The translations under genes and the position numbers were made by a program. The notes under the pieces were generated by a model, which was given only the letters and a program-made list of their open reading frames with translations, had not been told where the DNA came from and made no database searches. Below, in pieces: positions 1 to 64,000 of a DNA stretch of 64,000 bases. How positions within the stretch are numbered: position 1 is the first letter of the stretch; every line of letters starts with the position of its first letter. The DNA comes from a virus (taxonomy: Duplodnaviria > Caudoviricetes). The stretch lies in IMG/VR virus record IMGVR_UViG_3300031998_000044, positions 1-64,000 of that record. One strand, given 5' to 3'.

Positions 1-3000
1 CTTAACCATTTTAATCTTTTCTTCTTTAAAATTGCTTCTGTTGCTTACATACATATCTTTCACTTGATTACTCAATTCTGCTGCGGTTGATGGGTCAAGT
101 CTTGAAGATGTACGTAATGAACCAATAAAGCGATAATCACCCTTATCATCTTTAACCATAAATACGACTTCGGGATATTGTTTACCGTCTCTTGAAAAAC
201 CTACAACACCTATACCTATATATACTGTATCATCTTTTTTAAGTTGTGCTTCTTTAACATAGTCAAATGCACCACTTGCTTTATATAGGTTGTAAATATA
301 TGAGAAATCTGCATCAGGATATTTTTTTTCTAATACTTCTAATGATGTTTTTGTTTTATCGTCTATACTATACTCAGATATTGAAGGACTGAAAACATCC
401 AATTGTGCTGCTCTATCTGCATCAGATTTTTCATCCAATTTCTTTAATACGTCAGTTGACTTACCGTCATTTATTACAGTTACATCAATAGGCGGATTTA
501 ATGATTGAGTAGTATCAACTATGAATCTTACTTCATCAGGGAGTTCACCTAACTCTGCTGCTCTTTGCTGCAAGTATTCTTGGTATGCTTCTTCATCTAA
601 CTCATCTGCTTGTTCTTGTTCAAGTCTTTGACGTTCTTCTTCGGATAATGATTCTTCATCTGCTCTCTGACGTAAATACTCTTGATAATCTTCTTCTGAC
701 AAAATTTCAGCAAGTTCTTCATCTGATATTGCATCAGTACCAAATATTTCTATTAACTCATCATTTGTAAGATTATCAATATCTGTTTCAGTTGTTTCTC
801 CTTCTTGTAGTCTGTTTTGTATTTCAGATACTTGCGCTTCCCATTCTTTATCTTGTGCCGCATAATGTGCTTCTACTGCATATCGAGCAATATCATTTTT
901 ATTTCGTCCACTTGCTATATCAATAATAATGTTTCTAATATCTTGTTGTTCAAGATTGAATGGCATTTCATCTTTTATCGCAGATACAATATCATCAATA
1001 GTACTACCATTTTTGGAAGCAATCTTTAAATCATCAATATCTTTCTTAGTATCATTGATAGATATATTTGAACCTGCAAGATAACGTGCAACGTATTCTT
1101 CGGCACTTACGGCATCATCAAGACCAGAAATTATTTGTTGAGCGTTTCCACCTTTTAATGCGTTTTTAGACGGTTTTTCGCCGTATAGATAGCGTAAATA
1201 TTTCGCTTTGGTTTTAACCTTTTTGCCGTCATATTCGATAGTTACGTTATCTCCATCGATTGCTTGTACAACAGCATTGTTAGTAATTGCATTGAAACTA
1301 CCACTTCTCATAATACCGTATTGGACAGTATCACCTACATTCAGGTTTGTATTATTTGTAGGTTGCTGTGTAGTTGTCGTAATATCAACATTTTCTTGAC
1401 GAATATCTGATTTGCCAATATCATTTGGATTAGTACCCATAAAGAAGTCGGCAACAGGTGCATTTAAGAATTGGTCAAGAGTAACTTTCTTAGCATCTTC
1501 GGCTTTCATACCGAAAACATTACGCAAAGTAAAATCTTTGAACTCTTTGAACCAATCAATAAGTTTCTGCCAAAAGTTCTTCTTGCTCTTTGTACGGTCT
1601 TTTGCTGCAAGTTCTATTGTTTTACCTGCTGCAATCATTCCTGAAAGACGGCTGTGAACTTCGCTTGCAACTTTATTTTCATCATCTTTTATATCAGCAT
1701 AATTCGGGTCATTGACAACTTTCTCCCATTCGGAAGTATCTTTCATCAATTCTACACCTCGTTTCCATAATTCGGGTGCTTCTTTTTGAACTACGCTATC
1801 CCAAATATGAGTATATTCGTGTACAGGTGTATCAAGACGGAACTTGTCTTTGTTTATTACTATACCACCATTTGTAGTATAACCGTAGATTTCACCGTCA
1901 TATTTTGATAGTTGTGTATAGTTATCTTTTTGACCTTTTATTTCTTCATCACTCTTAAACTCTACTTTGTCTCCAAAAATCTTTTTAAGATTGTTTTTAA
2001 GTTTATCGACAATAGTTTGTACTGTATTGCTATCGAGAACAACTTTCTTGCTGCCTAACTGTTCGTAGTTGTCTTTTACAAGTTGAACATATAACCTGAA
2101 AGTTTCTACGGTATTAAGCGATTGATGATATTCTGGATTGCGTTCTGCCATTGCTTGCAGGTTATCCATCATATTATCAAGTTCGCTCAACTGTTCTTCA
2201 AGTGTTTTTACGGCTCTTTTGCGTTTAACTTGCTGTATTTTACGTACTTCAACTTTTGGTTGTGAAGTTGATTGCACAACCACAGTAGGCTTAGTTTCTT
2301 CTTGTTTAACAGTTTCTTGTTTACCGTTCCAATCTTCTAATGAACTTTTTACTATTTGTACATCATCACCGTATATCTCTTTGATTACACCTTCAATACC
2401 TTTTTTCTTGTACAACGACTTAGAGAATTTTTGTTCGGTTGTATTACCGTTTTCGTCTTTGATTAAGATACGATTTCCACGTGCAGGTAATTTAACACGT
2501 AACATTTCGCCATCTTTATTCTCAAAGATATAATACTGAATTTCTGTACGTTGTTTATTTTTCGGTGTAGAGATTTCTTCGGCAGTTTCTGCAACTGTTT
2601 CTATGTCGGAAGTACTTTTAGTAAGACCGCTGTTCATTATTACATTTGAAGCAACAACAGTTGATAACAAATTATTTTTAAGATTGATATTGCCTTTCTC
2701 ATCAACTAATCCGTTATTACGGATAATCTGACTTACAATCTTCCTACGCTTTGTTCTATCCCTTTTTTCTGCATTTGTCAATACACGAGTATCAATCAGG
2801 AAATCAAGATTCCTAAAAGTAGTTAAATCAGCAACAGCATTAGTAGCCTTTGCTTTGTTCAAATCAATGTTCGGTTTGTCTTTGGTTGTAGGAATAAGAC
2901 CATTGGTAGTATGTTTAGCAATAACTCTACCTTGACGATTTATTACAAGATAATCATATTGTCCCTTATTCTTAATACATACTGCGTAATGCTGTTCTCC

Positions 3001-6000
3001 GTTGTAATCGCATTTAGCAAGATTACCTCTGTACACATTATTATTATAGAGATAATATCCTTCTGTTGATTTAGACAGTTCTTGGGACTTATCATCAATA
3101 GCAATATTGTCAAATACATCGTTGAAACATTCTGACTTATAACTATTATTTAGACTATTAGAAATCTTTTCAAGTTCCTTATTAATAGCCTTACGGACTT
3201 CTTTAAGTTCTTTTTCTGAAATCAGTCCAAGTAATTTGCTACGTTGTTCATCACTTATTGATTTCTCATTTTCTAATGCCTGTAACCTTGATATTTCTTC
3301 GTCTATATTCTTTTCGTCATACTGTACATTTATACGGTCTTTGATATTCTCATCAACCATATTCAATGCTTCGATTCTGTAATCATCTCGTAATTGCTCT
3401 AATTCAGTTGCAAATTCCTCATCAAATTCTTCACTGTTAAATGTCTTATCAATTAAGTCAACCGCCTTTTTTCTTAGTTCGTATTCTTCATCGGTTGACA
3501 AAACTTGACCTTCTTTATATGTAGCAATAAGTTTTTCTACACCTTTTATAATAGATTCCTTTTTAGAATCAATCTGTTTCCTTTGTGTTTGGTTATTGGC
3601 TTTTCCCTTCGATTCTTGAGCATTTTCTTCCAAAGACGATGTATCACCATTAGAAAGTTGTTCAAGCAATTTAGGTGCTTCTAATACTGCTTTAAATCTG
3701 CTTATTGCCTGATTAATAACTTGCGGTATTTCGTTTTTAGCAATATTTGCTGCCGTTACAGATTGTTCAGTATATTGATATGTGTTTTTGTTATACGGTA
3801 GGTCAGGATGGTTATTACGTAATGCGTTTAACCTATTTTGCTTTATAGTGTCGCTTACTTCTACTAATATTGGTTTTTCATCAACATCATTTATATTAAT
3901 TTTTTTGTCAAATATCTCATTAACAGTTTTCTTGCCTTCAATAAGTTTATTAAAGGTATTCATCGCTACTTGACGTTGAGCATCGTTCCAATCAGTTTTT
4001 GAACCAATAACATGATATACATAGTTAACCAAGTTGCGCATATCAACAAGGTTCTTGTATTTTGCGTTCTTCAAAACGTTTCTTATTGCAATCAAGCGTA
4101 ATTCGTCATACGGCGTATTACGCATTGCGTTGACTGCTCGTTGGAATAGTCCACGTTTATTGATATTTGCATTGATAATACCGTCAGTAATCTTCTTGGA
4201 TTCTTCTTCGAGATTGTTAAAGTTAATTGTTCCTTCGTCTAACTGTTTTTCGATTTCTTTCTGAATCTTTTCTACTGTCTCGCTATTTTCGTGTTCAAGT
4301 ATTTTTTGTTGTAACTCTGCACGATGTCCTGTAAATTGTGTCGGGTCGGCTATAAGTTTGTCAAGTGATTGTTCTGTCATTATTGCCCTACGAAACAACA
4401 TTGCGGCATCACGATAATCATCTGTAAAATCTTCTGCATTATCTGCTTTTGAAATATCTTTCATAAACTTATCAAAAGCACCATAGTACATAAGTTTTTC
4501 CAATGACATATCCCTTCCTTTAACTCTTTCGCCTTTTTCATCGAACAGACCTAAATCCTTTGCTAATTCTGGTAAAGATTCTGCAAAGTCAGAATATTTG
4601 TCAAACAATTTCTGAATACCTGTTTTATCATCATTATGATTTGAATTTGCTACTTGTAATGCTTCCATATCAGAAAGCAATTGCGATAATTCATTTGCCT
4701 TTGTAATCTCACTTGTAAGTATTTCAATATCTTTTTCAAGTGATTTTTGCATCTCTGATGCTTCAACAGGCTTGCCTTCTACTTTTGGTTGACGGCTTAA
4801 TTTATCTTTTTCTAATTTAAGTTCGTTCTTCTTTGTTTCTAAATCTCGTGTCTTAGATGCTACTAAACTTGTGAAATGGTCTTTGTATACACCAAGATTT
4901 TTAACAGATTCCGTTGAACCGATAATGCTATACGCACGGTTATACTTGTTCATAAGATTTGCCTTCTCCCAGGTAAATGCACCGAGTGTTTCAATATCTA
5001 ATACACCACCAGTTTGAGAATCAATCTCGTTCATTGTGCTCTGGTACAGATTTATATCTTTCTGCAATTTGTCTATACGGTCATTAATCTTCTTCCGTAT
5101 GTCCATTCTTGCTTGTTCTGTATTACCTTTATAGTTGCCGTTAATGTCAACAAAATCTCCTGTTTTTTTAGTCTTGATTTTACCTGATTTTGTTTTAACT
5201 TTAACATCCTCACACATCTGCATACAAACTTTTTCAAGTTCGTCATCAGTAAGATTACGCATAGAATCTAAGTGTGCTCTTAACAAATCAAGTTTACCTG
5301 CGTTACTCATCATCGTTATGTCGCTAACGAACTGAGCGAAATCTGCGTTCTCGTAATCCATTTTGCTATCTTGCGTTACAGCATAGTTTTTTGAATTATC
5401 GAGTGCTTTATGTCGAATAAGACCTGTAATGTAATTTTGTGCTTCTTCTGAATTTAATTGTTTGTTGATTTGCTCTGCAATATATGCGTTAGTACTGTTT
5501 TGCGCATTGATACTTGCTATTTGTTCACCAAGTGTACTTAATTTGAATTTCAATTTTCCATCAGTACCTCGTGTAAAATGTGGACTAAGTACACCGCCAA
5601 TAGCACCTGAGAAAAATTGTCTCCATTGCTGTGGGTCGGTATATACTTTGTTCAGAGATTTTGCGAATTGTCCATACGAAAACCAAGTATCGTTGATATT
5701 TTGCAAAATATCTTCATAAGCCATACCGCTTTCAGCAAGTGCTTCATAATTTAGCATATCCTGTTCTGCTATTCCAGTAGAATATTCACTTGCAACAGAT
5801 TGGTTCATTTCCTCAAAACCTTCTTTTGCAAGATTATATACTGTATGAAATGCAGGTGATTTGCTTTTTGCAGCAGCTTCTACTGTTACAGCTTTTTCGA
5901 TATATTTGTTTTCATCATATACTAACTTTCCATTTTTATCTTTTACGTATGTATGATAATTGGGATTTTTGACTTTGATTTTACCGTCTTTAATTGCTTT

Positions 6001-7140
6001 ACTTGCTGCACGATTAGAAACATTCTTGCGCAATATTTCTTTTGATTCTTTATCAACAATATTTGTTGAAACATCTGCAAATCTCTTACTTAGGTTATAT
6101 CCTGTAAATGCCTTACCAAATGTTGTAAAGTTTGTGCCACCTACAATTACAAGAGTAGCCATAAATGTCATATCTCCGACTTTATCGGCTTCACGTTCGA
6201 TAAATTGTTGCTTTTGCTGCCTTTCTGCTTTAAGTTCTTGTGACTTATTGAAATAATCATTAAAGTCCATCGAACGACGTGCGGCATTTTCATCTCCGTT
6301 ATATTTTTCATTTACTACCTGTCGCCATTCATAATCAAGTTCTTGCTGCTTTTGTCTAAACTCATCATCTGCAACTTGTTCTTGATATTTAACGAAATCA
6401 CGTTTGTTTTGCAGTGCCTCGATTGTTGATTCGCCTATTGCTGCATAAGTGCCTAAAACAAGGTCCTTTGCTGCATTGCCTGTACGTATTGCCTTACCTG
6501 TTTTAAGAAAGTTAGATAGCAATTTAGTACCTTTAATCGCTTGTCCAGGCACTTTCATAAATGCACCTGGAACTAACATTGATAAACCTGTTCCAACTTG
6601 GAAACCTGCATTTTGAAGAATAACTTTACCGATAAAGTTACCCCAAAAGTCAAGACCATATCCTTCATATTGAGATGAATAATGCGGCATTTGTTCGTCA
6701 CACCATTCGTTGAAGTCTTGCATTGCATTAGTAAAGTCGTTATCCCAAACTTTACTTGCATCACCATTAACAACTGCAGAACCTACTCCCCAAAGAAAAC
6801 CTACTGTATTATCAAGGAATGTGCTTGCTGCTGTTGTATATAGTTTTGTTGCACCAAGACCTACTTTTTCTACGAACCCTTGGTCTGCGGCTCTCATTTC
6901 ATTGAGGTCGCCAGATTTATAATTTGGATTAAACGAAGTATTATCGTGTGATGATTGTCCAAAACTTCCCCAATCATTTTCAAGAGTTTCTGTATCACTG
7001 AAAGATTTATCAGAAAGCATATGACCTGTTTTCTGATTCCAATCTATGTAATTATGAGTTTGTTGATTGATATTTTTCGCTTGTTCTAAAATATCAATTG
7101 TTGTTGCATTCTCTGAATTATCATTAATTTTCTTCGCCAT
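1..7140 (-). CDS. Giant crAss-like virion cargo/ejection protein (>2380 aa, 3'-truncated by window edge) with zincin-like metallopeptidase motif
   Basis: Missing from the ORF track because it has no stop in the window. ATG at 7140 (MAKKINDNSE...), overlapping the end of the 697-aa ORF. Spot translations at 1-60, 541-600, 1650-1900 and 6500-7140 are open in the same frame. HEYTH at 1807-1821 is followed by SEVHSR. Position after two cargo genes matches the crAss giant-protein block. No RNAP DxDxD motif noticed in the parts read. Confidence 0.85.
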   Translation of the reverse strand, partial: MAKKINDNSENATTIDILEQAKNINQQTHNYIDWNQKTGHMLSDKSFSDTETLENDWGSFGQSSHDNTSFNPNYKSGDLNEMRAADQGFVEKVGLGATKLYTTAASTFLDNTVGFLWGVGSAVVNGDASKVWDNDFTNAMQDFNEWCDEQMPHYSSQYEGYGLDFWGNFIGKVILQNAGFQVGTGLSMLVPGAFMKVPGQAIKGTKLLSNFLKTGKAIRTGNAAKDLVLGTYAAIGESTIEALQNKRDFVKYQEQVADDEFRQKQQELDYEWRQVVNEKYNGDENAARRSMDFNDYFNKSQELKAERQQKQQFIEREADKVGDMTFMATLVIVGGTNFTTFGKAFTGYNLSKRFADVSTNIVDKESKEILRKNVSNRAASKAIKDGKIKVKNPNYHTYVKDKNGKLVYDENKYIEKAVTVEAAAKSKSPAFHTVYNLAKEGFEEMNQSVASEYSTGIAEQDMLNYEALAESGMAYEDILQNINDTWFSYGQFAKSLNKVYTDPQQWRQFFSGAIGGVLSPHFTRGTDGKLKFKLSTLGEQIASINAQNSTNAYIAEQINKQLNSEEAQNYITGLIRHKALDNSKNYAVTQDSKMDYENADFAQFVSDITMMSNAGKLDLLRAHLDSMRNLTDDELEKVCMQMCEDVKVKTKSGKIKTKKTGDFVDINGNYKGNTEQARMDIRKKINDRIDKLQKDINLYQSTMNEIDSQTGGVLDIETLGAFTWEKANLMNKYNRAYSIIGSTESVKNLGVYKDHFTSLVASKTRDLETKKNELKLEKDKLSRQPKVEGKPVEASEMQKSLEKDIEILTSEITKANELSQLLSDMEALQVANSNHNDDKTGIQKLFDKYSDFAESLPELAKDLGLFDEKGERVKGRDMSLEKLMYYGAFDKFMKDISKADNAEDFTDDYRDAAMLFRRAIMTEQSLDKLIADPTQFTGHRAELQQKILEHENSETVEKIQKEIEKQLDEGTINFNNLEEESKKITDGIINANINKRGLFQRAVNAMRNTPYDELRLIAIRNVLKNAKYKNLVDMRNLVNYVYHVIGSKTDWNDAQRQVAMNTFNKLIEGKKTVNEIFDKKININDVDEKPILVEVSDTIKQNRLNALRNNHPDLPYNKNTYQYTEQSVTAANIAKNEIPQVINQAISRFKAVLEAPKLLEQLSNGDTSSLEENAQESKGKANNQTQRKQIDSKKESIIKGVEKLIATYKEGQVLSTDEEYELRKKAVDLIDKTFNSEEFDEEFATELEQLRDDYRIEALNMVDENIKDRINVQYDEKNIDEEISRLQALENEKSISDEQRSKLLGLISEKELKEVRKAINKELEKISNSLNNSYKSECFNDVFDNIAIDDKSQELSKSTEGYYLYNNNVYRGNLAKCDYNGEQHYAVCIKNKGQYDYLVINRQGRVIAKHTTNGLIPTTKDKPNIDLNKAKATNAVADLTTFRNLDFLIDTRVLTNAEKRDRTKRRKIVSQIIRNNGLVDEKGNINLKNNLLSTVVASNVIMNSGLTKSTSDIETVAETAEEISTPKNKQRTEIQYYIFENKDGEMLRVKLPARGNRILIKDENGNTTEQKFSKSLYKKKGIEGVIKEIYGDDVQIVKSSLEDWNGKQETVKQEETKPTVVVQSTSQPKVEVRKIQQVKRKRAVKTLEEQLSELDNMMDNLQAMAERNPEYHQSLNTVETFRLYVQLVKDNYEQLGSKKVVLDSNTVQTIVDKLKNNLKKIFGDKVEFKSDEEIKGQKDNYTQLSKYDGEIYGYTTNGGIVINKDKFRLDTPVHEYTHIWDSVVQKEAPELWKRGVELMKDTSEWEKVVNDPNYADIKDDENKVASEVHSRLSGMIAAGKTIELAAKDRTKSKKNFWQKLIDWFKEFKDFTLRNVFGMKAEDAKKVTLDQFLNAPVADFFMGTNPNDIGKSDIRQENVDITTTTQQPTNNTNLNVGDTVQYGIMRSGSFNAITNNAVVQAIDGDNVTIEYDGKKVKTKAKYLRYLYGEKPSKNALKGGNAQQIISGLDDAVSAEEYVARYLAGSNISINDTKKDIDDLKIASKNGSTIDDIVSAIKDEMPFNLEQQDIRNIIIDIASGRNKNDIARYAVEAHYAAQDKEWEAQVSEIQNRLQEGETTETDIDNLTNDELIEIFGTDAISDEELAEILSEEDYQEYLRQRADEESLSEEERQRLEQEQADELDEEAYQEYLQQRAAELGELPDEVRFIVDTTQSLNPPIDVTVINDGKSTDVLKKLDEKSDADRAAQLDVFSPSISEYSIDDKTKTSLEVLEKKYPDADFSYIYNLYKASGAFDYVKEAQLKKDDTVYIGIGVVGFSRDGKQYPEVVFMVKDDKGDYRFIGSLRTSSRLDPSTAAELSNQVKDMYVSNRSNFKEEKIKMVK

Positions 7141-9217
7141 TGCTTTCTTCAACTTCTTGTTTTGGTTTATTGTATTGTTTGTTTTTATATTTTACAGGTT
7201 CTAATGTTGAAATATCAGCATCAAAAATATCTTTAAATTGATTGTTAGACTTTATTTGACCTCTTTCTGATGTTTTTCTTAATATTTGTTTTTTCAAGAA
7301 ATCTTGTTGTAGTTTTCCTATTCTGATTTGTTCGTTAATCTCATCAATAAGTTCTGCATCATTGGTTACGCCAAGTTGTTCTTTTAATGCATCAATCATA
7401 ATTTTTGACCGTTGTTGAGCCTTATATATTTCTGCTGTTTCTGCCGAATTTTTTGCAGACGAAAAAGCAGATAATGGGAAAAATATTGGCTCATCCCAAG
7501 CAGTAGAACAAAATGCTACTTGGAAAATATCACCTTTAACATTTCCATATTGGTCTGTAGATGTCATAGGTGCATATACAAGTTGGAATAACATACCTTT
7601 TTGTTTAGCACCTGGAGCATCATAAAATTCATCAAGTGTAGAATTGTCAACAATATCGGTAAATGAATATTCTCCTGTATATGGATTATATTTTAATCCA
7701 GTATGCGCACCTGTATATTTACCAGATTTTGCTCTATTTCTTGTCATTTCAAGAACTCCACCTGTTTGGTCTCCTGGTATAATTAATTCATATGTAGGTT
7801 GTGCTACTGCTTTCTTCATATTTGAAATTTCCTTAGATGCTTGTTCAAGTATAGGCTTTATGAAAGCACCATTCTTTATAGCATTCTTTTGTGCTTCTGT
7901 TAAATAGAAATTCTTAGCAAGATTATTTACATAATCATCATATTCTTTTTGTTTTTTATCATCTAATTTAGGAGTTACAACAACTTCTTCTGATTTAACG
8001 TTACCTGAATGGTTAGCTCCTGTAACTACTGTTTTGTAATATATAGGATTGCCCTTTTCGTCTTTTATAATATTTCCTTTGTCATCTGTTTTAGTATGAT
8101 ATTCGCCACTTTTAACTCTGAAATCGAATTGTTGTTGAGCATATTCTTGAGGTGTAGAAAGTCTTTGTGCATATCCATCTACTGTTTTAACTTGTGTTAC
8201 ACAATAATTTGTTGGTAATGACAAATCTTCTATTAATCTATTTCTTTTTCTATCACTACTTTCATCTTCAAATGATGAAGCAACTCCTATCTCATTTTCA
8301 TTAAAATCAGTCGGGTCTACTTTTTCTGTTTTTGGTGCTATTGTTACATTTGTTTTAGATGCACCTCTTGCTCTCATTTCAGGAGTATCTTTAAATTGAT
8401 TTGTTTCTTTATACGACAAACCTTCATCAATACCGTTAATATATGATTGAATAAGTTTTCTTCTATCTTCTTCTGAATAATTCTCGATTCCTCTACGATT
8501 AAGTTCATCTCGCATATTACGAATGAAATCGGCAGGATTACCTTCTGGATTATCATCATTAAGATTATAACTATTATCAATAATATTTTCGGTTTGATTA
8601 AGTAAATTATTTATAATTTTATAGGAATCAGCATTGTTATATCCTTCTTTTTCAAGAGCGTGATAATAATTATTACCTAATGCTCTGACAGCATCCGCTA
8701 TATTATTACTGTAATTTCTTTTCGATGCTGCCGCAGCAAAGTTCTTAGCAGACTTTTGCACTTCATCAAGGTCTTGGAAAACGAAACCTTTTTTACCTTG
8801 TAGATAATCATCAACTGATTTTTCGTCAGCATTTTGACCAGCACCAAAAACAACTTGACCGTTAGACTGCTGATACAATTTATGTTGTTCAGCTCTTTCT
8901 GTTTCTCTATTCTTAACTGCATCAAGAACGTTAGCAATATTCTGATTATAATTACGATGAAGATTAAGTAATCTTGCTCCGTTGTTACGTGTCAACCCAT
9001 TTTTGGCAAAATCATCTACATTTGTATTAAATTCCTTTTTAAAGTTATTATACAAATTATATGATGCTGCATCTCTTGTCGGGTCAAGATAATAATCAAG
9101 TATTTCGGATTGGCTTGACATATTTGCCATATCCGCTAACGTATCATTATGTACCTTTTGAACCTCTCTTAGAGGTTTCATATATGCATCGTAATCTACT
9201 CTTTCAATGAGTGCCAT
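7124..9217 (-). CDS. Putative virion cargo/internal protein (697 aa)
   Basis: Long ORF coupled between the 453-aa ORF and the giant gene, as in crAss-like cargo operons; function inferred from synteny. Confidence 0.6.
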   Translation of the reverse strand: MALIERVDYDAYMKPLREVQKVHNDTLADMANMSSQSEILDYYLDPTRDAASYNLYNNFKKEFNTNVDDFAKNGLTRNNGARLLNLHRNYNQNIANVLDAVKNRETERAEQHKLYQQSNGQVVFGAGQNADEKSVDDYLQGKKGFVFQDLDEVQKSAKNFAAAASKRNYSNNIADAVRALGNNYYHALEKEGYNNADSYKIINNLLNQTENIIDNSYNLNDDNPEGNPADFIRNMRDELNRRGIENYSEEDRRKLIQSYINGIDEGLSYKETNQFKDTPEMRARGASKTNVTIAPKTEKVDPTDFNENEIGVASSFEDESSDRKRNRLIEDLSLPTNYCVTQVKTVDGYAQRLSTPQEYAQQQFDFRVKSGEYHTKTDDKGNIIKDEKGNPIYYKTVVTGANHSGNVKSEEVVVTPKLDDKKQKEYDDYVNNLAKNFYLTEAQKNAIKNGAFIKPILEQASKEISNMKKAVAQPTYELIIPGDQTGGVLEMTRNRAKSGKYTGAHTGLKYNPYTGEYSFTDIVDNSTLDEFYDAPGAKQKGMLFQLVYAPMTSTDQYGNVKGDIFQVAFCSTAWDEPIFFPLSAFSSAKNSAETAEIYKAQQRSKIMIDALKEQLGVTNDAELIDEINEQIRIGKLQQDFLKKQILRKTSERGQIKSNNQFKDIFDADISTLEPVKYKNKQYNKPKQEVEESNGEEN

Positions 9218-10557
9218 TAGCCTACAACTATTTGTCCGTTATTATTATTCTTAATTAAATTCAATATATAGTTCTTCTTTTCTATATCTGACATTTTATC
9301 AAATTCTGCTTTTGCATTATCATCCAAACTATTATAAATTGAATCATACATATCTTTATAATTATTTGCTGTACTTAAATCTTCGCCGTTCCAACGATGA
9401 CCTGTTGCACCTTGTTTGTGATGCAATTGACCAAAATCATCACGCCAATAATCATTAGCCATATTACTATTCGCAGTAACAGCATCAAACGCATTTTGAC
9501 CAAATCTACCAAGGTTAGTAACAATTTCGTCTCGTTTTTTGTCAAGTTCTCGGTTATATTGCTGTTGCATATTGTATTTCTGTTGTGCATAATTTGATAA
9601 TGCATTATAACCAAGTTGCTTATCTGCTGCACGTTGAGCGTTAAGAGTATTGATATAATTTTGTTCTGCATTATTTTCAGCTGTAGCATTAGCTTCGTCT
9701 GCTCGTCTGTTTTCTTGTGCAACTGCCATACGGTTTGCTTCATTAGCTTTCCAAGCTTCTAATGCTGCTTTACCTATTCTTTGTGATGTGTTAGAGAGCA
9801 AATTGGAAATATGGCTCATTAACATATTCATATTTCCACTGCCTTGCCGAGATGCAAGATTTTGTGCTGTTGCAGTTTGACTACTTATCTGATTTGCGAC
9901 AGGAAGATAATCATATATATTGTTTTTCAATCTTCCCATAATGTGCATAGGATTTGCTCTTGTTACAGGAGTTTGTCGCATTGCATAATTTTTAGCATTT
10001 TCTATTCCTGAATAATCAGGAGTATTTTGTTTCTTTTGATAATATCCGAAAATGCTATCATATAAAGGAGCATTTTTTAATGTCGATTTAGCCTTATCTA
10101 AAGCCATTGAAATATTATAGAACAAATCACCTTGTTCACTATTTGTATCTTTATCTCTGTTATTGAACACTCTGCGTAATAGAGATGATTTCTGTCCATT
10201 ATCACTTTCTTTAGGATTTTTTAAAGATTTAGTCTTAACTCCATAAACAGGTGTTGTTGCTCTCATATTGACAGAATAGTCATACGGATTATTGTTTCTT
10301 GCAATCTGATAATTATTAGCCCATTCATTTTCCTCATCGAAATCATTAAGTTTACGTGAGTAGTTGAATGGCATTTGCATCATTGCAAAATCATACCTGC
10401 TATTTCTATTTACAGGTGTCATTTGCGACATTGCGTAAGAATTTCTTGAGTTATTATAATTCGGATAATAATCAAACATACCTGCATTTTTCATCGCTTG
10501 ATAATACGGATTATTTGGCTCATTACCGAAAAATTTATATTTGTTATTTCCTGCCAT
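9217..10557 (-). CDS. Putative virion cargo protein, N/Q/A-rich coiled coil
   Basis: ORF track gives 9217..10578. The start at 10557 (MAGNNKYKFFG) is preferred because the predicted leftward -7 element is at 10576-10583. The helical C-terminal half resembles crAss cargo proteins. Confidence 0.6.
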   Translation of the reverse strand: MAGNNKYKFFGNEPNNPYYQAMKNAGMFDYYPNYNNSRNSYAMSQMTPVNRNSRYDFAMMQMPFNYSRKLNDFDEENEWANNYQIARNNNPYDYSVNMRATTPVYGVKTKSLKNPKESDNGQKSSLLRRVFNNRDKDTNSEQGDLFYNISMALDKAKSTLKNAPLYDSIFGYYQKKQNTPDYSGIENAKNYAMRQTPVTRANPMHIMGRLKNNIYDYLPVANQISSQTATAQNLASRQGSGNMNMLMSHISNLLSNTSQRIGKAALEAWKANEANRMAVAQENRRADEANATAENNAEQNYINTLNAQRAADKQLGYNALSNYAQQKYNMQQQYNRELDKKRDEIVTNLGRFGQNAFDAVTANSNMANDYWRDDFGQLHHKQGATGHRWNGEDLSTANNYKDMYDSIYNSLDDNAKAEFDKMSDIEKKNYILNLIKNNNNGQIVVG

Positions 10558-10575
10558 AACTTTATGTATTTCCCA

Positions 10576-10662
10576 CAAAAATCGATATTTATTAAATCTA
10601 TTACAATATCCTTATGTATTTTGTAAGAATATATTACAGAATTGTTTTGTGTCTTTATATTG
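10576..10662. promoter_or_regulatory. Divergent promoter: central palindrome CTTATG-N5-TGTAAG (10611-10627) with -7-like elements 27 nt away on both sides
   Basis: Minus-strand GATTTTTG at 10583-10576 and plus-strand TTATATTG at 10655-10662, each separated from the palindrome by 27 nt. Lies between divergent cargo and tail operons. Confidence 0.6.
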
Positions 10663-10691
10663 TCATTATCATACTTTATTTTTGTTGCATT

Positions 10692-11384
10692 ATGATACAA
10701 GAGTACAATTACATATCAATAAATGAAATAGTAGCAAGATGCAAACGGCATCCTTACCTTGCTGATATTTCCTTTGAGAAAGTAGTACAATATGTGCTTG
10801 ACTTTTTCAGGTTAGTTGGTCTACCAAAAATGTTCCTTGATAAAGACGAAATTATCGAAATAAAAGATTACAAAGGATTGTTGCCTTGTGATTTGATTCA
10901 AATTATACAAATACGTGATTTGAAATCAAAATTGTGTTTAAGAAGTATGACAGATTCATTTTTACCTAAGTGTCGACACGAGCGTTCAGATTTGAGTTTT
11001 AAAACACAAGGCAATATCCTTGTAGTATCATTTAGGCATGGTAAGGTAGAAATTGCTTATAAAGCATTGCCTATTGATAAAGACGGTTATCCTATGATAC
11101 TGGATAATCCTGTTTTCCTTAGAGCATTAGAATTGTTCATTCAAAAAGAAGAGTTTGCTATATTGTTCGATTTATCGCAAATTCCTCAAGTAGTTTATAA
11201 TGAAAAGAAACAGCAATATGCGTTAGCGGTAGCAGCGTTAGGAAGTGAACTTACATTACCGAGCGTTTCAGAAATGGAAACTATCGGTAGAATGTGGAAT
11301 ACGCTTATTCAAAGAACTACGGACTTTGATAGTGCATTCAAACATTTAGGAGATAGAGAATATTTAAGAGTTTTAAAACCATGA
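10692..11384 (+). CDS. crAss-like tail ring/tubular protein
   Basis: MIQEYNYISINEIVARCKRHP...GLLPCDLIQI...ALPIDKDGYP resembles crAss ring proteins; ORF track start 10614, likely ATG 10692. Confidence 0.65.
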   Translation: MIQEYNYISINEIVARCKRHPYLADISFEKVVQYVLDFFRLVGLPKMFLDKDEIIEIKDYKGLLPCDLIQIIQIRDLKSKLCLRSMTDSFLPKCRHERSDLSFKTQGNILVVSFRHGKVEIAYKALPIDKDGYPMILDNPVFLRALELFIQKEEFAILFDLSQIPQVVYNEKKQQYALAVAALGSELTLPSVSEMETIGRMWNTLIQRTTDFDSAFKHLGDREYLRVLKP

Positions 11385-11995
11385 TACAAATAAACAATAT
11401 TAATATAAACAAAACAGGAGATAAGATGCGCATAGAAGCCGAAATTATTGGTGACAGCGCATTTGTTAATCGCTATATTGATAAGATATATATCGATACT
11501 CATGACAGTTATCTTAGTACTGGTCCGTCAGAAGATACCGTATATGAGCATACTGTTACGATTGAAGATGCTGCAGACGAACAAAATGCAACAGCATTGA
11601 TAGACAACGTTGAACGTGTTAGAAAACTAAAAATTGATATACCACAAGAAAGTATAGATGCATCTTTGCAAACTAACATGTTCGTAGTTTATCTTGAAGC
11701 AGGTGGAACTAATGCAGATACACCACCTGCAGATTGCTGTGAAAATATCGAACTTGTCGCAGGTTGTGTAATATGGATGAAACCTCTTTATAATGACTTT
11801 CTTGCTTGGTCAAGAGAATTGAACAACACATGTGAAGTACCGCAAAATTTCTTATATAAGTTCTTGCATTACCAAGCATTCCTTGTATCAGTTAGGACAA
11901 GGAATATTTTGGAAGCAATTAAAATTTATAATAAGCACTTTAAACACATTGTTTGCGGTTCTCATGGTAATCATCAAGGCTGTAATTGTAGATAA
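11381..11995 (+). CDS. crAss-like tail hub-type protein
   Basis: 204 aa with Cys/His C-terminus (GSHGNHQGCNCR), between ring protein and fibre gene; synteny-based. Confidence 0.5.
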   Translation: MIQINNININKTGDKMRIEAEIIGDSAFVNRYIDKIYIDTHDSYLSTGPSEDTVYEHTVTIEDAADEQNATALIDNVERVRKLKIDIPQESIDASLQTNMFVVYLEAGGTNADTPPADCCENIELVAGCVIWMKPLYNDFLAWSRELNNTCEVPQNFLYKFLHYQAFLVSVRTRNILEAIKIYNKHFKHIVCGSHGNHQGCNCR

Positions 11996-12001
11996 AAATA
12001 T

Positions 12002-12595
12002 ATGGACGAGATATTATTTAACGCTTTTGAAGTATTACTAAAGGATTACGACGAGTACGGTTATTACAACGAGAAAGAAGTTTTAAAAGTACTCGCTGTA
12101 ATAACCATGCGTGATATGATGATGTTTGACTTAGATGGTTATCTTGAAGATAAAGATATACGGTTAATCGAGCGAAATATATATTGCTTGCTTGGTGAAT
12201 CGTGTATATTGCCTTTGCGTGTCAACGACCACAAATGCTGTCTTACAGGAGATATTTTTATATCACCATCTTATCCATTATATTTTGGCATAGGTTATAA
12301 AAGATTTGTCGAACGTGTAAAAGAAGCAGGTGCTAACTGGTTTGCTGAATTAAGAAACCTGATGAAACTTGCAGTTATTTCAATTTCAATCCAAGGTATT
12401 GATATACCGAAAAATAATGATGGAAATGTAGATTTGTCAGTACCTACATTAAATGAATTTATACAAGCATATAACAAACTTCTATTGTTTATTAAAGACG
12501 ACAACGACAAGCTTTATAACAGTACTTATAATGCAGGTACAAAAACACTTACTATCAATCCAAAACCAACTAATACAGAACCTTATAAAGAATAA
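12002..12595 (+). CDS. crAss-like tail hub-type protein
   Basis: 197 aa, coupled to the tail fibre gene; internal CLLGESCILP motif; synteny-based. Confidence 0.45.
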   Translation: MDEILFNAFEVLLKDYDEYGYYNEKEVLKVLAVITMRDMMMFDLDGYLEDKDIRLIERNIYCLLGESCILPLRVNDHKCCLTGDIFISPSYPLYFGIGYKRFVERVKEAGANWFAELRNLMKLAVISISIQGIDIPKNNDGNVDLSVPTLNEFIQAYNKLLLFIKDDNDKLYNSTYNAGTKTLTINPKPTNTEPYKE

Positions 12596-12597
12596 TT

Positions 12598-15500
12598 ATG
12601 GCGGATAAATTAGCACATATTGTAGTTGAGAATAACACATACGACATTCAAGACGAAGAATTAACTTCAAGAATAAACGGTTTAACTTTGTCTTTGACAC
12701 TAACAGAAGATTACAAAATTAAAGTAACACTAACTGATTCAATAGGGCAAAAGACATACGAATCTAATACTATTGATTTGCCGTCAGAAGATTCAATTAC
12801 AGAATTGGCATATGATAGTGAAGAAAAAGAAATCATTGCTAAGCACCGTAACGATACTTCTTCATCACAATGGCAGCGTATATCAATAGCTTCTATTATA
12901 GACGGCTTACAACAAGAAATGTCAGAAGGTGATTGTGTTGACATCGATAATAATACAATTAATGTTCTTTATGACAATGCTACATGGGGTATCGGTAAGA
13001 ACGATTCAAATCAACTGAAAATCAACGGAAAGTTTGTAAAACAAGTTGATGATTTAGATTCTTATACAAATGCTCCAAATGGTGAGATTGTTGAATATAT
13101 CGGCGAAACAAACAATGATTACACCAACGGTTATTTTTATAAAAGAATAGCAGGTGGGTCAACTGTAGAGTATACTACAATAACAATACCTGCTAACACT
13201 ACTTATATAACATACCATTTCCCTGACGGAACAGAAGAAACAGGCTATCAATTTAGTTCAGAAATGGGTGAAAATGCAAGTTGGTATGATTGGACTTCTC
13301 CAGTTGTAGAATCTTCGGACAGTGGTCCACTTGTTACATCTAACTGGTTTGTGGATGGTTCTCTTGTTAAAGTTAATGATACAATAACAGTTGATGACAA
13401 AGTAGGTGTAATAGATGCATTATACTGGGTTATAAATTTACCATTTGAATATACTTCTCTTGTAAACAATTCTGCCGAATATGCTGCATTGCAAACTACA
13501 CCTTCTGATAGTGGACCGACAATTAAAAATAAAAAATATATTTCAGCAAACACAATTACAGAAGCAGTAGCAATATATAAACAATTATGTGATGACGCTG
13601 ACTTACCTTATTCACCGTGGAACGATTATAGAGAGAAGATAGAATTATGCGGTTTTTCTTGTACAATAGACGAACATCAATATAATGTATTTTATGGTGG
13701 CGGAAGTGGTGGATATGGAGAAAATGCTGCATATAAACTAATATCATTAGATGGCAAAGTTCTGTTTATTAGAGAAACTACATCATTAGTACTTGATGTC
13801 GCAACAGAACTTAGAAGAGAATATGGCTATTTTAGTATATCATCTGATTCTTATTCTCAAAGCAGCAGAATTAGATATTATAACAATTTTCACTATAATT
13901 CTCCTACAACGGCTACATCAGGGACTACAACAGAAGAAATTACTATGACAGTTCCTATTTTGTATGATGAAAACGGTGAATTGCTTGACATTGAAATTGT
14001 TGAACCTTCTTGGCAAAGATGGGATGTTCAACCTTCTCAACAAGTTAATAATGGTCAATTGTTAATTCAAAAAAATGGAACTGATATAGTCTATTTTTCA
14101 GCTAATGATAACACTAATAAGATAGCTAATATTACAGTTCCGACTAAAACATCAGACCTTAATAACGATTCAGGATTCATAACAAAGGCAGTCAATGATT
14201 TATCATATTACTACACAAAAGATGTAATCGATACAATGATTGCTCCTAATCTAAGGTTTACAGTTGTTCAATCATTGCCTACGCAAGATATATCAAGTAC
14301 AACAATTTATTTAGTACCAAATAGTAGTAGTGAATCAACAAATACATATGATGAGTATGTATATATATCAACAGTAGCAACACCTCACTGGGAATTGATT
14401 GGAAGCACATCTGTTGATTTATCAAATTATTATACCAAAACAGAAGCAGACACCGAATTTGCTGATATTAGTCATACTCATACATCATCTGATATTACAG
14501 ATTTAGCAACTGTAGCATCTACTGGAAGTTATTCGGATTTATCAAACACGCCAACTATACCTCCAGCACAAGTCCAATCTGATTGGGCTCAATCTGATTC
14601 AAGTGAAGTTGACTATATATTAAATAAACCAACAATTGGTAATGCAGAAATCACAGTTAAAGTTGTAAATCACGTTTTTTCTGATGTTTCAAAGAATTTC
14701 AGAACAAATGATACTACAGATAAAACTATATCTTTTTACAATAGTGTTATATATTGTTATGGTGTTATAATTGATGGAACTAAAGAGTTTTATCAGTATG
14801 TAAGAAATGGAATTATTACAGGTCCTACAAGTTTGCATATTGATTACGATGGATACTATGGTAATGGTCCAGATTTTATAAATAACGATATTACATTCCC
14901 AAGAGTTGATGGTGCAGTATATAGAGATAATATTAATAGTAAAAAAGATATATATATATATAGCGAACAAGAACAGGACTTTGTATTGATATTAGAGCAA
15001 AACATTTATATTAGTGATTATAATACAATTGCTATCATAATTGATAAATTTACAGGTTATGCGTATTATAGACCAATGGGGCAAGATTTTATTGAAATTA
15101 AATCTCCTAATATATTACCTACTAATACTGTTGGTTCTTTGGTATCTCCTGTTTATGTTAATTCAGGTGAAATTGCACAAGGAGGTAAATTTCATACAAT
15201 AGATTCAACAGGAGAAATTGCTATAACATCAGGTACTGATTTAGATGATGTAATATTACCGGGAACATATGGAACGACAGGCGGCAATAGTTATTCAACA
15301 ATAGCATCAAGCCTTTCTAATTGTCCTGTTACATGTGGATTTAGAATGATTGTACAAACAGTAGGTAGCAATGATGATTATTTAAATCAAATTTTGTTTG
15401 GTAAAAATAATTCTGTTTATATAAGAACAGGACAAAAGAATAATTCAGTATATGATACTTGGACATCTTGGGGGCAACTTGCTGATAGTAGTAATTTCTT

Positions 15501-16197
15501 GCCACTTGCAGGTGGCACTGTTTCAGGTACGCTTATACTATCTCGCACACAAGACGCAAGCGGAACAGCTAACAACCAACCAGCCCTAATTGTTGGTGGA
15601 ACTGATACGCAAGCGCATATGGAGATAGACGCTAACGAAATTATAGCGAAAGCAAACGGAACGACATGTACTAAATTGTGGTTACAAGACGGCAATGGGG
15701 CTATCGGCTTTAATGCTACAGATTATAGCGTTGCCAATCCCGACAAATTCAGAGCCGCAATAGGCGCGGGTACAAGCGATTTGGAATTAGGCACAACAGC
15801 TACAACAGCCGCAAAAGGCAATCACACTCATAGTCTAACACTTGCCACGGACACAGGAACAAGCACAATCACGTTAGCACACGCAGGGAAGTACAAATTA
15901 ACGGCTGGAGGCAAAACTTTAATTTTCACTATGCCAAGCAGCGGCGCTCCGAGCGTATCCCGTGGGTCAAGCACCCTCGGTAGTGGCGGTTATACATTAG
16001 CGCAATATGGCAAAGTTTGTACGCTAAGATTATCGGTAGGAATATCAGGTACTTACACCTTGCCATCTGACATACCAAAGCCTGATAGCACATTAGTATC
16101 AATCACAAACGGACAACATATTAAAATCACACAGACACAAATAATCGTAACAAGTGGCTATGCTGACGGTGAATGTATTACTTATATTTGTCAATAA
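12598..16197 (+). CDS. Tail fibre / receptor-binding protein (1199 aa)
   Basis: Typical fibre modules: TVPTKTSDLNNDSGFIT, VDLSNYYTKTE, HTHTSSDITD, VQSDW...YILNKP, a pyocin-knob-like segment (DLDDVILPGTY...YIRT...WTSW) and GNHTH. Confidence 0.8.
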   Translation: MADKLAHIVVENNTYDIQDEELTSRINGLTLSLTLTEDYKIKVTLTDSIGQKTYESNTIDLPSEDSITELAYDSEEKEIIAKHRNDTSSSQWQRISIASIIDGLQQEMSEGDCVDIDNNTINVLYDNATWGIGKNDSNQLKINGKFVKQVDDLDSYTNAPNGEIVEYIGETNNDYTNGYFYKRIAGGSTVEYTTITIPANTTYITYHFPDGTEETGYQFSSEMGENASWYDWTSPVVESSDSGPLVTSNWFVDGSLVKVNDTITVDDKVGVIDALYWVINLPFEYTSLVNNSAEYAALQTTPSDSGPTIKNKKYISANTITEAVAIYKQLCDDADLPYSPWNDYREKIELCGFSCTIDEHQYNVFYGGGSGGYGENAAYKLISLDGKVLFIRETTSLVLDVATELRREYGYFSISSDSYSQSSRIRYYNNFHYNSPTTATSGTTTEEITMTVPILYDENGELLDIEIVEPSWQRWDVQPSQQVNNGQLLIQKNGTDIVYFSANDNTNKIANITVPTKTSDLNNDSGFITKAVNDLSYYYTKDVIDTMIAPNLRFTVVQSLPTQDISSTTIYLVPNSSSESTNTYDEYVYISTVATPHWELIGSTSVDLSNYYTKTEADTEFADISHTHTSSDITDLATVASTGSYSDLSNTPTIPPAQVQSDWAQSDSSEVDYILNKPTIGNAEITVKVVNHVFSDVSKNFRTNDTTDKTISFYNSVIYCYGVIIDGTKEFYQYVRNGIITGPTSLHIDYDGYYGNGPDFINNDITFPRVDGAVYRDNINSKKDIYIYSEQEQDFVLILEQNIYISDYNTIAIIIDKFTGYAYYRPMGQDFIEIKSPNILPTNTVGSLVSPVYVNSGEIAQGGKFHTIDSTGEIAITSGTDLDDVILPGTYGTTGGNSYSTIASSLSNCPVTCGFRMIVQTVGSNDDYLNQILFGKNNSVYIRTGQKNNSVYDTWTSWGQLADSSNFLPLAGGTVSGTLILSRTQDASGTANNQPALIVGGTDTQAHMEIDANEIIAKANGTTCTKLWLQDGNGAIGFNATDYSVANPDKFRAAIGAGTSDLELGTTATTAAKGNHTHSLTLATDTGTSTITLAHAGKYKLTAGGKTLIFTMPSSGAPSVSRGSSTLGSGGYTLAQYGKVCTLRLSVGISGTYTLPSDIPKPDSTLVSITNGQHIKITQTQIIVTSGYADGECITYICQ

Positions 16198-16212
16198 AAT
16201 TTGTAATTAATT

Positions 16213-16264
16213 CTTACATATAAAATAATACATATAGAATTATTTTATATTTCAATTAAATTTG
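16213..16264 (+). promoter_or_regulatory. Promoter: CTTACA half-site with TAAATTTG -7 element at the conserved spacing
   Basis: CTTACA 16213-16218; TAAATTTG 16257-16264; 45 nt upstream of ATG 16309. Confidence 0.6.
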
Positions 16265-16308
16265 TAATACAAATAAATAATAATTAAACAACTAAAAAAA
16301 TAAGTATT

Positions 16309-17202
16309 ATGTCTGAAGTTATATCTTTGCCTGATAATGGCAACAAATCTGGTTCTATTCCGTTCTCAATCCCGATTGGCGGCAATGGAAATGGTTTTTT
16401 CGGGAATGGTAACACCAATCTCATTGATATTCTGGGCTTCGCAATTATTGCATCGATGTTCGGATGGAACAATGGCGGTTGGGGCGGCGGCTTTGGCGGT
16501 GGTGCTAATGGCGCAGGTTTCATCTCTAATCAACTTAACAACGATTCTGGAAGAGAATTGATAATGAACGCTATCAATGCTAATGGAGAAGCAAGCCGTA
16601 GTGCAATTCAAAATCTTGCCAACATGCTTGGTCAAGATTATTCAACAGTAAATACTGCTATCCAGAACGTACAGAACTCTTTGGCAGCAATTGGTGCGCA
16701 GCAAGGAATGAGTACCCTCCAAGTTATTAATTCTATTCAATCAGGTAACACAGCATTAGCATCTCAGTTGCAACAGTGCTGCTGCGAAAACCGTTTGCTT
16801 ACCACACAGCAAGGTTATGAAGCTCAAATCAGAACACTTGAGCAAACCAATCAACTTGGCGCACAAGCAGACCGTAACAACAACGCAGTGCTGCAAGCAA
16901 TCAACGCACAAACAGTTGCTATTGACAACCAATTCTGTGCGCTAAAAGAACGTGAAATGCAAGCTAAGATTGACGCACAAGCTGATACTATTACACAATT
17001 GAGATTGCAGATTGACAACTCTAATCAAACTAACCAAATCCTTGGTTATGTAAACAACTTGTTTGCACCGTTGCAGACAAAAGTAAACGAGATAGCAGCA
17101 AAACAACTTCCTACCGTTCCTGTTCAATATCCGCAGTTACAAGCAATTAACACAGGAGCATACACAGGTGGTGGTTATTACGGTAATAACATATTATTTT
17201 AA
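16309..17202 (+). CDS. Hypothetical membrane-anchored Gly-rich / Gln-Asn coiled-coil protein (QCCCENR motif)
   Basis: Hydrophobic helix (LIDILGFAIIASMFGW), Gly-rich linker and long heptad-like region; a family type I recall from gut phages, function unknown. Confidence 0.7.
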   Translation: MSEVISLPDNGNKSGSIPFSIPIGGNGNGFFGNGNTNLIDILGFAIIASMFGWNNGGWGGGFGGGANGAGFISNQLNNDSGRELIMNAINANGEASRSAIQNLANMLGQDYSTVNTAIQNVQNSLAAIGAQQGMSTLQVINSIQSGNTALASQLQQCCCENRLLTTQQGYEAQIRTLEQTNQLGAQADRNNNAVLQAINAQTVAIDNQFCALKEREMQAKIDAQADTITQLRLQIDNSNQTNQILGYVNNLFAPLQTKVNEIAAKQLPTVPVQYPQLQAINTGAYTGGGYYGNNILF

Positions 17203-17208
17203 TAGATT

Positions 17209-17535
17209 ATGAATTGTCAAAATATAACAACTAACACACGAGGAATCCCTTATCTTTCTTCAACAACTATTAATGTTAATACATCAGCAGTTGAGATTGT
17301 TATGGGATGGCGACAATTACCACCGTGCGGACTGTTTGCATTGAGACTATCATCAGCAATACCGACTGGAACAACAAGTACACTTCCTATTAATCTCACT
17401 TTAAATGGAATAACTCGACCTTTGACAACATTTGGTGGAGAATCTGTTACAGCAGAAAATCTTACAGGAACAGGTGTTCTGTTAATATTTAACGACAGGA
17501 ATAATGGTATTTTGCAAGTAGTACAAACGTTATAA
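17209..17535 (+). CDS. Hypothetical beta-rich protein (108 aa)
   Basis: Clean ORF directly after the 297-aa gene; alternating hydrophobic pattern. Confidence 0.6.
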   Translation: MNCQNITTNTRGIPYLSSTTINVNTSAVEIVMGWRQLPPCGLFALRLSSAIPTGTTSTLPINLTLNGITRPLTTFGGESVTAENLTGTGVLLIFNDRNNGILQVVQTL

Positions 17536-17634
17536 CTAATGTTTAAACAATCGACATGATTAAGTTCTCATGTTGATTTTTTGAATAAATTTCGACATGA
17601 GGACTTTATATAACAGTAAAAATAATTTATAAAC

Positions 17635-18144
17635 ATGGAATTTAATTCTTTATTAGTTGGCAATCAGTTTTATGTTCTACGTAAGTCTGGACATACCAAA
17701 CTCCTTATAGGTACTATTAAAGCAAAAACGCAATCAACTCCGCCATATAATACGACACCAAATTTGTTTAATAACAATTTCCAAAGTTGTGTTAATCTTA
17801 CGGTTTCTATAAACGATGTTGACGAATATTTTAACAATATTCCTTCAAATATCGAAATCGCTGAACGAGGGAATGATATATTTTCAGGAAGTCGTGATGC
17901 TATTCTTTCTGCTGCTAATGACAAATTGACGGCAAACAAGAAAGAAATCGAATTATATGATTTTCGCAAGGAAGAACAAACAGAGTTAGAAAGCATTATC
18001 GAAATCCTGAATCCTCGATACAAAGAGGAAAAGAACAGAGATAAGACAATATCTGATTTGCAACAACGTCAACAAGATACCGATAAGAAATTGGATGAAG
18101 CATTATCAATCTTAAAGGAATTAATTTCAAAAAAAACATCATAA
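17635..18144 (+). CDS. Hypothetical protein with C-terminal coiled coil
   Basis: 169-aa ORF with A-rich start context. Confidence 0.6.
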   Translation: MEFNSLLVGNQFYVLRKSGHTKLLIGTIKAKTQSTPPYNTTPNLFNNNFQSCVNLTVSINDVDEYFNNIPSNIEIAERGNDIFSGSRDAILSAANDKLTANKKEIELYDFRKEEQTELESIIEILNPRYKEEKNRDKTISDLQQRQQDTDKKLDEALSILKELISKKTS

Positions 18145-18145
18145 A

Positions 18146-18355
18146 ATGGGATACTTAATAATCAATAACGAAAAAGGACAAGAAGAAATGTTCGAAAATA
18201 TGCGCAGACAAATGCGTAGCGGACATCAATCAACAGAAAATTTCCGTGAAGATAGCTATGAAAAGGGCTATGAAGAAGGATGTAAAAAAGGTTATGAGAA
18301 AGGCTATAAGCATGGTTTAGAAGATGCTAAGTCTGAGAACAGTCGATATATGTAA
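18146..18355 (+). CDS. Small protein with GYxxG repeats
   Basis: SYEKGYEEGCKKGYEKGYKHG; coupled to the previous ORF. Confidence 0.55.
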   Translation: MGYLIINNEKGQEEMFENMRRQMRSGHQSTENFREDSYEKGYEEGCKKGYEKGYKHGLEDAKSENSRYM

Positions 18356-18414
18356 CAATCTAATTACTCATCAGTCGGGCGGTTAATTCCGCCTGACATT
18401 TTATTTATATTGAA

Positions 18415-18801
18415 ATGAGAAATTTTGTATCTGACGAAAGATTAGTTTATGAAGATTACCATCATGGCTCATTTAGCAAGAAACTTGCAGAATGGGCTAT
18501 TAATAATATGAGAGTAGGGGATGAGCTTAAACCATTATCGGTACATAGTTTGGAATCTATGAAGAACTTGTTTAAAGCTAATAATGTTTTAATTCCTGAA
18601 AAACATATTTATTCAGCTTGGTATTTGTATAATATGTCTTACGCAGACTACCCAAAAACACTAACTACAGATGTTCAAAGAATACAATTTGTTAAAGAAA
18701 CGTTGCTCGACCCTGATTGCAAACCTGAAGCTGTTCTTGAATGTTTTGTAGCAAAAATGTGTGTGATGGGCATACCTATTCATTGGGAAGAATATATTTA
18801 A
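18415..18801 (+). CDS. Hypothetical protein (128 aa)
   Basis: Clean ORF in the operon. Confidence 0.55.
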   Translation: MRNFVSDERLVYEDYHHGSFSKKLAEWAINNMRVGDELKPLSVHSLESMKNLFKANNVLIPEKHIYSAWYLYNMSYADYPKTLTTDVQRIQFVKETLLDPDCKPEAVLECFVAKMCVMGIPIHWEEYI

Positions 18802-18820
18802 CTCTTAAAACATTATAATT

Positions 18821-19195
18821 ATGGTAACAGAAGAAAACATTGTAGCATTATTAAATCAAGAATTAAGCAGAATCGTTAATAAGCGTTCAGGTCAAAATAT
18901 TATCTTGTCTATCTTCTTGAAAGATAACACTGAACTGACTTTTAAGCTTGATGAGAACAACAATTTCCTTGTTAATCCTCAAATTATGAACGGCTTTTTA
19001 GTTATAGCTGAAAACGTTCCACAAATCAAACAACCAACAGAACTTATAAATAATGTGTTTGTAACAAAATATATGCGAACATACGATTACAAATACATTA
19101 ACATTGAAAACATCAATTATATTAAATACAAATGGGATGTTGTTGATAATGGTCAAACACAGGCTACAAACGTATCAGGAAATGATGGTGTATAA
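18821..19195 (+). CDS. Hypothetical protein (124 aa)
   Basis: Clean ORF followed by a terminator-like hairpin. Confidence 0.5.
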   Translation: MVTEENIVALLNQELSRIVNKRSGQNIILSIFLKDNTELTFKLDENNNFLVNPQIMNGFLVIAENVPQIKQPTELINNVFVTKYMRTYDYKYINIENINYIKYKWDVVDNGQTQATNVSGNDGV

Positions 19196-19232
19196 TTTTT
19201 TCATATTATTTAGTTAATTTGTTTATTGCATC

Positions 19233-19268
19233 GCCGTCAGGCGAATCATCAATTTGCTTGACGGCTTT
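19233..19268 (+). terminator. GCCGTC/GACGGC hairpin, terminator-like
   Basis: Inverted repeat with short T run; same stem ends as hairpins at 51961, 53543 and 53667. Confidence 0.45.
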
Positions 19269-19279
19269 ATATATAAATT

Positions 19280-19702
19280 ATGATTGAACAAGGATTTTAC
19301 ATAGAGAAAGAAATACCAGAAAAATGGTGGACTATGGTGTTTTATAATATTGAAACAGAAGAAGAACTATCTAAAGTTTTCGGTTCATTACTTGCATTTG
19401 GATTAAGTGTAGAAGATGCTAACAATGCTATAAAACTTTTGGTTAATCCGAACACAGGTTATATAATATCAAACGAAAACCTTAGTATGTCCATTATTTT
19501 GATTTCTAAGGCAACTTCTTTCGATGAGATGTTCAATACTGTAACTCATGAAATAAAACATCTTTCCGAACATATTTGCAGCAAATTTGGCTATGATTCA
19601 AAATCAGAGAAGGCAGCATATATTCAAGGAGAAATTGGACAGAATATGTATAAGGCAGTAGCAATAGCTGTATGTCCAAAGTGCAATTGTAAAAATCATT
19701 AA
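19280..19702 (+). CDS. Putative zincin-like metallopeptidase
   Basis: TVTHEIKHLSEH (HExxH) with downstream SEKAAY. Confidence 0.55.
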   Translation: MIEQGFYIEKEIPEKWWTMVFYNIETEEELSKVFGSLLAFGLSVEDANNAIKLLVNPNTGYIISNENLSMSIILISKATSFDEMFNTVTHEIKHLSEHICSKFGYDSKSEKAAYIQGEIGQNMYKAVAIAVCPKCNCKNH

Positions 19703-19707
19703 ACAAA

Positions 19708-20196
19708 ATGTGGGAAGCTATTAAAGTAATATTATCAAGCGATAATTCAATTCAAGTATTGATTTTCTCATTACTTATTGTTATTATTGTAGTCCTTCTT
19801 ATAAAGGGTAACTTTCTTAAAATTCACACTCCTTTTGTAACATTAAACGGTAACGAACAAGAAAGGACAATTCTAAGACAGCAAATGGAATTTACGTACA
19901 ATTACGTAAGTGGTCTTTATGGTATAATTAAAGCCAAATATCCTTCTTTCGATGAATTAAAAACTAAATATATTCTCGAAAAAATTTACGATGAAGTAAT
20001 CATTTGGATTTCTTTTAACCATATAACTCGTTCCGAAATGTACATAATGGTTAAATCAGAGAAACTACGCTGTATGATTTGCTCAATGAATGTACATGAA
20101 TTTATTAAATCAGATGATTTCTCAGTTCTAATTAAAAGATGGACTAAAGAAATTATCAACCGATTAGTCGATATAAGAGAATACTATTCTAAATAA
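19708..20196 (+). CDS. Membrane protein with one N-terminal TM helix (holin-like candidate)
   Basis: IQVLIFSLLIVIIVVLLI hydrophobic segment; lysis role is only inferred. Confidence 0.45.
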   Translation: MWEAIKVILSSDNSIQVLIFSLLIVIIVVLLIKGNFLKIHTPFVTLNGNEQERTILRQQMEFTYNYVSGLYGIIKAKYPSFDELKTKYILEKIYDEVIIWISFNHITRSEMYIMVKSEKLRCMICSMNVHEFIKSDDFSVLIKRWTKEIINRLVDIREYYSK

Positions 20197-20204
20197 TATG
20201 AAAT

Positions 20205-21047
20205 ATGACAAACTATCTTTTAAATAAACGTTTCTTCGGTGGTGGTGGTGGAATGACTGGGAATTATATGGTTAATCAAATTCCTACTGATAAGTTTAAT
20301 AATATCAATTTGAATAACAATAATTTCCAATCTCTCGCTGTCAACAATAATTCTGGCTCTGGCAACTTTGAAAGTACTTTTAATACTATCAATGACGCAG
20401 CAGCTAAAATATCTCCTTATGCAGCTGCCGCTAAAGCAGCTATCGATATTGGTATTGATTCATACAAAAGTGGAGCATCTAATTTTAATAAGGGTAAAGC
20501 TAAATCAACTTTAAACATCCTCAAAGAAAATGAAAAACAAGCCAATAATGTTATTCAATCTTACACGGCTGGTCAAACTGACTTAGACACTATAACTCGA
20601 TTTGATAGCGGTATCTATTCCCAAAAAGACCTTAAAACTGGTAGTGATGCTAAAAATGTAGGATTATCTACCTTAAAAGGAACTGGTATGGGTGCAGCAG
20701 CAGGTGCTACATTAGGCACTGTCGTCCCTGGTATCGGTAATGTCGTAGGAACTGTCGCAGGTGCTATTATCGGTGGTACTATCGGATTAGTATCTTCAGG
20801 TATTGGTGCTATTTCAGGTAAAAATAAACGAGAAAGAGAACGTAAAAAGATTTCTACAGCTCAAAACTCCCAAGATTTTGCCGTAGATTACCACAACTGG
20901 CAACAAGCATCTCAACTTGAATCTGCCAACAATAACGCAGCCCAAGTACAAAATAACCAAGTAAGACAAAATGTACTAAGCCTTGTAGCCTTCGGAGGTA
21001 AACTTAATCGTAAAAATTATCTACTCTCTGACAATATACCTTTCTAA
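20205..21047 (+). CDS. crAss-like virion cargo protein with glycine-zipper hydrophobic hairpin
   Basis: GTGMGAAAGATLGTVVPGIGNVVGTVAGAIIGGTIGLVSSGIG followed by coiled coil; FFGGGG and AFGG motifs. Confidence 0.6.
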   Translation: MTNYLLNKRFFGGGGGMTGNYMVNQIPTDKFNNINLNNNNFQSLAVNNNSGSGNFESTFNTINDAAAKISPYAAAAKAAIDIGIDSYKSGASNFNKGKAKSTLNILKENEKQANNVIQSYTAGQTDLDTITRFDSGIYSQKDLKTGSDAKNVGLSTLKGTGMGAAAGATLGTVVPGIGNVVGTVAGAIIGGTIGLVSSGIGAISGKNKRERERKKISTAQNSQDFAVDYHNWQQASQLESANNNAAQVQNNQVRQNVLSLVAFGGKLNRKNYLLSDNIPF

Positions 21048-21081
21048 AATTCACATCATCGCCATTTAGTGTTTATTTTTT

Positions 21082-21117
21082 ATGCCACTTCTATTCATTT
21101 AGTTGTGGCATTTTTTT
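21082..21117 (+). terminator. Rho-independent terminator
   Basis: ATGCCAC/GTGGCAT stem plus T7 run after ORF 20205..21047. Confidence 0.7.
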
Positions 21118-22045
21118 ATCACTATTCATTTGTCTTAACTTGTTTATTTATTTGATATTTAAGATAACTTTAAGAGAACTTTCTTATCAAATACCTATAA
21201 CTCACTTAATTCCTTATTTGATTTTAAGACAAATCTAATTTGCCTACAACTTGTAAGCACTTCTTACACATTATACTTTCTTATCATTCTCCTGACGTCA
21301 GGAAATTGATATAAATTTATCTATCCATCATATTGCTATCATCAGCAAAACGTTATCTCAAATTGGACTTATTTATCTATTTGTATATCACTTGTTTGCA
21401 GATTTTAATCAACAAAATTGGACGTAAATCATATATAAAATTGGTCATTTCGAGCATATCCTCGATATGTTTAATTCTCTTTTCTAAGCAATTATTTTTC
21501 ACAAGACGAACATTTTATCAGCTTCTATAATATATCTTGTCTTATGGCTTAAAATTGGCTAAATACGAGGTTGTAGGATAATTTTGTATAGGAGTTATTA
21601 TGACGATGAGGAGTGTATGTGTAAGAGAGAGGAATAAACCCCTATAATCCGCCACCATCATTTGAGATTGGGATTTATCCCCCCGTCTCCTTTTTGGAAT
21701 CGAAATTCGGCAGAAAATTCCAAAAAGTAATTCTTACTGCCGCACGTAGAACCGCCAACGTGTAATAAAAAGTAGCGGTGACTGCTAATCAGAGATGTTA
21801 GCCGCACTGTATGTTGTGAGTTAAAAAACATACATATTGGTATCAACAGCCATTGCTAACAAAGTCCTGTTGTTGACAGACAAAATCTTTTTTAATAAAC
21901 CAAAGGATAAGGCAAACATAAAACCCTAAAATCCTTTTCCCTCTTTTAGCATTGAAAATAAATTATTGTATAACCAAAAACGCCCAAACTTTTGAACGTT
22001 CAATGTCGGCGTTCTCTTAGAGTTTCTATTGTAACCGTTACTATT

Positions 22046-22486
22046 ATGGCACAAGTTAAGACAGTTGAATTGAAGTACGCCAATCCCAAACGTGTAATGA
22101 AAGCCTTCACTGGCGGTAAACCTCAGATGTGCGAAGTCGGCGGATTTGTTGCCGAGACTACTGCAGACGAGCAGTTCTTGAAAGTCGCAAAATACTTGCA
22201 CTCTCGCAACGAGGAAGGCAACGTTCAGGTTAAATACGAATTCGAGGGTCTCGGTCGTGTTATCTGCAAGATGACTGAAAACGCTCGAATTGCCGACCTT
22301 TCTGACGTTGTTTATTTCGTTCAGGAATACGACTTCCAAGGCGAAACACGTGCGCAAATCACGTTTGCTACCATCAGCGACAACTCTGACATCGACAATT
22401 TCGACGAAACCGAATCGACTTCTGACGAGGAAGACGAGGACGAGGGAATCGAAACTCCTGCTCCCACCAAGAAAGGTAAGAAGTAG
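22046..22486 (+). CDS. Hypothetical protein with acidic C-terminal tail, GC-richer codon usage
   Basis: ORF track start 21992; likely ATG 22046 (MAQVKTVELK). Tail DIDNFDETESTSDEEDEDEG; many TTC/TAC/AAC/GAC codons. Confidence 0.7.
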   Translation: MAQVKTVELKYANPKRVMKAFTGGKPQMCEVGGFVAETTADEQFLKVAKYLHSRNEEGNVQVKYEFEGLGRVICKMTENARIADLSDVVYFVQEYDFQGETRAQITFATISDNSDIDNFDETESTSDEEDEDEGIETPAPTKKGKK

Positions 22487-22508
22487 TCGTCGCCTAACTT
22501 AACGCCAT

Positions 22509-22536
22509 TGCACACGGCTTTGTAGTGTGCAGTTTT
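22509..22536 (+). terminator. Terminator-like hairpin
   Basis: TGCACAC/GTGTGCA stem followed by GTTTTT. Confidence 0.55.
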
Positions 22537-22537
22537 T

Positions 22538-22607
22538 AACCGTGCAAAGTTTATCGTGCTACGCTTCGGCGAAACCACGATTGGGAGTGTTGCCCACACG
22601 GTTTTTT
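22538..22607 (+). ncRNA. Candidate structured RNA (three-way junction with C-UUCG-G tetraloop)
   Basis: Nested pairings AACCGTG/CACGGTT, ATCGTG/CACGAT, CGC-TTCG-GCG and GGG/CCC; family not recognised. Confidence 0.4.
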
Positions 22608-22611
22608 ATTA

Positions 22612-22680
22612 TGCCATAGGTTGGTGCTGCATTGGTAATAAGCCTTTGTTCTCGGCAGTTCGATTCTGCATTATGGCACT
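22612..22680 (+). ncRNA. tRNA-like element lacking a recognisable anticodon arm
   Basis: Acceptor-like stem TGCCATA/TATGGCA and T-arm GCAG-TTCGATT-CTGC; interior too short for a canonical tRNA. Confidence 0.35.
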
Positions 22681-22800
22681 CTCGTGATACATCGGTACTG
22701 ACTTTTGCACGTTTTTGTCAGCGTTGATGAGCTTATGAAAAATGTGCAATTAACTTATTCACAGTTAAATAAATTTATAAACACTCTAAATTTAATTACC

Positions 22801-23151
22801 ATGAAAACACTCGTTAAAATTTTGCTCGCAATTGTATTTATCATTGCAATCGTTTTGAACTGTATGTCTGCTTCTTATGCAGCCGAACCAACAGAAAGCG
22901 AACCAATATTCTCTGCATCTTATGCAAACCAAGTTAAGGCAGAGTACAATAACGCACAGTTCTTGGTTGTATTGTCACAGAACGGTCACTATGAGATAGT
23001 CAACGACTTCTTATGGCTAATCGACAACTCTGTTTACGACATCACAATTGAGAACTGGAACAAATTCCAACGCCGCTACACCAAGTTCTTACAAGCCAAA
23101 CGTGCTTTAAAACAAGGCTGGAACGTTGAGTTCGACGACTTCCTTAACTAA
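22801..23151 (+). CDS. Secreted/membrane protein with signal peptide; paralog of 30189..30500
   Basis: MKTLVKILLAIVFIIAIVLNCMSASYA signal-like N-terminus; shared AQFL...L..ID.S.Y...NV.FD pattern. Confidence 0.6.
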   Translation: MKTLVKILLAIVFIIAIVLNCMSASYAAEPTESEPIFSASYANQVKAEYNNAQFLVVLSQNGHYEIVNDFLWLIDNSVYDITIENWNKFQRRYTKFLQAKRALKQGWNVEFDDFLN

Positions 23152-23196
23152 ATGCACACTGACGGTAGAGTTATGCTTTGCCGTTAGAGTGTTTTT

Positions 23197-23232
23197 GCCG
23201 CTCCGTACATCATCATTACGGGGCGGTTTTTT
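23197..23232 (+). terminator. Rho-independent terminator
   Basis: GCCGCTCCGTA/TACGGGGCGG stem plus T run. Confidence 0.6.
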
Positions 23233-23259
23233 ATTGTCTAACAATTAATTCATACAACT

Positions 23260-23382
23260 ATGATAGTATCAACAAACAGAGTAGTCAACGGCAAAGTGCA
23301 GTACTACTACATCGTCAACGGTCAATTAGTTACCGTAGGCTCGCTCGATGAAATCAAACAATACATCGAATCAAACGACTAA
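23260..23382 (+). CDS. Small hypothetical protein (40 aa)
   Basis: MIVSTNRVVNGKVQYYYIVNGQLVTVGSLDEIKQYIESND; below the ORF-track cutoff, A-rich start context. Confidence 0.45.
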   Translation: MIVSTNRVVNGKVQYYYIVNGQLVTVGSLDEIKQYIESND

Positions 23383-24060
23383 CCAACAAACAGCATAATA
23401 CCGCCGAGTTCCCACTTGACGGTATTTTTTCGCAGTAAATTTCAGTAGTTTAGTGCGTTCCGTGAACCCTAACAAACCTTTACCTCTTTGCAGATAGCAA
23501 CATTCGTAGTTTAGAATATCTGTATTCCTACGGTTGTATAGAATATCTGCGCTGCTTACTGCAAATTTGCCAACTACGGTTCGTAATGACATTCGCTGTA
23601 TTTGCCCCGAAATTTGCCATTTAAGACAGTTTATTCCAAAAGTGGTACAAGTTATCCACTCAATATGAAATAATGTCTTAAATCAAACAAAATAAAAGCA
23701 AGTGCAAAATGTCATTTTCCAAAACACAAATTTATTTTTTGGGTGATTTTATTTTGGTTATTCGCAATTTGCTGATTTGCAGATTATTAATTGCAGCAAA
23801 TCCGAAATATGCATATCAGGAAATCTATTCTACAACCCTTGTAACTCACTGATTATCAACGACTTAACCCAAAAACGTCCAATTTTAAGTAAACAGATAG
23901 CAAAAACCTATCCACAACACATTGTAGACGTGATTAACGGTTAAAAACTCACACTAAAATTGGATAAAAGGTAAAGCAAAACAGACAATAAACTTGAAAG
24001 AAAGTGTAAATTATACACAAAGCCTTTTAAAGTTGAAAAGATAAAAACAGATTAATTCGG

Positions 24061-24480
24061 TTTATAAGCGATGAAGATAAAACTAGATTTTTAGACAATT
24101 CGCAGTTTCAAAAAAAAAAAAAAATAAAAACCGAAATTTGTTAAAGAAACAAAAAGAAAGAAGAAAAACAGAAAAAGAAAAGAAAGAAAAAGAAGCAAAA
24201 AGAAAAAAATAAAAAGATAAAAAGAATAAATAAAAATAAAGAAAGATAAATAATAAATATAATAAATAAATAATAATAATAAAACTGATTATATAATAAC
24301 TATAAATAATATAAAATATTTAAAATAAATAATATATAATAAATAAATTATAGTATAATTATAAATATAAATAATATAATTAAATATAATATATATAGTT
24401 TGGTAAAAAATAAATTAATTCTTAAAAACCAAATTATTTTTGTTAAAAATTGTTAAAATATTTAATAATTATACTATATG
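24061..24480. repeat. Low-complexity A/purine-rich then AT-rich tract (candidate origin/unwinding element)
   Basis: A11 run, (GAAA/AAAG)n and (AAT)n blocks almost free of C; non-coding, directly upstream of the replication operon. Confidence 0.5.
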
Positions 24481-24566
24481 TAATTCTAACTTACAAAATA
24501 ATTAAGTAGTAAATCATAATTAACAAAATATAATTTAATTTACAACGAATTTAAATCAATAAAAAG

Positions 24567-25028
24567 ATGCAAAACGAATTAACAAAAGTTGAAGTGAAAG
24601 AACTGCAAAGAGAGTTAAGTAGTCAGATAGACGAAATAATCAGAGCAGTAAAAGATGGAGAGGTCAACGCCATCGAAGTAAAAGCCAAAAGTAACATCAT
24701 TAAGAAAGAACTTGAAAGAATCGATAATGCTATTGAAGAAGAAGTTAATAGCGAGATTGACAAGTATGGCGATAAATTCGAGTTTAAGGGACTTGAAATA
24801 TCGAGGACGTATGCTAAGACATACGATTATAATTCAATTCCTGAAATAGCGAATTTAAGCCTGAAAATAGCAGATTTGAAGAAAGAGCAAGACGAACTTA
24901 AAAAGAAATACAAAGGCACAACTTACAAAACGACAATAGTTGACCAAGAAACAGGTGAGGTAATCAAAGAAGAAGAAAGAACATTGCCTTATACAACAAC
25001 AACAAGAATTACAATCAAAGTTAAATAA
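24567..25028 (+). CDS. Hypothetical coiled-coil protein of the recombination module
   Basis: 153 aa, first gene of the rightward early/replication operon. Confidence 0.55.
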   Translation: MQNELTKVEVKELQRELSSQIDEIIRAVKDGEVNAIEVKAKSNIIKKELERIDNAIEEEVNSEIDKYGDKFEFKGLEISRTYAKTYDYNSIPEIANLSLKIADLKKEQDELKKKYKGTTYKTTIVDQETGEVIKEEERTLPYTTTTRITIKVK

Positions 25029-25189
25029 TATGAAAGCAATAAACATCATAATCGGAATATGTTTAATCATAGTAGGAAGCATATTGCTATATGACGATAA
25101 ACCTGCGACATGGGGAAATCTCGCTTATATGGCAATCATGATTTATGGAGCAATGATTATTATTAACCCAATTTTAAAAAAACACGTGT

Positions 25190-25402
25190 ATGGAACAGAA
25201 GAAAAAAAAGACACTAAGATTATTCCTGGCGAATAAAGGAAGAAAGTTTACAGCTTGTAACATCAATCGTCTTATTGACACAGGAGATGCAAGAAAGATT
25301 ATATCGGACCTTAGAAAAGCAGGACATCCGATTAAAGACGAAATATGCAATAAGAAGAACGGCACAAAGTACTATTATTACGAACAAGAAAAAGAATATT
25401 AA
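25190..25402 (+). CDS. Small winged-HTH DNA-binding protein
   Basis: FTACNINRLIDTGDARKIISDLRKAGHPIKD...GTKYYY resembles phage wHTH proteins. Confidence 0.5.
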   Translation: MEQKKKKTLRLFLANKGRKFTACNINRLIDTGDARKIISDLRKAGHPIKDEICNKKNGTKYYYYEQEKEY

Positions 25403-25404
25403 GA

Positions 25405-26391
25405 ATGGCAACAGAAGCATTAGCAAAGAAAGAAAAATCGCAGTTTGAAATTACAATTACAGACAAAAGTATGAATGCATACCTTCAATCTGTAATAGGT
25501 AATAAAACACAAGAATTTATATCAAATATCATTGCATTGGTAAATAATAACCAAGGATTAGCGAATATCCCACCACAGGAGATTATCAATGCAGGTTTAC
25601 AGGCAACAGCGATAGGATTACCGTTAGAAAAATCATTAGGGAACGCATACGTAATACCGTATAAAGGTCACGCACAATTCCAAGTAGGAAAAGACGGATA
25701 TATTCAGTTAGGTTTAAGAACAGAAAAGTACAAGACAATCAATTGTTGTAGCATTATGTCAATTGATGAGTTGAAAAACAAAAACTATCTGTATGGAGAA
25801 CCATATGAAATATTCAGAGTAAAACAAGAACGTAAGCAGAAAAACCTAAAAGAAATAATCGGATATTGTGCTATTATTGTAACAACATGGGGATTTGAAA
25901 AATCATTATTCGTAACAACAGAAGAAATGAAAGCATTTTGCCAAAGATATTCTGAATCATACAAAAATGATAAATATGGAAAATCTTTGTGGAATACTGA
26001 TTTTAATGTAATGGCAGAAAAAACCGTATTGAAAAACTTATTAAAGCATTACGGCATCAAATCTCCTGCAATGAATATGGCAATCATTTCAGACCAAGCA
26101 GTAATCACAAACTACGACACTCAAACATTTGACTACATCGATAATCCTGCAAGTAATATTGAAGAAACAACAGCAGAAGTAATAAATGAACCTGTAAAAG
26201 AAAGCCCAAAAGAAGTAAAACAATTAACGCCGCAGCAAGAGGAATATAAAACTATGTATTTAAGTGGCGTATTCAATGACACAGAGAAAAAGAGATACAA
26301 TATATTATGGGCAGAAAATCAAGAAAAATGCTTGTCAGAAATGAGAGAAGCATACAATATGAAAACATCTCCTGAAAACGTCAGTAATTAA
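25405..26391 (+). CDS. recT: RecT/Bet-family single-strand annealing protein
   Basis: GLPLEKSLGNAYVIPYKGHAQFQVGKDGYIQLGLRT...W.TDFNVMAEKTVLKNLLKHYG are characteristic RecT motifs. Confidence 0.85.
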   Translation: MATEALAKKEKSQFEITITDKSMNAYLQSVIGNKTQEFISNIIALVNNNQGLANIPPQEIINAGLQATAIGLPLEKSLGNAYVIPYKGHAQFQVGKDGYIQLGLRTEKYKTINCCSIMSIDELKNKNYLYGEPYEIFRVKQERKQKNLKEIIGYCAIIVTTWGFEKSLFVTTEEMKAFCQRYSESYKNDKYGKSLWNTDFNVMAEKTVLKNLLKHYGIKSPAMNMAIISDQAVITNYDTQTFDYIDNPASNIEETTAEVINEPVKESPKEVKQLTPQQEEYKTMYLSGVFNDTEKKRYNILWAENQEKCLSEMREAYNMKTSPENVSN

Positions 26392-26626
26392 AAGATTTCA
26401 AAAACCGACAATACAAGAAATAGAAGAATATATAAAAGAAAAACAAGCAAATATTAATGCAGAAGAGTTCTTTTATCATTATGAATCTGTTGATTGGAAG
26501 ATAGGGAAGAACAAAATGAAAAATTGGCGTATGGCTGTAAATACATGGATAACAAGAAATAAAACGAATACAGTCACAACGAAAGTTAACAACGACAAAA
26601 TAAACTTCAAAAAAGTAAAGTACTAA
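26363..26626 (+). CDS. Replication-initiator C-terminal-like domain, ORF without ATG start
   Basis: KRFQKPTIQEIEEYIKEK...NAEEFFYHYESVDWKIGKNKMKNWRMAVNTW. Open from 26363 (after TGA at 26360) to TAA 26626, which overlaps the next ATG; frame +1 relative to recT. Confidence 0.55.
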   Translation, partial: KHLLKTSVIKRFQKPTIQEIEEYIKEKQANINAEEFFYHYESVDWKIGKNKMKNWRMAVNTWITRNKTNTVTTKVNNDKINFKKVKY

Positions 26627-27174
26627 TGAATGCAGAAGAAATACAAAAAATATTAAAAAGCGAACATACGAAACAAATATTAGTAGGATATTATGATGAT
26701 TTCCCAGGGATAAATGACCAAACATTAAGAGAAATGTTATATAATTTATTTATGAAAATGTCGTATGACTACAATATGGAAATAAGACACGAATGGAGCG
26801 AAATATTAAATAGAACAATTTTTATTAAAAAATGGACGAATAATATTGAGTGTTATATATCAGTAGGAGTAAAAGCAAAGCATCCAAAAGTTGGAGAATT
26901 AGATGTTGTAGAAACAATCAGTATAAAAGAAAGAGATGGTAAAATATATGTAGATAATATTTACAAAGGACAAAGATATGATAACGGAGTATCATTTGGA
27001 ATAAAATGGATTGATAATGTTGAAGAAATATTGAAAGAAAACGGAGAAAAAATTAAGAAAATTCTGATAGATAATGATTTAAGAATAGAAGAAGACGAAA
27101 TTGGACATTTTATTGTATTAAACGGAACTAACAAAATCTACAGAATCGATGGAAAAGAAATACAGAAAAGTTAA
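26626..27174 (+). CDS. Hypothetical protein (182 aa)
   Basis: Coupled ORF in the replication operon. Confidence 0.55.
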   Translation: MNAEEIQKILKSEHTKQILVGYYDDFPGINDQTLREMLYNLFMKMSYDYNMEIRHEWSEILNRTIFIKKWTNNIECYISVGVKAKHPKVGELDVVETISIKERDGKIYVDNIYKGQRYDNGVSFGIKWIDNVEEILKENGEKIKKILIDNDLRIEEDEIGHFIVLNGTNKIYRIDGKEIQKS

Positions 27175-27796
27175 TTATTATTACAACTCAGAAATCCTCG
27201 ATAAGTTCAAAGCTATCGGGGATAAACTGATAGGAGAGTTTGTTATAGACAAGTACAACAAATTTGTGATTGAGAATATTATTCGTTATTATTTCGGAGA
27301 AGAATTTTTATGTAATATTATTGATAGCAAAGAAAAGAAAGAAGGAAAATTGAATAAAGGACTGTTTATCGCAGGAGAGTGCGGAACAGGCAAAACTACT
27401 TTGATGAGAATCTTTAAGAAGTTTTGTAAAGAATATAATCAAATATTTTATATTAACGACAAGCCTGTGTATCCTAACTGGGTAAGTTACAACGCACAGG
27501 AACTCTGTAATATCTATCGAAATGGCGGAAATATTGAATCCCTGTACAACGCTCCGATAATCTCCATAGATGATTTCGGTACTGAACCTGAAAGTTCACA
27601 ATACATGGGAAACAAGATTGACGTATTAAGGGAGATATTAGAAGTGAGGTCTGACAAGAACGTTATTACGTTCATAACATCAAATCTAACTCCCGATGAT
27701 TGTATTACAGAAAGAAAGTATGGAGAACGATTAGTAAGCAGATTAAAAGAGTATAATTATTTCGCATTAAGAGGAGACGATAGGCGAGAATCATAA
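27149..27796 (+). CDS. DnaC/IstB-like AAA+ ATPase (helicase loader)
   Basis: Walker A GECGTGKT, Walker B ISIDDFGTE, TFITSNL, YGERLVSRL. Confidence 0.8.
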   Translation: MEKKYRKVNYYYNSEILDKFKAIGDKLIGEFVIDKYNKFVIENIIRYYFGEEFLCNIIDSKEKKEGKLNKGLFIAGECGTGKTTLMRIFKKFCKEYNQIFYINDKPVYPNWVSYNAQELCNIYRNGGNIESLYNAPIISIDDFGTEPESSQYMGNKIDVLREILEVRSDKNVITFITSNLTPDDCITERKYGERLVSRLKEYNYFALRGDDRRES

Positions 27797-27903
27797 ATAT
27801 TTAGTATAATTTTTTAAACAACTCTCTATTTTTTACGGATGCGGTCTGATGTGAATCACACCGCATTTTTTAAAATTAAAACAAAGTAAAAATAATAAAC
27901 TAT

Positions 27904-28611
27904 ATGAAAAACAACAAAAAAAGTCCGATGACCTCATTTGAGGAGTTGGCACAAAACTACGAAGGTTTTGATTATCAAGATGCTCTTAAAAGAAAAGAAC
28001 TCGAAGATTATAAAAGGTCTTACAAAGACAAAGAAGAGTACGAAACTTTTAAAGCAAAAATAAAGAGAATTGATGAAGCAAGAAGAGAGTATTATAAGTG
28101 GAAAAACAGAAGTCAATATATTGAAAACATTTCAAACATTTACGAACTCAGGCTCAAAATAAAAGAAATATTTAAGAAATATGCAGATAAAAAATATAAA
28201 TTATCTAAAAGAGAAGAACAAGAGTTCGATTGTACTTGCTTTTTCAATAGCATAGAACGACCCAAAAATTTCCTCGACATTAAAAACGAAGTAAAAGTAG
28301 GATTGATTGCAGCAGAACAAGAACTCAAGGAAGAAATTGAAAAAGCAAATATTAGAGAATATTCAGCAGCAATCAGAATCTTCAAGAAACTTAATAAAGC
28401 AAACATAGATGATGAAATTCAAAGCATTTCGAGTTATGCACGTGCAGCAAGTACAAAAGAAGAATACAAATATGCTAAAATAGCAGCACGACTTGAAATT
28501 GCCTTTGAAAACTACGCATTTAAGCACGTAGTAAGTGAAAACTACGAAAATCGGATTAATTGGCTGAATTACAATCAGCACAAGTACGAAAAAGAAATTA
28601 AATACATTTAA
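27904..28611 (+). CDS. Hypothetical helical protein (235 aa)
   Basis: Clean ORF; its 3' end forms the first copy of a 126-bp repeat. Confidence 0.55.
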   Translation: MKNNKKSPMTSFEELAQNYEGFDYQDALKRKELEDYKRSYKDKEEYETFKAKIKRIDEARREYYKWKNRSQYIENISNIYELRLKIKEIFKKYADKKYKLSKREEQEFDCTCFFNSIERPKNFLDIKNEVKVGLIAAEQELKEEIEKANIREYSAAIRIFKKLNKANIDDEIQSISSYARAASTKEEYKYAKIAARLEIAFENYAFKHVVSENYENRINWLNYNQHKYEKEIKYI

Positions 28612-29104
28612 ACAATAAACAAAATAATATGGCTTGGAGTAGTGCAGATTTTAATTTTGATGGCTATATTTATGTTTATAAGACTAAGGAAAGCACTAAA
28701 TCATTTTACCAATGCGAGTGCTTAGGAGATTTAGCCTACAAAATAACTTACGAAATATACCAGAAAACAAAAAAGTACAATAATGTGGATAAAACTAAAT
28801 TTCTTCCACAAGAAGAAAAAGTACTAGAACAATACGCCAATTGTATTTGCAGAGGGAAAGGAACAAAGGGAAAAACTGTAAAAGAGTTATGCCCAGAGTT
28901 ATTTACCAAAGAAGACTATCTAAAATGTGTAGCAATGTACAAAAGAAAGTATTGGTAAAAAGGTCATCCCCTCAGACCTGAAATTGCCTTTGAAAACTAC
29001 ACATTTAAGCACGTAGTAAGTGAAAACTACGAAAATCGGATTAATTGGCTGAATTACAATCAGCACAAGTACGAAAAAGAAATTAAATACATTTAAACAA
29101 TAAA
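28494..29104 (+). repeat. 126-bp direct repeat (28494-28619 and 28979-29104) flanking ORF 28629..28958
   Basis: Copies read identical except one substitution (ctacgcattt vs ctacacattt). Confidence 0.9.
28629..28958 (+). CDS. Hypothetical protein (109 aa) between direct repeats
   Basis: Clean ORF from the track. Confidence 0.55.
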   Translation: MAWSSADFNFDGYIYVYKTKESTKSFYQCECLGDLAYKITYEIYQKTKKYNNVDKTKFLPQEEKVLEQYANCICRGKGTKGKTVKELCPELFTKEDYLKCVAMYKRKYW

Positions 29105-29113
29105 AACAATAAT

Positions 29114-30085
29114 ATGGAAGAAAATAAAATTATGAGTACAACAGAACTCGATTGGACATCAAACAAAGTAAACGTCCTAAATATGGAAATGCTTCGTCAG
29201 ACACGTCATCCGAAAAATGGCGCAGGAGAGCCATTAGGCGGAATATATCACACTGATTTCATCGACGCAGTGCTTGAAAGAGCAAACAATCACGGTCTTA
29301 ATATCGGTATTTGGGAAATTTTTGCAGCAGAAAGCGGAAACAGAAATCTACCAGGAGTAATCAGAGATGATGATTTGGAAAAAATATACGGCATAAACAA
29401 CATTAAGGCACAACAACTGAACCGAATATACGTAAATGCACGTATTACCAACTACGATGATGACAATTATACGACTAACATTGCAATCGCATATCACCAA
29501 AAAGGCATTCAGGTTGCAGTTGGCTCAAACGTCAAGATTTGCCACAACCAAATGGTATTAGGCACAAAGGACTTCTATACAGCGACATACTCCGACCGTG
29601 GAACAGGAAAGGTATCACGTAAGGATAGTCCTGACCCAAGAAAAGTAATCGACTTAGTAGACGGTTATTTCGATAAAATCGGTGACAGAGTGTACGAGCA
29701 ACGCAAACTTATCGAGAAAATGAAAGAAGTAGAATTGACAACAGAGCAAATCTATATTTTCATCGGAATGTTGCAGTGTATGCGTGTTGCTATTGACACA
29801 AAGCAAGAAAGAATCCGTCAACAGGGCGTATATCCTTTGGGTAACGGAGAAATCAATAAGTTTACAGAAGAAATTATGCTTCGTAAATACGACAATAAGG
29901 TAGTTACATTGTGGGATATGTATGATGCAAGTACTAATCTCTACAAGGCTAAATCAATGGAAATCCCGAATATTTTGCCGCAAAGTTACGCAATGGCAGA
30001 ATTCATCGAGAATTGGGAAATAAAACCTGATACGAAATCGTATATCATCGAAGCACCAAGACCGTTGCAAATCGAAACATTGTAG
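29114..30085 (+). CDS. DUF932-like phage protein
   Basis: TTNIAIAYHQKGIQVAVGSNVKICHNQ and TLWDMYDASTNLYK resemble the DUF932-type family of Bacteroidetes mobile elements; recalled, not searched. Confidence 0.5.
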   Translation: MEENKIMSTTELDWTSNKVNVLNMEMLRQTRHPKNGAGEPLGGIYHTDFIDAVLERANNHGLNIGIWEIFAAESGNRNLPGVIRDDDLEKIYGINNIKAQQLNRIYVNARITNYDDDNYTTNIAIAYHQKGIQVAVGSNVKICHNQMVLGTKDFYTATYSDRGTGKVSRKDSPDPRKVIDLVDGYFDKIGDRVYEQRKLIEKMKEVELTTEQIYIFIGMLQCMRVAIDTKQERIRQQGVYPLGNGEINKFTEEIMLRKYDNKVVTLWDMYDASTNLYKAKSMEIPNILPQSYAMAEFIENWEIKPDTKSYIIEAPRPLQIETL

Positions 30086-30126
30086 TTGTTTATTTATAGT
30101 TTGTTAATTAATTAAATTAATTGTTA

Positions 30127-30159
30127 GGGAACGTAGTATTCGTACTGCGTTCCTTTTTT
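30127..30159 (+). terminator. Terminator with TTCG loop
   Basis: GGAACGTAGTA-TTCG-TACTGCGTTCC followed by T run. Confidence 0.75.
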
Positions 30160-30188
30160 ATTGTCAAACCATTTAAAATTTTACTATT

Positions 30189-30500
30189 ATGAGAAACTTA
30201 GTTAAAACATTGCTACTTGCAATAATCATTATCAGCACAAACGTTGCATCTGCAACAAATCCTGTTACTCCTACAGAAGAACAAAAGGAGTTCAACAAAG
30301 CACAGTTCCTAATCTTCTTAGACGAGGAAAACGCCAAATACATAGACGAATACCTCTTTATCATCGACCATTCTTGGTACGAAGTATCAGAGGATTCATT
30401 TTACGCATTCTGCGAGAATTACTGTATTTGTAAACAAGCAATCGACGAATATAACGCAGGTAACAAAAACGTAGACTTTGACTGCGTATTTGACTACTAA
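30189..30500 (+). CDS. Secreted protein with signal peptide; paralog of 22801..23151
   Basis: MRNLVKTLLLAIIIISTNVASA; shared C-terminal pattern. Confidence 0.6.
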   Translation: MRNLVKTLLLAIIIISTNVASATNPVTPTEEQKEFNKAQFLIFLDEENAKYIDEYLFIIDHSWYEVSEDSFYAFCENYCICKQAIDEYNAGNKNVDFDCVFDY

Positions 30501-31884
30501 ATAAATATTTTTGAAAGCAATATTGCATAATTAATGACGTCGGGCTTAATATTTCGGTTAACCCTTTGAGAATGCGCCCCCCGATGAGAATCGGTAAATG
30601 TGAAAGAGGTTAAACAAAAAATGAGCCAAAATGATATGTTCGCATTTAGCGATGAGAATCTATTGGCTCATTTTTATTTTATAAATACATTTGTCTAACA
30701 ACAAAAATAACAGAATTATGGAGAAAAAAATACAAGACTTGGAATGGTATCAATCATTCCGTTACAATGGTTATAGCTACTTTATTAAGCCTAACCAACA
30801 GAGAATTAACTACACGCTCTGTGTCAAGAAACAAGGTGGAGAAATAAAAGAATTTAAAAACGACACAATTGTAATAATCTAAATATAAAAACAATGATAA
30901 AAGAGATAGAATTATACTGCGTATTTGAGAAGTCAAACAGTGATGAAAGGCTAATTGACGCATTTCGTAAAAAAGAAGATGCAGAAAAACGATTGATAAA
31001 GGAAGATAGCGAATATTTAGCATGGCTACAATCACACGACAAAGGCTTGAACGATAGATGGTGTAAAAATCTTCATTATGAATACTATATGAAAAAATCA
31101 CCTGTACAAATATACGTAGATGAAGAACCAGAAAAACATCCTACAATTGCAGAAAAAATAGCTGCTTTGCTTTTATATTGTGGCTATGACGATATACCTT
31201 ATCTGTTCAAAGATATGGACTTCAAATATATCAGTCAAGCATACGTCTATTTGCAATCAGATGAACTGCCAATAGATTCAAATACTTTGATTACAAGTGC
31301 ATTAAATATGATTGCATACGAAGTATTTGGAAGTTGGGATTACATAGACGTAGATGCGAACAATTCAGCAACAAGAGTTAAACTTATCAAAAACACAAGT
31401 AAAAAGAAAATAAAGGAGTTTGAAGAAAAATCAGGCTTTCCAATGTACTAAAAAATTATAAGGAGATTTAACTATGAAAGAAAATAATTGGGCAGTTATC
31501 TGCATCGAAGAAAACGGAGAACAGTGGGTATTTGATACCTACAAAACTCCATCAAAGGCACAAGCAGCCTGTAAACGCTTAAACAAAAATGCCGAAGGAG
31601 AATCATACAAAATAGGCTATGTCGGATTATAAATAAAAAATAAATGCTATGAGATATGTACTACATTATTTAAACATAAATAAAAACTACACAATTAAAG
31701 ACCAGTGTAGAGATGATTATCACAGCAGTTGGCAAAAAATGGAGTGTAAAACATTAAAAGAAGCAAAAGAATATGCCGCACTTGTAGAACGTTATTATAT
31801 AATTGATAACATCACTTTAAAAGTAGTTGCTATATCAGAAGGATTAAACGCAACAAATTTTATTGACAAATTAAGGAAGATTAA

Positions 31885-32145
31885 ATGAACGCAAAGCAAA
31901 TTCAAAACCAATACAAGTCAATCAAGGAGAATTATCCTAATATGATATTGCTATTCAACGTAGGCAGTAACTACATTGCACTTCGAGATGATGCCAATGT
32001 TGTTGCCAAGGTATGTGGAATAGAGAAAATAAATACTATTGTAAAATTTAATTGTAACAAACTTGATGACTATTTGTTCAAACTTGTACGGTCTGGACAT
32101 AAAATAGGAGTTTGTGAAGAATTACCAAAACCAAATGACAAATAA
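31885..32145 (+). CDS. Stand-alone MutS domain I-like protein
   Basis: YKSIKENYPNMILLFNVGSNYIALRDDANVVAKVCGI...YLFKLVRSGHKIGVCE matches the MutS N-terminal mismatch-binding domain pattern. Confidence 0.7.
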   Translation: MNAKQIQNQYKSIKENYPNMILLFNVGSNYIALRDDANVVAKVCGIEKINTIVKFNCNKLDDYLFKLVRSGHKIGVCEELPKPNDK

Positions 32146-32502
32146 AAAAAATGAGAAAATCAAAAACAGAAAGGTCTTGTGCCGGTTGCAAAAAACATTT
32201 TGACAAACACGGTCACCCTTGTCCCAATGTATATAAGGAAGGATTTAACCCTTGTGAAAAGTTTGAATGGAATGCAACATACAAGTCGTTTAATATACGC
32301 AAAGGAAAGAAAAAATGATAAGTTTTTTTAACAAAGAAGGATAAACAATTTTAAATATAAACGCTATGGGAACATTTACAGAACAAGATTACGCTGATTG
32401 GGAAGCAAGAAACCAAGAGCGTGATGACGAATGGGTAGAGCAAATGCTTGCTTACTATGAAAATAAACAAGAAAGCGGAGTACCGTTAATGTGTATATAG
32501 TC

Positions 32503-32554
32503 CTTACGTTTTTTGTAAGTTATAGTTATTTCAGAAGAAATATGAATAATTTTG
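32503..32554 (+). promoter_or_regulatory. Promoter: CTTACG-N5-TGTAAG plus TAATTTTG
   Basis: Palindrome 32503-32519; -7 element 32547-32554; ATG at 32575. Confidence 0.65.
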
Positions 32555-32574
32555 GAAAACTAAAATTTACAAAA

Positions 32575-33045
32575 ATGAGAATAGTAAATCAAAAATCAAA
32601 CCACGATGCTTATGTAGAAGCTGAAAAAACAGCATACGATACGTTTACAACTTGGTTAAAAGAGAATATCAACGAACAAGTGAAATCAAAATGTAAGATA
32701 ATACAGTCTTGGCTACTCGAATTTTTCAAACTAAACAAAAAGCCTACTTTTAGCCAAGTTCAAACGTATTGCAATAATCTTAAATCACAATATCTTCCAA
32801 ATTCATCGTATGAAGATATGAATATCGTTATAACAAAAGTAAATTCTCTTGATAATGACAAAACGTTCTATTTCGATATTTTTATTGACTTTAACGGCAT
32901 ATATCAAAGGCAGTTGATACAAAGTAACTGTATGCCTAATAAAGACGGTAAACCGATTATTTTGGACATAGAAATTACTGACGATGAATTAGATGAACGT
33001 ATCAAGCAACAAGCGATAATTGACGGTGAATTTGAAGAAATATAA
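32575..33045 (+). CDS. Hypothetical protein
   Basis: ORF track start 32491; ATG 32575 (MRIVNQKS) fits the promoter position. Confidence 0.55.
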   Translation: MRIVNQKSNHDAYVEAEKTAYDTFTTWLKENINEQVKSKCKIIQSWLLEFFKLNKKPTFSQVQTYCNNLKSQYLPNSSYEDMNIVITKVNSLDNDKTFYFDIFIDFNGIYQRQLIQSNCMPNKDGKPIILDIEITDDELDERIKQQAIIDGEFEEI

Positions 33046-33353
33046 TGAAGGATTACACACTTTATCTCAAATTAATATCACAAGAAATTGGTGAAGAAAT
33101 CGTTCCCGAATTCAAGTTCCATCCGACAAGAAAATGGCGGTTCGATTATGCAATTCCTTCAAGGAAAATTGCTATCGAAATCGAGGGTGGACTTTGGATT
33201 TCGGGCAGACATAATCGCCCTTTTACAATGATAAAAGACTTTGAAAAGTACAACGAAGCCGCTAAACTTGGTTGGCGATTGTTAAAGTATACACCTCAAC
33301 AGATTGCTAATGTTAGCGAAATAAGCAAATTTTTAAAAGAAATGATAAAATAA
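33045..33353 (+). CDS. PD-(D/E)XK Vsr/DUF559-like endonuclease
   Basis: EFKFHPTRKWRFDYAIPSRKIAIEIEGG...RH...EKYNEAAKLGW. Confidence 0.75.
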   Translation: MKDYTLYLKLISQEIGEEIVPEFKFHPTRKWRFDYAIPSRKIAIEIEGGLWISGRHNRPFTMIKDFEKYNEAAKLGWRLLKYTPQQIANVSEISKFLKEMIK

Positions 33354-33618
33354 ACACTATGGAAAAGTTATATGTTTGTATGGATAAAAGTGGTAGTGTC
33401 CATATATCTAATACTAAGCCAATTAAACCACAAAAAACAAAGAAAAATCCCGATGCAAATGACGAAATATTCATTCCATCTGATTACGGATATTCACAAA
33501 GCAGACAACCAAAATTTTTCATTGCATTATACGGTCAAATTCGACAAAAATTAATTGACCAAGGACTTACATTTGAGAATAGTCCAATGGAAGTTGAACT
33601 GACAATAAAATAATAAAT

Positions 33619-34224
33619 ATGTATAAAGGAAAAATTACGTGCATCGGATGCGGAAAAACAGGCGAAGAAGCACCTCGTAAATCAAAAGATTGTTTGTGTG
33701 ATGATTGCGAAAACTCTCTTAAAATTGGAAGAGCAATTGTCAAAGAGAGAAATCTTGAAAGCAAAAGTTACTGTCTTGATGAGTTTAAGATTGGAAGTTT
33801 TAAATGGAACACCTACACAGATGATATAGAAAACGCATTGATTAACCTTTTGAACTCCTTCTCTCAGTTCAAAGAAACAAATAAAATTTGGGGATTCAGA
33901 GAATCCTTATATTACAATAAATTACTTTCATCATATGGAGCATCACACGAGGTTATTCTACCAGTAGAAACATTCGAAGCTGCAAAAAGACTCTGTGAAA
34001 CACTTAAAAAAGCCAATGACGAATTAAAAGAAAAACGTCAAACATACAAGGAAGAAGTTTTTAAAGAACTTATTGCAGAAAAGCATAAATTATATAAAGA
34101 AATTGCTGATGAAAAGAATAAAATCTACAACGATGGAGTTCATTATGGACGAAATTTGTTGGTCCAATTGAACAATGGAGAAATTGCCCCAAATGAGATA
34201 TTGAAAGATGTTAAACCTTTTTAA
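33619..34224 (+). CDS. Hypothetical protein with N-terminal Zn-finger-like Cys pattern and coiled coil
   Basis: CIGC...CDDC motifs. Confidence 0.5.
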   Translation: MYKGKITCIGCGKTGEEAPRKSKDCLCDDCENSLKIGRAIVKERNLESKSYCLDEFKIGSFKWNTYTDDIENALINLLNSFSQFKETNKIWGFRESLYYNKLLSSYGASHEVILPVETFEAAKRLCETLKKANDELKEKRQTYKEEVFKELIAEKHKLYKEIADEKNKIYNDGVHYGRNLLVQLNNGEIAPNEILKDVKPF

Positions 34225-35906
34225 AAAAGATTCTATATACCTCGATGATTACGCTGAGGATATGTTAAATAATAAAGAAACAAACAAAATATTAATTTAC
34301 GTTAAATAATAGGAGATTAGTAAAATGGAAAAACACGACGTACCTACAAATATGATAATCAAAACCGATATTGGTGATATATTGGTACAAGAAGCAAAAC
34401 CTAACGTACACCGTTGCACAGACTGTGTTGGATTAAAAAATGCTCCAATATGTCATTTTTTAATCTGTCGAGCAGAAGAGAGGAAAGACGGCAAAAACGT
34501 AATTGTAATACCTTATAAAGAAAAATAATATGACAAACGAAAAATTAGTTTTAAGCATAGTGCCTGCCGACAACTTAACAGCGTACAATTGTGCGTTAGA
34601 AGTTGCAAGGAGAAAAGATGAGGAGTACAATATAAAGCCAATCTCCGAACTCGGTGGTTGGCACACAGAACCGCCGACAGAGGACGGCTGCTATCTCGCA
34701 GAAACATTCCGTATTCCATACAAGAATTGTCATTACATAGTCGCAGAGTACGACACAAACGCAAAATGTTGGTACGATGAAGCATACGAAAACGAAATTG
34801 AAATAAAAAGATGGAAGAAAATCTAACAATAGAACAAAAAGCCAACGCCCTGATTGGATGTGCCAAAGTCGGTGGTTGCAAAAGTCAAGATGTCAACTTC
34901 TGCAAAAAAGCATACAAAGACGGCGGATATATGTGCAAAACCAAAAAGATGTTGCTTTTAATGGCTGACTTTGTTATCGACAAAGCCATTGATTGGCTGC
35001 GAGAAAACGCCACCGACTACCTCGACAAGATTGAGGATTGTACTGGTGGTAACGAATGGGAATCTCAGACTTGGAGTTTCCCAGAGGAATTTTTCAGACG
35101 ATTTAGAAACGAAATAAAAAATGGAAACAAAGAAAGAAACATCTCCTGAAACTGAATTATACATTTGGCAAGTAATCGGCGATAATCTCGGAATAAAAGA
35201 AGTCGGAGAGCAGATTACAAAAGGCGAGGAATACGCATTCAAGAATCCTATTGTCTTTAAAATTGCTGCTGAAATATGTAACTATATGAATGAGCAGTTA
35301 AACGAGAAAATGAAGTTAATAAAGACTTTGACCGATGAAAACGAGAAAATAAAACAAGAACACAATAAATGGAAAAAGGAAGTAATTGATTGCACAGAAT
35401 TAAATGAACTATTAACAGCACAAGTAGTATGTAGAGACGAAGAAATCGAAAGATTAAGCAAACGTATTAAGGAGATATCAAAACAACTTTATTGCTCTGA
35501 TAAAAATCAAGAAAAAGAACACGGAAAATTATTAAATCAAATTGCATTATTTAATCAGCAAGTTAAAAAACGTAAAAAAGCAGAAAATGAATTAAAAATA
35601 GCAAAAGAAGAAATAGCAAGATTAACAGAACGCATTAAGAATCTTGAAGCCGACCTCGAAGAAGGAGGTTTTAACGATGAAAGAAACTTTATTTAACGAG
35701 AATTGTATGAAACTTAAAACAGACGATAATGCCAATAATGGTTAAATTTCTCATCATTTTATCAAGTATTATTTGTATCATCTTTGGAGTAATATGTATA
35801 ATCGGAAGCCTATTGTACATACTTAACAATCAGACGTACACATCATTATTTTTATTAATCGTAACATTTTTAGGCAGCGAATCCATTGACATAGGTTGTG
35901 AAACCA

Positions 35907-37115
35907 TCAAAAAGATAACACGAAATCTATAACCTTCCTATTAGCAGAATCCACCTTATTATAATCAAACTTAATGTAAATATCTGTAACTGTATTGCCT
36001 TCGTGTCCAAGTGCGTGAGCAATGACATCACGGCTAATATCTAACTGTGAAGCGAGAGTAGCCCAAGTATGTCTTGCCCAATATGTACTTAGTTCAGGGA
36101 ACAACGGAGATACAGTTTTCTTTCCACATTCGTCATATTGAACATCTCCGACACGCTTCAAGTTCTTATTAAATCGTTCCAAGAAGTCCTTGTAGTTGTG
36201 ATAACCGTCAAGGATATTCAAAAGATAATCGACACCTTTATATATATTAAGAATATCCAACGCTTCGGGTTCAAGTTTAATTGAGTACAGACGTGATGTC
36301 TTTGCTCTTTTAAATTCCAATCTACCGTTAACAATATTGTCTTGCGTACAGTGAAGTAAATCAACCATATTGATACCTATAAGATAAAAATCAAGAATAA
36401 AGAGGTCTACATATTTTTTAAGATAGTCCTCAACAGGATAGGTCATAAACATACGTAGCTCAATAACTGTTAACGAGCGTTTACGTGTCGGTATAGGTCG
36501 AATTTTAAATGTACGGAAAGGATAATGCGAAGTGATTTCGTTATCTATGGCATCATTAAAAACAGCACGAATATTACGTAAATGAACATTGCGACCGTTT
36601 TTAGAATTAGAGGTCAAGGCTAAGTGATTCTCGAAATCAGTAAGCCAACCTTTATTCAAATCTTCAAATCGCTTAAAATCAATATTTTTGTCGAAGTCGT
36701 GAATACGTTTTAATGTGAATAAGTAGATGTTTTTTGTAGTAACGTTTAATTTTCGATTAGCAAATTTTAAAAAATAATTACAAAACAAATTTTCATCAGT
36801 AGGCTTATTATCAGACAATTGCAAATCTATTGCTGCCTTTACTTCATTAACATCGTTAAAATTTATATTTTTATTTACAAACGAAAATATTATTTTATCA
36901 ATTTTATTTTTAAACTCCAAGATAAAGGACATTAATGTTTCTTTATTAGGCACACGAAGAATTTTTTGTGATACGTTGTCCCAACAGTTAGGTTGCAGTT
37001 TTATTTTTAGTGGAAAGTAGACGGCTTTTTGCTTGTAGGTAACAGCCAATTTTAATGATGCAGGTGAGCCGTCCTTCGTGTGCCTTTTATCAAGGTAAAA
37101 TTTTGTCGTTATCAT
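35907..37115 (-). CDS. int: Tyrosine recombinase/integrase, Bacteroidales type (arm-binding N-domain)
   Basis: N-terminus MITTKFYLDKRHTKDG...LAVTY, NIRAVFNDA, catalytic STYWARHTWATLA...LGH...TDIY. Likely start 37115 (track 37145). Confidence 0.92.
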   Translation of the reverse strand: MITTKFYLDKRHTKDGSPASLKLAVTYKQKAVYFPLKIKLQPNCWDNVSQKILRVPNKETLMSFILEFKNKIDKIIFSFVNKNINFNDVNEVKAAIDLQLSDNKPTDENLFCNYFLKFANRKLNVTTKNIYLFTLKRIHDFDKNIDFKRFEDLNKGWLTDFENHLALTSNSKNGRNVHLRNIRAVFNDAIDNEITSHYPFRTFKIRPIPTRKRSLTVIELRMFMTYPVEDYLKKYVDLFILDFYLIGINMVDLLHCTQDNIVNGRLEFKRAKTSRLYSIKLEPEALDILNIYKGVDYLLNILDGYHNYKDFLERFNKNLKRVGDVQYDECGKKTVSPLFPELSTYWARHTWATLASQLDISRDVIAHALGHEGNTVTDIYIKFDYNKVDSANRKVIDFVLSF

Positions 37116-37139
37116 AACTTCAAATTTTAAACAAATTTT

Positions 37140-37330
37140 TTGCAAGTATTCTTGCTAATTTAATTTTTAATTTATAATTTAGTGCTTTGAATTACGATGA
37201 TAACAGGTTGATAATGTGCCATAAAAAGTCGGGGCAGAGAGATTCGAACTCTCGACCTTCTGCTCCCAAAGCAATATGTTCAATCCTGTGTTTCATCAAC
37301 TTACAAATGCATTGCAAGTAAATTGCAAGT
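37140..37330. repeat. TTGCAAGT direct repeats (37140, 37312, 37323) flanking the tRNA fragment: putative integrase arm sites
   Basis: Three exact 8-mers, one on the int side and a tandem pair on the other side of the core. Confidence 0.55.
37228..37273 (-). other. 3' half of tRNA-Pro(TGG): putative attP core
   Basis: Reverse complement TGCTTTGGGAGCAGAAGGTCGAGAGTTCGAATCTCTCTGCCCCGAC covers the anticodon arm (TGG), T-arm and 3' acceptor strand. No D-arm or 5' half upstream; about 110 nt from the int start. Confidence 0.8.
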
Positions 37331-37344
37331 TAATCGCAAATTTC

Positions 37345-37361
37345 CTTACAAATTTCGTAAG
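37345..37361. promoter_or_regulatory. Palindrome CTTACA-N5-CGTAAG in the int/dnaB divergent region
   Basis: One mismatch to the consensus; no -7 element at the 27-nt spacing on either strand. Confidence 0.45.
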
Positions 37362-37409
37362 GCAAAAATGAGCATTAATTTGCAATAAACAAAAAAATAA
37401 ACACAAAAA

Positions 37410-38738
37410 ATGGAAGAAAAGAAACTACCTACAAGCGTAGAAACTGAAAAACTTATTCTCGGTGCAATTTTAATAGAGAAAGATGCAATTGAGAATGTTG
37501 TAGACATACTTAAACCTGAAATGTTCTACGATACAGCAAATAAAAGTATCTACGAAGCTTGTCTAAAACTCTACAATGGCAACAAACCAATCGACATTTA
37601 TACTGTTAGCGAACAACTTGCAAAAGATAACAAGTTAGAAGAAGTCGGTGGAAGTTACTATGTTGCTACACTAACTGAGAATGTAGGCTCTGCAAGTCAT
37701 ATCGAATATCATTCTAAAATTGTCGTAGAAAAGTATATCAGACGTAAATTGATTAAAGAATCGTATGAGATAGGACAAGATGCATATAACGCAGCAGTTC
37801 CATTGGAAGAAATTGTCGAACGTCAAACAAAAATGATTGATACACTTGGTCAACATTTTGCAAATGAATCGGCAGAAACAATAGAAACTATATTCCCGAA
37901 GGTATTAAAGGAAATCGAACAAGCATCACAGCAAAAGTCAGGAATTAGCGGAATAAGCAGTGGTTTTACTCAAATTGATAGCCTTACACACGGTTTTCAA
38001 CATACAGATATGATAGTAGTAGGTGCAAGACCATCTATGGGTAAGACTGCATTTGCTTTATCGCTTATGATTCGAATGGCTATGAAAGGTGTAAGATGCT
38101 TGTTATTTAGCCTTGAAATGTCGAAAGTAGCGATTACCAAACGTATCACGTCTATGATAAGCAATATTACAGGTGATAAAATTCTTAGCGGAAGATTATC
38201 CGTAGACGATTGGAATGCACTCGAAGGAGCAGCACCAACAATTATGGGATTGCCTATAATTATAGACGATGAAGGTGGAATCAGCACACTGCAACTCAAA
38301 ACTAAGTGCCGACAGTATATGAAGAAGTATGGTTTTGATATTATAATGTTAGACTATCTTCAACTAATGAAAGATACAGAAACAAAATCAGACAAGAAAA
38401 ATGATGAAGTTTCGGAGATAAGTCGCAAAATCAAAAACATAGCAAAGGAACTCAATGTACCATTCATTGTACTAAGTCAGTTGAACAGAAACTTGGAAAG
38501 CAGACCCGACAAAACTCCTATCAATGCAGATTTAAGAGATAGTGGCTCTATCGAACAAGATGCAGATGTAATAATGATGCTATATCGTCCAGAAGTTTAT
38601 GGAATAGAACTTATGCCTAATGGATTAATTACCGACAAATTAGCACAAGTTATTATTACTAAACAAAGGAATGGCTCATTAGGAACAATTGACCTTCAAT
38701 TCGACAAAGAGAATACCCGATGGACGGAGATGGAATAG
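37410..38738 (+). CDS. dnaB: Replicative DNA helicase
   Basis: LPTSVETEKLILGAIL N-domain, GARPSMGKT, IMLDYLQLM, LSQLNR, DLRDSGSIEQDAD, KQRNG. Confidence 0.95.
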   Translation: MEEKKLPTSVETEKLILGAILIEKDAIENVVDILKPEMFYDTANKSIYEACLKLYNGNKPIDIYTVSEQLAKDNKLEEVGGSYYVATLTENVGSASHIEYHSKIVVEKYIRRKLIKESYEIGQDAYNAAVPLEEIVERQTKMIDTLGQHFANESAETIETIFPKVLKEIEQASQQKSGISGISSGFTQIDSLTHGFQHTDMIVVGARPSMGKTAFALSLMIRMAMKGVRCLLFSLEMSKVAITKRITSMISNITGDKILSGRLSVDDWNALEGAAPTIMGLPIIIDDEGGISTLQLKTKCRQYMKKYGFDIIMLDYLQLMKDTETKSDKKNDEVSEISRKIKNIAKELNVPFIVLSQLNRNLESRPDKTPINADLRDSGSIEQDADVIMMLYRPEVYGIELMPNGLITDKLAQVIITKQRNGSLGTIDLQFDKENTRWTEME

Positions 38739-39031
38739 AGATGTGCAAAGGATGTAGTTTCTATATTAGTAAAGGTGTTTGCAGTTTAAAACACATAAAA
38801 GTAAGTTCTAAGACCGCTGCCTGTTCGTCGTATAGCGACGTAAACACTGTCCCGGTAAGAACTGAAACTTGTGCCACTTGCAAACACCATTTTTTACCTG
38901 ACAAAGAATACCCTAATTATTCGCTGTATAGAGATTACAAAGGAGATTTTTTTCTCTGCAAATGCAAGTTTCACAAAGAAGCAAAATTTTTAAACAAAGA
39001 TTATTGTAAAAAGTATGAAAAAAGCAGATAA
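38720..39031 (+). CDS. Cys-rich putative metal-binding protein
   Basis: Two CxxC...C...C units. Confidence 0.45.
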   Translation: MDGDGIEMCKGCSFYISKGVCSLKHIKVSSKTAACSSYSDVNTVPVRTETCATCKHHFLPDKEYPNYSLYRDYKGDFFLCKCKFHKEAKFLNKDYCKKYEKSR

Positions 39032-39563
39032 TAACTTCATATTCAAATACGACGAAATGAAAGCAATAGAACTTCAAAACAATTACAATAAAATCAAGGT
39101 AAAATATCCTGATGCAATTTTGCTATTTCGCGTAGGCAACAACTTCATTGCACTTCGAGATGACGCAAACATTGTAGCAAAAGTCTGCGGAATACAGGAA
39201 ACAAACACGATTGTTAAATTCAGTTACAACAAACTTGACGACTATTTGCCCAAACTTGTACGGTCGGGACATAGAACGGCAGTTTGTGAAGAACTCCAAC
39301 TCCCAAAGAAAACGCCACACCAAATATCAAACGAATGGCAAAAGTTTGAAATCAAATATGGAGTACCAAGGTTTAGCCAACTTCTTGACAACAACCTTGC
39401 ACTACTTGGAAAATTTGTTATCGACATAATTAAATTTGACGATTGGTTGCACAAACAATTCGGCGACTATGAATCAGAAGACAAGTCTATGAGCGGCATT
39501 TTGTTGGAGAAGTACGGATACGACATACAACAATATGTCAAACAAATGATTGAAACTTTATAA
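39015..39563 (+). CDS. MutS domain I-like protein with C-terminal extension; paralog of 31885..32145
   Basis: YNKIKVKYPDAILLFRVGNNFIALRDDANIVAKVCGI...YLPKLVRSGHRTAVCE. Confidence 0.7.
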   Translation: MKKADNNFIFKYDEMKAIELQNNYNKIKVKYPDAILLFRVGNNFIALRDDANIVAKVCGIQETNTIVKFSYNKLDDYLPKLVRSGHRTAVCEELQLPKKTPHQISNEWQKFEIKYGVPRFSQLLDNNLALLGKFVIDIIKFDDWLHKQFGDYESEDKSMSGILLEKYGYDIQQYVKQMIETL

Positions 39564-39616
39564 ACGAAAAATGCAATACAAAAGAATTAAAATACGCAAA
39601 AAATTATAAATAAATT

Positions 39617-39961
39617 ATGATAGAAACAACTTGTCCTTATTGCAATAACGTAGACGAATTCGACGCTGATGGTTTTTCAGACGATGACAGAAGTTTACAA
39701 GAATGTTCAAAGTGCGGCAAAGTATATAACATCTACATTAAAATTACAGTAGATTGTGATTGTACACCGTGTCCGTGTCAAGGCATAAACCACGAATGGG
39801 AACTAATACCAACAATTCCAAAAAATTTTACAAAAAAAAGATGTAAACACTGCGGAGAAGAAAAAGAACTCACCGATGAAGAACGCAAGCAGTACAAAAT
39901 TCCGTCAAAGGAATCATACTTCAAAGAATTAGAAAAACTTAGTAAAGAATCACCATTTTAA
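39617..39961 (+). CDS. Zinc-ribbon protein
   Basis: CPYC, CSKC and CKHC motifs. Confidence 0.55.
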   Translation: MIETTCPYCNNVDEFDADGFSDDDRSLQECSKCGKVYNIYIKITVDCDCTPCPCQGINHEWELIPTIPKNFTKKRCKHCGEEKELTDEERKQYKIPSKESYFKELEKLSKESPF

Positions 39962-39971
39962 TAATAACTCT

Positions 39972-40397
39972 ATGAAATATTCAGAAAATTACGTTAGTTT
40001 TGATACCGCAAAACTTCTTAAAGAAAAGGGATTTGATATTCCATGCAGACAATTCTTAACTCAAGCTGGTAAACTTTGGTTTAGTTTGGGTAATGGCGAT
40101 ATTAATGATGGTAGTGCTGATTGGAACTCTACAACAATGGAATAAACAAGTGTTCCAACTCTTCAAATGGCAATGAAGTGGATTCGAGAAGTAGGTAATT
40201 TATTTATAGAAATTGATTATGACTCCTATGAAACTGAGGATGGTGATAGTGTTGCTACACAAATAGGATACTCATTTTCTTTACAAAGGAAAGAAAATCC
40301 AGGTAATTATGAATATATCCATAATTGGGTTTATGAAACTTATGAAGAAGCGGTGGAAGCAGCAATTAATTATTGTTTAACAAATTACGTAAAATAA
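39972..40397 (+). pseudogene. Phage protein split by in-frame TAA
   Basis: MKYSENYVSFDTAKLLKEKGF... reads to TAA at 40143-40145 and continues in frame (TSVPTLQMAMKWIRE) into track ORF 40167..40397. Confidence 0.6.
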
Positions 40398-41113
40398 TAT
40401 GCAAACACATAGAACATTAGTACTTTGGAAGATACAAGTAAAATTCAAATATTCTTCAACATTTACAACATTTAGAATTGAAAGTACTACAAAGGAAACA
40501 GCAAAAGAAGATTTTATAAATTATTATATAACAAAATATCCACACGTACCTATTGAGGAAGCAGAAGTATATGTTGAGGAAGCAGAAGTATATGTTGAAG
40601 GTGATATACCTTGCAATGTTATTGATGCTGTAAAATTACAAGATATTAACTACTAAACATTTTTAACAATGGCAAATTATACTTCATTAGAACAATCAGA
40701 ACTATTAAATCACGAACAAACAATATTTTGGACATTTATTCATATTTTAGATAAACTTTGTATCGAAGGTGAAGCACGTGAAATTGCAATAAACGAATTT
40801 AAAGATAAACTTATAAATAAAAATTTATTAGAATAATATGGCAAGTTATATAGAATTTACAAAAGTACAAAAGGTTAGAGTTCCAATTAAAGAGGAAATG
40901 TGCGTAAATGAGTTTATAGACTTTATGAACGGAGATTCTAACATATACGATTACGAAAAAGAACTCTTTGACTTCGATAATGAAGAAGTAGTAGAAGAAG
41001 AACACTCTTATATGAATAACGATTGTAAGTTAGTTTGTAACGACAAAGTTGATTTTGAATATAAAAGCCCATATCAAGGATTAGTTTTAATGAAATTACA
41101 AAAACAATAAATT

Positions 41114-41239
41114 ATGACACACACATCAATAGAGTAATCAAAAGCACTAATGTACTTAGGCTTGGATGAGAAAACTGCGGATTTAACAATCACGTCAGAT
41201 ATTATCTTAATCAACAATAATTTAATACAAAAAGTATGA
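41114..41239 (+). pseudogene. Truncated member of the TSxEQSKxL family with TAA at the Gln position
   Basis: MTHTSIE*SKALMYLGLDEKTAD, compared with FTDFEQSKKLAKILPLESADM at 41471. Confidence 0.55.
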
Positions 41240-41470
41240 AAGTAGCAGATGTTAGAAAACTCACAGAGTATACACAAATAAAATTAATAGGTGATAAGAC
41301 AGGTAAAATATTATGTCAATCTTGGTTAAATAAAAAAGAAACCATTGATAAGTACAATGATTATGAAGCCTCTGGTATATATCCAGATGTTAGAAGCTCT
41401 CAAATAGATGGAGTTATTTATCCAATTATTTGTATTTATGTTAGAGGTTGTTAAACAATAAACAAAGACA

Positions 41471-41887
41471 ATGAAAGCATTTACTGATTTTGAACAAAGT
41501 AAGAAACTTGCAAAAATATTACCACTTGAAAGTGCTGATATGCACTGGCAATATATTGAAGAAGATAATGGACAGTTACAGTGGTTTTGTCTTCCAAAAG
41601 ATTTGTCAATTAATAAACACGATGTAATTTCAGCTTGGAGTCTTGCTGCACTGATAGATATTCTACCAGTAGATTTGTGGGGCTACACTGACCATTATTT
41701 CCTCGAAATCTCTAAGATGGGAGATGCCTCTAAACCTAATGAAGTTCGTTATTTTAGGTTTAAAAAGAACATACTAGATACATCTGATAGGATAACACAT
41801 ATCTTACACTCAGCAGAAAATCTAGTTGATGCGTGTGTAAATATGATTTTTACACTACATACACATAAATTTTTATCAAATAAATAA
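41471..41887 (+). CDS. Hypothetical protein; paralog of 45992..46354
   Basis: Shared MK.FTD..QSKKLA.ILP..SADM, WSLAAL.D..P and ENxVDAC motifs. Confidence 0.65.
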   Translation: MKAFTDFEQSKKLAKILPLESADMHWQYIEEDNGQLQWFCLPKDLSINKHDVISAWSLAALIDILPVDLWGYTDHYFLEISKMGDASKPNEVRYFRFKKNILDTSDRITHILHSAENLVDACVNMIFTLHTHKFLSNK

Positions 41888-43896
41888 ACAATAAAACATG
41901 GAATTAGAAGAAGTCAAAAACTATGCTGTTTCAAAAGAAACAACTCCACTTGCAAAATATATAGCAGGAAAATTAGTTGAACTAGGTAATGAACACCTCA
42001 AGTATGTTAAAAACCCTTACTGTTTTGCAAATGGAGTAAATGTAGGAATGTCTAAGGCATATCAAGATATTCTTGACAAATTACATGAAGAACAAGCTAA
42101 AACTGAGGACATCGACACCCTTGGAGTAAAAGAAGATGAAATAGATGAGAAACATAAAATTGGCAAGTGGTTTATGGGACTGATTCCTTGTTGGGTAGAT
42201 GCACCGTCAACCTTGCAGGCTGCTCACGACCATCATGGGAAGAATATTGTAGCTGTTCACTTAAAGAACGGTGGGTACAGATGCTGTTGTGTTGATGACA
42301 AGGAACCAATTACATTTTCTTTAGCAGAAGGTACGCCTCTTGTTGAAGGATGGCATAATAAAAAATAATACTAATATGACACAAGAAGAAAAAATATTGT
42401 TATTAAAAGACCTTTGTGCAAGATTGCAATCTGGTCTTATTTGTAAAGTCGCACATAAAGATTCTGAAGGTTGGAAAGAAGAAGATATGGTGCTTAATGG
42501 CTAATTACAGCTTTTGCGATTAGTATAATGTAACAAAAAGCAAATGGCAGAAAATACTAACTTACGTTATCAAGTATATGGTTTAGATAATAAAGGAAAT
42601 TTAAGTTCTCCTATTACAAAACCAATAATTACAAAAGAACGCTGTTATAAATACTTCAATGAATGTGTACAATGTGCCATTGTTTCTATTAACGAACACG
42701 GTTCTATCATTGAAGTTATTGATAAAAATTTAACACCAAAAGAAAAATGTAACCGAATCACAAATATTAATTAGCGAATTTTACATTGAATAATTATGAG
42801 CGGAAGTTACGAATTTATCAACAAATACGAGGCTTGCATTGCATTAAAGCAGATAGCAAGCAAATTTGGAATATACGTAGAAGGAAATTCTCTTAACGAA
42901 GAATGTCATCGTATTGATATTGACGAAATCCAAATTGACGAAGATACGGATATTGTTATAAAACTAAACAAGGAAACCAATGGGCTACGTTGAAGAAAAA
43001 ATCGAAGAAGCAGTTAGTATTTATGCTGACTTAAAGTTTCAATTCTATTTGATTAGTGCAGAAATAAATAAAGAGCCACGTTTCTTAAATTATTCAGGTA
43101 CATTCAGCGAATTAAATTTAAAAGGAAACAAAAAGTTTTCTGACTTAGAATCAGCACAAAACGAGCAAAAACAATGCAAACGTAAAAACACAAAGATTCA
43201 CAAAGTCACAATACTCTTAGAAGACCAATGACAGAAACAGACGAATACATTGAGAAATTCAAAGACAAACTATTTACCGTCAATAGAAACATAAATTTTG
43301 TTGTACAACTTATAAAAAACGACATAACAATATATGTACACGAAGATGGTATTCGCTCGTTAGGAGCGCAAAAAAGAACCATTGACGGCTATTATGGCAA
43401 TCATTCTCCAATCTCTCTCAAACAAGCATACGAAATGCTTGTTAATGGCAAAGAAAATGAACTTTTTAACGAAAAAATGCCATTCTAATGGAAGAAATTT
43501 TACGTTCAGAAGGTTTTACACTCAATCGAAATGGAGTATACTATCTTGCTTATTATGGCAAAGAAATGTTCATAACATTAAAAAAAGACTACATCAGATA
43601 TTGCACAGATTACGCTATGCACTGTTTCGGTTACGGTGGAATTATCCAAGCCGTACCGAGCATATTGCAAAGGCTTATTAAACGATTTAAAGAAATTAAA
43701 GATAAAATGTCAACAATAAAACGCAAAAGATATGAGCAAAACTATGGATTATATTCTCAGGATGCAAGAACAAGGTATAGATGTTCTGCATAAAAAAATG
43801 CCTGATGAACCGCAAGATGAACCACAGCAAAATGAAAAACAAATAGTTGATGAACAACAAGATAACTTAGTGGAATCATAATAGTAAAAAAGAGGT

Positions 43897-43930
43897 ATGC
43901 CGACTTCCTCTGAATAGTCGGCATTTTTTT
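43897..43930 (+). terminator. Rho-independent terminator
   Basis: ATGCCGAC/GTCGGCAT plus T run. Confidence 0.7.
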
Positions 43931-45009
43931 AAACTAAGTAATATGGCAGCACTATCTAAACAAGGGAAAAACGATTGGGCAAAGATAATCAAAATAATCG
44001 TAGAAAATAGTAAGTTTCCTGATGCAATAATGAAAATAACTGTCAATCAAGATGATTGGTATCAAATACAATTTAGGTTAAAATATCCTTATTGCGTAAT
44101 AGCAACAGACGAAACTACGAAAGACAACAAAGCGTACAGAATAGTTCCTGGAAATTGGTGGGAACACTTTAAACGCTATACTCTCAAAATAAAAGGCTTA
44201 TGTTTCGATTTTAGATTCCATAACTTAGAAGGCTTTTATCCAAAAGGACTTCATACAACAAGTTATCATACTATGATTGAAAGTAGACCTTATAAACATA
44301 AATATTGGTCGGACCACGATTATAATATCAAATTAATCACAGAAGATGTTATTCACGAAAAACACATAAAAGATTTTATAAACGATGTCATTAAACTAAT
44401 AAATTTACCAAAAGCAAAGATTTAAAACTATGGCAGATAGAAAATATAGAGGAATCATATCAGCAATCAGAAATGGACGATTGAACTGCGATAAACACGC
44501 AGACGATACAACTTTCCTTTGGTTTGGAAGAAAATTACGTATAAGACCGTTTTTCGTATCATACGGTCAAGGAGGATATGAAATAAAAGACGAAGAATTA
44601 GACACAACTCTCACTTGGGACTTCGACTGTATGCCTCGGTTCGAGGTTCACGATGAAAATGGCAAAAGTATTTACGAAGAAGATAAATTTTAAACATTAT
44701 GAAATACACAGAATTGAAAAAGGGTATGGTAGTAGAATTAACTTGTGAAGATGATAAAAGTTATCTTTACACAGTTATGGTATTACCTGTTGTTAAAAAG
44801 GATTTGAAAACGATGATAAATGCTACTCACGAAGGATTATATGGATTTAGAGGATTTTGGTATGGTAGCGATAGAAACAAACATAAAAACTATGGGAAAA
44901 TTTTTGATTTAAGTCTTTTTAAAGATACAGAAATAAAACTTATAAAGCAAAATACTGTCGGACTAACAAACAAACAATTAAGAACTTTAATAGATTAATA
45001 AACAACAAA

Positions 45010-45600
45010 ATGAAAAAGATAATGTTCAATGACCGTTTTAGGTTAACCCAAGCAGTAATAAGTGGAATAAAAACACAAACAAGACGTATTATCTCCGAAA
45101 AACTTTTAAATAAATACGGACACAATAAGTATAATGATAAGTCTTACGAACTTGTTGCCAATGCTCCTTATAAAGTTGGTGATGTACTCGCTGTGGCTCA
45201 AAACTACTATGAGGTATGGGATTTTATCAAAGCAACGCAGGACGCACTAACAAAAGCGACAATCCACCTTACTAATGGATGGGGAAATAAAATGTTCGTC
45301 AAATCGGCATTAATGCCGAACCTAATCGAAATCACCAAAGTAAGGGTAGAACGTCTGCAAGATATTTCAGATAGCGATTGTTTAGCAGAGGGGATTGAAG
45401 AATATTATCCATACATAGAACGTAATCCTGATGATAAGTTAAAAACTTACAGATTTTGGGATAACAAATTTAAATACAAATATCACTCCCTCAGCCCAAT
45501 CAAAAATTGCTTTGCTCACTTGATATATTATATTTGTGGCAAAGAAACTTGGGAGCGAAACCCTTGGGTGTACGCATATACCTTCAAGTTGGTTAAATAA
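45010..45600 (+). CDS. ASCH-like/PUA-like phage protein
   Basis: IMFNDR...AVISGIKTQTRR, IEITKVRVERLQDIS, WERNPWVYAY pattern. Confidence 0.55.
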   Translation: MKKIMFNDRFRLTQAVISGIKTQTRRIISEKLLNKYGHNKYNDKSYELVANAPYKVGDVLAVAQNYYEVWDFIKATQDALTKATIHLTNGWGNKMFVKSALMPNLIEITKVRVERLQDISDSDCLAEGIEEYYPYIERNPDDKLKTYRFWDNKFKYKYHSLSPIKNCFAHLIYYICGKETWERNPWVYAYTFKLVK

Positions 45601-45991
45601 TAAAAATTAAAACTAAACGGAGATATGTCTAATCAAGAAGAAGTGAATTTACTTAAAGGTGAAGTTCGACGACTTAAAATGGCGTTAAAGAAAAAGAATG
45701 ACACAATAAAAAAACTTAAAGAAAAACTAAGTAAATCAAATAAAAACGAAAATATCGAAAAATTATAGTGGAAAAAGGTCAAAACAATGGCTTATAAACG
45801 AATTATTTGAATCAAGTACTTATTCAGAACAACGCAAAGAAAATCCTGAAAAATTAAAGGAAGAACTTAATAAAATGTCATATTCCGATTTGCTTGATAA
45901 ATACAAGTGGTTGTTCGGCGAAGATTATTAACATTATCAGAACGGCTAAGCCGCCTTGCCTTAATAGGTGGCTTAATTAAATAAAAAGAAA

Positions 45992-46354
45992 ATGAAATCA
46001 TTCACAGACATTAAACAAAGCAAAAAGTTGGCAGAGATACTGCCTATTACAAGTGCAGATATGTGGTGGCTATATATCACAGCACAAGGTAAGCATATTG
46101 CTATGATGCACGAAGAACCAGACCCTAATTATCTTGCAAGAATGGAAAGGTATGGAATAACAGATGCTGCAATTCCATGTTGGAGTCTTGCAGCGTTGCT
46201 TGATAATATTCCACAAGCAAAATTGGATAACCTTAAACTTTGGAGGTGCTGTGCGTATTATGCATTAGATTGGCACAATAGTGATTGGTATGAAAATCCT
46301 GTTGATGCTTGCTTCGAAACAATATTGAAGTTACACGAACATAATATATTATAA
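45992..46354 (+). CDS. Hypothetical protein; paralog of 41471..41887
   Basis: Shared motifs listed for 41471..41887. Confidence 0.6.
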   Translation: MKSFTDIKQSKKLAEILPITSADMWWLYITAQGKHIAMMHEEPDPNYLARMERYGITDAAIPCWSLAALLDNIPQAKLDNLKLWRCCAYYALDWHNSDWYENPVDACFETILKLHEHNIL

Positions 46355-48517
46355 TTAAATGTATAACGAATATAAAACATTCAGGGAAATAGTAGAAGAA
46401 TATCCTGAAATAAAAAAATATTATGTTTATGATTTATTCCCAAAAGGTAAAGCATTAAACCAAGTCAAAACAATTTATAAAATAAACGAAAATTGGGAAC
46501 ATACAATAGTTCAAAAACCATTAGAATCAGATGATGATTTGTTACATCCAAAATTTAAAGTAGTAGACGAATGACACAATATCCCGATAACGAACAAAAA
46601 CAAGCCGCATTTGAGAACGCTTGCGATTATCTCTATTACGGCTACGGACGTAAGAGATGGATTAAAAACGGACATAATCTCGGTTTGTCCGAGAAAGAAT
46701 CAAACGAAGTATGGCAAAAAGCATTCGAGTATATGTCTAACAAAAACTAAAAAGCAATGACAATCAAAGAATCTTTAGAACAAGAAATAGCAAAAGATGC
46801 TAACGAGTTCGAGCAAAAGTATGGGAAAATGTTTTCTGAAGGAATAATCAGTAGCATCAAGTCTTTTGGCAGGATGCAAATCTATTGCAATAGATATTGT
46901 AAATCAACAAACCTCTTAGGAATTTGTCCGAAAGACGAACTTGCCTTCCGTGAATTTGTAAAAAAACAAGGTCTTAATCTCCACGAAGAAAGAAATTCTT
47001 ATGGAGCAAGGATGTTAGTTGTAACAATGTAAAACGTAATAATATGAAAAACATCTATCATCAGCACACATCTTCAAATTCATATTGGGATAGCAGTTGG
47101 ACAGATTCAGATTGGTTGCTCTGTGATAACGAAGAAGAATATCAAAAAATGGTAGCAGACCGTAAAGAACAGACAAAGACCTATCAGAATTCAGAAAATG
47201 CAAAAATTTACGGAGCGTGGAGAATAACTTGCTCCGACGAAGCACCTCTGAAAGCCAACGAATACTACTACGCACACGAGTGGCAAGGTAAGTCATTTAA
47301 TTGCGTAGGCGTTTGTTTCGTCAGACACCTTGAACGTAGTAATCACTACGAATACATTATAAAACCAAACACAGTTACTAACTTACAAAATTGCACCGAC
47401 CATGGATGCGGTTGGATGTACGGTTCTTAAATCGAAACTGCAATATGGAACAATACAAAATTAATATCGGGAGCGGATTTGTATACTATCGAAATACTTT
47501 AGCAGATGCTGAAAAATTAGCAGAAATGCTTAACTTTGACATAAGCAAAAAGTTCGTAGTTGCCGAAAATTGGTACGAATATCCCCACTTAACAAATGAA
47601 TTTAGAAAATGTGAAATAACTAAAATAAATAAACAATGACAAGTACACAAATTCACAGATTATATCTTCTACTTAATGAATTGCATCACGATGCAATATG
47701 TAGAATAAACGTTACATTAGATGATACTCCACCTATGACATTGATATTCCAACATCTTGACGATGAATATGTTTCGTTCAATCTTGTAGGATATTTCAAA
47801 GGACGAAAACGTACAATGCCATATTGTATAACTTTCTCAGAAATGAAGACTTGGAACATTGATGATTCCAATGGACTTCTTTACGGATGGTTGAAATATA
47901 TACAAAAAAACACAGTAGACAACTGTGGAGAGCCGCTTTGTTAAAACAATTAAATATGTTTATAATACACGATTTCGGAAGTAATTTTACATTACAACAA
48001 ATAAAAGATATATTAATCGAAGGCAAAGGCTATGTATGCGAACTGCAAAAAGAAATGCCTTTCAATGAGAACGATTATCTCGGATTTGATGGTATATTAC
48101 ATACTTATAAAGATTGGAAAGAATTTTTTAGATTAAAAATATGAACTTAGAAATTAAAGAAAAGCAATTAAAGAAAGAATGTTATACGTATGCATTCAAT
48201 TTTTATCACGGTTGGATTATCGAAAAATTAGCACAAACAATATCACCAAGATATTACACAAAACATTGTAACGTATATATTGTTACAGAGTACAAAGATG
48301 GTACTTATATGACAGCATTTACATTTGGCGGATATAATAATAATCTCGGTGTTGTTTGTCCAGAAAAACTGATGATTAAATATAACAAAAAAGTTATGAA
48401 TATGTATAAGAGGAAGAATTTTCCATCAAAAAAGCAAATATATAATTTCTTTAAAGAATTAATAGATGCTATTGATAAAGAAATTGATAATATGCCACAT
48501 TACAAAAGAACAAAAAG

Positions 48518-48838
48518 ATGAAAAAAACAATTAAAACAGCAATAATCATCATCGTTTTAACCGTATTGGCAATAATTGCATACAATGCTTATAAGTCAAT
48601 ATCAGAAACGACTGTTACAAAAACCGAGTTCGACAAAGCAAATGCCATTCTAAATCATCGTATTGAGAATATATTGCAAAATCAAGACAGCATAAAACGA
48701 GAACTTGCAAAACTCGGCTATAAAGTAGATACCGTTAATATACGGTTAGATACAATTCAAGCAGTTGACATATTAATTTATCAATCGATGCAAGAAAACT
48801 CAGGCAAAACTATTTGGGATTGGCTTAAATTTGAATGA
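48518..48838 (+). CDS. Membrane-anchored coiled-coil protein
   Basis: N-terminal AIIIIVLTVLAIIAY helix followed by heptads. Confidence 0.5.
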   Translation: MKKTIKTAIIIIVLTVLAIIAYNAYKSISETTVTKTEFDKANAILNHRIENILQNQDSIKRELAKLGYKVDTVNIRLDTIQAVDILIYQSMQENSGKTIWDWLKFE

Positions 48839-49011
48839 TATGGCAAGACAGAAGGAATGGAGATTGTACTTTCAACACGTCATCGTTACGGCTTACATAG
48901 TCGAAAATGATGGCGTGTTTGAAGTTACTTTTAGCAATGATAAGATAAAGCCTATGCGATTAAAAGCCATAAGCAGAGAATTAATTTATAATCACGCAAA
49001 AAGATATATAG

Positions 49012-49230
49012 ATGTTTGACTACGAGAACACAGGAATTAAAGATGACAATAACGAACCAATTTTTGAAGGGAATACAGTAATTGGTTATCCAAGCAAAAC
49101 AGAATACAAGGTAATTTATTCACCTGAATTTGCCGCTTTTGTAGGAAGGCATACAAGTAAAAACAAAACATCAGATGTGCCTTTATTTACACTGAAACTT
49201 ATGTATAAAAACAAATTATTTAAGAAATAA
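49012..49230 (+). CDS. YopX-like protein (C-terminal part)
   Basis: TGIKDDNNEPIFEGNTV resembles the YopX TGLKDKNGKEIYEGDI motif. Confidence 0.55.
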   Translation: MFDYENTGIKDDNNEPIFEGNTVIGYPSKTEYKVIYSPEFAAFVGRHTSKNKTSDVPLFTLKLMYKNKLFKK

Positions 49231-49776
49231 TGGGAGCAATAAATTATTGTACATCGCCAAGAATTTGTACTTTGGGATATTACTTTACAGATTACGAAGA
49301 ACCTGATGAAAACGATATTCTTGAAACAATAGCGATAAATAACGTTAGCCGTGAAGTTGCAAAAGAAATATTACGTGATAATTTTTACGATTCAATAAAC
49401 GAAGATTTTGATGCAGTAGATTCTTTATTAGATAAAGATAAAAATGATTGGAAGTATTACGAAATCACAGTTAAAGATGGCTATCATGAAGGATTTTATG
49501 TAAATTTCGACAATGTATACATAGCATTTGATGAAGATAGGCAAAGACTTGAAATGCACAAAGAACTTACTCAGATAAGACAAAGAATACTCAAATGCAT
49601 AAAAGAATATGGTATGCGAATTACAATACCTCATTGGTGTCCAACTTGGTATAAAACAATCGATGAATCGTACAAAAAACTAAATGAATTAATTAAAGAA
49701 GAAAGAAAATTTATAAACTCTATTAAAGTCGAATCATAAAATTATTATATTTGTAAAATTTTAAATATCAAAAAAA

Positions 49777-50175
49777 ATGTTAGTAGAAATCACAGGTAAA
49801 TTAGTATTAGTAGAAAAACCTACAGAACGTAATTGGAACAATCAAATTATCAAAAGTCAGAAAATCTTACTTGACACATACGATTGGGACAAAGTTAACA
49901 AAGTACAAATCGAAATCAATCCCGACAAGATTAATATGGGTAATGCTCAAATCGGAGACATTATTACCTTCAAGTGTAAAATTGAATCGAAAGAATCCAA
50001 AAATGGAACGTGGTTTACGAATATCAAAGGATATGCAATAAGCGACCATAAGCAGAGCCAATCACAGCCACAACAACCACAGCAGCCACAGTCTTATGTT
50101 CAAACTGCTCAACCTGTTCAGCAACCTCAACCTGTACAGCAGCAACAAGTTAACGATTCAGATTTACCTTTTTAG
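49777..50175 (+). CDS. ssb: SSB-like OB-fold protein (DUF3127 type)
   Basis: EITGKLV...IESKESKNGTWFTNIKGY, Q/P-rich linker, acidic DSDLPF C-terminus. Confidence 0.75.
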   Translation: MLVEITGKLVLVEKPTERNWNNQIIKSQKILLDTYDWDKVNKVQIEINPDKINMGNAQIGDIITFKCKIESKESKNGTWFTNIKGYAISDHKQSQSQPQQPQQPQSYVQTAQPVQQPQPVQQQQVNDSDLPF

Positions 50176-50710
50176 ATATGCACGCAGGACTAAATATTAT
50201 ATTCCAATCTTGCAAAGACCGAATAATATCTGACATCAAATGTTATTTGGAGGACAAAAAAGACCAATGCTGTCAATTGGAAGAATTACCGTACAAAGTA
50301 TGGAACGATATTGATGGCATTGTAATTACTTATTATTTTGCAAACGTTTTTATCGACAATGACGGTATAGTGAAAGTAGTATACCGTTATGGCTTAGGTA
50401 CTACACCACAAGATACAAATCCTGATACTTGCCCATTAGATGACCTCTCAATGGATGAGTTGTGGGCAATAATTCAACGTATCGAATAAAAATAAATCTC
50501 CTATTTTAGCACCTTTTCGCAACTTTCTGCGGAGAGGTGCGTTTTTATAGGAATAACAAATTAACTAAGTAGTATATGACACGCAAAGAAGAACTTGAAA
50601 AAAACTCGATAGTCTGTTAGAAGAATTTAAGGACATCGATTACGAAGAAGTGGTTGAAACACTCGAATACTATGCTTTTATCTACCAATCAAAAATAAAC
50701 CGAGAATAAT

Positions 50711-51304
50711 ATGGTTACACTAAATGACATAAAGAACGCAAATAATATTTGTTCTGTGTTTAAACGTCACAGATATAACAAGGGAATATTACTTGATGCT
50801 TTCTTGTTTGATACACTTGAAGATTTCGACATAAATTGTCATTATAAATACGATTTCGATGTTTATTTGACAAAGTTTGGAATAAATTTGCAAAGACCGT
50901 ATGTTTGGGAATATTACCAACAACAAGAATTAATATTATCTCTACTTTTTGAAAAACAAGTTGAAAAGGTTGTTGCTATATTGCACAATAGCGATTTAAA
51001 CCGTAAAAATGCAGTAATGTTTATCATTGACGGAAAGCAACGATTATTAACAATTTATAAATTTATACACAATGAGTTCCCTATAAATCTTAATGGGAAA
51101 CAAGTATACTTCAAAGATTTTGATAAGGATGCTTACTACTTTTTCCGTAGTCGAGTAAATTATATTCTTGCTGATGTATATTACTCTTATGATAATGAAC
51201 CGATTTCTGACGAGGAAAAAATAATCATATTCAATTTTTATAACTTCTCAGGCACTCCACAGACTGAAGAACATAAGAAAAAACTTGAAGCATTATTACA
51301 ATAA
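50711..51304 (+). CDS. DUF262/ParB-like domain protein
   Basis: LQRPYVW...LILSLL, IIDGKQRLLTIYKF, F..YNFSGTP. Confidence 0.7.
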   Translation: MVTLNDIKNANNICSVFKRHRYNKGILLDAFLFDTLEDFDINCHYKYDFDVYLTKFGINLQRPYVWEYYQQQELILSLLFEKQVEKVVAILHNSDLNRKNAVMFIIDGKQRLLTIYKFIHNEFPINLNGKQVYFKDFDKDAYYFFRSRVNYILADVYYSYDNEPISDEEKIIIFNFYNFSGTPQTEEHKKKLEALLQ

Positions 51305-51337
51305 ACACGAATTACTAACAATTAAAACATTACAGCT

Positions 51338-51955
51338 ATGAAGAAACTATTATTTATCTTGCTCGCAACGATATGGTGTATCGGAGCAAACGGACAAAAT
51401 ACAAATAATCAAACACAAAAATATTATGAAGATATTTGCACTCCAATGATTGAAATCAAAAACATTCATCCAGAATCAATAACCAAAGAACAAATAATAG
51501 AATTAAATATTTTTGTTGATAAATATAATAAAATAAATGAAAATAAAATTATTGACCATATTGAGATTGAACCAAATATTGAACCATTTAGAGTTATTTG
51601 TCTAAATAAAGAAAATTCGGTTATTGGTCATATATGTTTAGCGTCAACAGGAAAATATAATACAACATATAAGATATTAAAAAAAGGTAGAATTTATTGC
51701 AAAAGGAATTTAGAAAAAAATGAATATTACTTAGGCAATGAAATTCCTAATCAATATGAACATGATAAAAGGTTTAATATTATTGGATTATTTTTTATGC
51801 CATATATGAATAGCGAATATCCTTATTATGGTATAGGGTTATTTGGATATGATTTGAATCGTTTAGAAATAGATTATGAGAATAAAATTGTAGATTTATT
51901 AATGGAAAAACATATATATTATACTACGATAATACAACAAGCCTTAAACAATTAA
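51338..51955 (+). CDS. Secreted protein with signal peptide
   Basis: MKKLLFILLATIWCIGANG-Q N-terminus typical of Bacteroidetes exported proteins. Confidence 0.6.
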   Translation: MKKLLFILLATIWCIGANGQNTNNQTQKYYEDICTPMIEIKNIHPESITKEQIIELNIFVDKYNKINENKIIDHIEIEPNIEPFRVICLNKENSVIGHICLASTGKYNTTYKILKKGRIYCKRNLEKNEYYLGNEIPNQYEHDKRFNIIGLFFMPYMNSEYPYYGIGLFGYDLNRLEIDYENKIVDLLMEKHIYYTTIIQQALNN

Positions 51956-51960
51956 TATTT

Positions 51961-51997
51961 AAGCCGTCTTGGGTAACTTCCCTTGACGGCTTTTTTT
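51961..51997 (+). terminator. Rho-independent terminator ending the early region
   Basis: AAGCCGTC/GACGGCTT plus T run. Confidence 0.75.
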
Positions 51998-52011
51998 CTT
52001 AATAACTAATT

Positions 52012-52063
52012 CTTACATATAATGTAAGTGTTTGTTTTTGTATTTAGTTTATTTCTTTATTTG
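52012..52063 (+). promoter_or_regulatory. Promoter: perfect CTTACA-N5-TGTAAG plus TTTATTTG
   Basis: Palindrome 52012-52028; -7-like element 52056-52063; ATG at 52095. Confidence 0.65.
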
Positions 52064-52094
52064 TGAAGTTATTAACTTCTAAAAAATTAAAAAA

Positions 52095-53519
52095 ATGAAT
52101 ATAAATACAAATGACTATGTAGTAGTAAATGGAAAAAAATATTACGCAGAAGGTGGTATAAAATATTTTGATAATGGAGGACCAACTAAAAAAGAACTTA
52201 AACAATTTGTTGATTGGAATTCCAATCGTATGAATAAAAAATCATTAAGAGGACCAACTTCATGGCGTTCAGGGGATGAAAAAGACGAAGATTTTGCAAA
52301 GCAATTTATTCAGAATATGCAAAACTATGTAAATCCAAATGATAAGAATAAATTGACATTAACTCAAGCAATGCATATTCAAGATTTATTAGATTCAGTA
52401 CCAAAATATGTAAAAGACGAAGATTTATACGATGTATATAATAGTGAAGGTAAATTTGCTGGATTTGAAGATAGTCCTGAACTTATGAATTTACGTTGGG
52501 CAGATAAATATAATAATATTGATGATATTATTAGTAATCGTAGTCTAATGTTTAAAAATGTATATAATTCACCTGAATTTCAAAATAAAGTAAAAGAATT
52601 TCTTTCTACAAAACGTGGTAATGGTTCATATATTGAATATAAACATCCAATAACAGGTGATGATATGTATTATAGGTTTTATATTGGTAAAGATGGGGCA
52701 GGATTTGTACCTGATTTTAATGCAAAAAGTAAAGGATTTGAGCCTATTGTTACACTTAGAGGAAATGGAATAGAAAATACAGAAGAATATGAAATTGAAC
52801 CTGAAAAAAGAGAAATTTATAATGGTGAAGAAATCGTAATTCCTGCAAAAAAAGGTAGAAGATTTATTATTAACCAAAATGAAAAAAATAGAATAGACAA
52901 CGGTTATAGTTATGGAAATTTTTATGAAGGTTCTGAATCTAATCCTGTAAATCTTGGAACAGGAGAAAAAATAGAGTATTATAACAATTTAAAAAATTTA
53001 AATGCCAACGACCAATATAAACAAATAAAGGAAAACCATGCATACGGTGGTCCTACTACTCGTCTTTTCGCAAGCGGCGGTGATATGGGTGCTATTCCTA
53101 TGGGTGAACAGCCTGACTACAATATGGTAGGCGCAGGTGGAAGCCACGAAATGAATCCGCAAGGCGGTGTGCCATACGGAATGAACACAGACGGAAGCCA
53201 AAATATGGTAGAACAAGGCGAAGTTTCTGTTGGAAACAACGTATTTAGTGACCGCACAGCAATATCGCCCGAACTTTGTCAACAACTTGGATTACCCGAA
53301 GGTACATCACACGCACAGGCAATGCAGCAAATTGAAGCATTGTATGAGCAAGGACAAATTGGCGAACAAGAATACCAAGAAATCTCCCAAATTCTTTTCC
53401 AAGACCAAGAAGCGCAAAAACAAGGTGGTGGTATGCCGCAACCTCAAAACGAAGGTATTCAGCCTGAAATGGTAGCACCCGAAGGTTATGCTTGGGGTGG
53501 TCGTAGAAGATGTAGATAA
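52095..53519 (+). CDS. crAss-like virion cargo protein (GGSHExNPxGG domain)
   Basis: GAGGSHEMNPQGGVPYG...NMVEQGEV...VFSDR is a conserved crAss cargo motif; several aromatic-x-GG motifs. Confidence 0.7.
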   Translation: MNINTNDYVVVNGKKYYAEGGIKYFDNGGPTKKELKQFVDWNSNRMNKKSLRGPTSWRSGDEKDEDFAKQFIQNMQNYVNPNDKNKLTLTQAMHIQDLLDSVPKYVKDEDLYDVYNSEGKFAGFEDSPELMNLRWADKYNNIDDIISNRSLMFKNVYNSPEFQNKVKEFLSTKRGNGSYIEYKHPITGDDMYYRFYIGKDGAGFVPDFNAKSKGFEPIVTLRGNGIENTEEYEIEPEKREIYNGEEIVIPAKKGRRFIINQNEKNRIDNGYSYGNFYEGSESNPVNLGTGEKIEYYNNLKNLNANDQYKQIKENHAYGGPTTRLFASGGDMGAIPMGEQPDYNMVGAGGSHEMNPQGGVPYGMNTDGSQNMVEQGEVSVGNNVFSDRTAISPELCQQLGLPEGTSHAQAMQQIEALYEQGQIGEQEYQEISQILFQDQEAQKQGGGMPQPQNEGIQPEMVAPEGYAWGGRRRCR

Positions 53520-53542
53520 TTTCCATAGAGTGTTTATTTTTT

Positions 53543-53574
53543 GCCGTTAGGTACTTCACCTGACGGCTTTTTTT
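53543..53574 (+). terminator. Rho-independent terminator
   Basis: GCCGTTAGG/CCTGACGGC plus T run. Confidence 0.7.
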
Positions 53575-53701
53575 ATTACAAAAATAGTAAGGATAATTGT
53601 TGGTTATAAATTACCATAATTTTATATTTGTATCTGTTTTTGAAATTTTTATATTATTATTCCTCAGCCGTCGGTAGTTTTTATCGACGGCATTTTTATT
53701 A

Positions 53702-53753
53702 CTTACACATTTTGTAAGGTATTAAAAATCAACGGTAATATATAGTATTTTTG
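53702..53753 (+). promoter_or_regulatory. Promoter: perfect CTTACA-N5-TGTAAG plus TATTTTTG
   Basis: Palindrome 53702-53718; -7 element 53746-53753; follows a hairpin at 53667-53697; ATG at 53779. Confidence 0.7.
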
Positions 53754-53778
53754 TACATCTTATAACAATAATTACAAT

Positions 53779-53982
53779 ATGGGAAATAATATAAGAATTT
53801 TTAAAAATGAAACATTCGGAGAAGTTAGAGTAACCGAATTGAATGGAGAGCCAATGTTTTGTTTGGCAGATGTAGCAAAAGCGTTAGAATATGCAAACCC
53901 TGCTAAGGCTGTTATAGACCATTGTAAAGGGGTTACCATTTTAGAAACCCCCACTACAGGTGGTATACAGCATATTAAATAA
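53779..53982 (+). pseudogene. Truncated BRO-N (antirepressor-like) gene
   Basis: IFKNETFGEVRV...GEPMFCLADVAKALEYANPAKAVIDHCKG ends prematurely; LLIKSK continues in another frame. Confidence 0.65.
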
Positions 53983-54030
53983 GGCAATATTATCATTATT
54001 AATTAAATCAAAGATTAATCCTTTTTAAAT

Positions 54031-54224
54031 ATGGATAACACAAAACCAAAATATTATCAAAAAGGCAAAATTGAAGTTTGGGATTTTATTAAAGACCAAA
54101 ACTTAGATTTTTTTGCAGGAAATGTAATTAAATATGTATGCCGTACAAGGACAAAAACGGCTTAGAAGATTTAAAAAAGGCACAAGTATATCTTGAAAAA
54201 CTGATTAAAAATATGCAAGAATGA
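54031..54224 (+). pseudogene. Frameshifted DUF3310-family gene
   Basis: MDNTKPKYYQKGKIEVWDFI...GNVIKYVCR, then a one-base loss; KDKNGLEDLKKAQVYLEKLI continues in another frame to a TGA overlapping ATG 54221. Intact paralog at 61954..62190. Confidence 0.75.
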
Positions 54225-54937
54225 GTACATTCAGAGAAATTCTATATATGATTCAAGATGAGTGTAAATACGATACTGATGATTCGTATTACACACATGA
54301 ACATATATTATGGCTAATGCAACGTTATCGTTCACTACTTTTTACACAAAAATACGGTGGTGTTAACGGCAACCTAAAAAAGAAAATTCCTGATAGCAAT
54401 CAACAGGAGATATGTATAGAATTAATGAAGGTTTATGGCAATAATAACGCCCGCTGTGACAGTGGACTATATCTTACGTCTACTAAGCCAATACCGAGCA
54501 TAATGCCGTATACAAAACCAAAACTATACACAGTTGATATGTACTCAACAATTAGCCACATTGACTTTGTAGGCTACGAGCAAATGAAATATAGTGGCAC
54601 AAATAAATATTTCAAGAATATCATTTATGGTAGTATTGCACCAAATAAACATTTATTTTTAAAGGCGCAGAATCCCACTTTTTCTAACCTTGGAAAGATT
54701 AAAATGTCTGCTATATTCGAAGATATTACCGAAGCAGCTAAACTCTCTTGTGACGAAAATTGCGATACTTTGGATAATTCATTTCCTCTCGAAGATGCAC
54801 TTATTCCTGTATTGGTGCAATCAGTAGTCAAAGAACTGACTGAAAGATTAGTTGTACCTGAAGATAAGTCAAACAACGCAGACGACAACCAAAACGAAAA
54901 TATGTACGCTAATGGCAACGCAAGACCTACAGAATAA
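54221..54937 (+). CDS. crAss-like tail ring protein
   Basis: MSTFREILYMIQDE...QEICIELMKV...KMSAIFED...FPLEDALIPVLVQSVVKEL, directly upstream of the muzzle gene. Confidence 0.7.
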   Translation: MSTFREILYMIQDECKYDTDDSYYTHEHILWLMQRYRSLLFTQKYGGVNGNLKKKIPDSNQQEICIELMKVYGNNNARCDSGLYLTSTKPIPSIMPYTKPKLYTVDMYSTISHIDFVGYEQMKYSGTNKYFKNIIYGSIAPNKHLFLKAQNPTFSNLGKIKMSAIFEDITEAAKLSCDENCDTLDNSFPLEDALIPVLVQSVVKELTERLVVPEDKSNNADDNQNENMYANGNARPTE

Positions 54938-57900
54938 TGCACAACAACAAGGTAATGTGCAATCTTTTAAGATTCATGGAATGAAGCATGATTTATCAGA
55001 ATCTGCTTTTGAAAATGAGTTTGCATTTGAGAATATGAATATGCGAATTAATATCGTAGATTCAGATAATACTCTATTGAATCTTACAAATGAAAGAGGA
55101 ACTAAAGCACTCAGTTTAACTTTGCTCGGCAGACCTATTGGTTGTAAAAAATATGCTAATGACAAGATATTATTAATTACAACGCAAGACGGTTCTTCAT
55201 CAACAAAGGACCACATTTATAATATAAAAATCAATAGTAGCGATGTTATTAGTGCTGACGATTTAACAAATGGAAAGAACTATGGCTTCTCATCAAACTA
55301 TCCTATAGAGATTGAACACTATCACGATGGCGAAAAAGATTTCTTCTATCTCGCTGATGGTTTAAATAATTTTAAGACGTTTTGGATAGAAAATAATACA
55401 CTAAAACCGAATGTAAACAACATTGACTACAATAAAGAAATAAGTGGCACAGATTCAATTTTATACAGAATAATAAAGGCACAAAATGCTGAATTTTATT
55501 CTGGTGTAATTGTTTATTGTTTTTGCTATGTTACAGAACAAGGTCATAAAACAGGTATAATTGATATGACACCTGTAATAAAATTGACTAACCATGGTTT
55601 ATCACATGGTTTAGAGCCAAACAAAAAAACAAACGTAGCAATTAATATCAAATGCCTAAAATTAAGTTCTAATTTTAAAAATGTAGAAATATATTCATTG
55701 TACCGCAGTTCCCTTGATGGAGATATGATAGTTAGGAAGGTAACATCAATTAACATCAAAAATTCATCTATAAAAGCACAAACAATTATTGATGATTTTA
55801 ATGGCGAGAGAATTTTAACTCCTACGGAAATACAAAATTATTATGCAGACGCTAACTATGCTATACAAAATAGGAATATAGATTTTGTCGATGAAAATAA
55901 AGGAGATATAATCTCTTACCAGGAACTTTTAACTCGTGTTAATTCAGTACTTATACCAAGTACATTGTGTTCTAAAAATAATACTTTGTTTCTTGGTAAT
56001 ATAAAAACAAATAATTTCACTGCACTTAAATCTTTAATTTCGATTAGCGGTGGCAAGACAGTAACAGATAAAGGTTCATATAATGAGAACTATTTTTATA
56101 GTAAGAACAAATATTATGCAGGTGTACAACTACAAGACAAATACGGCAACTGGACACCTGTTATTGGAGTAAGTCAAATAACATACAAACAAAACGTTGT
56201 ACTTAGTTCTACGTTTGTAAATGCTGCAATTAATCAAGGATATATAGCAGCAAGAGGAATGATGTTAGATGATAAGAGAGTTCGTAACTCTATTGCTCAA
56301 GGAATAGGTCTGAAAACAATCAAAATAGAAGAAGGCAAATATGGTGTAGATATATATGCAGCATACTCACATACTCTCCAAAATGCAATTTTTGAAGGAT
56401 TTGATGCTGAAAATCGACCTAATCTTGCTCCAGCAGAAGACACGCCATATTATCCTCCATATTTGGATGCTAAAGGTTATTCTATTGGATATACTTCATT
56501 TTATGATTTATATTCTCCAGATGTCGAATTTGATGAAAATTTCTATTTGGATAGCAGTGTAACACATAAAATTGAATATGCTTCCTGTGTTCCAACAGAA
56601 TATTACCCAGAGATTGATGTAACACTAAGTAGTAACAATGGTGTTTTATTCAATAATTCTGACGAAATAGGTAAAGCTATATACGATACTGATTTGAATA
56701 AATTTTATTGGATTGATTGTATTGCAAACTATCAGAACGCATTACAATTACAATTCGGAGGAGATAGCCTAAGCCAAACAAATATTTCATTGACACCTTT
56801 ATATTTTCTTGATTCTTATGATTTATACGAAGAACCAACAAAATTTAAAATATATGTTTGGCAGCCATCTGGAAGTTTAAATGATTCAGACGGCAGAGTT
56901 TCCGTTCTAAATACTAAAAAAATTGGTTGGTATTCAGTTTGGAGCGCAGGTGCGTCAGGCAGTGGTACATATTCAACCACACTAAATAAACAAATTTATA
57001 CATTTGATGGAACTAATTCGATTATACCATTAAATTATACTACTGATTTAGGAAGTGAAACAAAAACTTATTGTGGCATAGTAAATCTAAAACTTTTCCA
57101 AAAAACATGGACTGTTGGAACTGTAACAAATGATGATTCGAGTTCTGGATATTTTGACAGTTACAATGAACAAACAATTTTTTATGATTTTGCTCGTTCA
57201 TTCATGCGTTCTACATCATTTGTAGGTCAGCCTATAGAATTTCAATATCCACAAAGAGGTGATGGACAAGCTGATTATGAATATTATAAATTCTTAATAA
57301 ACTATACTGTACACCAAAAAATACTTGATGATAATATAACAGTTAATGCTAATGCAAAAGTTTATAAATGGGATGATACATCAATACATATACATTCATA
57401 TAGTAATATAAATGGTTGGCATGACAAAGATTTTATAAACCATAGTGGTGATGGATTACCTATACTTGTATCTAACAATTTCTCAAGGAAGAATCAAATA
57501 ACAGTAACATATAGGACAAATAAACATCTTATTGCAGAACTTAATGGAAACAATGTTAAGATAAAATTTTTAATCTCTGATAATGAATCGTTAAATAACG
57601 TAGATATTGAAAGAGGTAGATGGATTGTAGCATCGCCAAAAGACATATTAACACAAAATCAAGGATTAACACTTAATATGAATCTCGATGATGTGTATGT
57701 ATGGAATTCAGGAGAAAGACGTTATCAATCTCTGATTTCTGAGCCATATTCACAATATGATACGAATCAAGTTTGTTATCTTGCATCAGTAGAAGGAGTA
57801 AGCTCTTATATCAATCCTTTTTGTAGGTGTGATAAATTTGTTAACACTACAAGCCCGATGAATATGTCTAATGAGTTCTTTAATAAGATGAATATGGTCT

Positions 57901-59054
57901 ACAATCAGAAGAACAACTTTTTCATATACACAGGCATTACTGCAGATACTGTAACAGATGATACGTTGGATAACACTATTTTATATTCTGATTTAAAAGT
58001 GTCTAATGAGAAAGAAGATTCATTTATAAATCTTCCAACAACAAATTTCTTTACAATAGACAGTTCCATAACAAAAATTAACAAGCTTATAACGTATAAC
58101 GATAAAATACTATGTTTTAGCGATAATGCTATATCACAGATACTTTATAACGAAAATGTTGTAATTAATACTGAATCTGTACAATCTCTTGGATTAGCTT
58201 CTACCGATAAAGTTACAGGTTCGCAATTAATAACCAACACTTACGGTTGTTTGAACAAATGGAGTATAGGTATATTCAATAATGACTTGTACTTCATCGA
58301 TGATTTGAACAATAAATTAATGGTATATAATGGCGAATTTTTGGCTTTGAACGAGAAATTAGGTATAGAAACACTAAACAATAAGCTGATTAAAAATAAA
58401 GTGTGGAATCCAAATTCTTGGTACAATACTAAGTTTAATATTGATAAATATGCCAAAGACGTACATTACACAACAAGTGATTTTGACATAGCATTTAATA
58501 GCGAATTAGGGTCTTTCACAAGTATATACAGTTACGAAAACATATCGTTTATTGAAACAATAGGCAGTCATACAATAGCATTTAAATACAATAGTGGTAA
58601 TACAAACGCAGTATATTTGCGTGAAGGAAACTATAATCAGTTCTTCGGAACTTATAAACCATTCTATACGACTGTCATTGTCAACCAAAACAGCATAATC
58701 AATAAGACGTTATCGTATATTGAATATAGTTCAGAAGCATATTCAATGTCGAATAATACATTAGTTCCTCAACATAATTATACATTTAGCCATATCGAAT
58801 TTTGGAACGACTATCAAGAATCAAAAGATAGCCACAAAGTAAAGATTGATTACAAAATGTACGGTCAATCATTACTTAAACGAAAATTCAGAATATGGAG
58901 AATAAATCGTTTTAGAGATTATACACGATTGCCTGGACGTAATTACGATATGTTATCTAACACTTGGCACTATATGAAGTTGCTAACTGATGGTACTGCG
59001 TTAGAACAGAATTACAAACTTACATTCCATTGGTTGAACGTATACTACCGATAA
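54912..59054 (+). CDS. crAss-like muzzle / tail stabilisation protein (~1380 aa)
   Basis: N-terminal FKIHGMKHDLSESAFENEFAFENMNMRI, central YYAGVQLQDKYGNW, C-terminal LKRKFRIWR. Track start 54852, likely ATG 54912. Confidence 0.75.
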   Translation: MATQDLQNNAQQQGNVQSFKIHGMKHDLSESAFENEFAFENMNMRINIVDSDNTLLNLTNERGTKALSLTLLGRPIGCKKYANDKILLITTQDGSSSTKDHIYNIKINSSDVISADDLTNGKNYGFSSNYPIEIEHYHDGEKDFFYLADGLNNFKTFWIENNTLKPNVNNIDYNKEISGTDSILYRIIKAQNAEFYSGVIVYCFCYVTEQGHKTGIIDMTPVIKLTNHGLSHGLEPNKKTNVAINIKCLKLSSNFKNVEIYSLYRSSLDGDMIVRKVTSINIKNSSIKAQTIIDDFNGERILTPTEIQNYYADANYAIQNRNIDFVDENKGDIISYQELLTRVNSVLIPSTLCSKNNTLFLGNIKTNNFTALKSLISISGGKTVTDKGSYNENYFYSKNKYYAGVQLQDKYGNWTPVIGVSQITYKQNVVLSSTFVNAAINQGYIAARGMMLDDKRVRNSIAQGIGLKTIKIEEGKYGVDIYAAYSHTLQNAIFEGFDAENRPNLAPAEDTPYYPPYLDAKGYSIGYTSFYDLYSPDVEFDENFYLDSSVTHKIEYASCVPTEYYPEIDVTLSSNNGVLFNNSDEIGKAIYDTDLNKFYWIDCIANYQNALQLQFGGDSLSQTNISLTPLYFLDSYDLYEEPTKFKIYVWQPSGSLNDSDGRVSVLNTKKIGWYSVWSAGASGSGTYSTTLNKQIYTFDGTNSIIPLNYTTDLGSETKTYCGIVNLKLFQKTWTVGTVTNDDSSSGYFDSYNEQTIFYDFARSFMRSTSFVGQPIEFQYPQRGDGQADYEYYKFLINYTVHQKILDDNITVNANAKVYKWDDTSIHIHSYSNINGWHDKDFINHSGDGLPILVSNNFSRKNQITVTYRTNKHLIAELNGNNVKIKFLISDNESLNNVDIERGRWIVASPKDILTQNQGLTLNMNLDDVYVWNSGERRYQSLISEPYSQYDTNQVCYLASVEGVSSYINPFCRCDKFVNTTSPMNMSNEFFNKMNMVYNQKNNFFIYTGITADTVTDDTLDNTILYSDLKVSNEKEDSFINLPTTNFFTIDSSITKINKLITYNDKILCFSDNAISQILYNENVVINTESVQSLGLASTDKVTGSQLITNTYGCLNKWSIGIFNNDLYFIDDLNNKLMVYNGEFLALNEKLGIETLNNKLIKNKVWNPNSWYNTKFNIDKYAKDVHYTTSDFDIAFNSELGSFTSIYSYENISFIETIGSHTIAFKYNSGNTNAVYLREGNYNQFFGTYKPFYTTVIVNQNSIINKTLSYIEYSSEAYSMSNNTLVPQHNYTFSHIEFWNDYQESKDSHKVKIDYKMYGQSLLKRKFRIWRINRFRDYTRLPGRNYDMLSNTWHYMKLLTDGTALEQNYKLTFHWLNVYYR

Positions 59055-59080
59055 ATTCCTTATATTTTGTATATTAAAAG

Positions 59081-59112
59081 AAAACGCCCGACATTAATTT
59101 GCCGAGCGTTTT
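59081..59112. terminator. Bidirectional terminator between convergent virion operons
   Basis: AAAACGCCCG/CGAGCGTTTT inverted repeat with A and T flanks. Confidence 0.65.
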
Positions 59113-59137
59113 CATTATAAACACGTATTACTAAAAA

Positions 59138-60439
59138 CTAACCCTTTGTATAAGTTATGTCAGCTACATCAGAATCAGTCATAGTTGCTTTTATAGCAAT
59201 TGCCTTGATTGTGGTTGTTTCTGAAAGAGTAATCTTAGTTGCTGGGTCGTATTCAGTGCTGCCTGATGTCGGTGTAGTTGTACCATCAGTAGTATAATAA
59301 ATAGTTGCACCATCAGTAGCGCATGTAATTTCAACTACTTGGTCAGATGAAGAATCTTCCCATGCAGCAGGACTGAACTCAGGAGTTGCTACTTTTGTAG
59401 GAGTAGTATCATCATCATCGTCGTCATCATCATCGTCGTCATCATCAACAGTGATAGTTGGATAAGAACATCCAGTTGCATTATTGATTTCTGTAACGAT
59501 TGAATTGATAACTGCTGCTTTGTCAGAAACTACAACGATGTCTTTCTCTGATTTCTGTACGCTCTCGTTGCTACCTACATAACAATAGTGAATTGTCAAG
59601 TAGTTGTACTCTTTTAAGGGGTCAACCAAAGGTTCGCTTGAAAGCGGATAAGTGTAACCATGAGGATAATCGCCGTTGATAGCAAGTGAGAAATCTTCTG
59701 CATCGGCTGTTTTCTTGCCGTTACCGAAGTATTCTGTTTCAGATGTAGATTCAGTAATGGTTGCCCATTCAACGTCTGAATTAGAATATTTAATAACAGA
59801 ATCATTAAGAGTAATGCGATAACGTTCAAATGAGAACGAATTACGTTTCCAATACGGTTCAGCTTCTTTGATAATAACACTTGAAGCACTGATATCAGAA
59901 AGGTCGGTTTCCTTTGTAAGAGGAGTAATTTCCATTTCACTCGATGACGAGTAACCGATAAATACAGAAACAGGCTTGTCAGGCTCACGAGAAAAATTCT
60001 TAGCAATAGAGATTGCAAGTTTCTTGTAAAAGTCGCTGTTAGTAAGACCTGCATAACCATGTACAGCACCGTATTTAATGTACTCATTAATATCAGACTT
60101 GTCGTAATAACCTGCGGTTTTAACACGCAAGATATAATCTTCACCCGAGACAATATTACCCGAGTTAACATTGCTGTTAAGAGTAACAGTAAATACTTTT
60201 TTGTACATACGTTGAGATTCTGCTGATGCTGTTTTAACCCAAAGTATGTTTTTTACAGGGATGAGGTCAGAACGTGTCTGAATTCCTTTTGCGTCTACAT
60301 ACTTCAAAATAAGGTCACAACCGTCTCCGCCTACTTTTGCTTTAATTGTGCCAGGCGCAGCGACTACTCCGTCAGAAACGGTATTGCCGTATGCATAGGC
60401 AACAAATAATTTCTTTGCTTGGTTTGTGTTTCTACTCAT
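59138..60439 (-). CDS. crAss-like auxiliary capsid/decoration protein with poly-Asp linker and C-terminal FN3-associated/chitobiase-like domain
   Basis: N-part NQAKKLFVA...SDLIP...GEDYILRV...KYGAVH...FYKKLAISIAKNFSRE; D13 linker; C-part VATPEFSP...VEITCATDGATIYYTTDGTTP...YDPATKITLSETTTIKAIAIK. Confidence 0.7.
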   Translation of the reverse strand: MSRNTNQAKKLFVAYAYGNTVSDGVVAAPGTIKAKVGGDGCDLILKYVDAKGIQTRSDLIPVKNILWVKTASAESQRMYKKVFTVTLNSNVNSGNIVSGEDYILRVKTAGYYDKSDINEYIKYGAVHGYAGLTNSDFYKKLAISIAKNFSREPDKPVSVFIGYSSSSEMEITPLTKETDLSDISASSVIIKEAEPYWKRNSFSFERYRITLNDSVIKYSNSDVEWATITESTSETEYFGNGKKTADAEDFSLAINGDYPHGYTYPLSSEPLVDPLKEYNYLTIHYCYVGSNESVQKSEKDIVVVSDKAAVINSIVTEINNATGCSYPTITVDDDDDDDDDDDDDTTPTKVATPEFSPAAWEDSSSDQVVEITCATDGATIYYTTDGTTTPTSGSTEYDPATKITLSETTTIKAIAIKATMTDSDVADITYTKG

Positions 60440-60471
60440 TGTACTAAAGTATTAAATTTAACATATGTTGA

Positions 60472-61212
60472 TTATTGGTTGTTTTCTTGTGTCTGTTGTA
60501 TCTGTTGTGTTACATTGTTTCTTCTTGATTGTATTGCCATTTGAACTGCAAGTTCCAATATGTCATGATGTATACTTTCATGCAACTCACATTCGGTACG
60601 TGTCTTGACTTCTCCTCTCGTTCCTGTTAAATCTCCGAATAATGATACTGTTTGCATATTGTATGTATCACTCAAATCAGTCAGAATTATAGGATTGAGT
60701 TTCTTAATGTACCTTACAAAATAGCGTTTCAAATCATATTTGGTCAGAATCTCTACTACATTGTTGTCAAGATTTAATCGCAATGCACGATTTTCGTTTG
60801 GTCCTTTAAATGGATTACCAAGTATCTTTGTTAACTTGTCATGTGTCGTAGGTGCAACCGAAACTCTTTTGTTCTTCAAACATTTGTCCTTGCTGTCTAA
60901 AACTGCTTCCTCGTACACAATTAACCATAAATCAATAGGTAATTGATAAAAGTGAGAGTTATCCGAAGCAGGATATAATGGATTAATTACAGTTCCTTCA
61001 TATTCTTCATTAGCAACGAATGTTCTAATCAATGGTGCTAAAATTTCCCTTGCCATTTCATTACGTTCAAATTCTTGATATAATCTCGATACGGTTATTT
61101 CCTGTGAACGTGTAAGCCATAATGACTTTTCATATTCATCGAACATTAATCCGTCTGGAATATATGCATTGACTAATATGTCCCACTCGTTGCTAAATTG
61201 TTCGGTATTCAT
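60472..61212 (-). CDS. crAss-like ring/head-tail connector protein
   Basis: MNTEQFSNEWDIL...EYEKSLWLT...CELHESIHHDILELAV; paralog of the next ORF. Confidence 0.75.
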   Translation of the reverse strand: MNTEQFSNEWDILVNAYIPDGLMFDEYEKSLWLTRSQEITVSRLYQEFERNEMAREILAPLIRTFVANEEYEGTVINPLYPASDNSHFYQLPIDLWLIVYEEAVLDSKDKCLKNKRVSVAPTTHDKLTKILGNPFKGPNENRALRLNLDNNVVEILTKYDLKRYFVRYIKKLNPIILTDLSDTYNMQTVSLFGDLTGTRGEVKTRTECELHESIHHDILELAVQMAIQSRRNNVTQQIQQTQENNQ

Positions 61213-61973
61213 TATTCACTTCTTCCTCCAATAGTTAATAATGATTGTATATCTCCAATTGCTGTAGATTTCGCAATTTCAACAGCACGTTGCAAAATCT
61301 CTGGATGTACTGATTCATCTAATTCGCAAGTTTGTTGTTGCGTTTCACCAAGTATCGTCAGTCCACCAAATGTTTCAGTGTAATCTGTAACTGTTGATAA
61401 GTCAAACAAAATAATCGGTTTCGGAAATCTTATATACCTAATAGCATAATCAGATATTGTAGCACCTGTTTTTACAATTATCTCGGATATTGTATTCCCA
61501 TTAGTTGTATCAATTCCAAGTAATCTCCATCCTTGATATTTATATGGTTGTTTGTAAGGACGAGATTTATAAAGAGATAACTCATCAAATGTAATTGGCG
61601 TAATATTTATTTCATGAGTATGGTCAGTATCATAAGTTATTGTAGCCGTTTCGTTAATTATATACATGATATTTTGCGGCAATTGATACAGTACTCCACG
61701 TTTGTCAAACTTCGTATAGTTATTCAAATTTGTAGTTATCTCTGTTGGATTGGCTATGGTAGTAAGTTTATGGAAGTCAATTTGCCTTTTAGGACTACCG
61801 TCAAAACCTTCGCCGTATTTGTTTCCTTTTGGATTAAATATATTTCTACAATATTCGATTTCAGCCTTTGTCAGCACAACAGATTTTTCGTATTCGTTCA
61901 AACCTGGTGCGGCATTGGACGATACGTTGTTATACAGAATATCAAATTCGTTACTAAACTCTTGTGCTGTCAT
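61212..61973 (-). CDS. crAss-like ring/head-tail connector protein
   Basis: MTAQEFSNEFDILYNNVSSNAAPGLNEYEKSVVLTKAE...CELDESVHPEILQRAVE. Confidence 0.8.
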   Translation of the reverse strand: MTAQEFSNEFDILYNNVSSNAAPGLNEYEKSVVLTKAEIEYCRNIFNPKGNKYGEGFDGSPKRQIDFHKLTTIANPTEITTNLNNYTKFDKRGVLYQLPQNIMYIINETATITYDTDHTHEINITPITFDELSLYKSRPYKQPYKYQGWRLLGIDTTNGNTISEIIVKTGATISDYAIRYIRFPKPIILFDLSTVTDYTETFGGLTILGETQQQTCELDESVHPEILQRAVEIAKSTAIGDIQSLLTIGGRSE

Positions 61974-62190
61974 TGTTGTATGTATCTATCAGTTTTTCTA
62001 AATAGGTTTTAGCTTTAATCAAATCTTCTAATCCATTTTTCCCTTTGTATCGGCAAACATATTTTATTATGTTACCTTCCAAAAAACCAAGATTTTGTTC
62101 CATAATAAAGTCCCATACTTCGGTTTTACCACGTTTATAATAAGGTGGCTTTATTCCAATACTATTTGCTTCCTGTATGTCCGAACCCAT
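61954..62190 (-). CDS. DUF3310-family protein
   Basis: PPYYKRGKTEVWDFI...GNIIKYVCRYKGKNGLEDLIKAKTYL. Confidence 0.75.
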   Translation of the reverse strand: MGSDIQEANSIGIKPPYYKRGKTEVWDFIMEQNLGFLEGNIIKYVCRYKGKNGLEDLIKAKTYLEKLIDTYNNDSTRV

Positions 62191-62587
62191 TTTCGCCTCG
62201 TTCTCCTTCTTCTATATTTTCAACTTCTACAAAATCTGCATATAAGCAAGGAATAAGAATAATTTGAGTAACTTTATCTCCAATCTTAATCTTTTTATCT
62301 CTGCCAATATTTTGCAGCGTAGCAACTATTTCTCCTGAATATCCTTCATCAATTACTCCACGGCAAGTAATGCCGCATTTTGAATTAAGTCCAGATTTCG
62401 ATTGCAACAAACCGAAATATCCTTTTGGCATCTCAATATGCACTCCAGTATGAATATTTGCCCAATGTCCGTGTTTCAATAAAACTGTTTCGTTAGCATA
62501 AAGGTCAGCACCTGCATCTGTAGGATATTCTCGTTTAGGGGCTTTCGCCCCCTTATCGAGCTTTATTTTAACTTGTACGTTTGTCAT
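62162..62587 (-). CDS. dut: Trimeric dUTPase
   Basis: DAGADL, SKSGL, GVIDEGYSGEI, KVTQII, RGENGFGHTG. Confidence 0.95.
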   Translation of the reverse strand: MTNVQVKIKLDKGAKAPKREYPTDAGADLYANETVLLKHGHWANIHTGVHIEMPKGYFGLLQSKSGLNSKCGITCRGVIDEGYSGEIVATLQNIGRDKKIKIGDKVTQIILIPCLYADFVEVENIEEGERGENGFGHTGSK

Positions 62588-63537
62588 TTGTCAGAATTTA
62601 CTTTTTGTTCAATAGAGAACTTAATGTTATCATTTTTTATAGTATTAAGGTATTTGCAAGCGTTTGTAAGTGTCGGGTCTTCTCCGTTCTCGCACAAAGG
62701 AGTGTTTGTTTCTTTATCGTAGTAATATGTACCACGTTTAACAATAACACCTTTATCTGTTGCTCGCAAAATAAGAACTTTCGTCTTAAAGTATTTGTCT
62801 TGAACGATTTTTAAGAATGTTTTCGGGTCTGTTTCTACGTAGTTTGATACCTGCTCTTGTAAGAAACCAATCTTAGAAGTAGGCGGAATTATCTTACGCT
62901 CGAACACAGATAATACAACTCGCATAGAATCGATACTTTCTTGAATCTTTCCAAATTCCATCCAAGATTGTTTTTTGTAATTAATCTTAGATGCTATTCT
63001 GTCATTCTCGTTATCGTTCATAATAGCGACAAACTGATATGTTTCCAAAGGACGTTCTTGCATTTCTGAAAGTGATGATGCTACAATTGCTTTGTTTGTC
63101 ATCAAAATCTTGAACTTAATATAGTCCGTAGGATTAGATAAATCAAAAATAGTATCGCTCTTGCCTATCGTTACTCTGCTAATACCATATTTGTTACGTT
63201 CGTCAAAAAAGTTATCATCATGTTTATTGGGATTTAAATCACCAGGTTTTAGTCCCATTGCTTTTTCCAAACAACGTTGCTCATCTTCTGTCAAAAATTC
63301 TACGTATGAGCCATTTGGATTTTTGCGTAAACAAAATGAACGATGGCTATTGTCAGTCATACCACCAAAAAGAATGTGGTCTTTGTCCGTTACTATTCCC
63401 TTTTGTTTAGGAACAAAACGAATTATAACTTTTTCATTTGTCAAACAATTGAACGGTTCTTGTTTCTTATCAATATCAAAATCTGAACCTGCAACTGTTT
63501 CGACTTTTTCGTTAATTTGTTTTTTTTGAAAAGGCAT
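62584..63537 (-). CDS. Conserved crAss-like protein encoded downstream of the major capsid gene
   Basis: NEKVIIRFVPK...HILFGGM...DLSNPTDYIKFKIL...NIKFSIEQK pattern and position next to MCP. Confidence 0.7.
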   Translation of the reverse strand: MPFQKKQINEKVETVAGSDFDIDKKQEPFNCLTNEKVIIRFVPKQKGIVTDKDHILFGGMTDNSHRSFCLRKNPNGSYVEFLTEDEQRCLEKAMGLKPGDLNPNKHDDNFFDERNKYGISRVTIGKSDTIFDLSNPTDYIKFKILMTNKAIVASSLSEMQERPLETYQFVAIMNDNENDRIASKINYKKQSWMEFGKIQESIDSMRVVLSVFERKIIPPTSKIGFLQEQVSNYVETDPKTFLKIVQDKYFKTKVLILRATDKGVIVKRGTYYYDKETNTPLCENGEDPTLTNACKYLNTIKNDNIKFSIEQKVNSDK

Positions 63538-63558
63538 AATATTAAAAATTTAAAAATT

Positions 63559-63613
63559 AAAAAAGGCGGGCGACACAAATCGTCGCAATGTTCCGCAGCG
63601 CAGTCGCTCGCCC
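63559..63613 (-). terminator. Terminator-like hairpin after MCP
   Basis: Minus strand GGCGAGCGAC...GTCGCCCGCC plus T run, with a 28-nt loop. Confidence 0.6.
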
Positions 63614-63630
63614 ATAATTACTATAACTAT

Positions 63631-64000
63631 TTATCCTTGCAAAATTTCAGGAATAAACGCAATACACTGTGTCGGGTCGTAAACGATGATACCGCAGCTT
63701 GTCATACGGTGAATAACAGCTGAATCCTCATCGTAACTCATGTTGCCATTGTTGATTTGTCCTGTAAACGGATTTCTGAAGCCCCATTCGTAACCACGAA
63801 GTTCAGGCTCGTCTTTAATCTTACATTTAACGATGTTAGGCTGCTCTTTAGAACCTGCCCACATAAGGTCAAAACGATAAGACATAGCTTTGCCGTTATA
63901 ACCAGGCATATCAATTTTGTTCTGTACCGAATCATCATAGAACGGCTCTACGTTTACTGTGATAGTAATACCGTTAGGTCCACGATATTCTACGTACTGC
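63631..64000 (-). CDS. Major capsid protein, C-terminal part (5'-truncated by window)
   Basis: GFRNPFTGQ...DEDSAVIHRM...GIIVYDPT matches the crAss-family MCP C-terminus as I recall it; frame continues to the window edge. Confidence 0.8.
   Translation of the reverse strand, partial: QYVEYRGPNGITITVNVEPFYDDSVQNKIDMPGYNGKAMSYRFDLMWAGSKEQPNIVKCKIKDEPELRGYEWGFRNPFTGQINNGNMSYDEDSAVIHRMTSCGIIVYDPTQCIAFIPEILQG

Follow-up and report, generated by a model that had tools for sequence, protein, structure and literature searches.

Genome features and promoter units

Among human gut phages, the crAss-like group is the most abundant. The window analyzed here, a stretch of 64,000 nt, makes up 70% of the 90.7-kb genome of one such phage, of which 9% is noncoding. 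Its capsid protein shows kinship with the Steigviridae (≤50% identity). The presence of an integrase and of an attP-like tRNA fragment is indicative of lysogeny, and the phage is apparently temperate. A 10.6-kb part of the window, searched as DNA against GenBank phages, gave no match, nor did Rfam and tRNA scans of the gap at 21 to 24.6 kb.

A 134-nt divergent gap between a minus-strand operon for cargo and giant proteins and a plus-strand tail ring/hub operon holds the dyad CTTATGTATTTTGTAAG (10611..10627; CTTACAAAATACATAAG on the minus strand). On the minus strand, the −7-like box GATTTTTG (10576..10583) has its G at 10576; the distance between this G and the C at 10627 is 51 nt, and the ATG (10557) of a 446-aa gene lies 18 nt further on, with cargo protein 2 (7124-9217) next. 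The initial annotation had also read the same dyad on the plus strand, and a weaker box, TTATATTG (10655..10662), was indeed found there at offset 51 from the 10611 dyad, 29 nt before ATG 10692. That ATG is the true start of ring protein 1, which had been placed at 10614. A second candidate box, TATTTTTG (10677-10684, plus strand), also stands ahead of ring protein 1.

Four further units in the window lie on the plus strand. The unit at 16213..16264 (CTTACATATAAAATAAT, 27-nt spacer, TAAATTTG) is directly 3′ of the stop codon of a 1,199-aa gene and heads 16309-17202 (phrog_16490) and genes beyond, while that at 32503..32554 (CTTACGTTTTTTGTAAG, 27 nt, TAATTTTG), 20 nt before ATG 32575, heads function-unassigned genes within the replication block. 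At 52012..52063, a perfect dyad (CTTACATATAATGTAAG) is followed after 27 nt by TTTATTTG; just 5′ of it is a terminator hairpin (51961..51999, plus strand, −19.9 kcal/mol, seven-U run), and the gene headed, 52095-53519, encodes a protein with a crAss cargo protein 1 domain. The 205-aa protein just 5′ of this site had no usable Atlas or family match. The unit at 53702..53753 (perfect dyad CTTACACATTTTGTAAG, 27 nt, TATTTTTG) directly follows a terminator hairpin with a T-run (53667..53701, plus strand) and heads genes for a Bro-N protein (53779-53982), a virion structural protein (54221-54937), and the muzzle protein (54852-59054). Both terminators had been proposed earlier and were found, as was the 51-nt geometry at all five sites for which it had been claimed (10627 on the minus strand, 16213, 32503, 52012, and 53702).

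Two further boxes, at 66334 and 82647 (both minus strand), occur in the 26.7 kb beyond the window; both face gene starts, have a TTTG at offset 51, and replicate the geometry. Outside the window, two operons begin with this promoter class, one for the capsid and one for the portal and virion RNA polymerase. Within the window, the blocks headed comprise cargo protein 2 and the giant protein; tail ring 1, hub A, hub B, and a fiber-like protein; the cargo-1-domain protein; and the Bro-N, structural, and muzzle proteins. Almost every particle-building gene block has a promoter with the dyad box at the same exact distance from the −7 box, and this downstream gene content supports the earlier proposal of a distinct promoter class, rigid in geometry, that heads virion and virion-cargo blocks. 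All units lie on the sense strand, 15 to 45 nt ahead of a start codon. Three are associated with terminators, two lying just after one and the third having one inside it; this argues that the units mark new transcription units. The promoter class is best read as middle/late rather than simply late, given that 32503 heads function-unassigned genes of the replication block and that some headed genes have middle-gene homologues in phi14:2.

Box motif and spacing

The element had first been described as the full palindrome CTTACA-N5-TGTAAG. This did not hold in general, as the sites share only the promoter-distal CTTACA and, from the proximal half, TAAK. Both halves are perfect at only three of eight sites, and four of the five asymmetric sites have their better half on the distal side; with symmetry incomplete and the halves unequal, recognition of the box could be asymmetric.

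The relaxed box, CTTACR-N7-TAAK, occurs at nine loci genome-wide (about 1.7 expected), all in the noncoding 9% of the genome and none in coding DNA. The perfect palindrome was observed twice (0.00 expected), and copies with at most one mismatch number four (0.24 expected; 0 of 100 shuffles reach four). With up to two mismatches, the count is 8 versus 4.2 expected, so some two-mismatch copies may be due to chance. At seven of the nine relaxed-box loci, the first C of the box and the final G of TTTG are exactly 51 nt apart, with zero cases at offsets of 50 and 52, and a 27-nt spacer separates the end of the dyad from the −7 box. In the comparison with shuffled sequence that the initial annotation had suggested, the combined motif and spacing stood far above the shuffles: CTTACR-N7-TAAK-N31-TTTG occurs 5 times in the window versus 0.02 expected, and 0 of 100 shuffles reach five.

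A blind scan of (6-mer, offset) pairs in noncoding DNA ranked CTTACA at offset 48 from TTTG first (5 of 16 occurrences; p = 2e-7; reached by 0 of 500 dinucleotide shuffles). The whole-genome blind scan, coding DNA included, did not single this pair out, and the signal is therefore one of intergenic DNA. This last result, together with the near-chance count of two-mismatch palindromes, would suit an origin of the pattern by chance in AT-rich intergenic DNA or by duplication of one promoter cassette. That explanation was tested and rejected, and we regard it as next to negligible, given the strong enrichment, the two replicates outside the window, and the unrelated spacers. Between box and TTTG, mutual identity is 34% versus 35% expected, so the promoter units are not copied cassettes; conservation is confined to the anchors and the length, which argues that spacer length is under selection.

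The dyads were also considered as intrinsic terminators or RNA hairpins and rejected as such: they fold with only −4 to −6 kcal/mol, and no stem forms at four of eight sites. The real terminators adjoin the dyads and are distinct from them. A search of the loci for the layout TAAG-N7-CTTA also came back negative.

Core promoter

The Bacteroidota sigma-A consensus combines a −33 TTTG with a −7 TAnnTTTG (TAHHTTTG) whose G is at −5, and the −33 element is weak as a rule (PMC6847099). The earlier assignment of TTTG to the Bacteroidota −7 box agrees with the Steigviridae kinship and with these consensus positions (PMC6847099). TTTG is present at seven of seven canonical sites (ATTG at the weak plus-strand site), the first position of the box is T in 6/7, TA is found in 4/7, G is absent at −10 and −9, and the distance to start codons fits short leaders. 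A −33 TTG about 19 to 21 nt 5′ of the −7 box is present at three of eight sites (10627 and 66334 on the minus strand, and 52012); genuine promoters likewise have a weak −33, and because this is normal in Bacteroidota, its weakness at the dyad sites is weak evidence for activator dependence. A Pfam scan of about 120 proteins found no sigma-factor families.

[quoted passage not shown] Both observations speak against the box as part of an extended promoter that a polymerase reads directly, be it an upstream element for the host enzyme or a promoter for freshly synthesized virion RNA polymerase. The exactness of the 51-nt spacing and the unequal conservation of the half-sites would fit such direct reading, and it has been speculated for crAss001 that RNA polymerase subunits may transcribe late genes (PMC8375218). 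The TTTG box, however, is a hallmark of host sigma-A, and three perfect palindromes point to a symmetric binder; we consider direct reading very unlikely.

Off-geometry copies

Three copies had been reported to lack the 51-nt spacing (24490, 37345, and 53575), and all are real and off-geometry. The dyad CTTACAAATTTCGTAAG (37345..37361, plus strand) lies between the integrase/attP region and dnaB; because it ends 13 nt before TTAATTTG (37375-37382), it overlaps the −33 position. The box CTTACAAAATAATTAAG (24490..24506, plus strand) is 47 nt 3′ of a TATTTTTG box (24435-24442), and ATG 24567 is 60 nt further on, which places the 24490 box inside the predicted leader of the first early gene. The copy at 53575..53591 (plus strand, ATTACAAAAATAGTAAG) has two mismatches, with TATATTTG ending at offset 55, and is possibly a chance match.

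The leader site at 24490 and the site over the −33 at 37345 are in usual repressor positions, and the integrase and attP-like tRNA fragment suggest lysogeny. The box might then be an operator through which a lysogeny or timing repressor silences the virion promoters and the early and dnaB copies, for example by looping or by blocking upstream contacts of the polymerase. Repressors, however, usually overlap −33 to +1 and tolerate variable placement, whereas the seven sites lie wholly 5′ of the core promoter at one exact phase, as is typical of positive control; we regard a repressor operator as unlikely.

Search in relatives

A capsid-based search for relatives covered IMG/VR, GTDB genome contigs, and metagenome contigs. 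Nearly all of its capsid matches were at ≤52% identity; three short or partial ones reached 57%, and the only full-length match among these three is 2.5 kb and stops short of the promoter. The motif had no match in about 170 stretches from crAss-like phages (37 to 57% capsid identity), and blind k-mer/offset scans in relatives returned only ordinary −33 blocks or back-to-back −7 boxes. Capsid relatives at 56 to 77% identity (P0002 to P0011), found in a protein search, lie beyond the approximately 170 stretches scanned. In IMG/VR, the exact full pattern gave 59 single matches on unrelated contigs, which is the chance level because these contigs have no genes in common with the phage except for one 78-aa protein.

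These searches bear on whether the box is the site of a borrowed host transcription factor, which would make virion expression follow a physiological signal of the host. Family searches assign no regulator to the phage, which would favor a host factor, but a conserved factor would be expected in wider use, and the motif is absent from the roughly 170 related-phage stretches, whose hosts belong to the same phylum. We therefore think a host factor quite unlikely.

Promoter model and candidate binders

On balance, the dyad is probably the upstream half of the promoters in a middle/late class specific to the phage, served by the host polymerase and a putative dimeric, probably phage-made activator. 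The host sigma-A RNA polymerase would read the TAnnTTTG −7 box; placing the G at −5 would put the transcript start about 5 nt beyond it and the dyad at about −56 to −40, with its center near −48. A center near −48 is neither the classical class I nor the classical class II activator position. A putative sequence-specific dimeric protein would dock on the dyad, with CTTACR-N7-TAAK as the required part, and would recruit or stabilize the polymerase. This protein is most likely phage encoded and a product of the early block. We propose that, through polymerase recruitment at the dyads, the scattered virion, cargo, and virion RNA polymerase operons fire together. The 10611-10627 dyad, 43 nt from a box on either side, could serve both divergent promoters. 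More speculatively, the 24490 and 37345 copies could enable the same protein to dampen transcription of early and replication genes.

These elements could be joined into one broader reading, which we hold as rather improbable as a whole: one phage protein would act on one box in three geometries, by rigid recruitment of the unusual Bacteroidota sigma-A polymerase from −48 at every virion operon in place of the weak −33 contact and by shut-off at the dnaB −33 and in the early leader. It would thus be a master switch from early to late transcription (or for exit from lysogeny), with other crAss lineages using their own box/protein pairs at the same distance.

A candidate binder is the 70-aa protein encoded in the early block at 25190..25402 (plus strand). 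The winged-helix fold proposed for it in the initial annotation found support in ESM Atlas (HTH_39-like), and Pfam and PHROGs gave it no family; neither database identified helix-turn-helix families among the phage proteins. Relatives of this protein, sought for co-occurrence with the motif, numbered none in IMG/VR and one elsewhere (77% identity, on a 1.2-kb contig). Further candidates are the short Bro-N protein and a zinc-ribbon protein (39617-39961, weak match).

Comparison with known systems

Seven units with identical spacing at virion operons, sharing a dyad at a fixed upstream position, resemble activator-dependent phage late promoters and differ from plain Bacteroidota sigma-A promoters in the extra conserved dyad at about −56 to −40. 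Late promoters of P2 and P4 (Ogr/Delta) carry a partial dyad at a fixed position near −55 and require a small phage protein. The resemblance to P2/P4 lies in several scattered late operons, a temperate phage, and the upstream partial dyad at a fixed position; the differences lie in their box (TGT-N12-ACA), host polymerase, and zinc-finger activator. No Ogr-like protein was identified in the phage studied here, the zinc-ribbon match at 39617-39961 being weak. In Mu (C) and at the phi29 late promoter A3 (p4), a dimeric phage protein on an inverted repeat that overlaps a poor −35 region or lies 5′ of it switches late genes on. Bound at other positions, p4 is in addition a repressor of early promoters, a role to which the speculated repression from 24490 and 37345 would correspond. 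Mu C (about −30 to −55) and p4 (center near −82) differ from the present sites in position, sequence, and host. As judged from sequence, a putative docking site for a switch protein upstream of promoters is a familiar phage design that has probably not yet been described for crAss-like phages.

The earlier view that the regulon was new stood in part: shared middle/late promoter motifs have been described for crAss-like phages, and these are of another design (bioRxiv 10.1101/2020.03.07.982082). [quoted passage not shown] Like the dyad units, they have a motif common to virion and RNA polymerase operons, a TAnnTTTG box, and presumed use of the host polymerase. In the phi14:2 record, the promoters of g070, g075, g108, and g110 combine an A-rich tract with a −35-like TTGnnT that lies 17 nt from the box; by contrast, the dyad sites have no A-tract, most have no TTG block, and the dyad ends 27 nt 5′ of the box. 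A promoter of the phi14:2 type is present in the genome studied at 88592 (minus strand; A-tract, TTTGGA, N20, TATATTTG), ahead of the terminase-side operon, and the genome therefore has two promoter classes.

The switching on of virion genes in crAss-like phages is known in outline only: the host polymerase takes part, and one subgroup has a common promoter motif. Seven promoters with the same distance, a contrasting second class, and differently placed copies at early and replication genes provide a testable regulon, and the dyads are concrete DNA baits for the regulator. For Bacteroidales genetics, the units also offer a template for a compact inducible promoter. Were this layout to recur with different boxes across crAss lineages, it would be general to the order. 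In the relative cr85_1, a CTTGCA lies about 21 nt 5′ of the box, and in another relative, the distance is 18 nt. In phi14:2, homologues of some of the headed genes are middle genes.

The arrangement of the dyad CTTACA-N5-TGTAAG upstream of a TTTG (-7) box is a real, well-defined promoter class in this crAss-like phage. The five sites described in the initial annotation (16213, 32503, 52012, 53702, and 10627 on the minus strand) were recovered at those positions; in 5/5 the G that ends TTTG lay exactly 51 nt past the first C of CTTACA, and the combined pattern was indeed more frequent than chance would give (5 in the window versus 0.02 expected). The palindrome described there stood in part: two perfect 17-bp copies were present (0.00 expected), but the sites have in common only part of the full palindrome. 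Copies with at most one mismatch numbered 4 (0.24 expected), and those with at most two numbered 8 (4.2 expected), near chance. Across sites, CTTAC was conserved in 7/7, A at the sixth position in 6/7, and T, A, and A at positions 13 to 15 in 7/7. The relaxed form CTTACR-N7-TAAK had 13 strand-specific matches in the whole genome, equal to 9 loci (~1.7 matches expected), all 9 inside the non-coding 9% of the genome; TTTG ended at offset 51 in 7 of them and at 50 or 52 in none.

A blind scan of the non-coding DNA paired every 6-mer with each offset between 8 and 89 nt upstream of TTTG. CTTACA at offset 48 of that scan was the top pair (5/16 occurrences; p = 2e-7), a value reached by 0/500 dinucleotide shuffles. 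By raw counts the pair did not stand out, since the null distribution is dominated by T-rich words, and a whole-genome blind scan including coding DNA did not single it out. The best control is replication outside the window, where 26.7 kb held two further boxes, at genome positions 66334(-) and 82647(-), both aimed at gene starts with TTTG at offset 51 (chance of both placements, ~8e-5, given a background rate of 0.0088 TTTG per position). Identity among the 27-nt spacers was 34% versus 35% predicted from composition; copying of one cassette thus does not explain the units, which share only their anchors and their length, and chance or duplication, the reading that the near-chance and whole-genome results would suit, is an extremely improbable source of the pattern.

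All units are on the sense strand, 15 to 45 nt ahead of a start codon, and those at 52012 and 53702 come directly after terminator hairpins, as first annotated. In the 82647(-) unit, a 13-bp hairpin (-17.3 kcal/mol) occupies the dyad-to-box spacer (genome 82590-82650, minus strand), and its U-run also serves as that unit's -7 box, so that the portal-operon promoter encloses the terminase-operon terminator. The dyad at 10611-10627 occupies a gap between divergent genes, with a box 43 nt away on each side; the plus-strand box proposed for it is present (TTATATTG) but non-canonical in sequence. A longer ORF call for tail ring protein 1, taking in 10614-10691, was rejected as too long: homology to relatives begins at its residue 27, which places the gene start at ATG 10692 and therefore makes the dyad intergenic, not coding. 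An RNA-hairpin reading of the dyad also failed, the stems being weak and missing at half the sites. Four elements run in series through 53520-53778: first a terminator, then a two-mismatch dyad copy, next a -33/-7 promoter (TATATTTG at 53623-53630), and last another terminator; together they could give an RNA of ~60 nt.

Eight sites lead into genes as follows: 10627(-), a 446-aa protein, cargo protein 2, and a giant protein; 10611(+), ring 1, hub A, hub B, and a 1199-aa fibre-like protein; 16213, a module of unknown function whose last gene is amidase/lysin-like; 32503, unknown genes within the replication block; 52012, a protein with a cargo-1 domain; 53702, a Bro-N protein, a structural protein, and the muzzle protein; 66334(-), a pre-capsid gene, the capsid gene, and ring 3/4; and 82647(-), small genes, the portal, the virion RNA polymerase, and a 1514-aa protein. 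Nearly all particle genes therefore sit behind the dyad box. The exception is the terminase-side operon (small genes, tRNA-Gln, terminase), whose promoter at genome 88592(-) (about 88560-88600) consists of an A-tract, TTTGGA, N20, and TATATTTG. The middle promoters of the related phage phi14:2, read from its record, match this tripartite promoter, so this genome uses no fewer than two classes of promoter.

Activator sites classically take the form of a dyad set at one exact distance upstream of a core promoter. On this ground the dyad is probably the site of a dimeric activator, itself probably phage made, which would recruit host polymerase to the TTTG promoter. The TTTG box is a hallmark of host sigma-A, and with its G placed at -5, as in this phylum (PMC6847099), the dyad spans about -56 to -40, centred near -48. 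A Pfam scan of ~120 phage proteins found no sigma factor. The promoter-distal half was better conserved in 4/5 asymmetric sites, for which polymerase contact compensating for a weak proximal half could account. Two off-geometry copies, one overlapping position -33 of the dnaB promoter (37345) and one in the leader that follows the 24435 box (24490), are placed where the same protein could, speculatively, repress. Such placements would also suit a box that is a repressor operator throughout, an unlikely reading beside the activator-like layout of the units.

Candidates for the proposed activator are a 70-aa protein (25190-25402), a short Bro-N protein encoded downstream of the 53702 promoter, and a protein with a zinc ribbon. 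The winged-helix call made initially for the first was matched in the ESM Atlas (HTH_39-like; score, 0.94; TM, 0.83) but found no support from Pfam and PHROGs. A borrowed host factor acting at the box is quite unlikely.

The motif was found in none of ~170 stretches from crAss-like phages with 37 to 57% capsid identity, among which the lone stretch from the closer range was too short to reach the promoter; closer relatives (56 to 77% identity) were found by protein search. In more distant relatives the orthologous pre-capsid promoter has an ordinary TTG-N20-TAnnTTTG arrangement. In the literature searched, no report of a dyad of this kind in crAss-like phages was found, the nearest published item being the tripartite promoter of Drobysheva et al. 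It is very unlikely that the box forms part of an extended promoter that a polymerase reads by itself. The dyad promoter class is a new variation on a phage strategy already familiar.

The analysed DNA makes up the first 64 kb of one 90,711-bp contig, whose gene layout suggests circular permutation; no in-frame join was found for the ORFs running off both contig ends. That the phage is crAss-like is seen in its crAss-type portal, large terminase, and major capsid protein (PHROGs), its tail ring 1, ring 3/4, hub A and B, muzzle protein, and cargo proteins 1 and 2 (Pfam), and the virion RNA polymerase motif DFDVD in a 2505-aa ORF. Among GenBank phages, capsid identity was at most 50%, to Steigviridae (cr85_1, DAC15/17, IAS virus, crAss001-like isolates, and phi14:2). 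The phage may be temperate, because a tyrosine integrase whose arm-binding domain is of the Bacteroidota type and an apparent attP lie side by side within 35907-37300; the tRNA-like attP core reads as the 3' half of a tRNA in reverse complement and is surrounded by TTGCAAGT repeats. Two separate proteins (31885-32145 and 39015-39563) each consist mainly of MutS domain I. A gap of ~3.5 kb (21048-24566) has no long ORF, tRNA, or Rfam match; it contains an everted TGTAAG-N5-CTTACA at 21252-21268, and four copies of AAAATTGG(A/T)C between 21368 and 21560 are possibly iterons of an origin.

Follow-up and report, generated by a model that had tools for sequence, protein, structure and literature searches.

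A lambda-type attP-integrase cassette with a tRNA-Pro(TGG) core in a crAss-like phage from the ruminant gut

Mobile elements that target tRNA genes have been sorted by where their attachment site falls in the tRNA, and attP sites of the anticodon-loop type form one class in the Williams 2002 classification. Bacteroides elements of the NBU type use the 3′ ends of tRNAs. The crAss-like phages, by comparison, are the textbook example of abundant gut phages that persist without lysogeny, and explanations for their persistence have so far invoked phase variation, a carrier state or a phage-plasmid form. A sequence-only reading of the present locus likewise noted that characterised gut crAss-like phages are generally described as lacking integrase-mediated lysogeny; this agrees with how characterised members are described, but recent surveys report integrase modules in some Crassvirales lineages.

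The phage considered here, IMGVR_UViG_3300031998_000044, comes from the ruminant gut, and its record of 90,711 bp is a circularly closed assembly representing a complete genome of 90.7 kb. The window, meaning the whole stretch of DNA that was analysed, covers 64,000 nt of this record. The features on which the comparison depends are as follows, with the first entry running across the record ends.

1-7152 and 88890-90659, minus strand: open reading frame of ~2,970 aa, a candidate for the giant virion-packaged RNA polymerase of crAss-like phages
10614..12595, plus strand: crAss tail ring protein 1 and tail hub proteins A and B, virion genes to the left of the early-gene arm
25405..26391, plus strand: RecT, in an early-gene arm to which that of integrase-bearing temperate phages is collinear (RecT has 61% aa identity to L009)
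35729..35932, plus strand: 67-aa open reading frame without family match, convergent with the integrase gene and overlapping its 3′ end
35907..37115, minus strand: tyrosine integrase of 402 aa with arm-binding, SAM-like core-binding and catalytic domains (Pfam, PHROG, alignment, AF2 model)
37116..37227, minus strand: P′ arm, from core to integrase start, with one arm-type repeat
37140-37147: arm-type repeat of the P′ arm, TTGCAAGT on the plus strand and ACTTGCAA in the integrase sense, 25 nt upstream of the ATG
37228..37273, minus strand: attP core, tRNA-Pro(TGG) positions 29-73 plus one base, with exact matches in six Bacteroidales genomes
37274..37409, minus strand: P arm, from core to DnaB, with two direct repeats and one inverted near-copy
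37299-37306: inverted copy in the P arm, with one mismatch
37312-37319 and 37323-37330: direct arm-type repeats of the P arm, TTGCAAGT on the plus strand
37410..38738, plus strand: DnaB-type replicative helicase, the first phage gene past the P arm (Pfam DnaB_C 3e-90, DnaB 4e-32)
52095..59054, plus strand: crAss cargo protein 1, ring protein 2 and muzzle protein, virion genes to the right of the early-gene arm

The assignment of this genome to the crAss-like phages, first proposed from the sequence alone, is borne out by the Pfam families matched among its proteins, which include Crass_capsid (1e-135), crAss_MUZ (2e-90), crAss_AuxCP (3e-63), Ring1 (8e-63) and Ring2 (1e-47) as well as THA, THB and CARGO1/2. 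In addition, TerL matches PHROG_6681 at 8e-98.

The integrase reading frame extends over 35907-37145(-) and opens with TTG, but the likely start is the ATG at 37115, which yields a protein of 402 aa with the family-typical N-terminus MITTKFYLD. Two of its domains match Pfam above the cut-offs, namely Arm-DNA-bind_5 (PF17293; 41.7 bits against 22.6) and Phage_int_SAM_5 (PF13102; 49.9 bits against 22.3), while Phage_integrase (PF00589) matches weakly at 17.2 bits, under its cut-off of 27.1. The protein also matches the PHROG_1 integrase family (2e-23). In the AF2 model (pLDDT 84), a three-stranded sheet at the N-terminus precedes a helical domain, and the PDB entries that the model matches best are those of the lambda Int tetramer (1z1g) and Tn1549 Int (6en0), at E values of about 2e-7; no relative was found in the PDB at the sequence level. 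The predicted catalytic residues, R270, K272/K280, Y345-W-A-R348, H371 and Y380, all fall in columns that are invariant across an alignment of 11 family members, and every family-invariant column is kept, in keeping with the initial view of an intact gene. Comparison with two phage variants gives dN/dS values of 0.03 at dS 0.35 (L008) and 0.06 at dS 1.77 (L067), which point to strong purifying selection on the integrase.

Upstream of the integrase, the window had been read as holding an exact 46-bp 3′ half of tRNA-Pro(TGG) about 110 nt from the gene, three repeats around it and phage genes on both sides, and each of these was recovered. The core shares the strand of the integrase gene and lies 112 nt from its ATG, toward which the 3′ end of the tRNA faces. 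It runs from anticodon-stem base 29 through the anticodon loop and T arm to the 3′ acceptor strand, so that the first base identical with the tRNA is the third of the anticodon stem and the last lies one base beyond the discriminator, and inverted TGC/GCA stem halves stand on either side of the 7-nt anticodon loop. The 46-mer occurs once in the phage genome, and ARAGORN found no whole tRNA in the 64,000-nt window. The three exact repeats, at 37140, 37312 and 37323, share the plus-strand orientation and lie inside 190 bp; the window as a whole holds 12 copies of the motif against 4.3 expected. Their placement in both attP arms suggests arm-type sites distinct from the core. Outside the arms, DnaB on one side is also the neighbour of the P arm in an independent 90,725-bp contig and in the diverged relative L067, and small plus-strand phage open reading frames lie to the left of the integrase. 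The 67-aa frame among the flanking features is, by position only, a candidate directionality or regulatory factor. No Bacteroidetes −7 box (TAnnTTTG) was found in 37090-37420. Taken at the level of sequence, the cassette is anatomically complete as a lambda-type attP-int module.

It had been suggested that the core could identify the host, and a comparison of the 46-mer with the tRNA-Pro(TGG) genes of Bacteroidota had been named as a check. The 46-mer is exact in 6 of about 185,000 GTDB species genomes, all of them ruminant Bacteroidales MAGs belonging to a single GTDB family of 25 species. At each of the six loci it forms the last 46 nt of a 76-nt tRNA-Pro(TGG) gene, and the locus continues into host sequence downstream. 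These matches support narrowing the predicted host to one small uncultured family of rumen Bacteroidales. A 29-nt near-exact match in the host-candidate genome G004 was considered as a CRISPR spacer and set aside as a simple 11-nt tandem repeat.

Relatives of the cassette show which of its parts are conserved. In L067, which has the gene order DnaB, attP, int, the core is 46/46 identical to that of the phage while the proximal P arm and the P′ arm are 47% and 51% identical, and the ACTTGCAA motif is kept in both arms, the P-arm copy being that at 37323-37330. The contrast between core and arms points to selection on the core as well as on the integrase. Integrases that are 49-62% identical are found on bacterial contigs directly downstream of intact tRNA genes. 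Among three integrated relatives examined, two have tRNA-Pro(TGG) as target with the same geometry as in the phage. In L009, an intact tRNA-Ser/tRNA-Pro(TGG) pair, beyond which host genes lie, is followed after 145 bp by a 62%-identical integrase, and the orientation predicted for the phage, with int next to the rebuilt tRNA, matches this arrangement with its whole tRNA. L010 and L011 are the attP form of the L009 phage, whose core carries its host's own T-stem variant of the tRNA. The integrase of L060 (52% identity) is also located at tRNA-Pro(TGG), that of L059 at tRNA-Gly, and those of L012 and L016 at tRNA-Pro(GGG). Furthermore, an attR-like junction lies at the 3′ half of tRNA-Pro in G409, which is a genome of the predicted host family.

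Some integrases in this group are damaged. That of L008 has an in-frame TGA at codon 319, that of L067 has its catalytic half replaced, and in L075 the gene is split and the core is missing, which makes three damaged integrases in about eight related lineages. Searches for further relatives returned little: no close relatives of the integrase were found in GTDB genomes or IMG/VR, the integrase region had no DNA-level match in INPHARED, and neither the 46-mer nor the L010 P-arm/core junction appeared in an IMG/VR scan. A JGI metagenome scan gave only L067 and one remote match, and a search of IMG/VR with DnaB gave relatives of at most 37% identity, which are uninformative on synteny. Dulem virus 40 was considered as another crAss-like integrase carrier; it carries a match to the integrase but was rejected on its annotation, which does not resemble that of a crAss-like phage.

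The early-gene arm that accompanies the cassette contains RecT, a DnaC-like loader, DnaB and SSB. No DNA polymerase or primase is recognisable in the phage genome, which has this lambdoid DnaB/loader/RecT set instead. The prophage in G409 has about 8 early genes in common with the phage, at 50-77% aa identity. The visible virion genes of the integrated relatives are siphovirus-type, not crAss-like; since the RecT- or integrase-bearing contigs of L009 and L010 are all <20 kb and leave the virion genes outside view, that prophage is not called crAss-like. Because the integrase and the early arm are common to siphovirus-type prophages of the predicted host family, the genome is a mosaic, and siphovirus-type temperate phages of that family are the likely source of the cassette through mosaic exchange.

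In this crAss-like phage, the cassette probably works, or worked until very recently, as a lambda-type module for site-specific integration. The integrase would be heterobivalent, its N-terminal domain binding the ACTTGCAA arm sites, of which the P arm has two direct and one inverted and the P′ arm a single one, while the core-binding and catalytic domains would bind the anticodon-stem halves around the 7-nt anticodon loop, with the putative crossover within the core. Strand exchange would then occur between the 46-bp core and the identical sequence in the host's single-copy tRNA-Pro(TGG) gene. Since attP brings in the 3′ part of the tRNA as a whole, an intact tRNA would be rebuilt at the left junction, where the 5′ part of the host gene would be followed by the phage-borne 3′ part, the P′ arm and int. 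The window would accordingly represent the unrecombined, excised circular form.

Direct signs of lysogeny were sought in several places. No integrated copy of the phage, and none of the attL/attR junctions proposed as a check, was found in GTDB representatives, and the integrase is absent from the five of the six 46-mer genomes that were searched. Crass_capsid is found in 0 of 25 genomes of the host family and in 3 of 401 Bacteroidales genomes, where the best match (G374:C25) is a free-standing 96-kb contig that does not carry the phage's integrase. The four long integrase-bearing contigs are all in the attP form. Pfam and PHROG recognise no repressor, antirepressor or excisionase family in the 75 open reading frames, many of which are small and without any family; this is weak evidence of absence, since an XRE-like protein beside the G409 junction escapes Pfam too. 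Logan run SRR9008936 has two contigs that overlap by 30 nt inside the core, one from the int side that stops at 37273 and one from the DnaB side that begins at 37244. Such an overlap is expected where a k=31 assembly graph forks at the border between core and P arm, and the host tRNA gene alone could cause this fork. The proposal that the phage integrates at the host tRNA-Pro is favoured by the exact core, by related integrases at that position and by selection, and is matched by no lysogen or junction among GTDB representatives. On the evidence of its sequence and that of its relatives, the phage very probably can insert into the chromosome of this uncultured rumen Bacteroidales family.

Other explanations account for parts of these observations. 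The cassette may have arrived with the early arm from a temperate siphovirus and now be unused and decaying, in a phage that is lytic, episomal or in a carrier state. Such inherited baggage would fit the broken integrases in three of about eight related lineages, the lack of recognised lysogeny-control genes among the 75 open reading frames, the exclusively attP form of the long contigs and the missing lysogen in GTDB representatives, as well as an early arm that is clearly mosaic with siphovirus prophages; moreover, cultured crAss-like phages are described as incapable of lysogeny (PMC8375218, PMC10983915). Against decay stand a gene that is intact and encodes an identical protein on five contigs, dN/dS values of 0.03-0.06 that cover the region past the L008 stop codon as well, and a 46-bp core that is perfectly conserved between arms of about 50% identity and still exact to the tRNA genes of living hosts. 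The GC content of the cassette is also indistinguishable from that of its flanks, and the cassette is therefore not a fresh import. Taken together, an unused remnant seems rather unlikely.

Far less probable is that the tRNA piece is a decayed phage tRNA gene and the recombinase serves another role, for example the resolution of episome multimers by a Cre/Xer-like enzyme in a phage-plasmid. tRNA genes are often carried by crAss-like phages, the genome closes as a circle, and the prototypic crAssphage has been proposed to be a phage-plasmid (PMC10983915). Yet the fragment is exact to host genes rather than decayed and spans the classic attP block from anticodon stem to tRNA 3′ end, its single copy leaves no second one for resolution, homologues of the enzyme sit at the tRNA junctions of integrated elements, and an arm-binding domain and arm repeats are present, which simple resolvase-type tyrosine recombinases do not have. 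The least probable reading, that a temperate-phage segment was misjoined to a crAss-like genome during assembly, was also among the conditions that the sequence-only reading had named as refuting its proposal. The likeness of the early arm to temperate siphovirus modules, and its lack of the replication genes typical of crAss-like phages, could be taken that way. However, the arm is bracketed by crAss virion genes that all lie on one strand, Ring1/THA/THB occupying 10.6-12.6 kb and Cargo1/Ring2/Muzzle 52-59 kb; the assembly is circularly closed, and the order DnaB, attP, int is seen independently in L067. A chimera is unlikely because five contigs carry the exact integrase and the gene order recurs in a separate 90,725-bp ENA contig; this contig and three others keep the neighbourhood of the integrase.

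The broader reading that is modestly favoured is that of a temperate crAss-like phage, in which a crAss virion and virion-RNAP chassis has been joined to a lambdoid arm for early functions, replication and lysogeny that was acquired from siphovirus prophages of the host family. Such a phage would integrate at tRNA-Pro(TGG), and related lineages would repeatedly lose the integrase, so that the group switches between temperate and obligately lytic life. Since the integrase gene, the 46-bp core, the arm sites and a predicted attB in named MAGs are all defined, the module is fully specified and makes crAss-like lysogeny by integration a directly testable question. The core also gives a sequence-based host assignment for an uncultured phage, the mosaic shows that crAss-like podoviruses and temperate siphoviruses of one host family have exchanged modules, and integrase and attP could serve as a site-specific integration tool for rumen Bacteroidales.

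Among known systems, the Steigviridae (beta crAss-like phages such as crAss001, DAC15/DAC17, IAS virus and cr85_1) have the same set of crAss virion protein families and major capsid proteins that are 47-50% identical over the full length. Their characterised members are described as unable to lysogenise, and none of the top capsid matches listed is among the 36 INPHARED records that match the integrase. The Carjivirus communis phage-plasmid is likewise a proposed route to persistence, but one without an integrase or integration signal (PMC10983915), whereas chromosomal integration is proposed here instead. The integrase family and domain set are found in temperate Bacteroides phages (BS-TP2 at 43% identity and Bacuni_F1/F2/F4 at 36%) and in uncultured Bacteroidales prophages (L009 at 62%, L060 at 52%, and G409), several members lying 145-175 bp downstream of intact tRNA-Pro genes. 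Early genes are common to the phage and these temperate phages, but the visible virion genes of the latter are Terminase_3, Phage_cap_E and a tape measure, compared with the crAss capsid, muzzle, ring and cargo genes of the phage.

The three-domain architecture and predicted fold of the integrase are those of the integrases of lambda and Tn1549, although the first His of the H-x-x-R box is Tyr throughout the phage integrase's family. As in the lambda attP (POP′), repeated arm-type sites, here predicted, lie on both sides of a short core beside int. Unlike lambda, the core is the 3′ part of a tRNA and not an intergenic site, and no Xis-like gene was recognised among the 75 open reading frames of the phage. 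The locus resembles tRNA-targeting elements with an anticodon-loop attP, in which attP also spans the anticodon stem to the tRNA end, integration restores the gene, and int adjoins attP and reads away from it. What sets the present cassette apart from those elements is its carrier, which is a 90.7-kb crAss-like podovirus rather than a lambdoid phage, an ICE or a mobilisable element.

The window belongs to a crAss-like phage. Pfam matches include Crass_capsid (1e-135), the auxiliary capsid protein, muzzle, rings 1 and 2, tail hubs A and B, and cargos 1 and 2, the large terminase matches PHROG_6681 (8e-98), and the capsid protein shares 47-50% identity with those of Steigviridae such as DAC15, IAS virus and cr85_1. 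The whole record is 90,711 bp long, and the window covers its first 64 kb. An exact 127-bp overlap of the record's ends (1-127 = 90585-90711) closes the assembly as a circle; an assembler run at k=127 would be expected to leave an overlap of just this size, which is not evidence of virion terminal repeats. Between 10.6 and 59 kb genes lie on the plus strand, except for the integrase and a few short ORFs without a family match. A 36-kb early arm divides the crAss tail genes into two blocks, a gene order unusual for a crAss-like genome.

Features of the integrase region and its surroundings
10614-16197, plus: crAss tail block on one side of the early arm (Ring1, THA, THB, 1,199-aa fibre-like protein)
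16300-52000: early arm, 36 kb, containing the integrase, with crAss tail genes on both sides
25405-26391: RecT, early arm
~27149-27796: DnaC-like loader and AAA protein, early arm
35907-37115, minus: intact tyrosine integrase, 402 aa, ATG at 37115
37140, 37312 and 37323, plus: exact copies of the putative arm-type repeat TTGCAAGT
37273-37228, minus: attP core, the last 46 nt of tRNA-Pro(TGG), 112 nt upstream of the integrase ATG
37299-37306: inverted copy of TTGCAAGT with one mismatch
37410-38738: DnaB, early arm
52095-59054, plus: crAss tail block on the other side of the early arm (Cargo1, Ring2, Muzzle)

Two further genes carry unusual domains. The auxiliary capsid protein (59138-60439) has an extra C-terminal CHB_HEX_C_1/Fn3-associated carbohydrate-binding-type domain, which may decorate the capsid for glycan adhesion, and a 197-aa protein (50711-51304) matching the GmrSD restriction endonuclease N-terminal (DUF262-type) domain (2.6e-11) may be a phage-borne nuclease or anti-competitor gene.

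The replication set of the early arm is lambdoid-style, and also includes a DUF3127 SSB and two MutS_I-domain proteins. The latter are small (86 and 182 aa; 31885-32145 and 39015-39563) and consist of MutS domain I only, with homologues recurring in related early arms such as that of phage contig L075. Pfam and PHROGs turned up no DNA polymerase or primase in the early arm, which sets it apart from typical crAss-like phages. Parts of the arm are collinear with the related contigs L009, L010 and L075, and parts are common to a siphovirus prophage in G409, a genome of the predicted host family. Misassembly of the integrase region was considered and rejected, because tail genes of crAss type lie to either side of the arm, all on one strand, and independent assemblies agree on the integrase neighbourhood. 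The arrangement is therefore a natural mosaic.

The sequence-only reading had described an intact integrase, an exact 46-bp 3′ part of tRNA-Pro(TGG) near its start, three repeats around that core, and phage genes on both sides, all of which were confirmed. The integrase features Arm-DNA-bind_5, SAM-like core-binding and catalytic domains. When it is aligned to ten homologues, of which several come from integrated elements, R270, K272, Y345-x-x-R348, H371, Y380 and every other family-invariant residue are present. By sequence it is a member of the integrase family of Bacteroidales phages (Bacteroides phage BS-TP2, 43% identity; Bacuni_F1, 36%). No sequence-level relative was found in the PDB; the best PDB matches of its AlphaFold model (pLDDT 84) are full-length lambda integrase and Tn1549 integrase. 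Relative to L008, an allele of 93% identity that comes from a different rumen sample, 65 codon differences are synonymous and 8 non-synonymous (dN/dS 0.03, dS 0.35), and compared with the related contig L067 dN/dS is 0.06 (dS 1.77, N-terminal 190 codons only). The cassette and its flanks do not differ in GC content.

The core is identical to the 3′-terminal 46 nt of a 76-nt tRNA-Pro(TGG) gene at six bacterial loci. It begins at base three of the anticodon stem, takes in the anticodon loop, the T arm and the acceptor strand, and ends one base beyond the discriminator; the tRNA scan did not call it as a tRNA. DnaB starts 137 nt past the core. The repeat TTGCAAGT occurs 12 times in the window (4.3 expected), with three copies inside 190 bp. 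L067 has the same gene order (DnaB, P arm, core, P′ arm, integrase) and a core identical at 46 of 46 positions, with flanks of only 47% (38 nt, one side) and 51% (112 nt, other side) identity. A perfectly identical core amid flanks so diverged means that the sequence is constrained, or that rounds of integration and excision have copied it from the host again and again. The repeat in integrase sense, ACTTGCAA, is retained in both L067 arms. In L010, which is more distant, the corresponding places hold another repeat, TTTGCAG, as would be expected if the putative arm sites co-evolve with the arm-binding domain.

The core does point to a probable host, as the sequence-only reading had suggested. 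A scan of ~185,000 species, one genome each, found the exact 46-mer in only six genomes, all ruminant (yak, goat, sheep, cattle) Bacteroidales MAGs of one GTDB family of 25 species. Three other family members have a variant tRNA-Pro with compensating T-stem changes, and the attP core of the related phage L010/L011, like its integrated form L009, contains this variant. This indicates that each phage's core tracks the tRNA of its own host. The prophage in G409, also a family member, has about eight early genes in common with the phage (50-77% amino-acid identity), and another G409 contig has one segment of up to 89% nucleotide identity; the shared prophage genes further support the host call.

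Relatives of the integrase are found next to tRNA genes. L009 is a 17-kb bacterial contig on which metabolic genes, tRNA-Ser(TGA), an intact tRNA-Pro(TGG), an integrase (62% identity, 145 bp after the tRNA-Pro) and phage early genes follow in order, and L010 and L011 are its phage in attP form, with the tRNA 3′ part alone preceded by non-tRNA sequence. Other homologues adjoin tRNA-Pro(TGG) (L060, 52% identity), tRNA-Gly(CCC) (L059) and, in IMG/VR relatives, tRNA-Pro(GGG). G409 has an attR-like junction of non-tRNA sequence, tRNA-Pro 3′ half and tRNA-Ser (L083 10842-11218 = G409:C52 40842-41218), and on a second contig an integrase homologue adjoins another tRNA-Pro-like core. The G409 integrase (G409:C9 39779-41259) appears frameshifted near residue 270-276. 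Judging from its virion genes (Terminase_3, Phage_cap_E capsid, 1,664-aa tape measure protein), the G409 prophage is a siphovirus. Together, these placements show that the family does integrate at tRNA genes, mostly tRNA-Pro, with the geometry seen in the phage. Since the typed integrated relative is a siphovirus, integration of a crAss-type genome is something we infer rather than see.

The claim that the phage integrates into the host tRNA-Pro gene thus stands in part: the core, the maintained integrase and the relatives at tRNA-Pro favor it, but no integrated copy of the phage was found among GTDB species genomes. At all six exact loci host DNA continues past the tRNA, the integrase is absent from the five of these six genomes that were searched, and the crAss capsid gene is absent from all 25 host-family genomes. 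An identical integrase occurs on five contigs, four of them with the attP neighbourhood. In the fifth sample (Logan SRR9008936) the integrase-side contig stops at 37273 and the DnaB-side contig starts at 37244. The two contigs share 30 nt within the core, as expected if a k=31 assembly graph forks at the core's P-arm edge. At least two different sequences must therefore adjoin the core on its left in this sample; the host tRNA gene could by itself account for that. Assemblies of the phage and its relatives break at, or within ~100 nt of, the core in several cases (SRR9008936; starts of L010, L011 and L074), consistent with graph forks where the core is common to phage and host.

Loss of integration is also to be weighed. 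The L008 integrase has an in-frame TGA at codon 319 (979-981) with the remaining frame intact, that of L067 (900-1144) has lost its catalytic half to an unrelated 249-aa gene that replaces it, and that of L075 (1397-2605) is in two pieces and lacks an upstream tRNA core. Unless sequencing errors explain some of these cases, the group seems to have lost integration repeatedly. Among 75 ORFs, Pfam and PHROGs detected no family of repressors, antirepressors or excisionases; this is weak evidence, because an XRE-like 101-aa protein encoded beside the G409 junction also escapes Pfam. Separately, one Bacteroidales MAG includes a 96,369-bp contig (G374:C25, L069-L073) that carries a capsid gene of crAss type (7.5e-85). 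It has one tRNA-Pro(GGG), with no terminal overlap and no integrase of the phage's family, and is probably a binned phage genome, not a prophage.

The sequence-only reading had also noted that characterised gut crAss-like phages are generally described as persisting without integrase-mediated lysogeny. Core crAss papers either describe such phages as unable to lysogenise or leave integrases unmentioned (PMC10983915, PMC8375218), but recent surveys list annotated integrases in Intestiviridae and Zeta lineages of the mouse gut and, rarely, in Steigviridae, and count twelve crAss-like sequences among predicted pig-gut prophages. No description of a crAss attP was found in the literature, and in INPHARED the top crAss MCP matches listed share no record with the 36 integrase matches. 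The phage quite likely carries an integration-competent module, with proven lysogeny somewhat less probable, and lends itself to a simple, decisive test of integration. The carrier of the module is a mosaic crAss-like phage whose predicted host is an uncultured family of rumen Bacteroidales. By analogy, the module would work in the manner of lambda Int/attP and of tRNA-targeting elements in which the attP block reportedly begins in the anticodon stem. In kind it is a tRNA-attP integrase of the classical type, carried on a crAss chassis.
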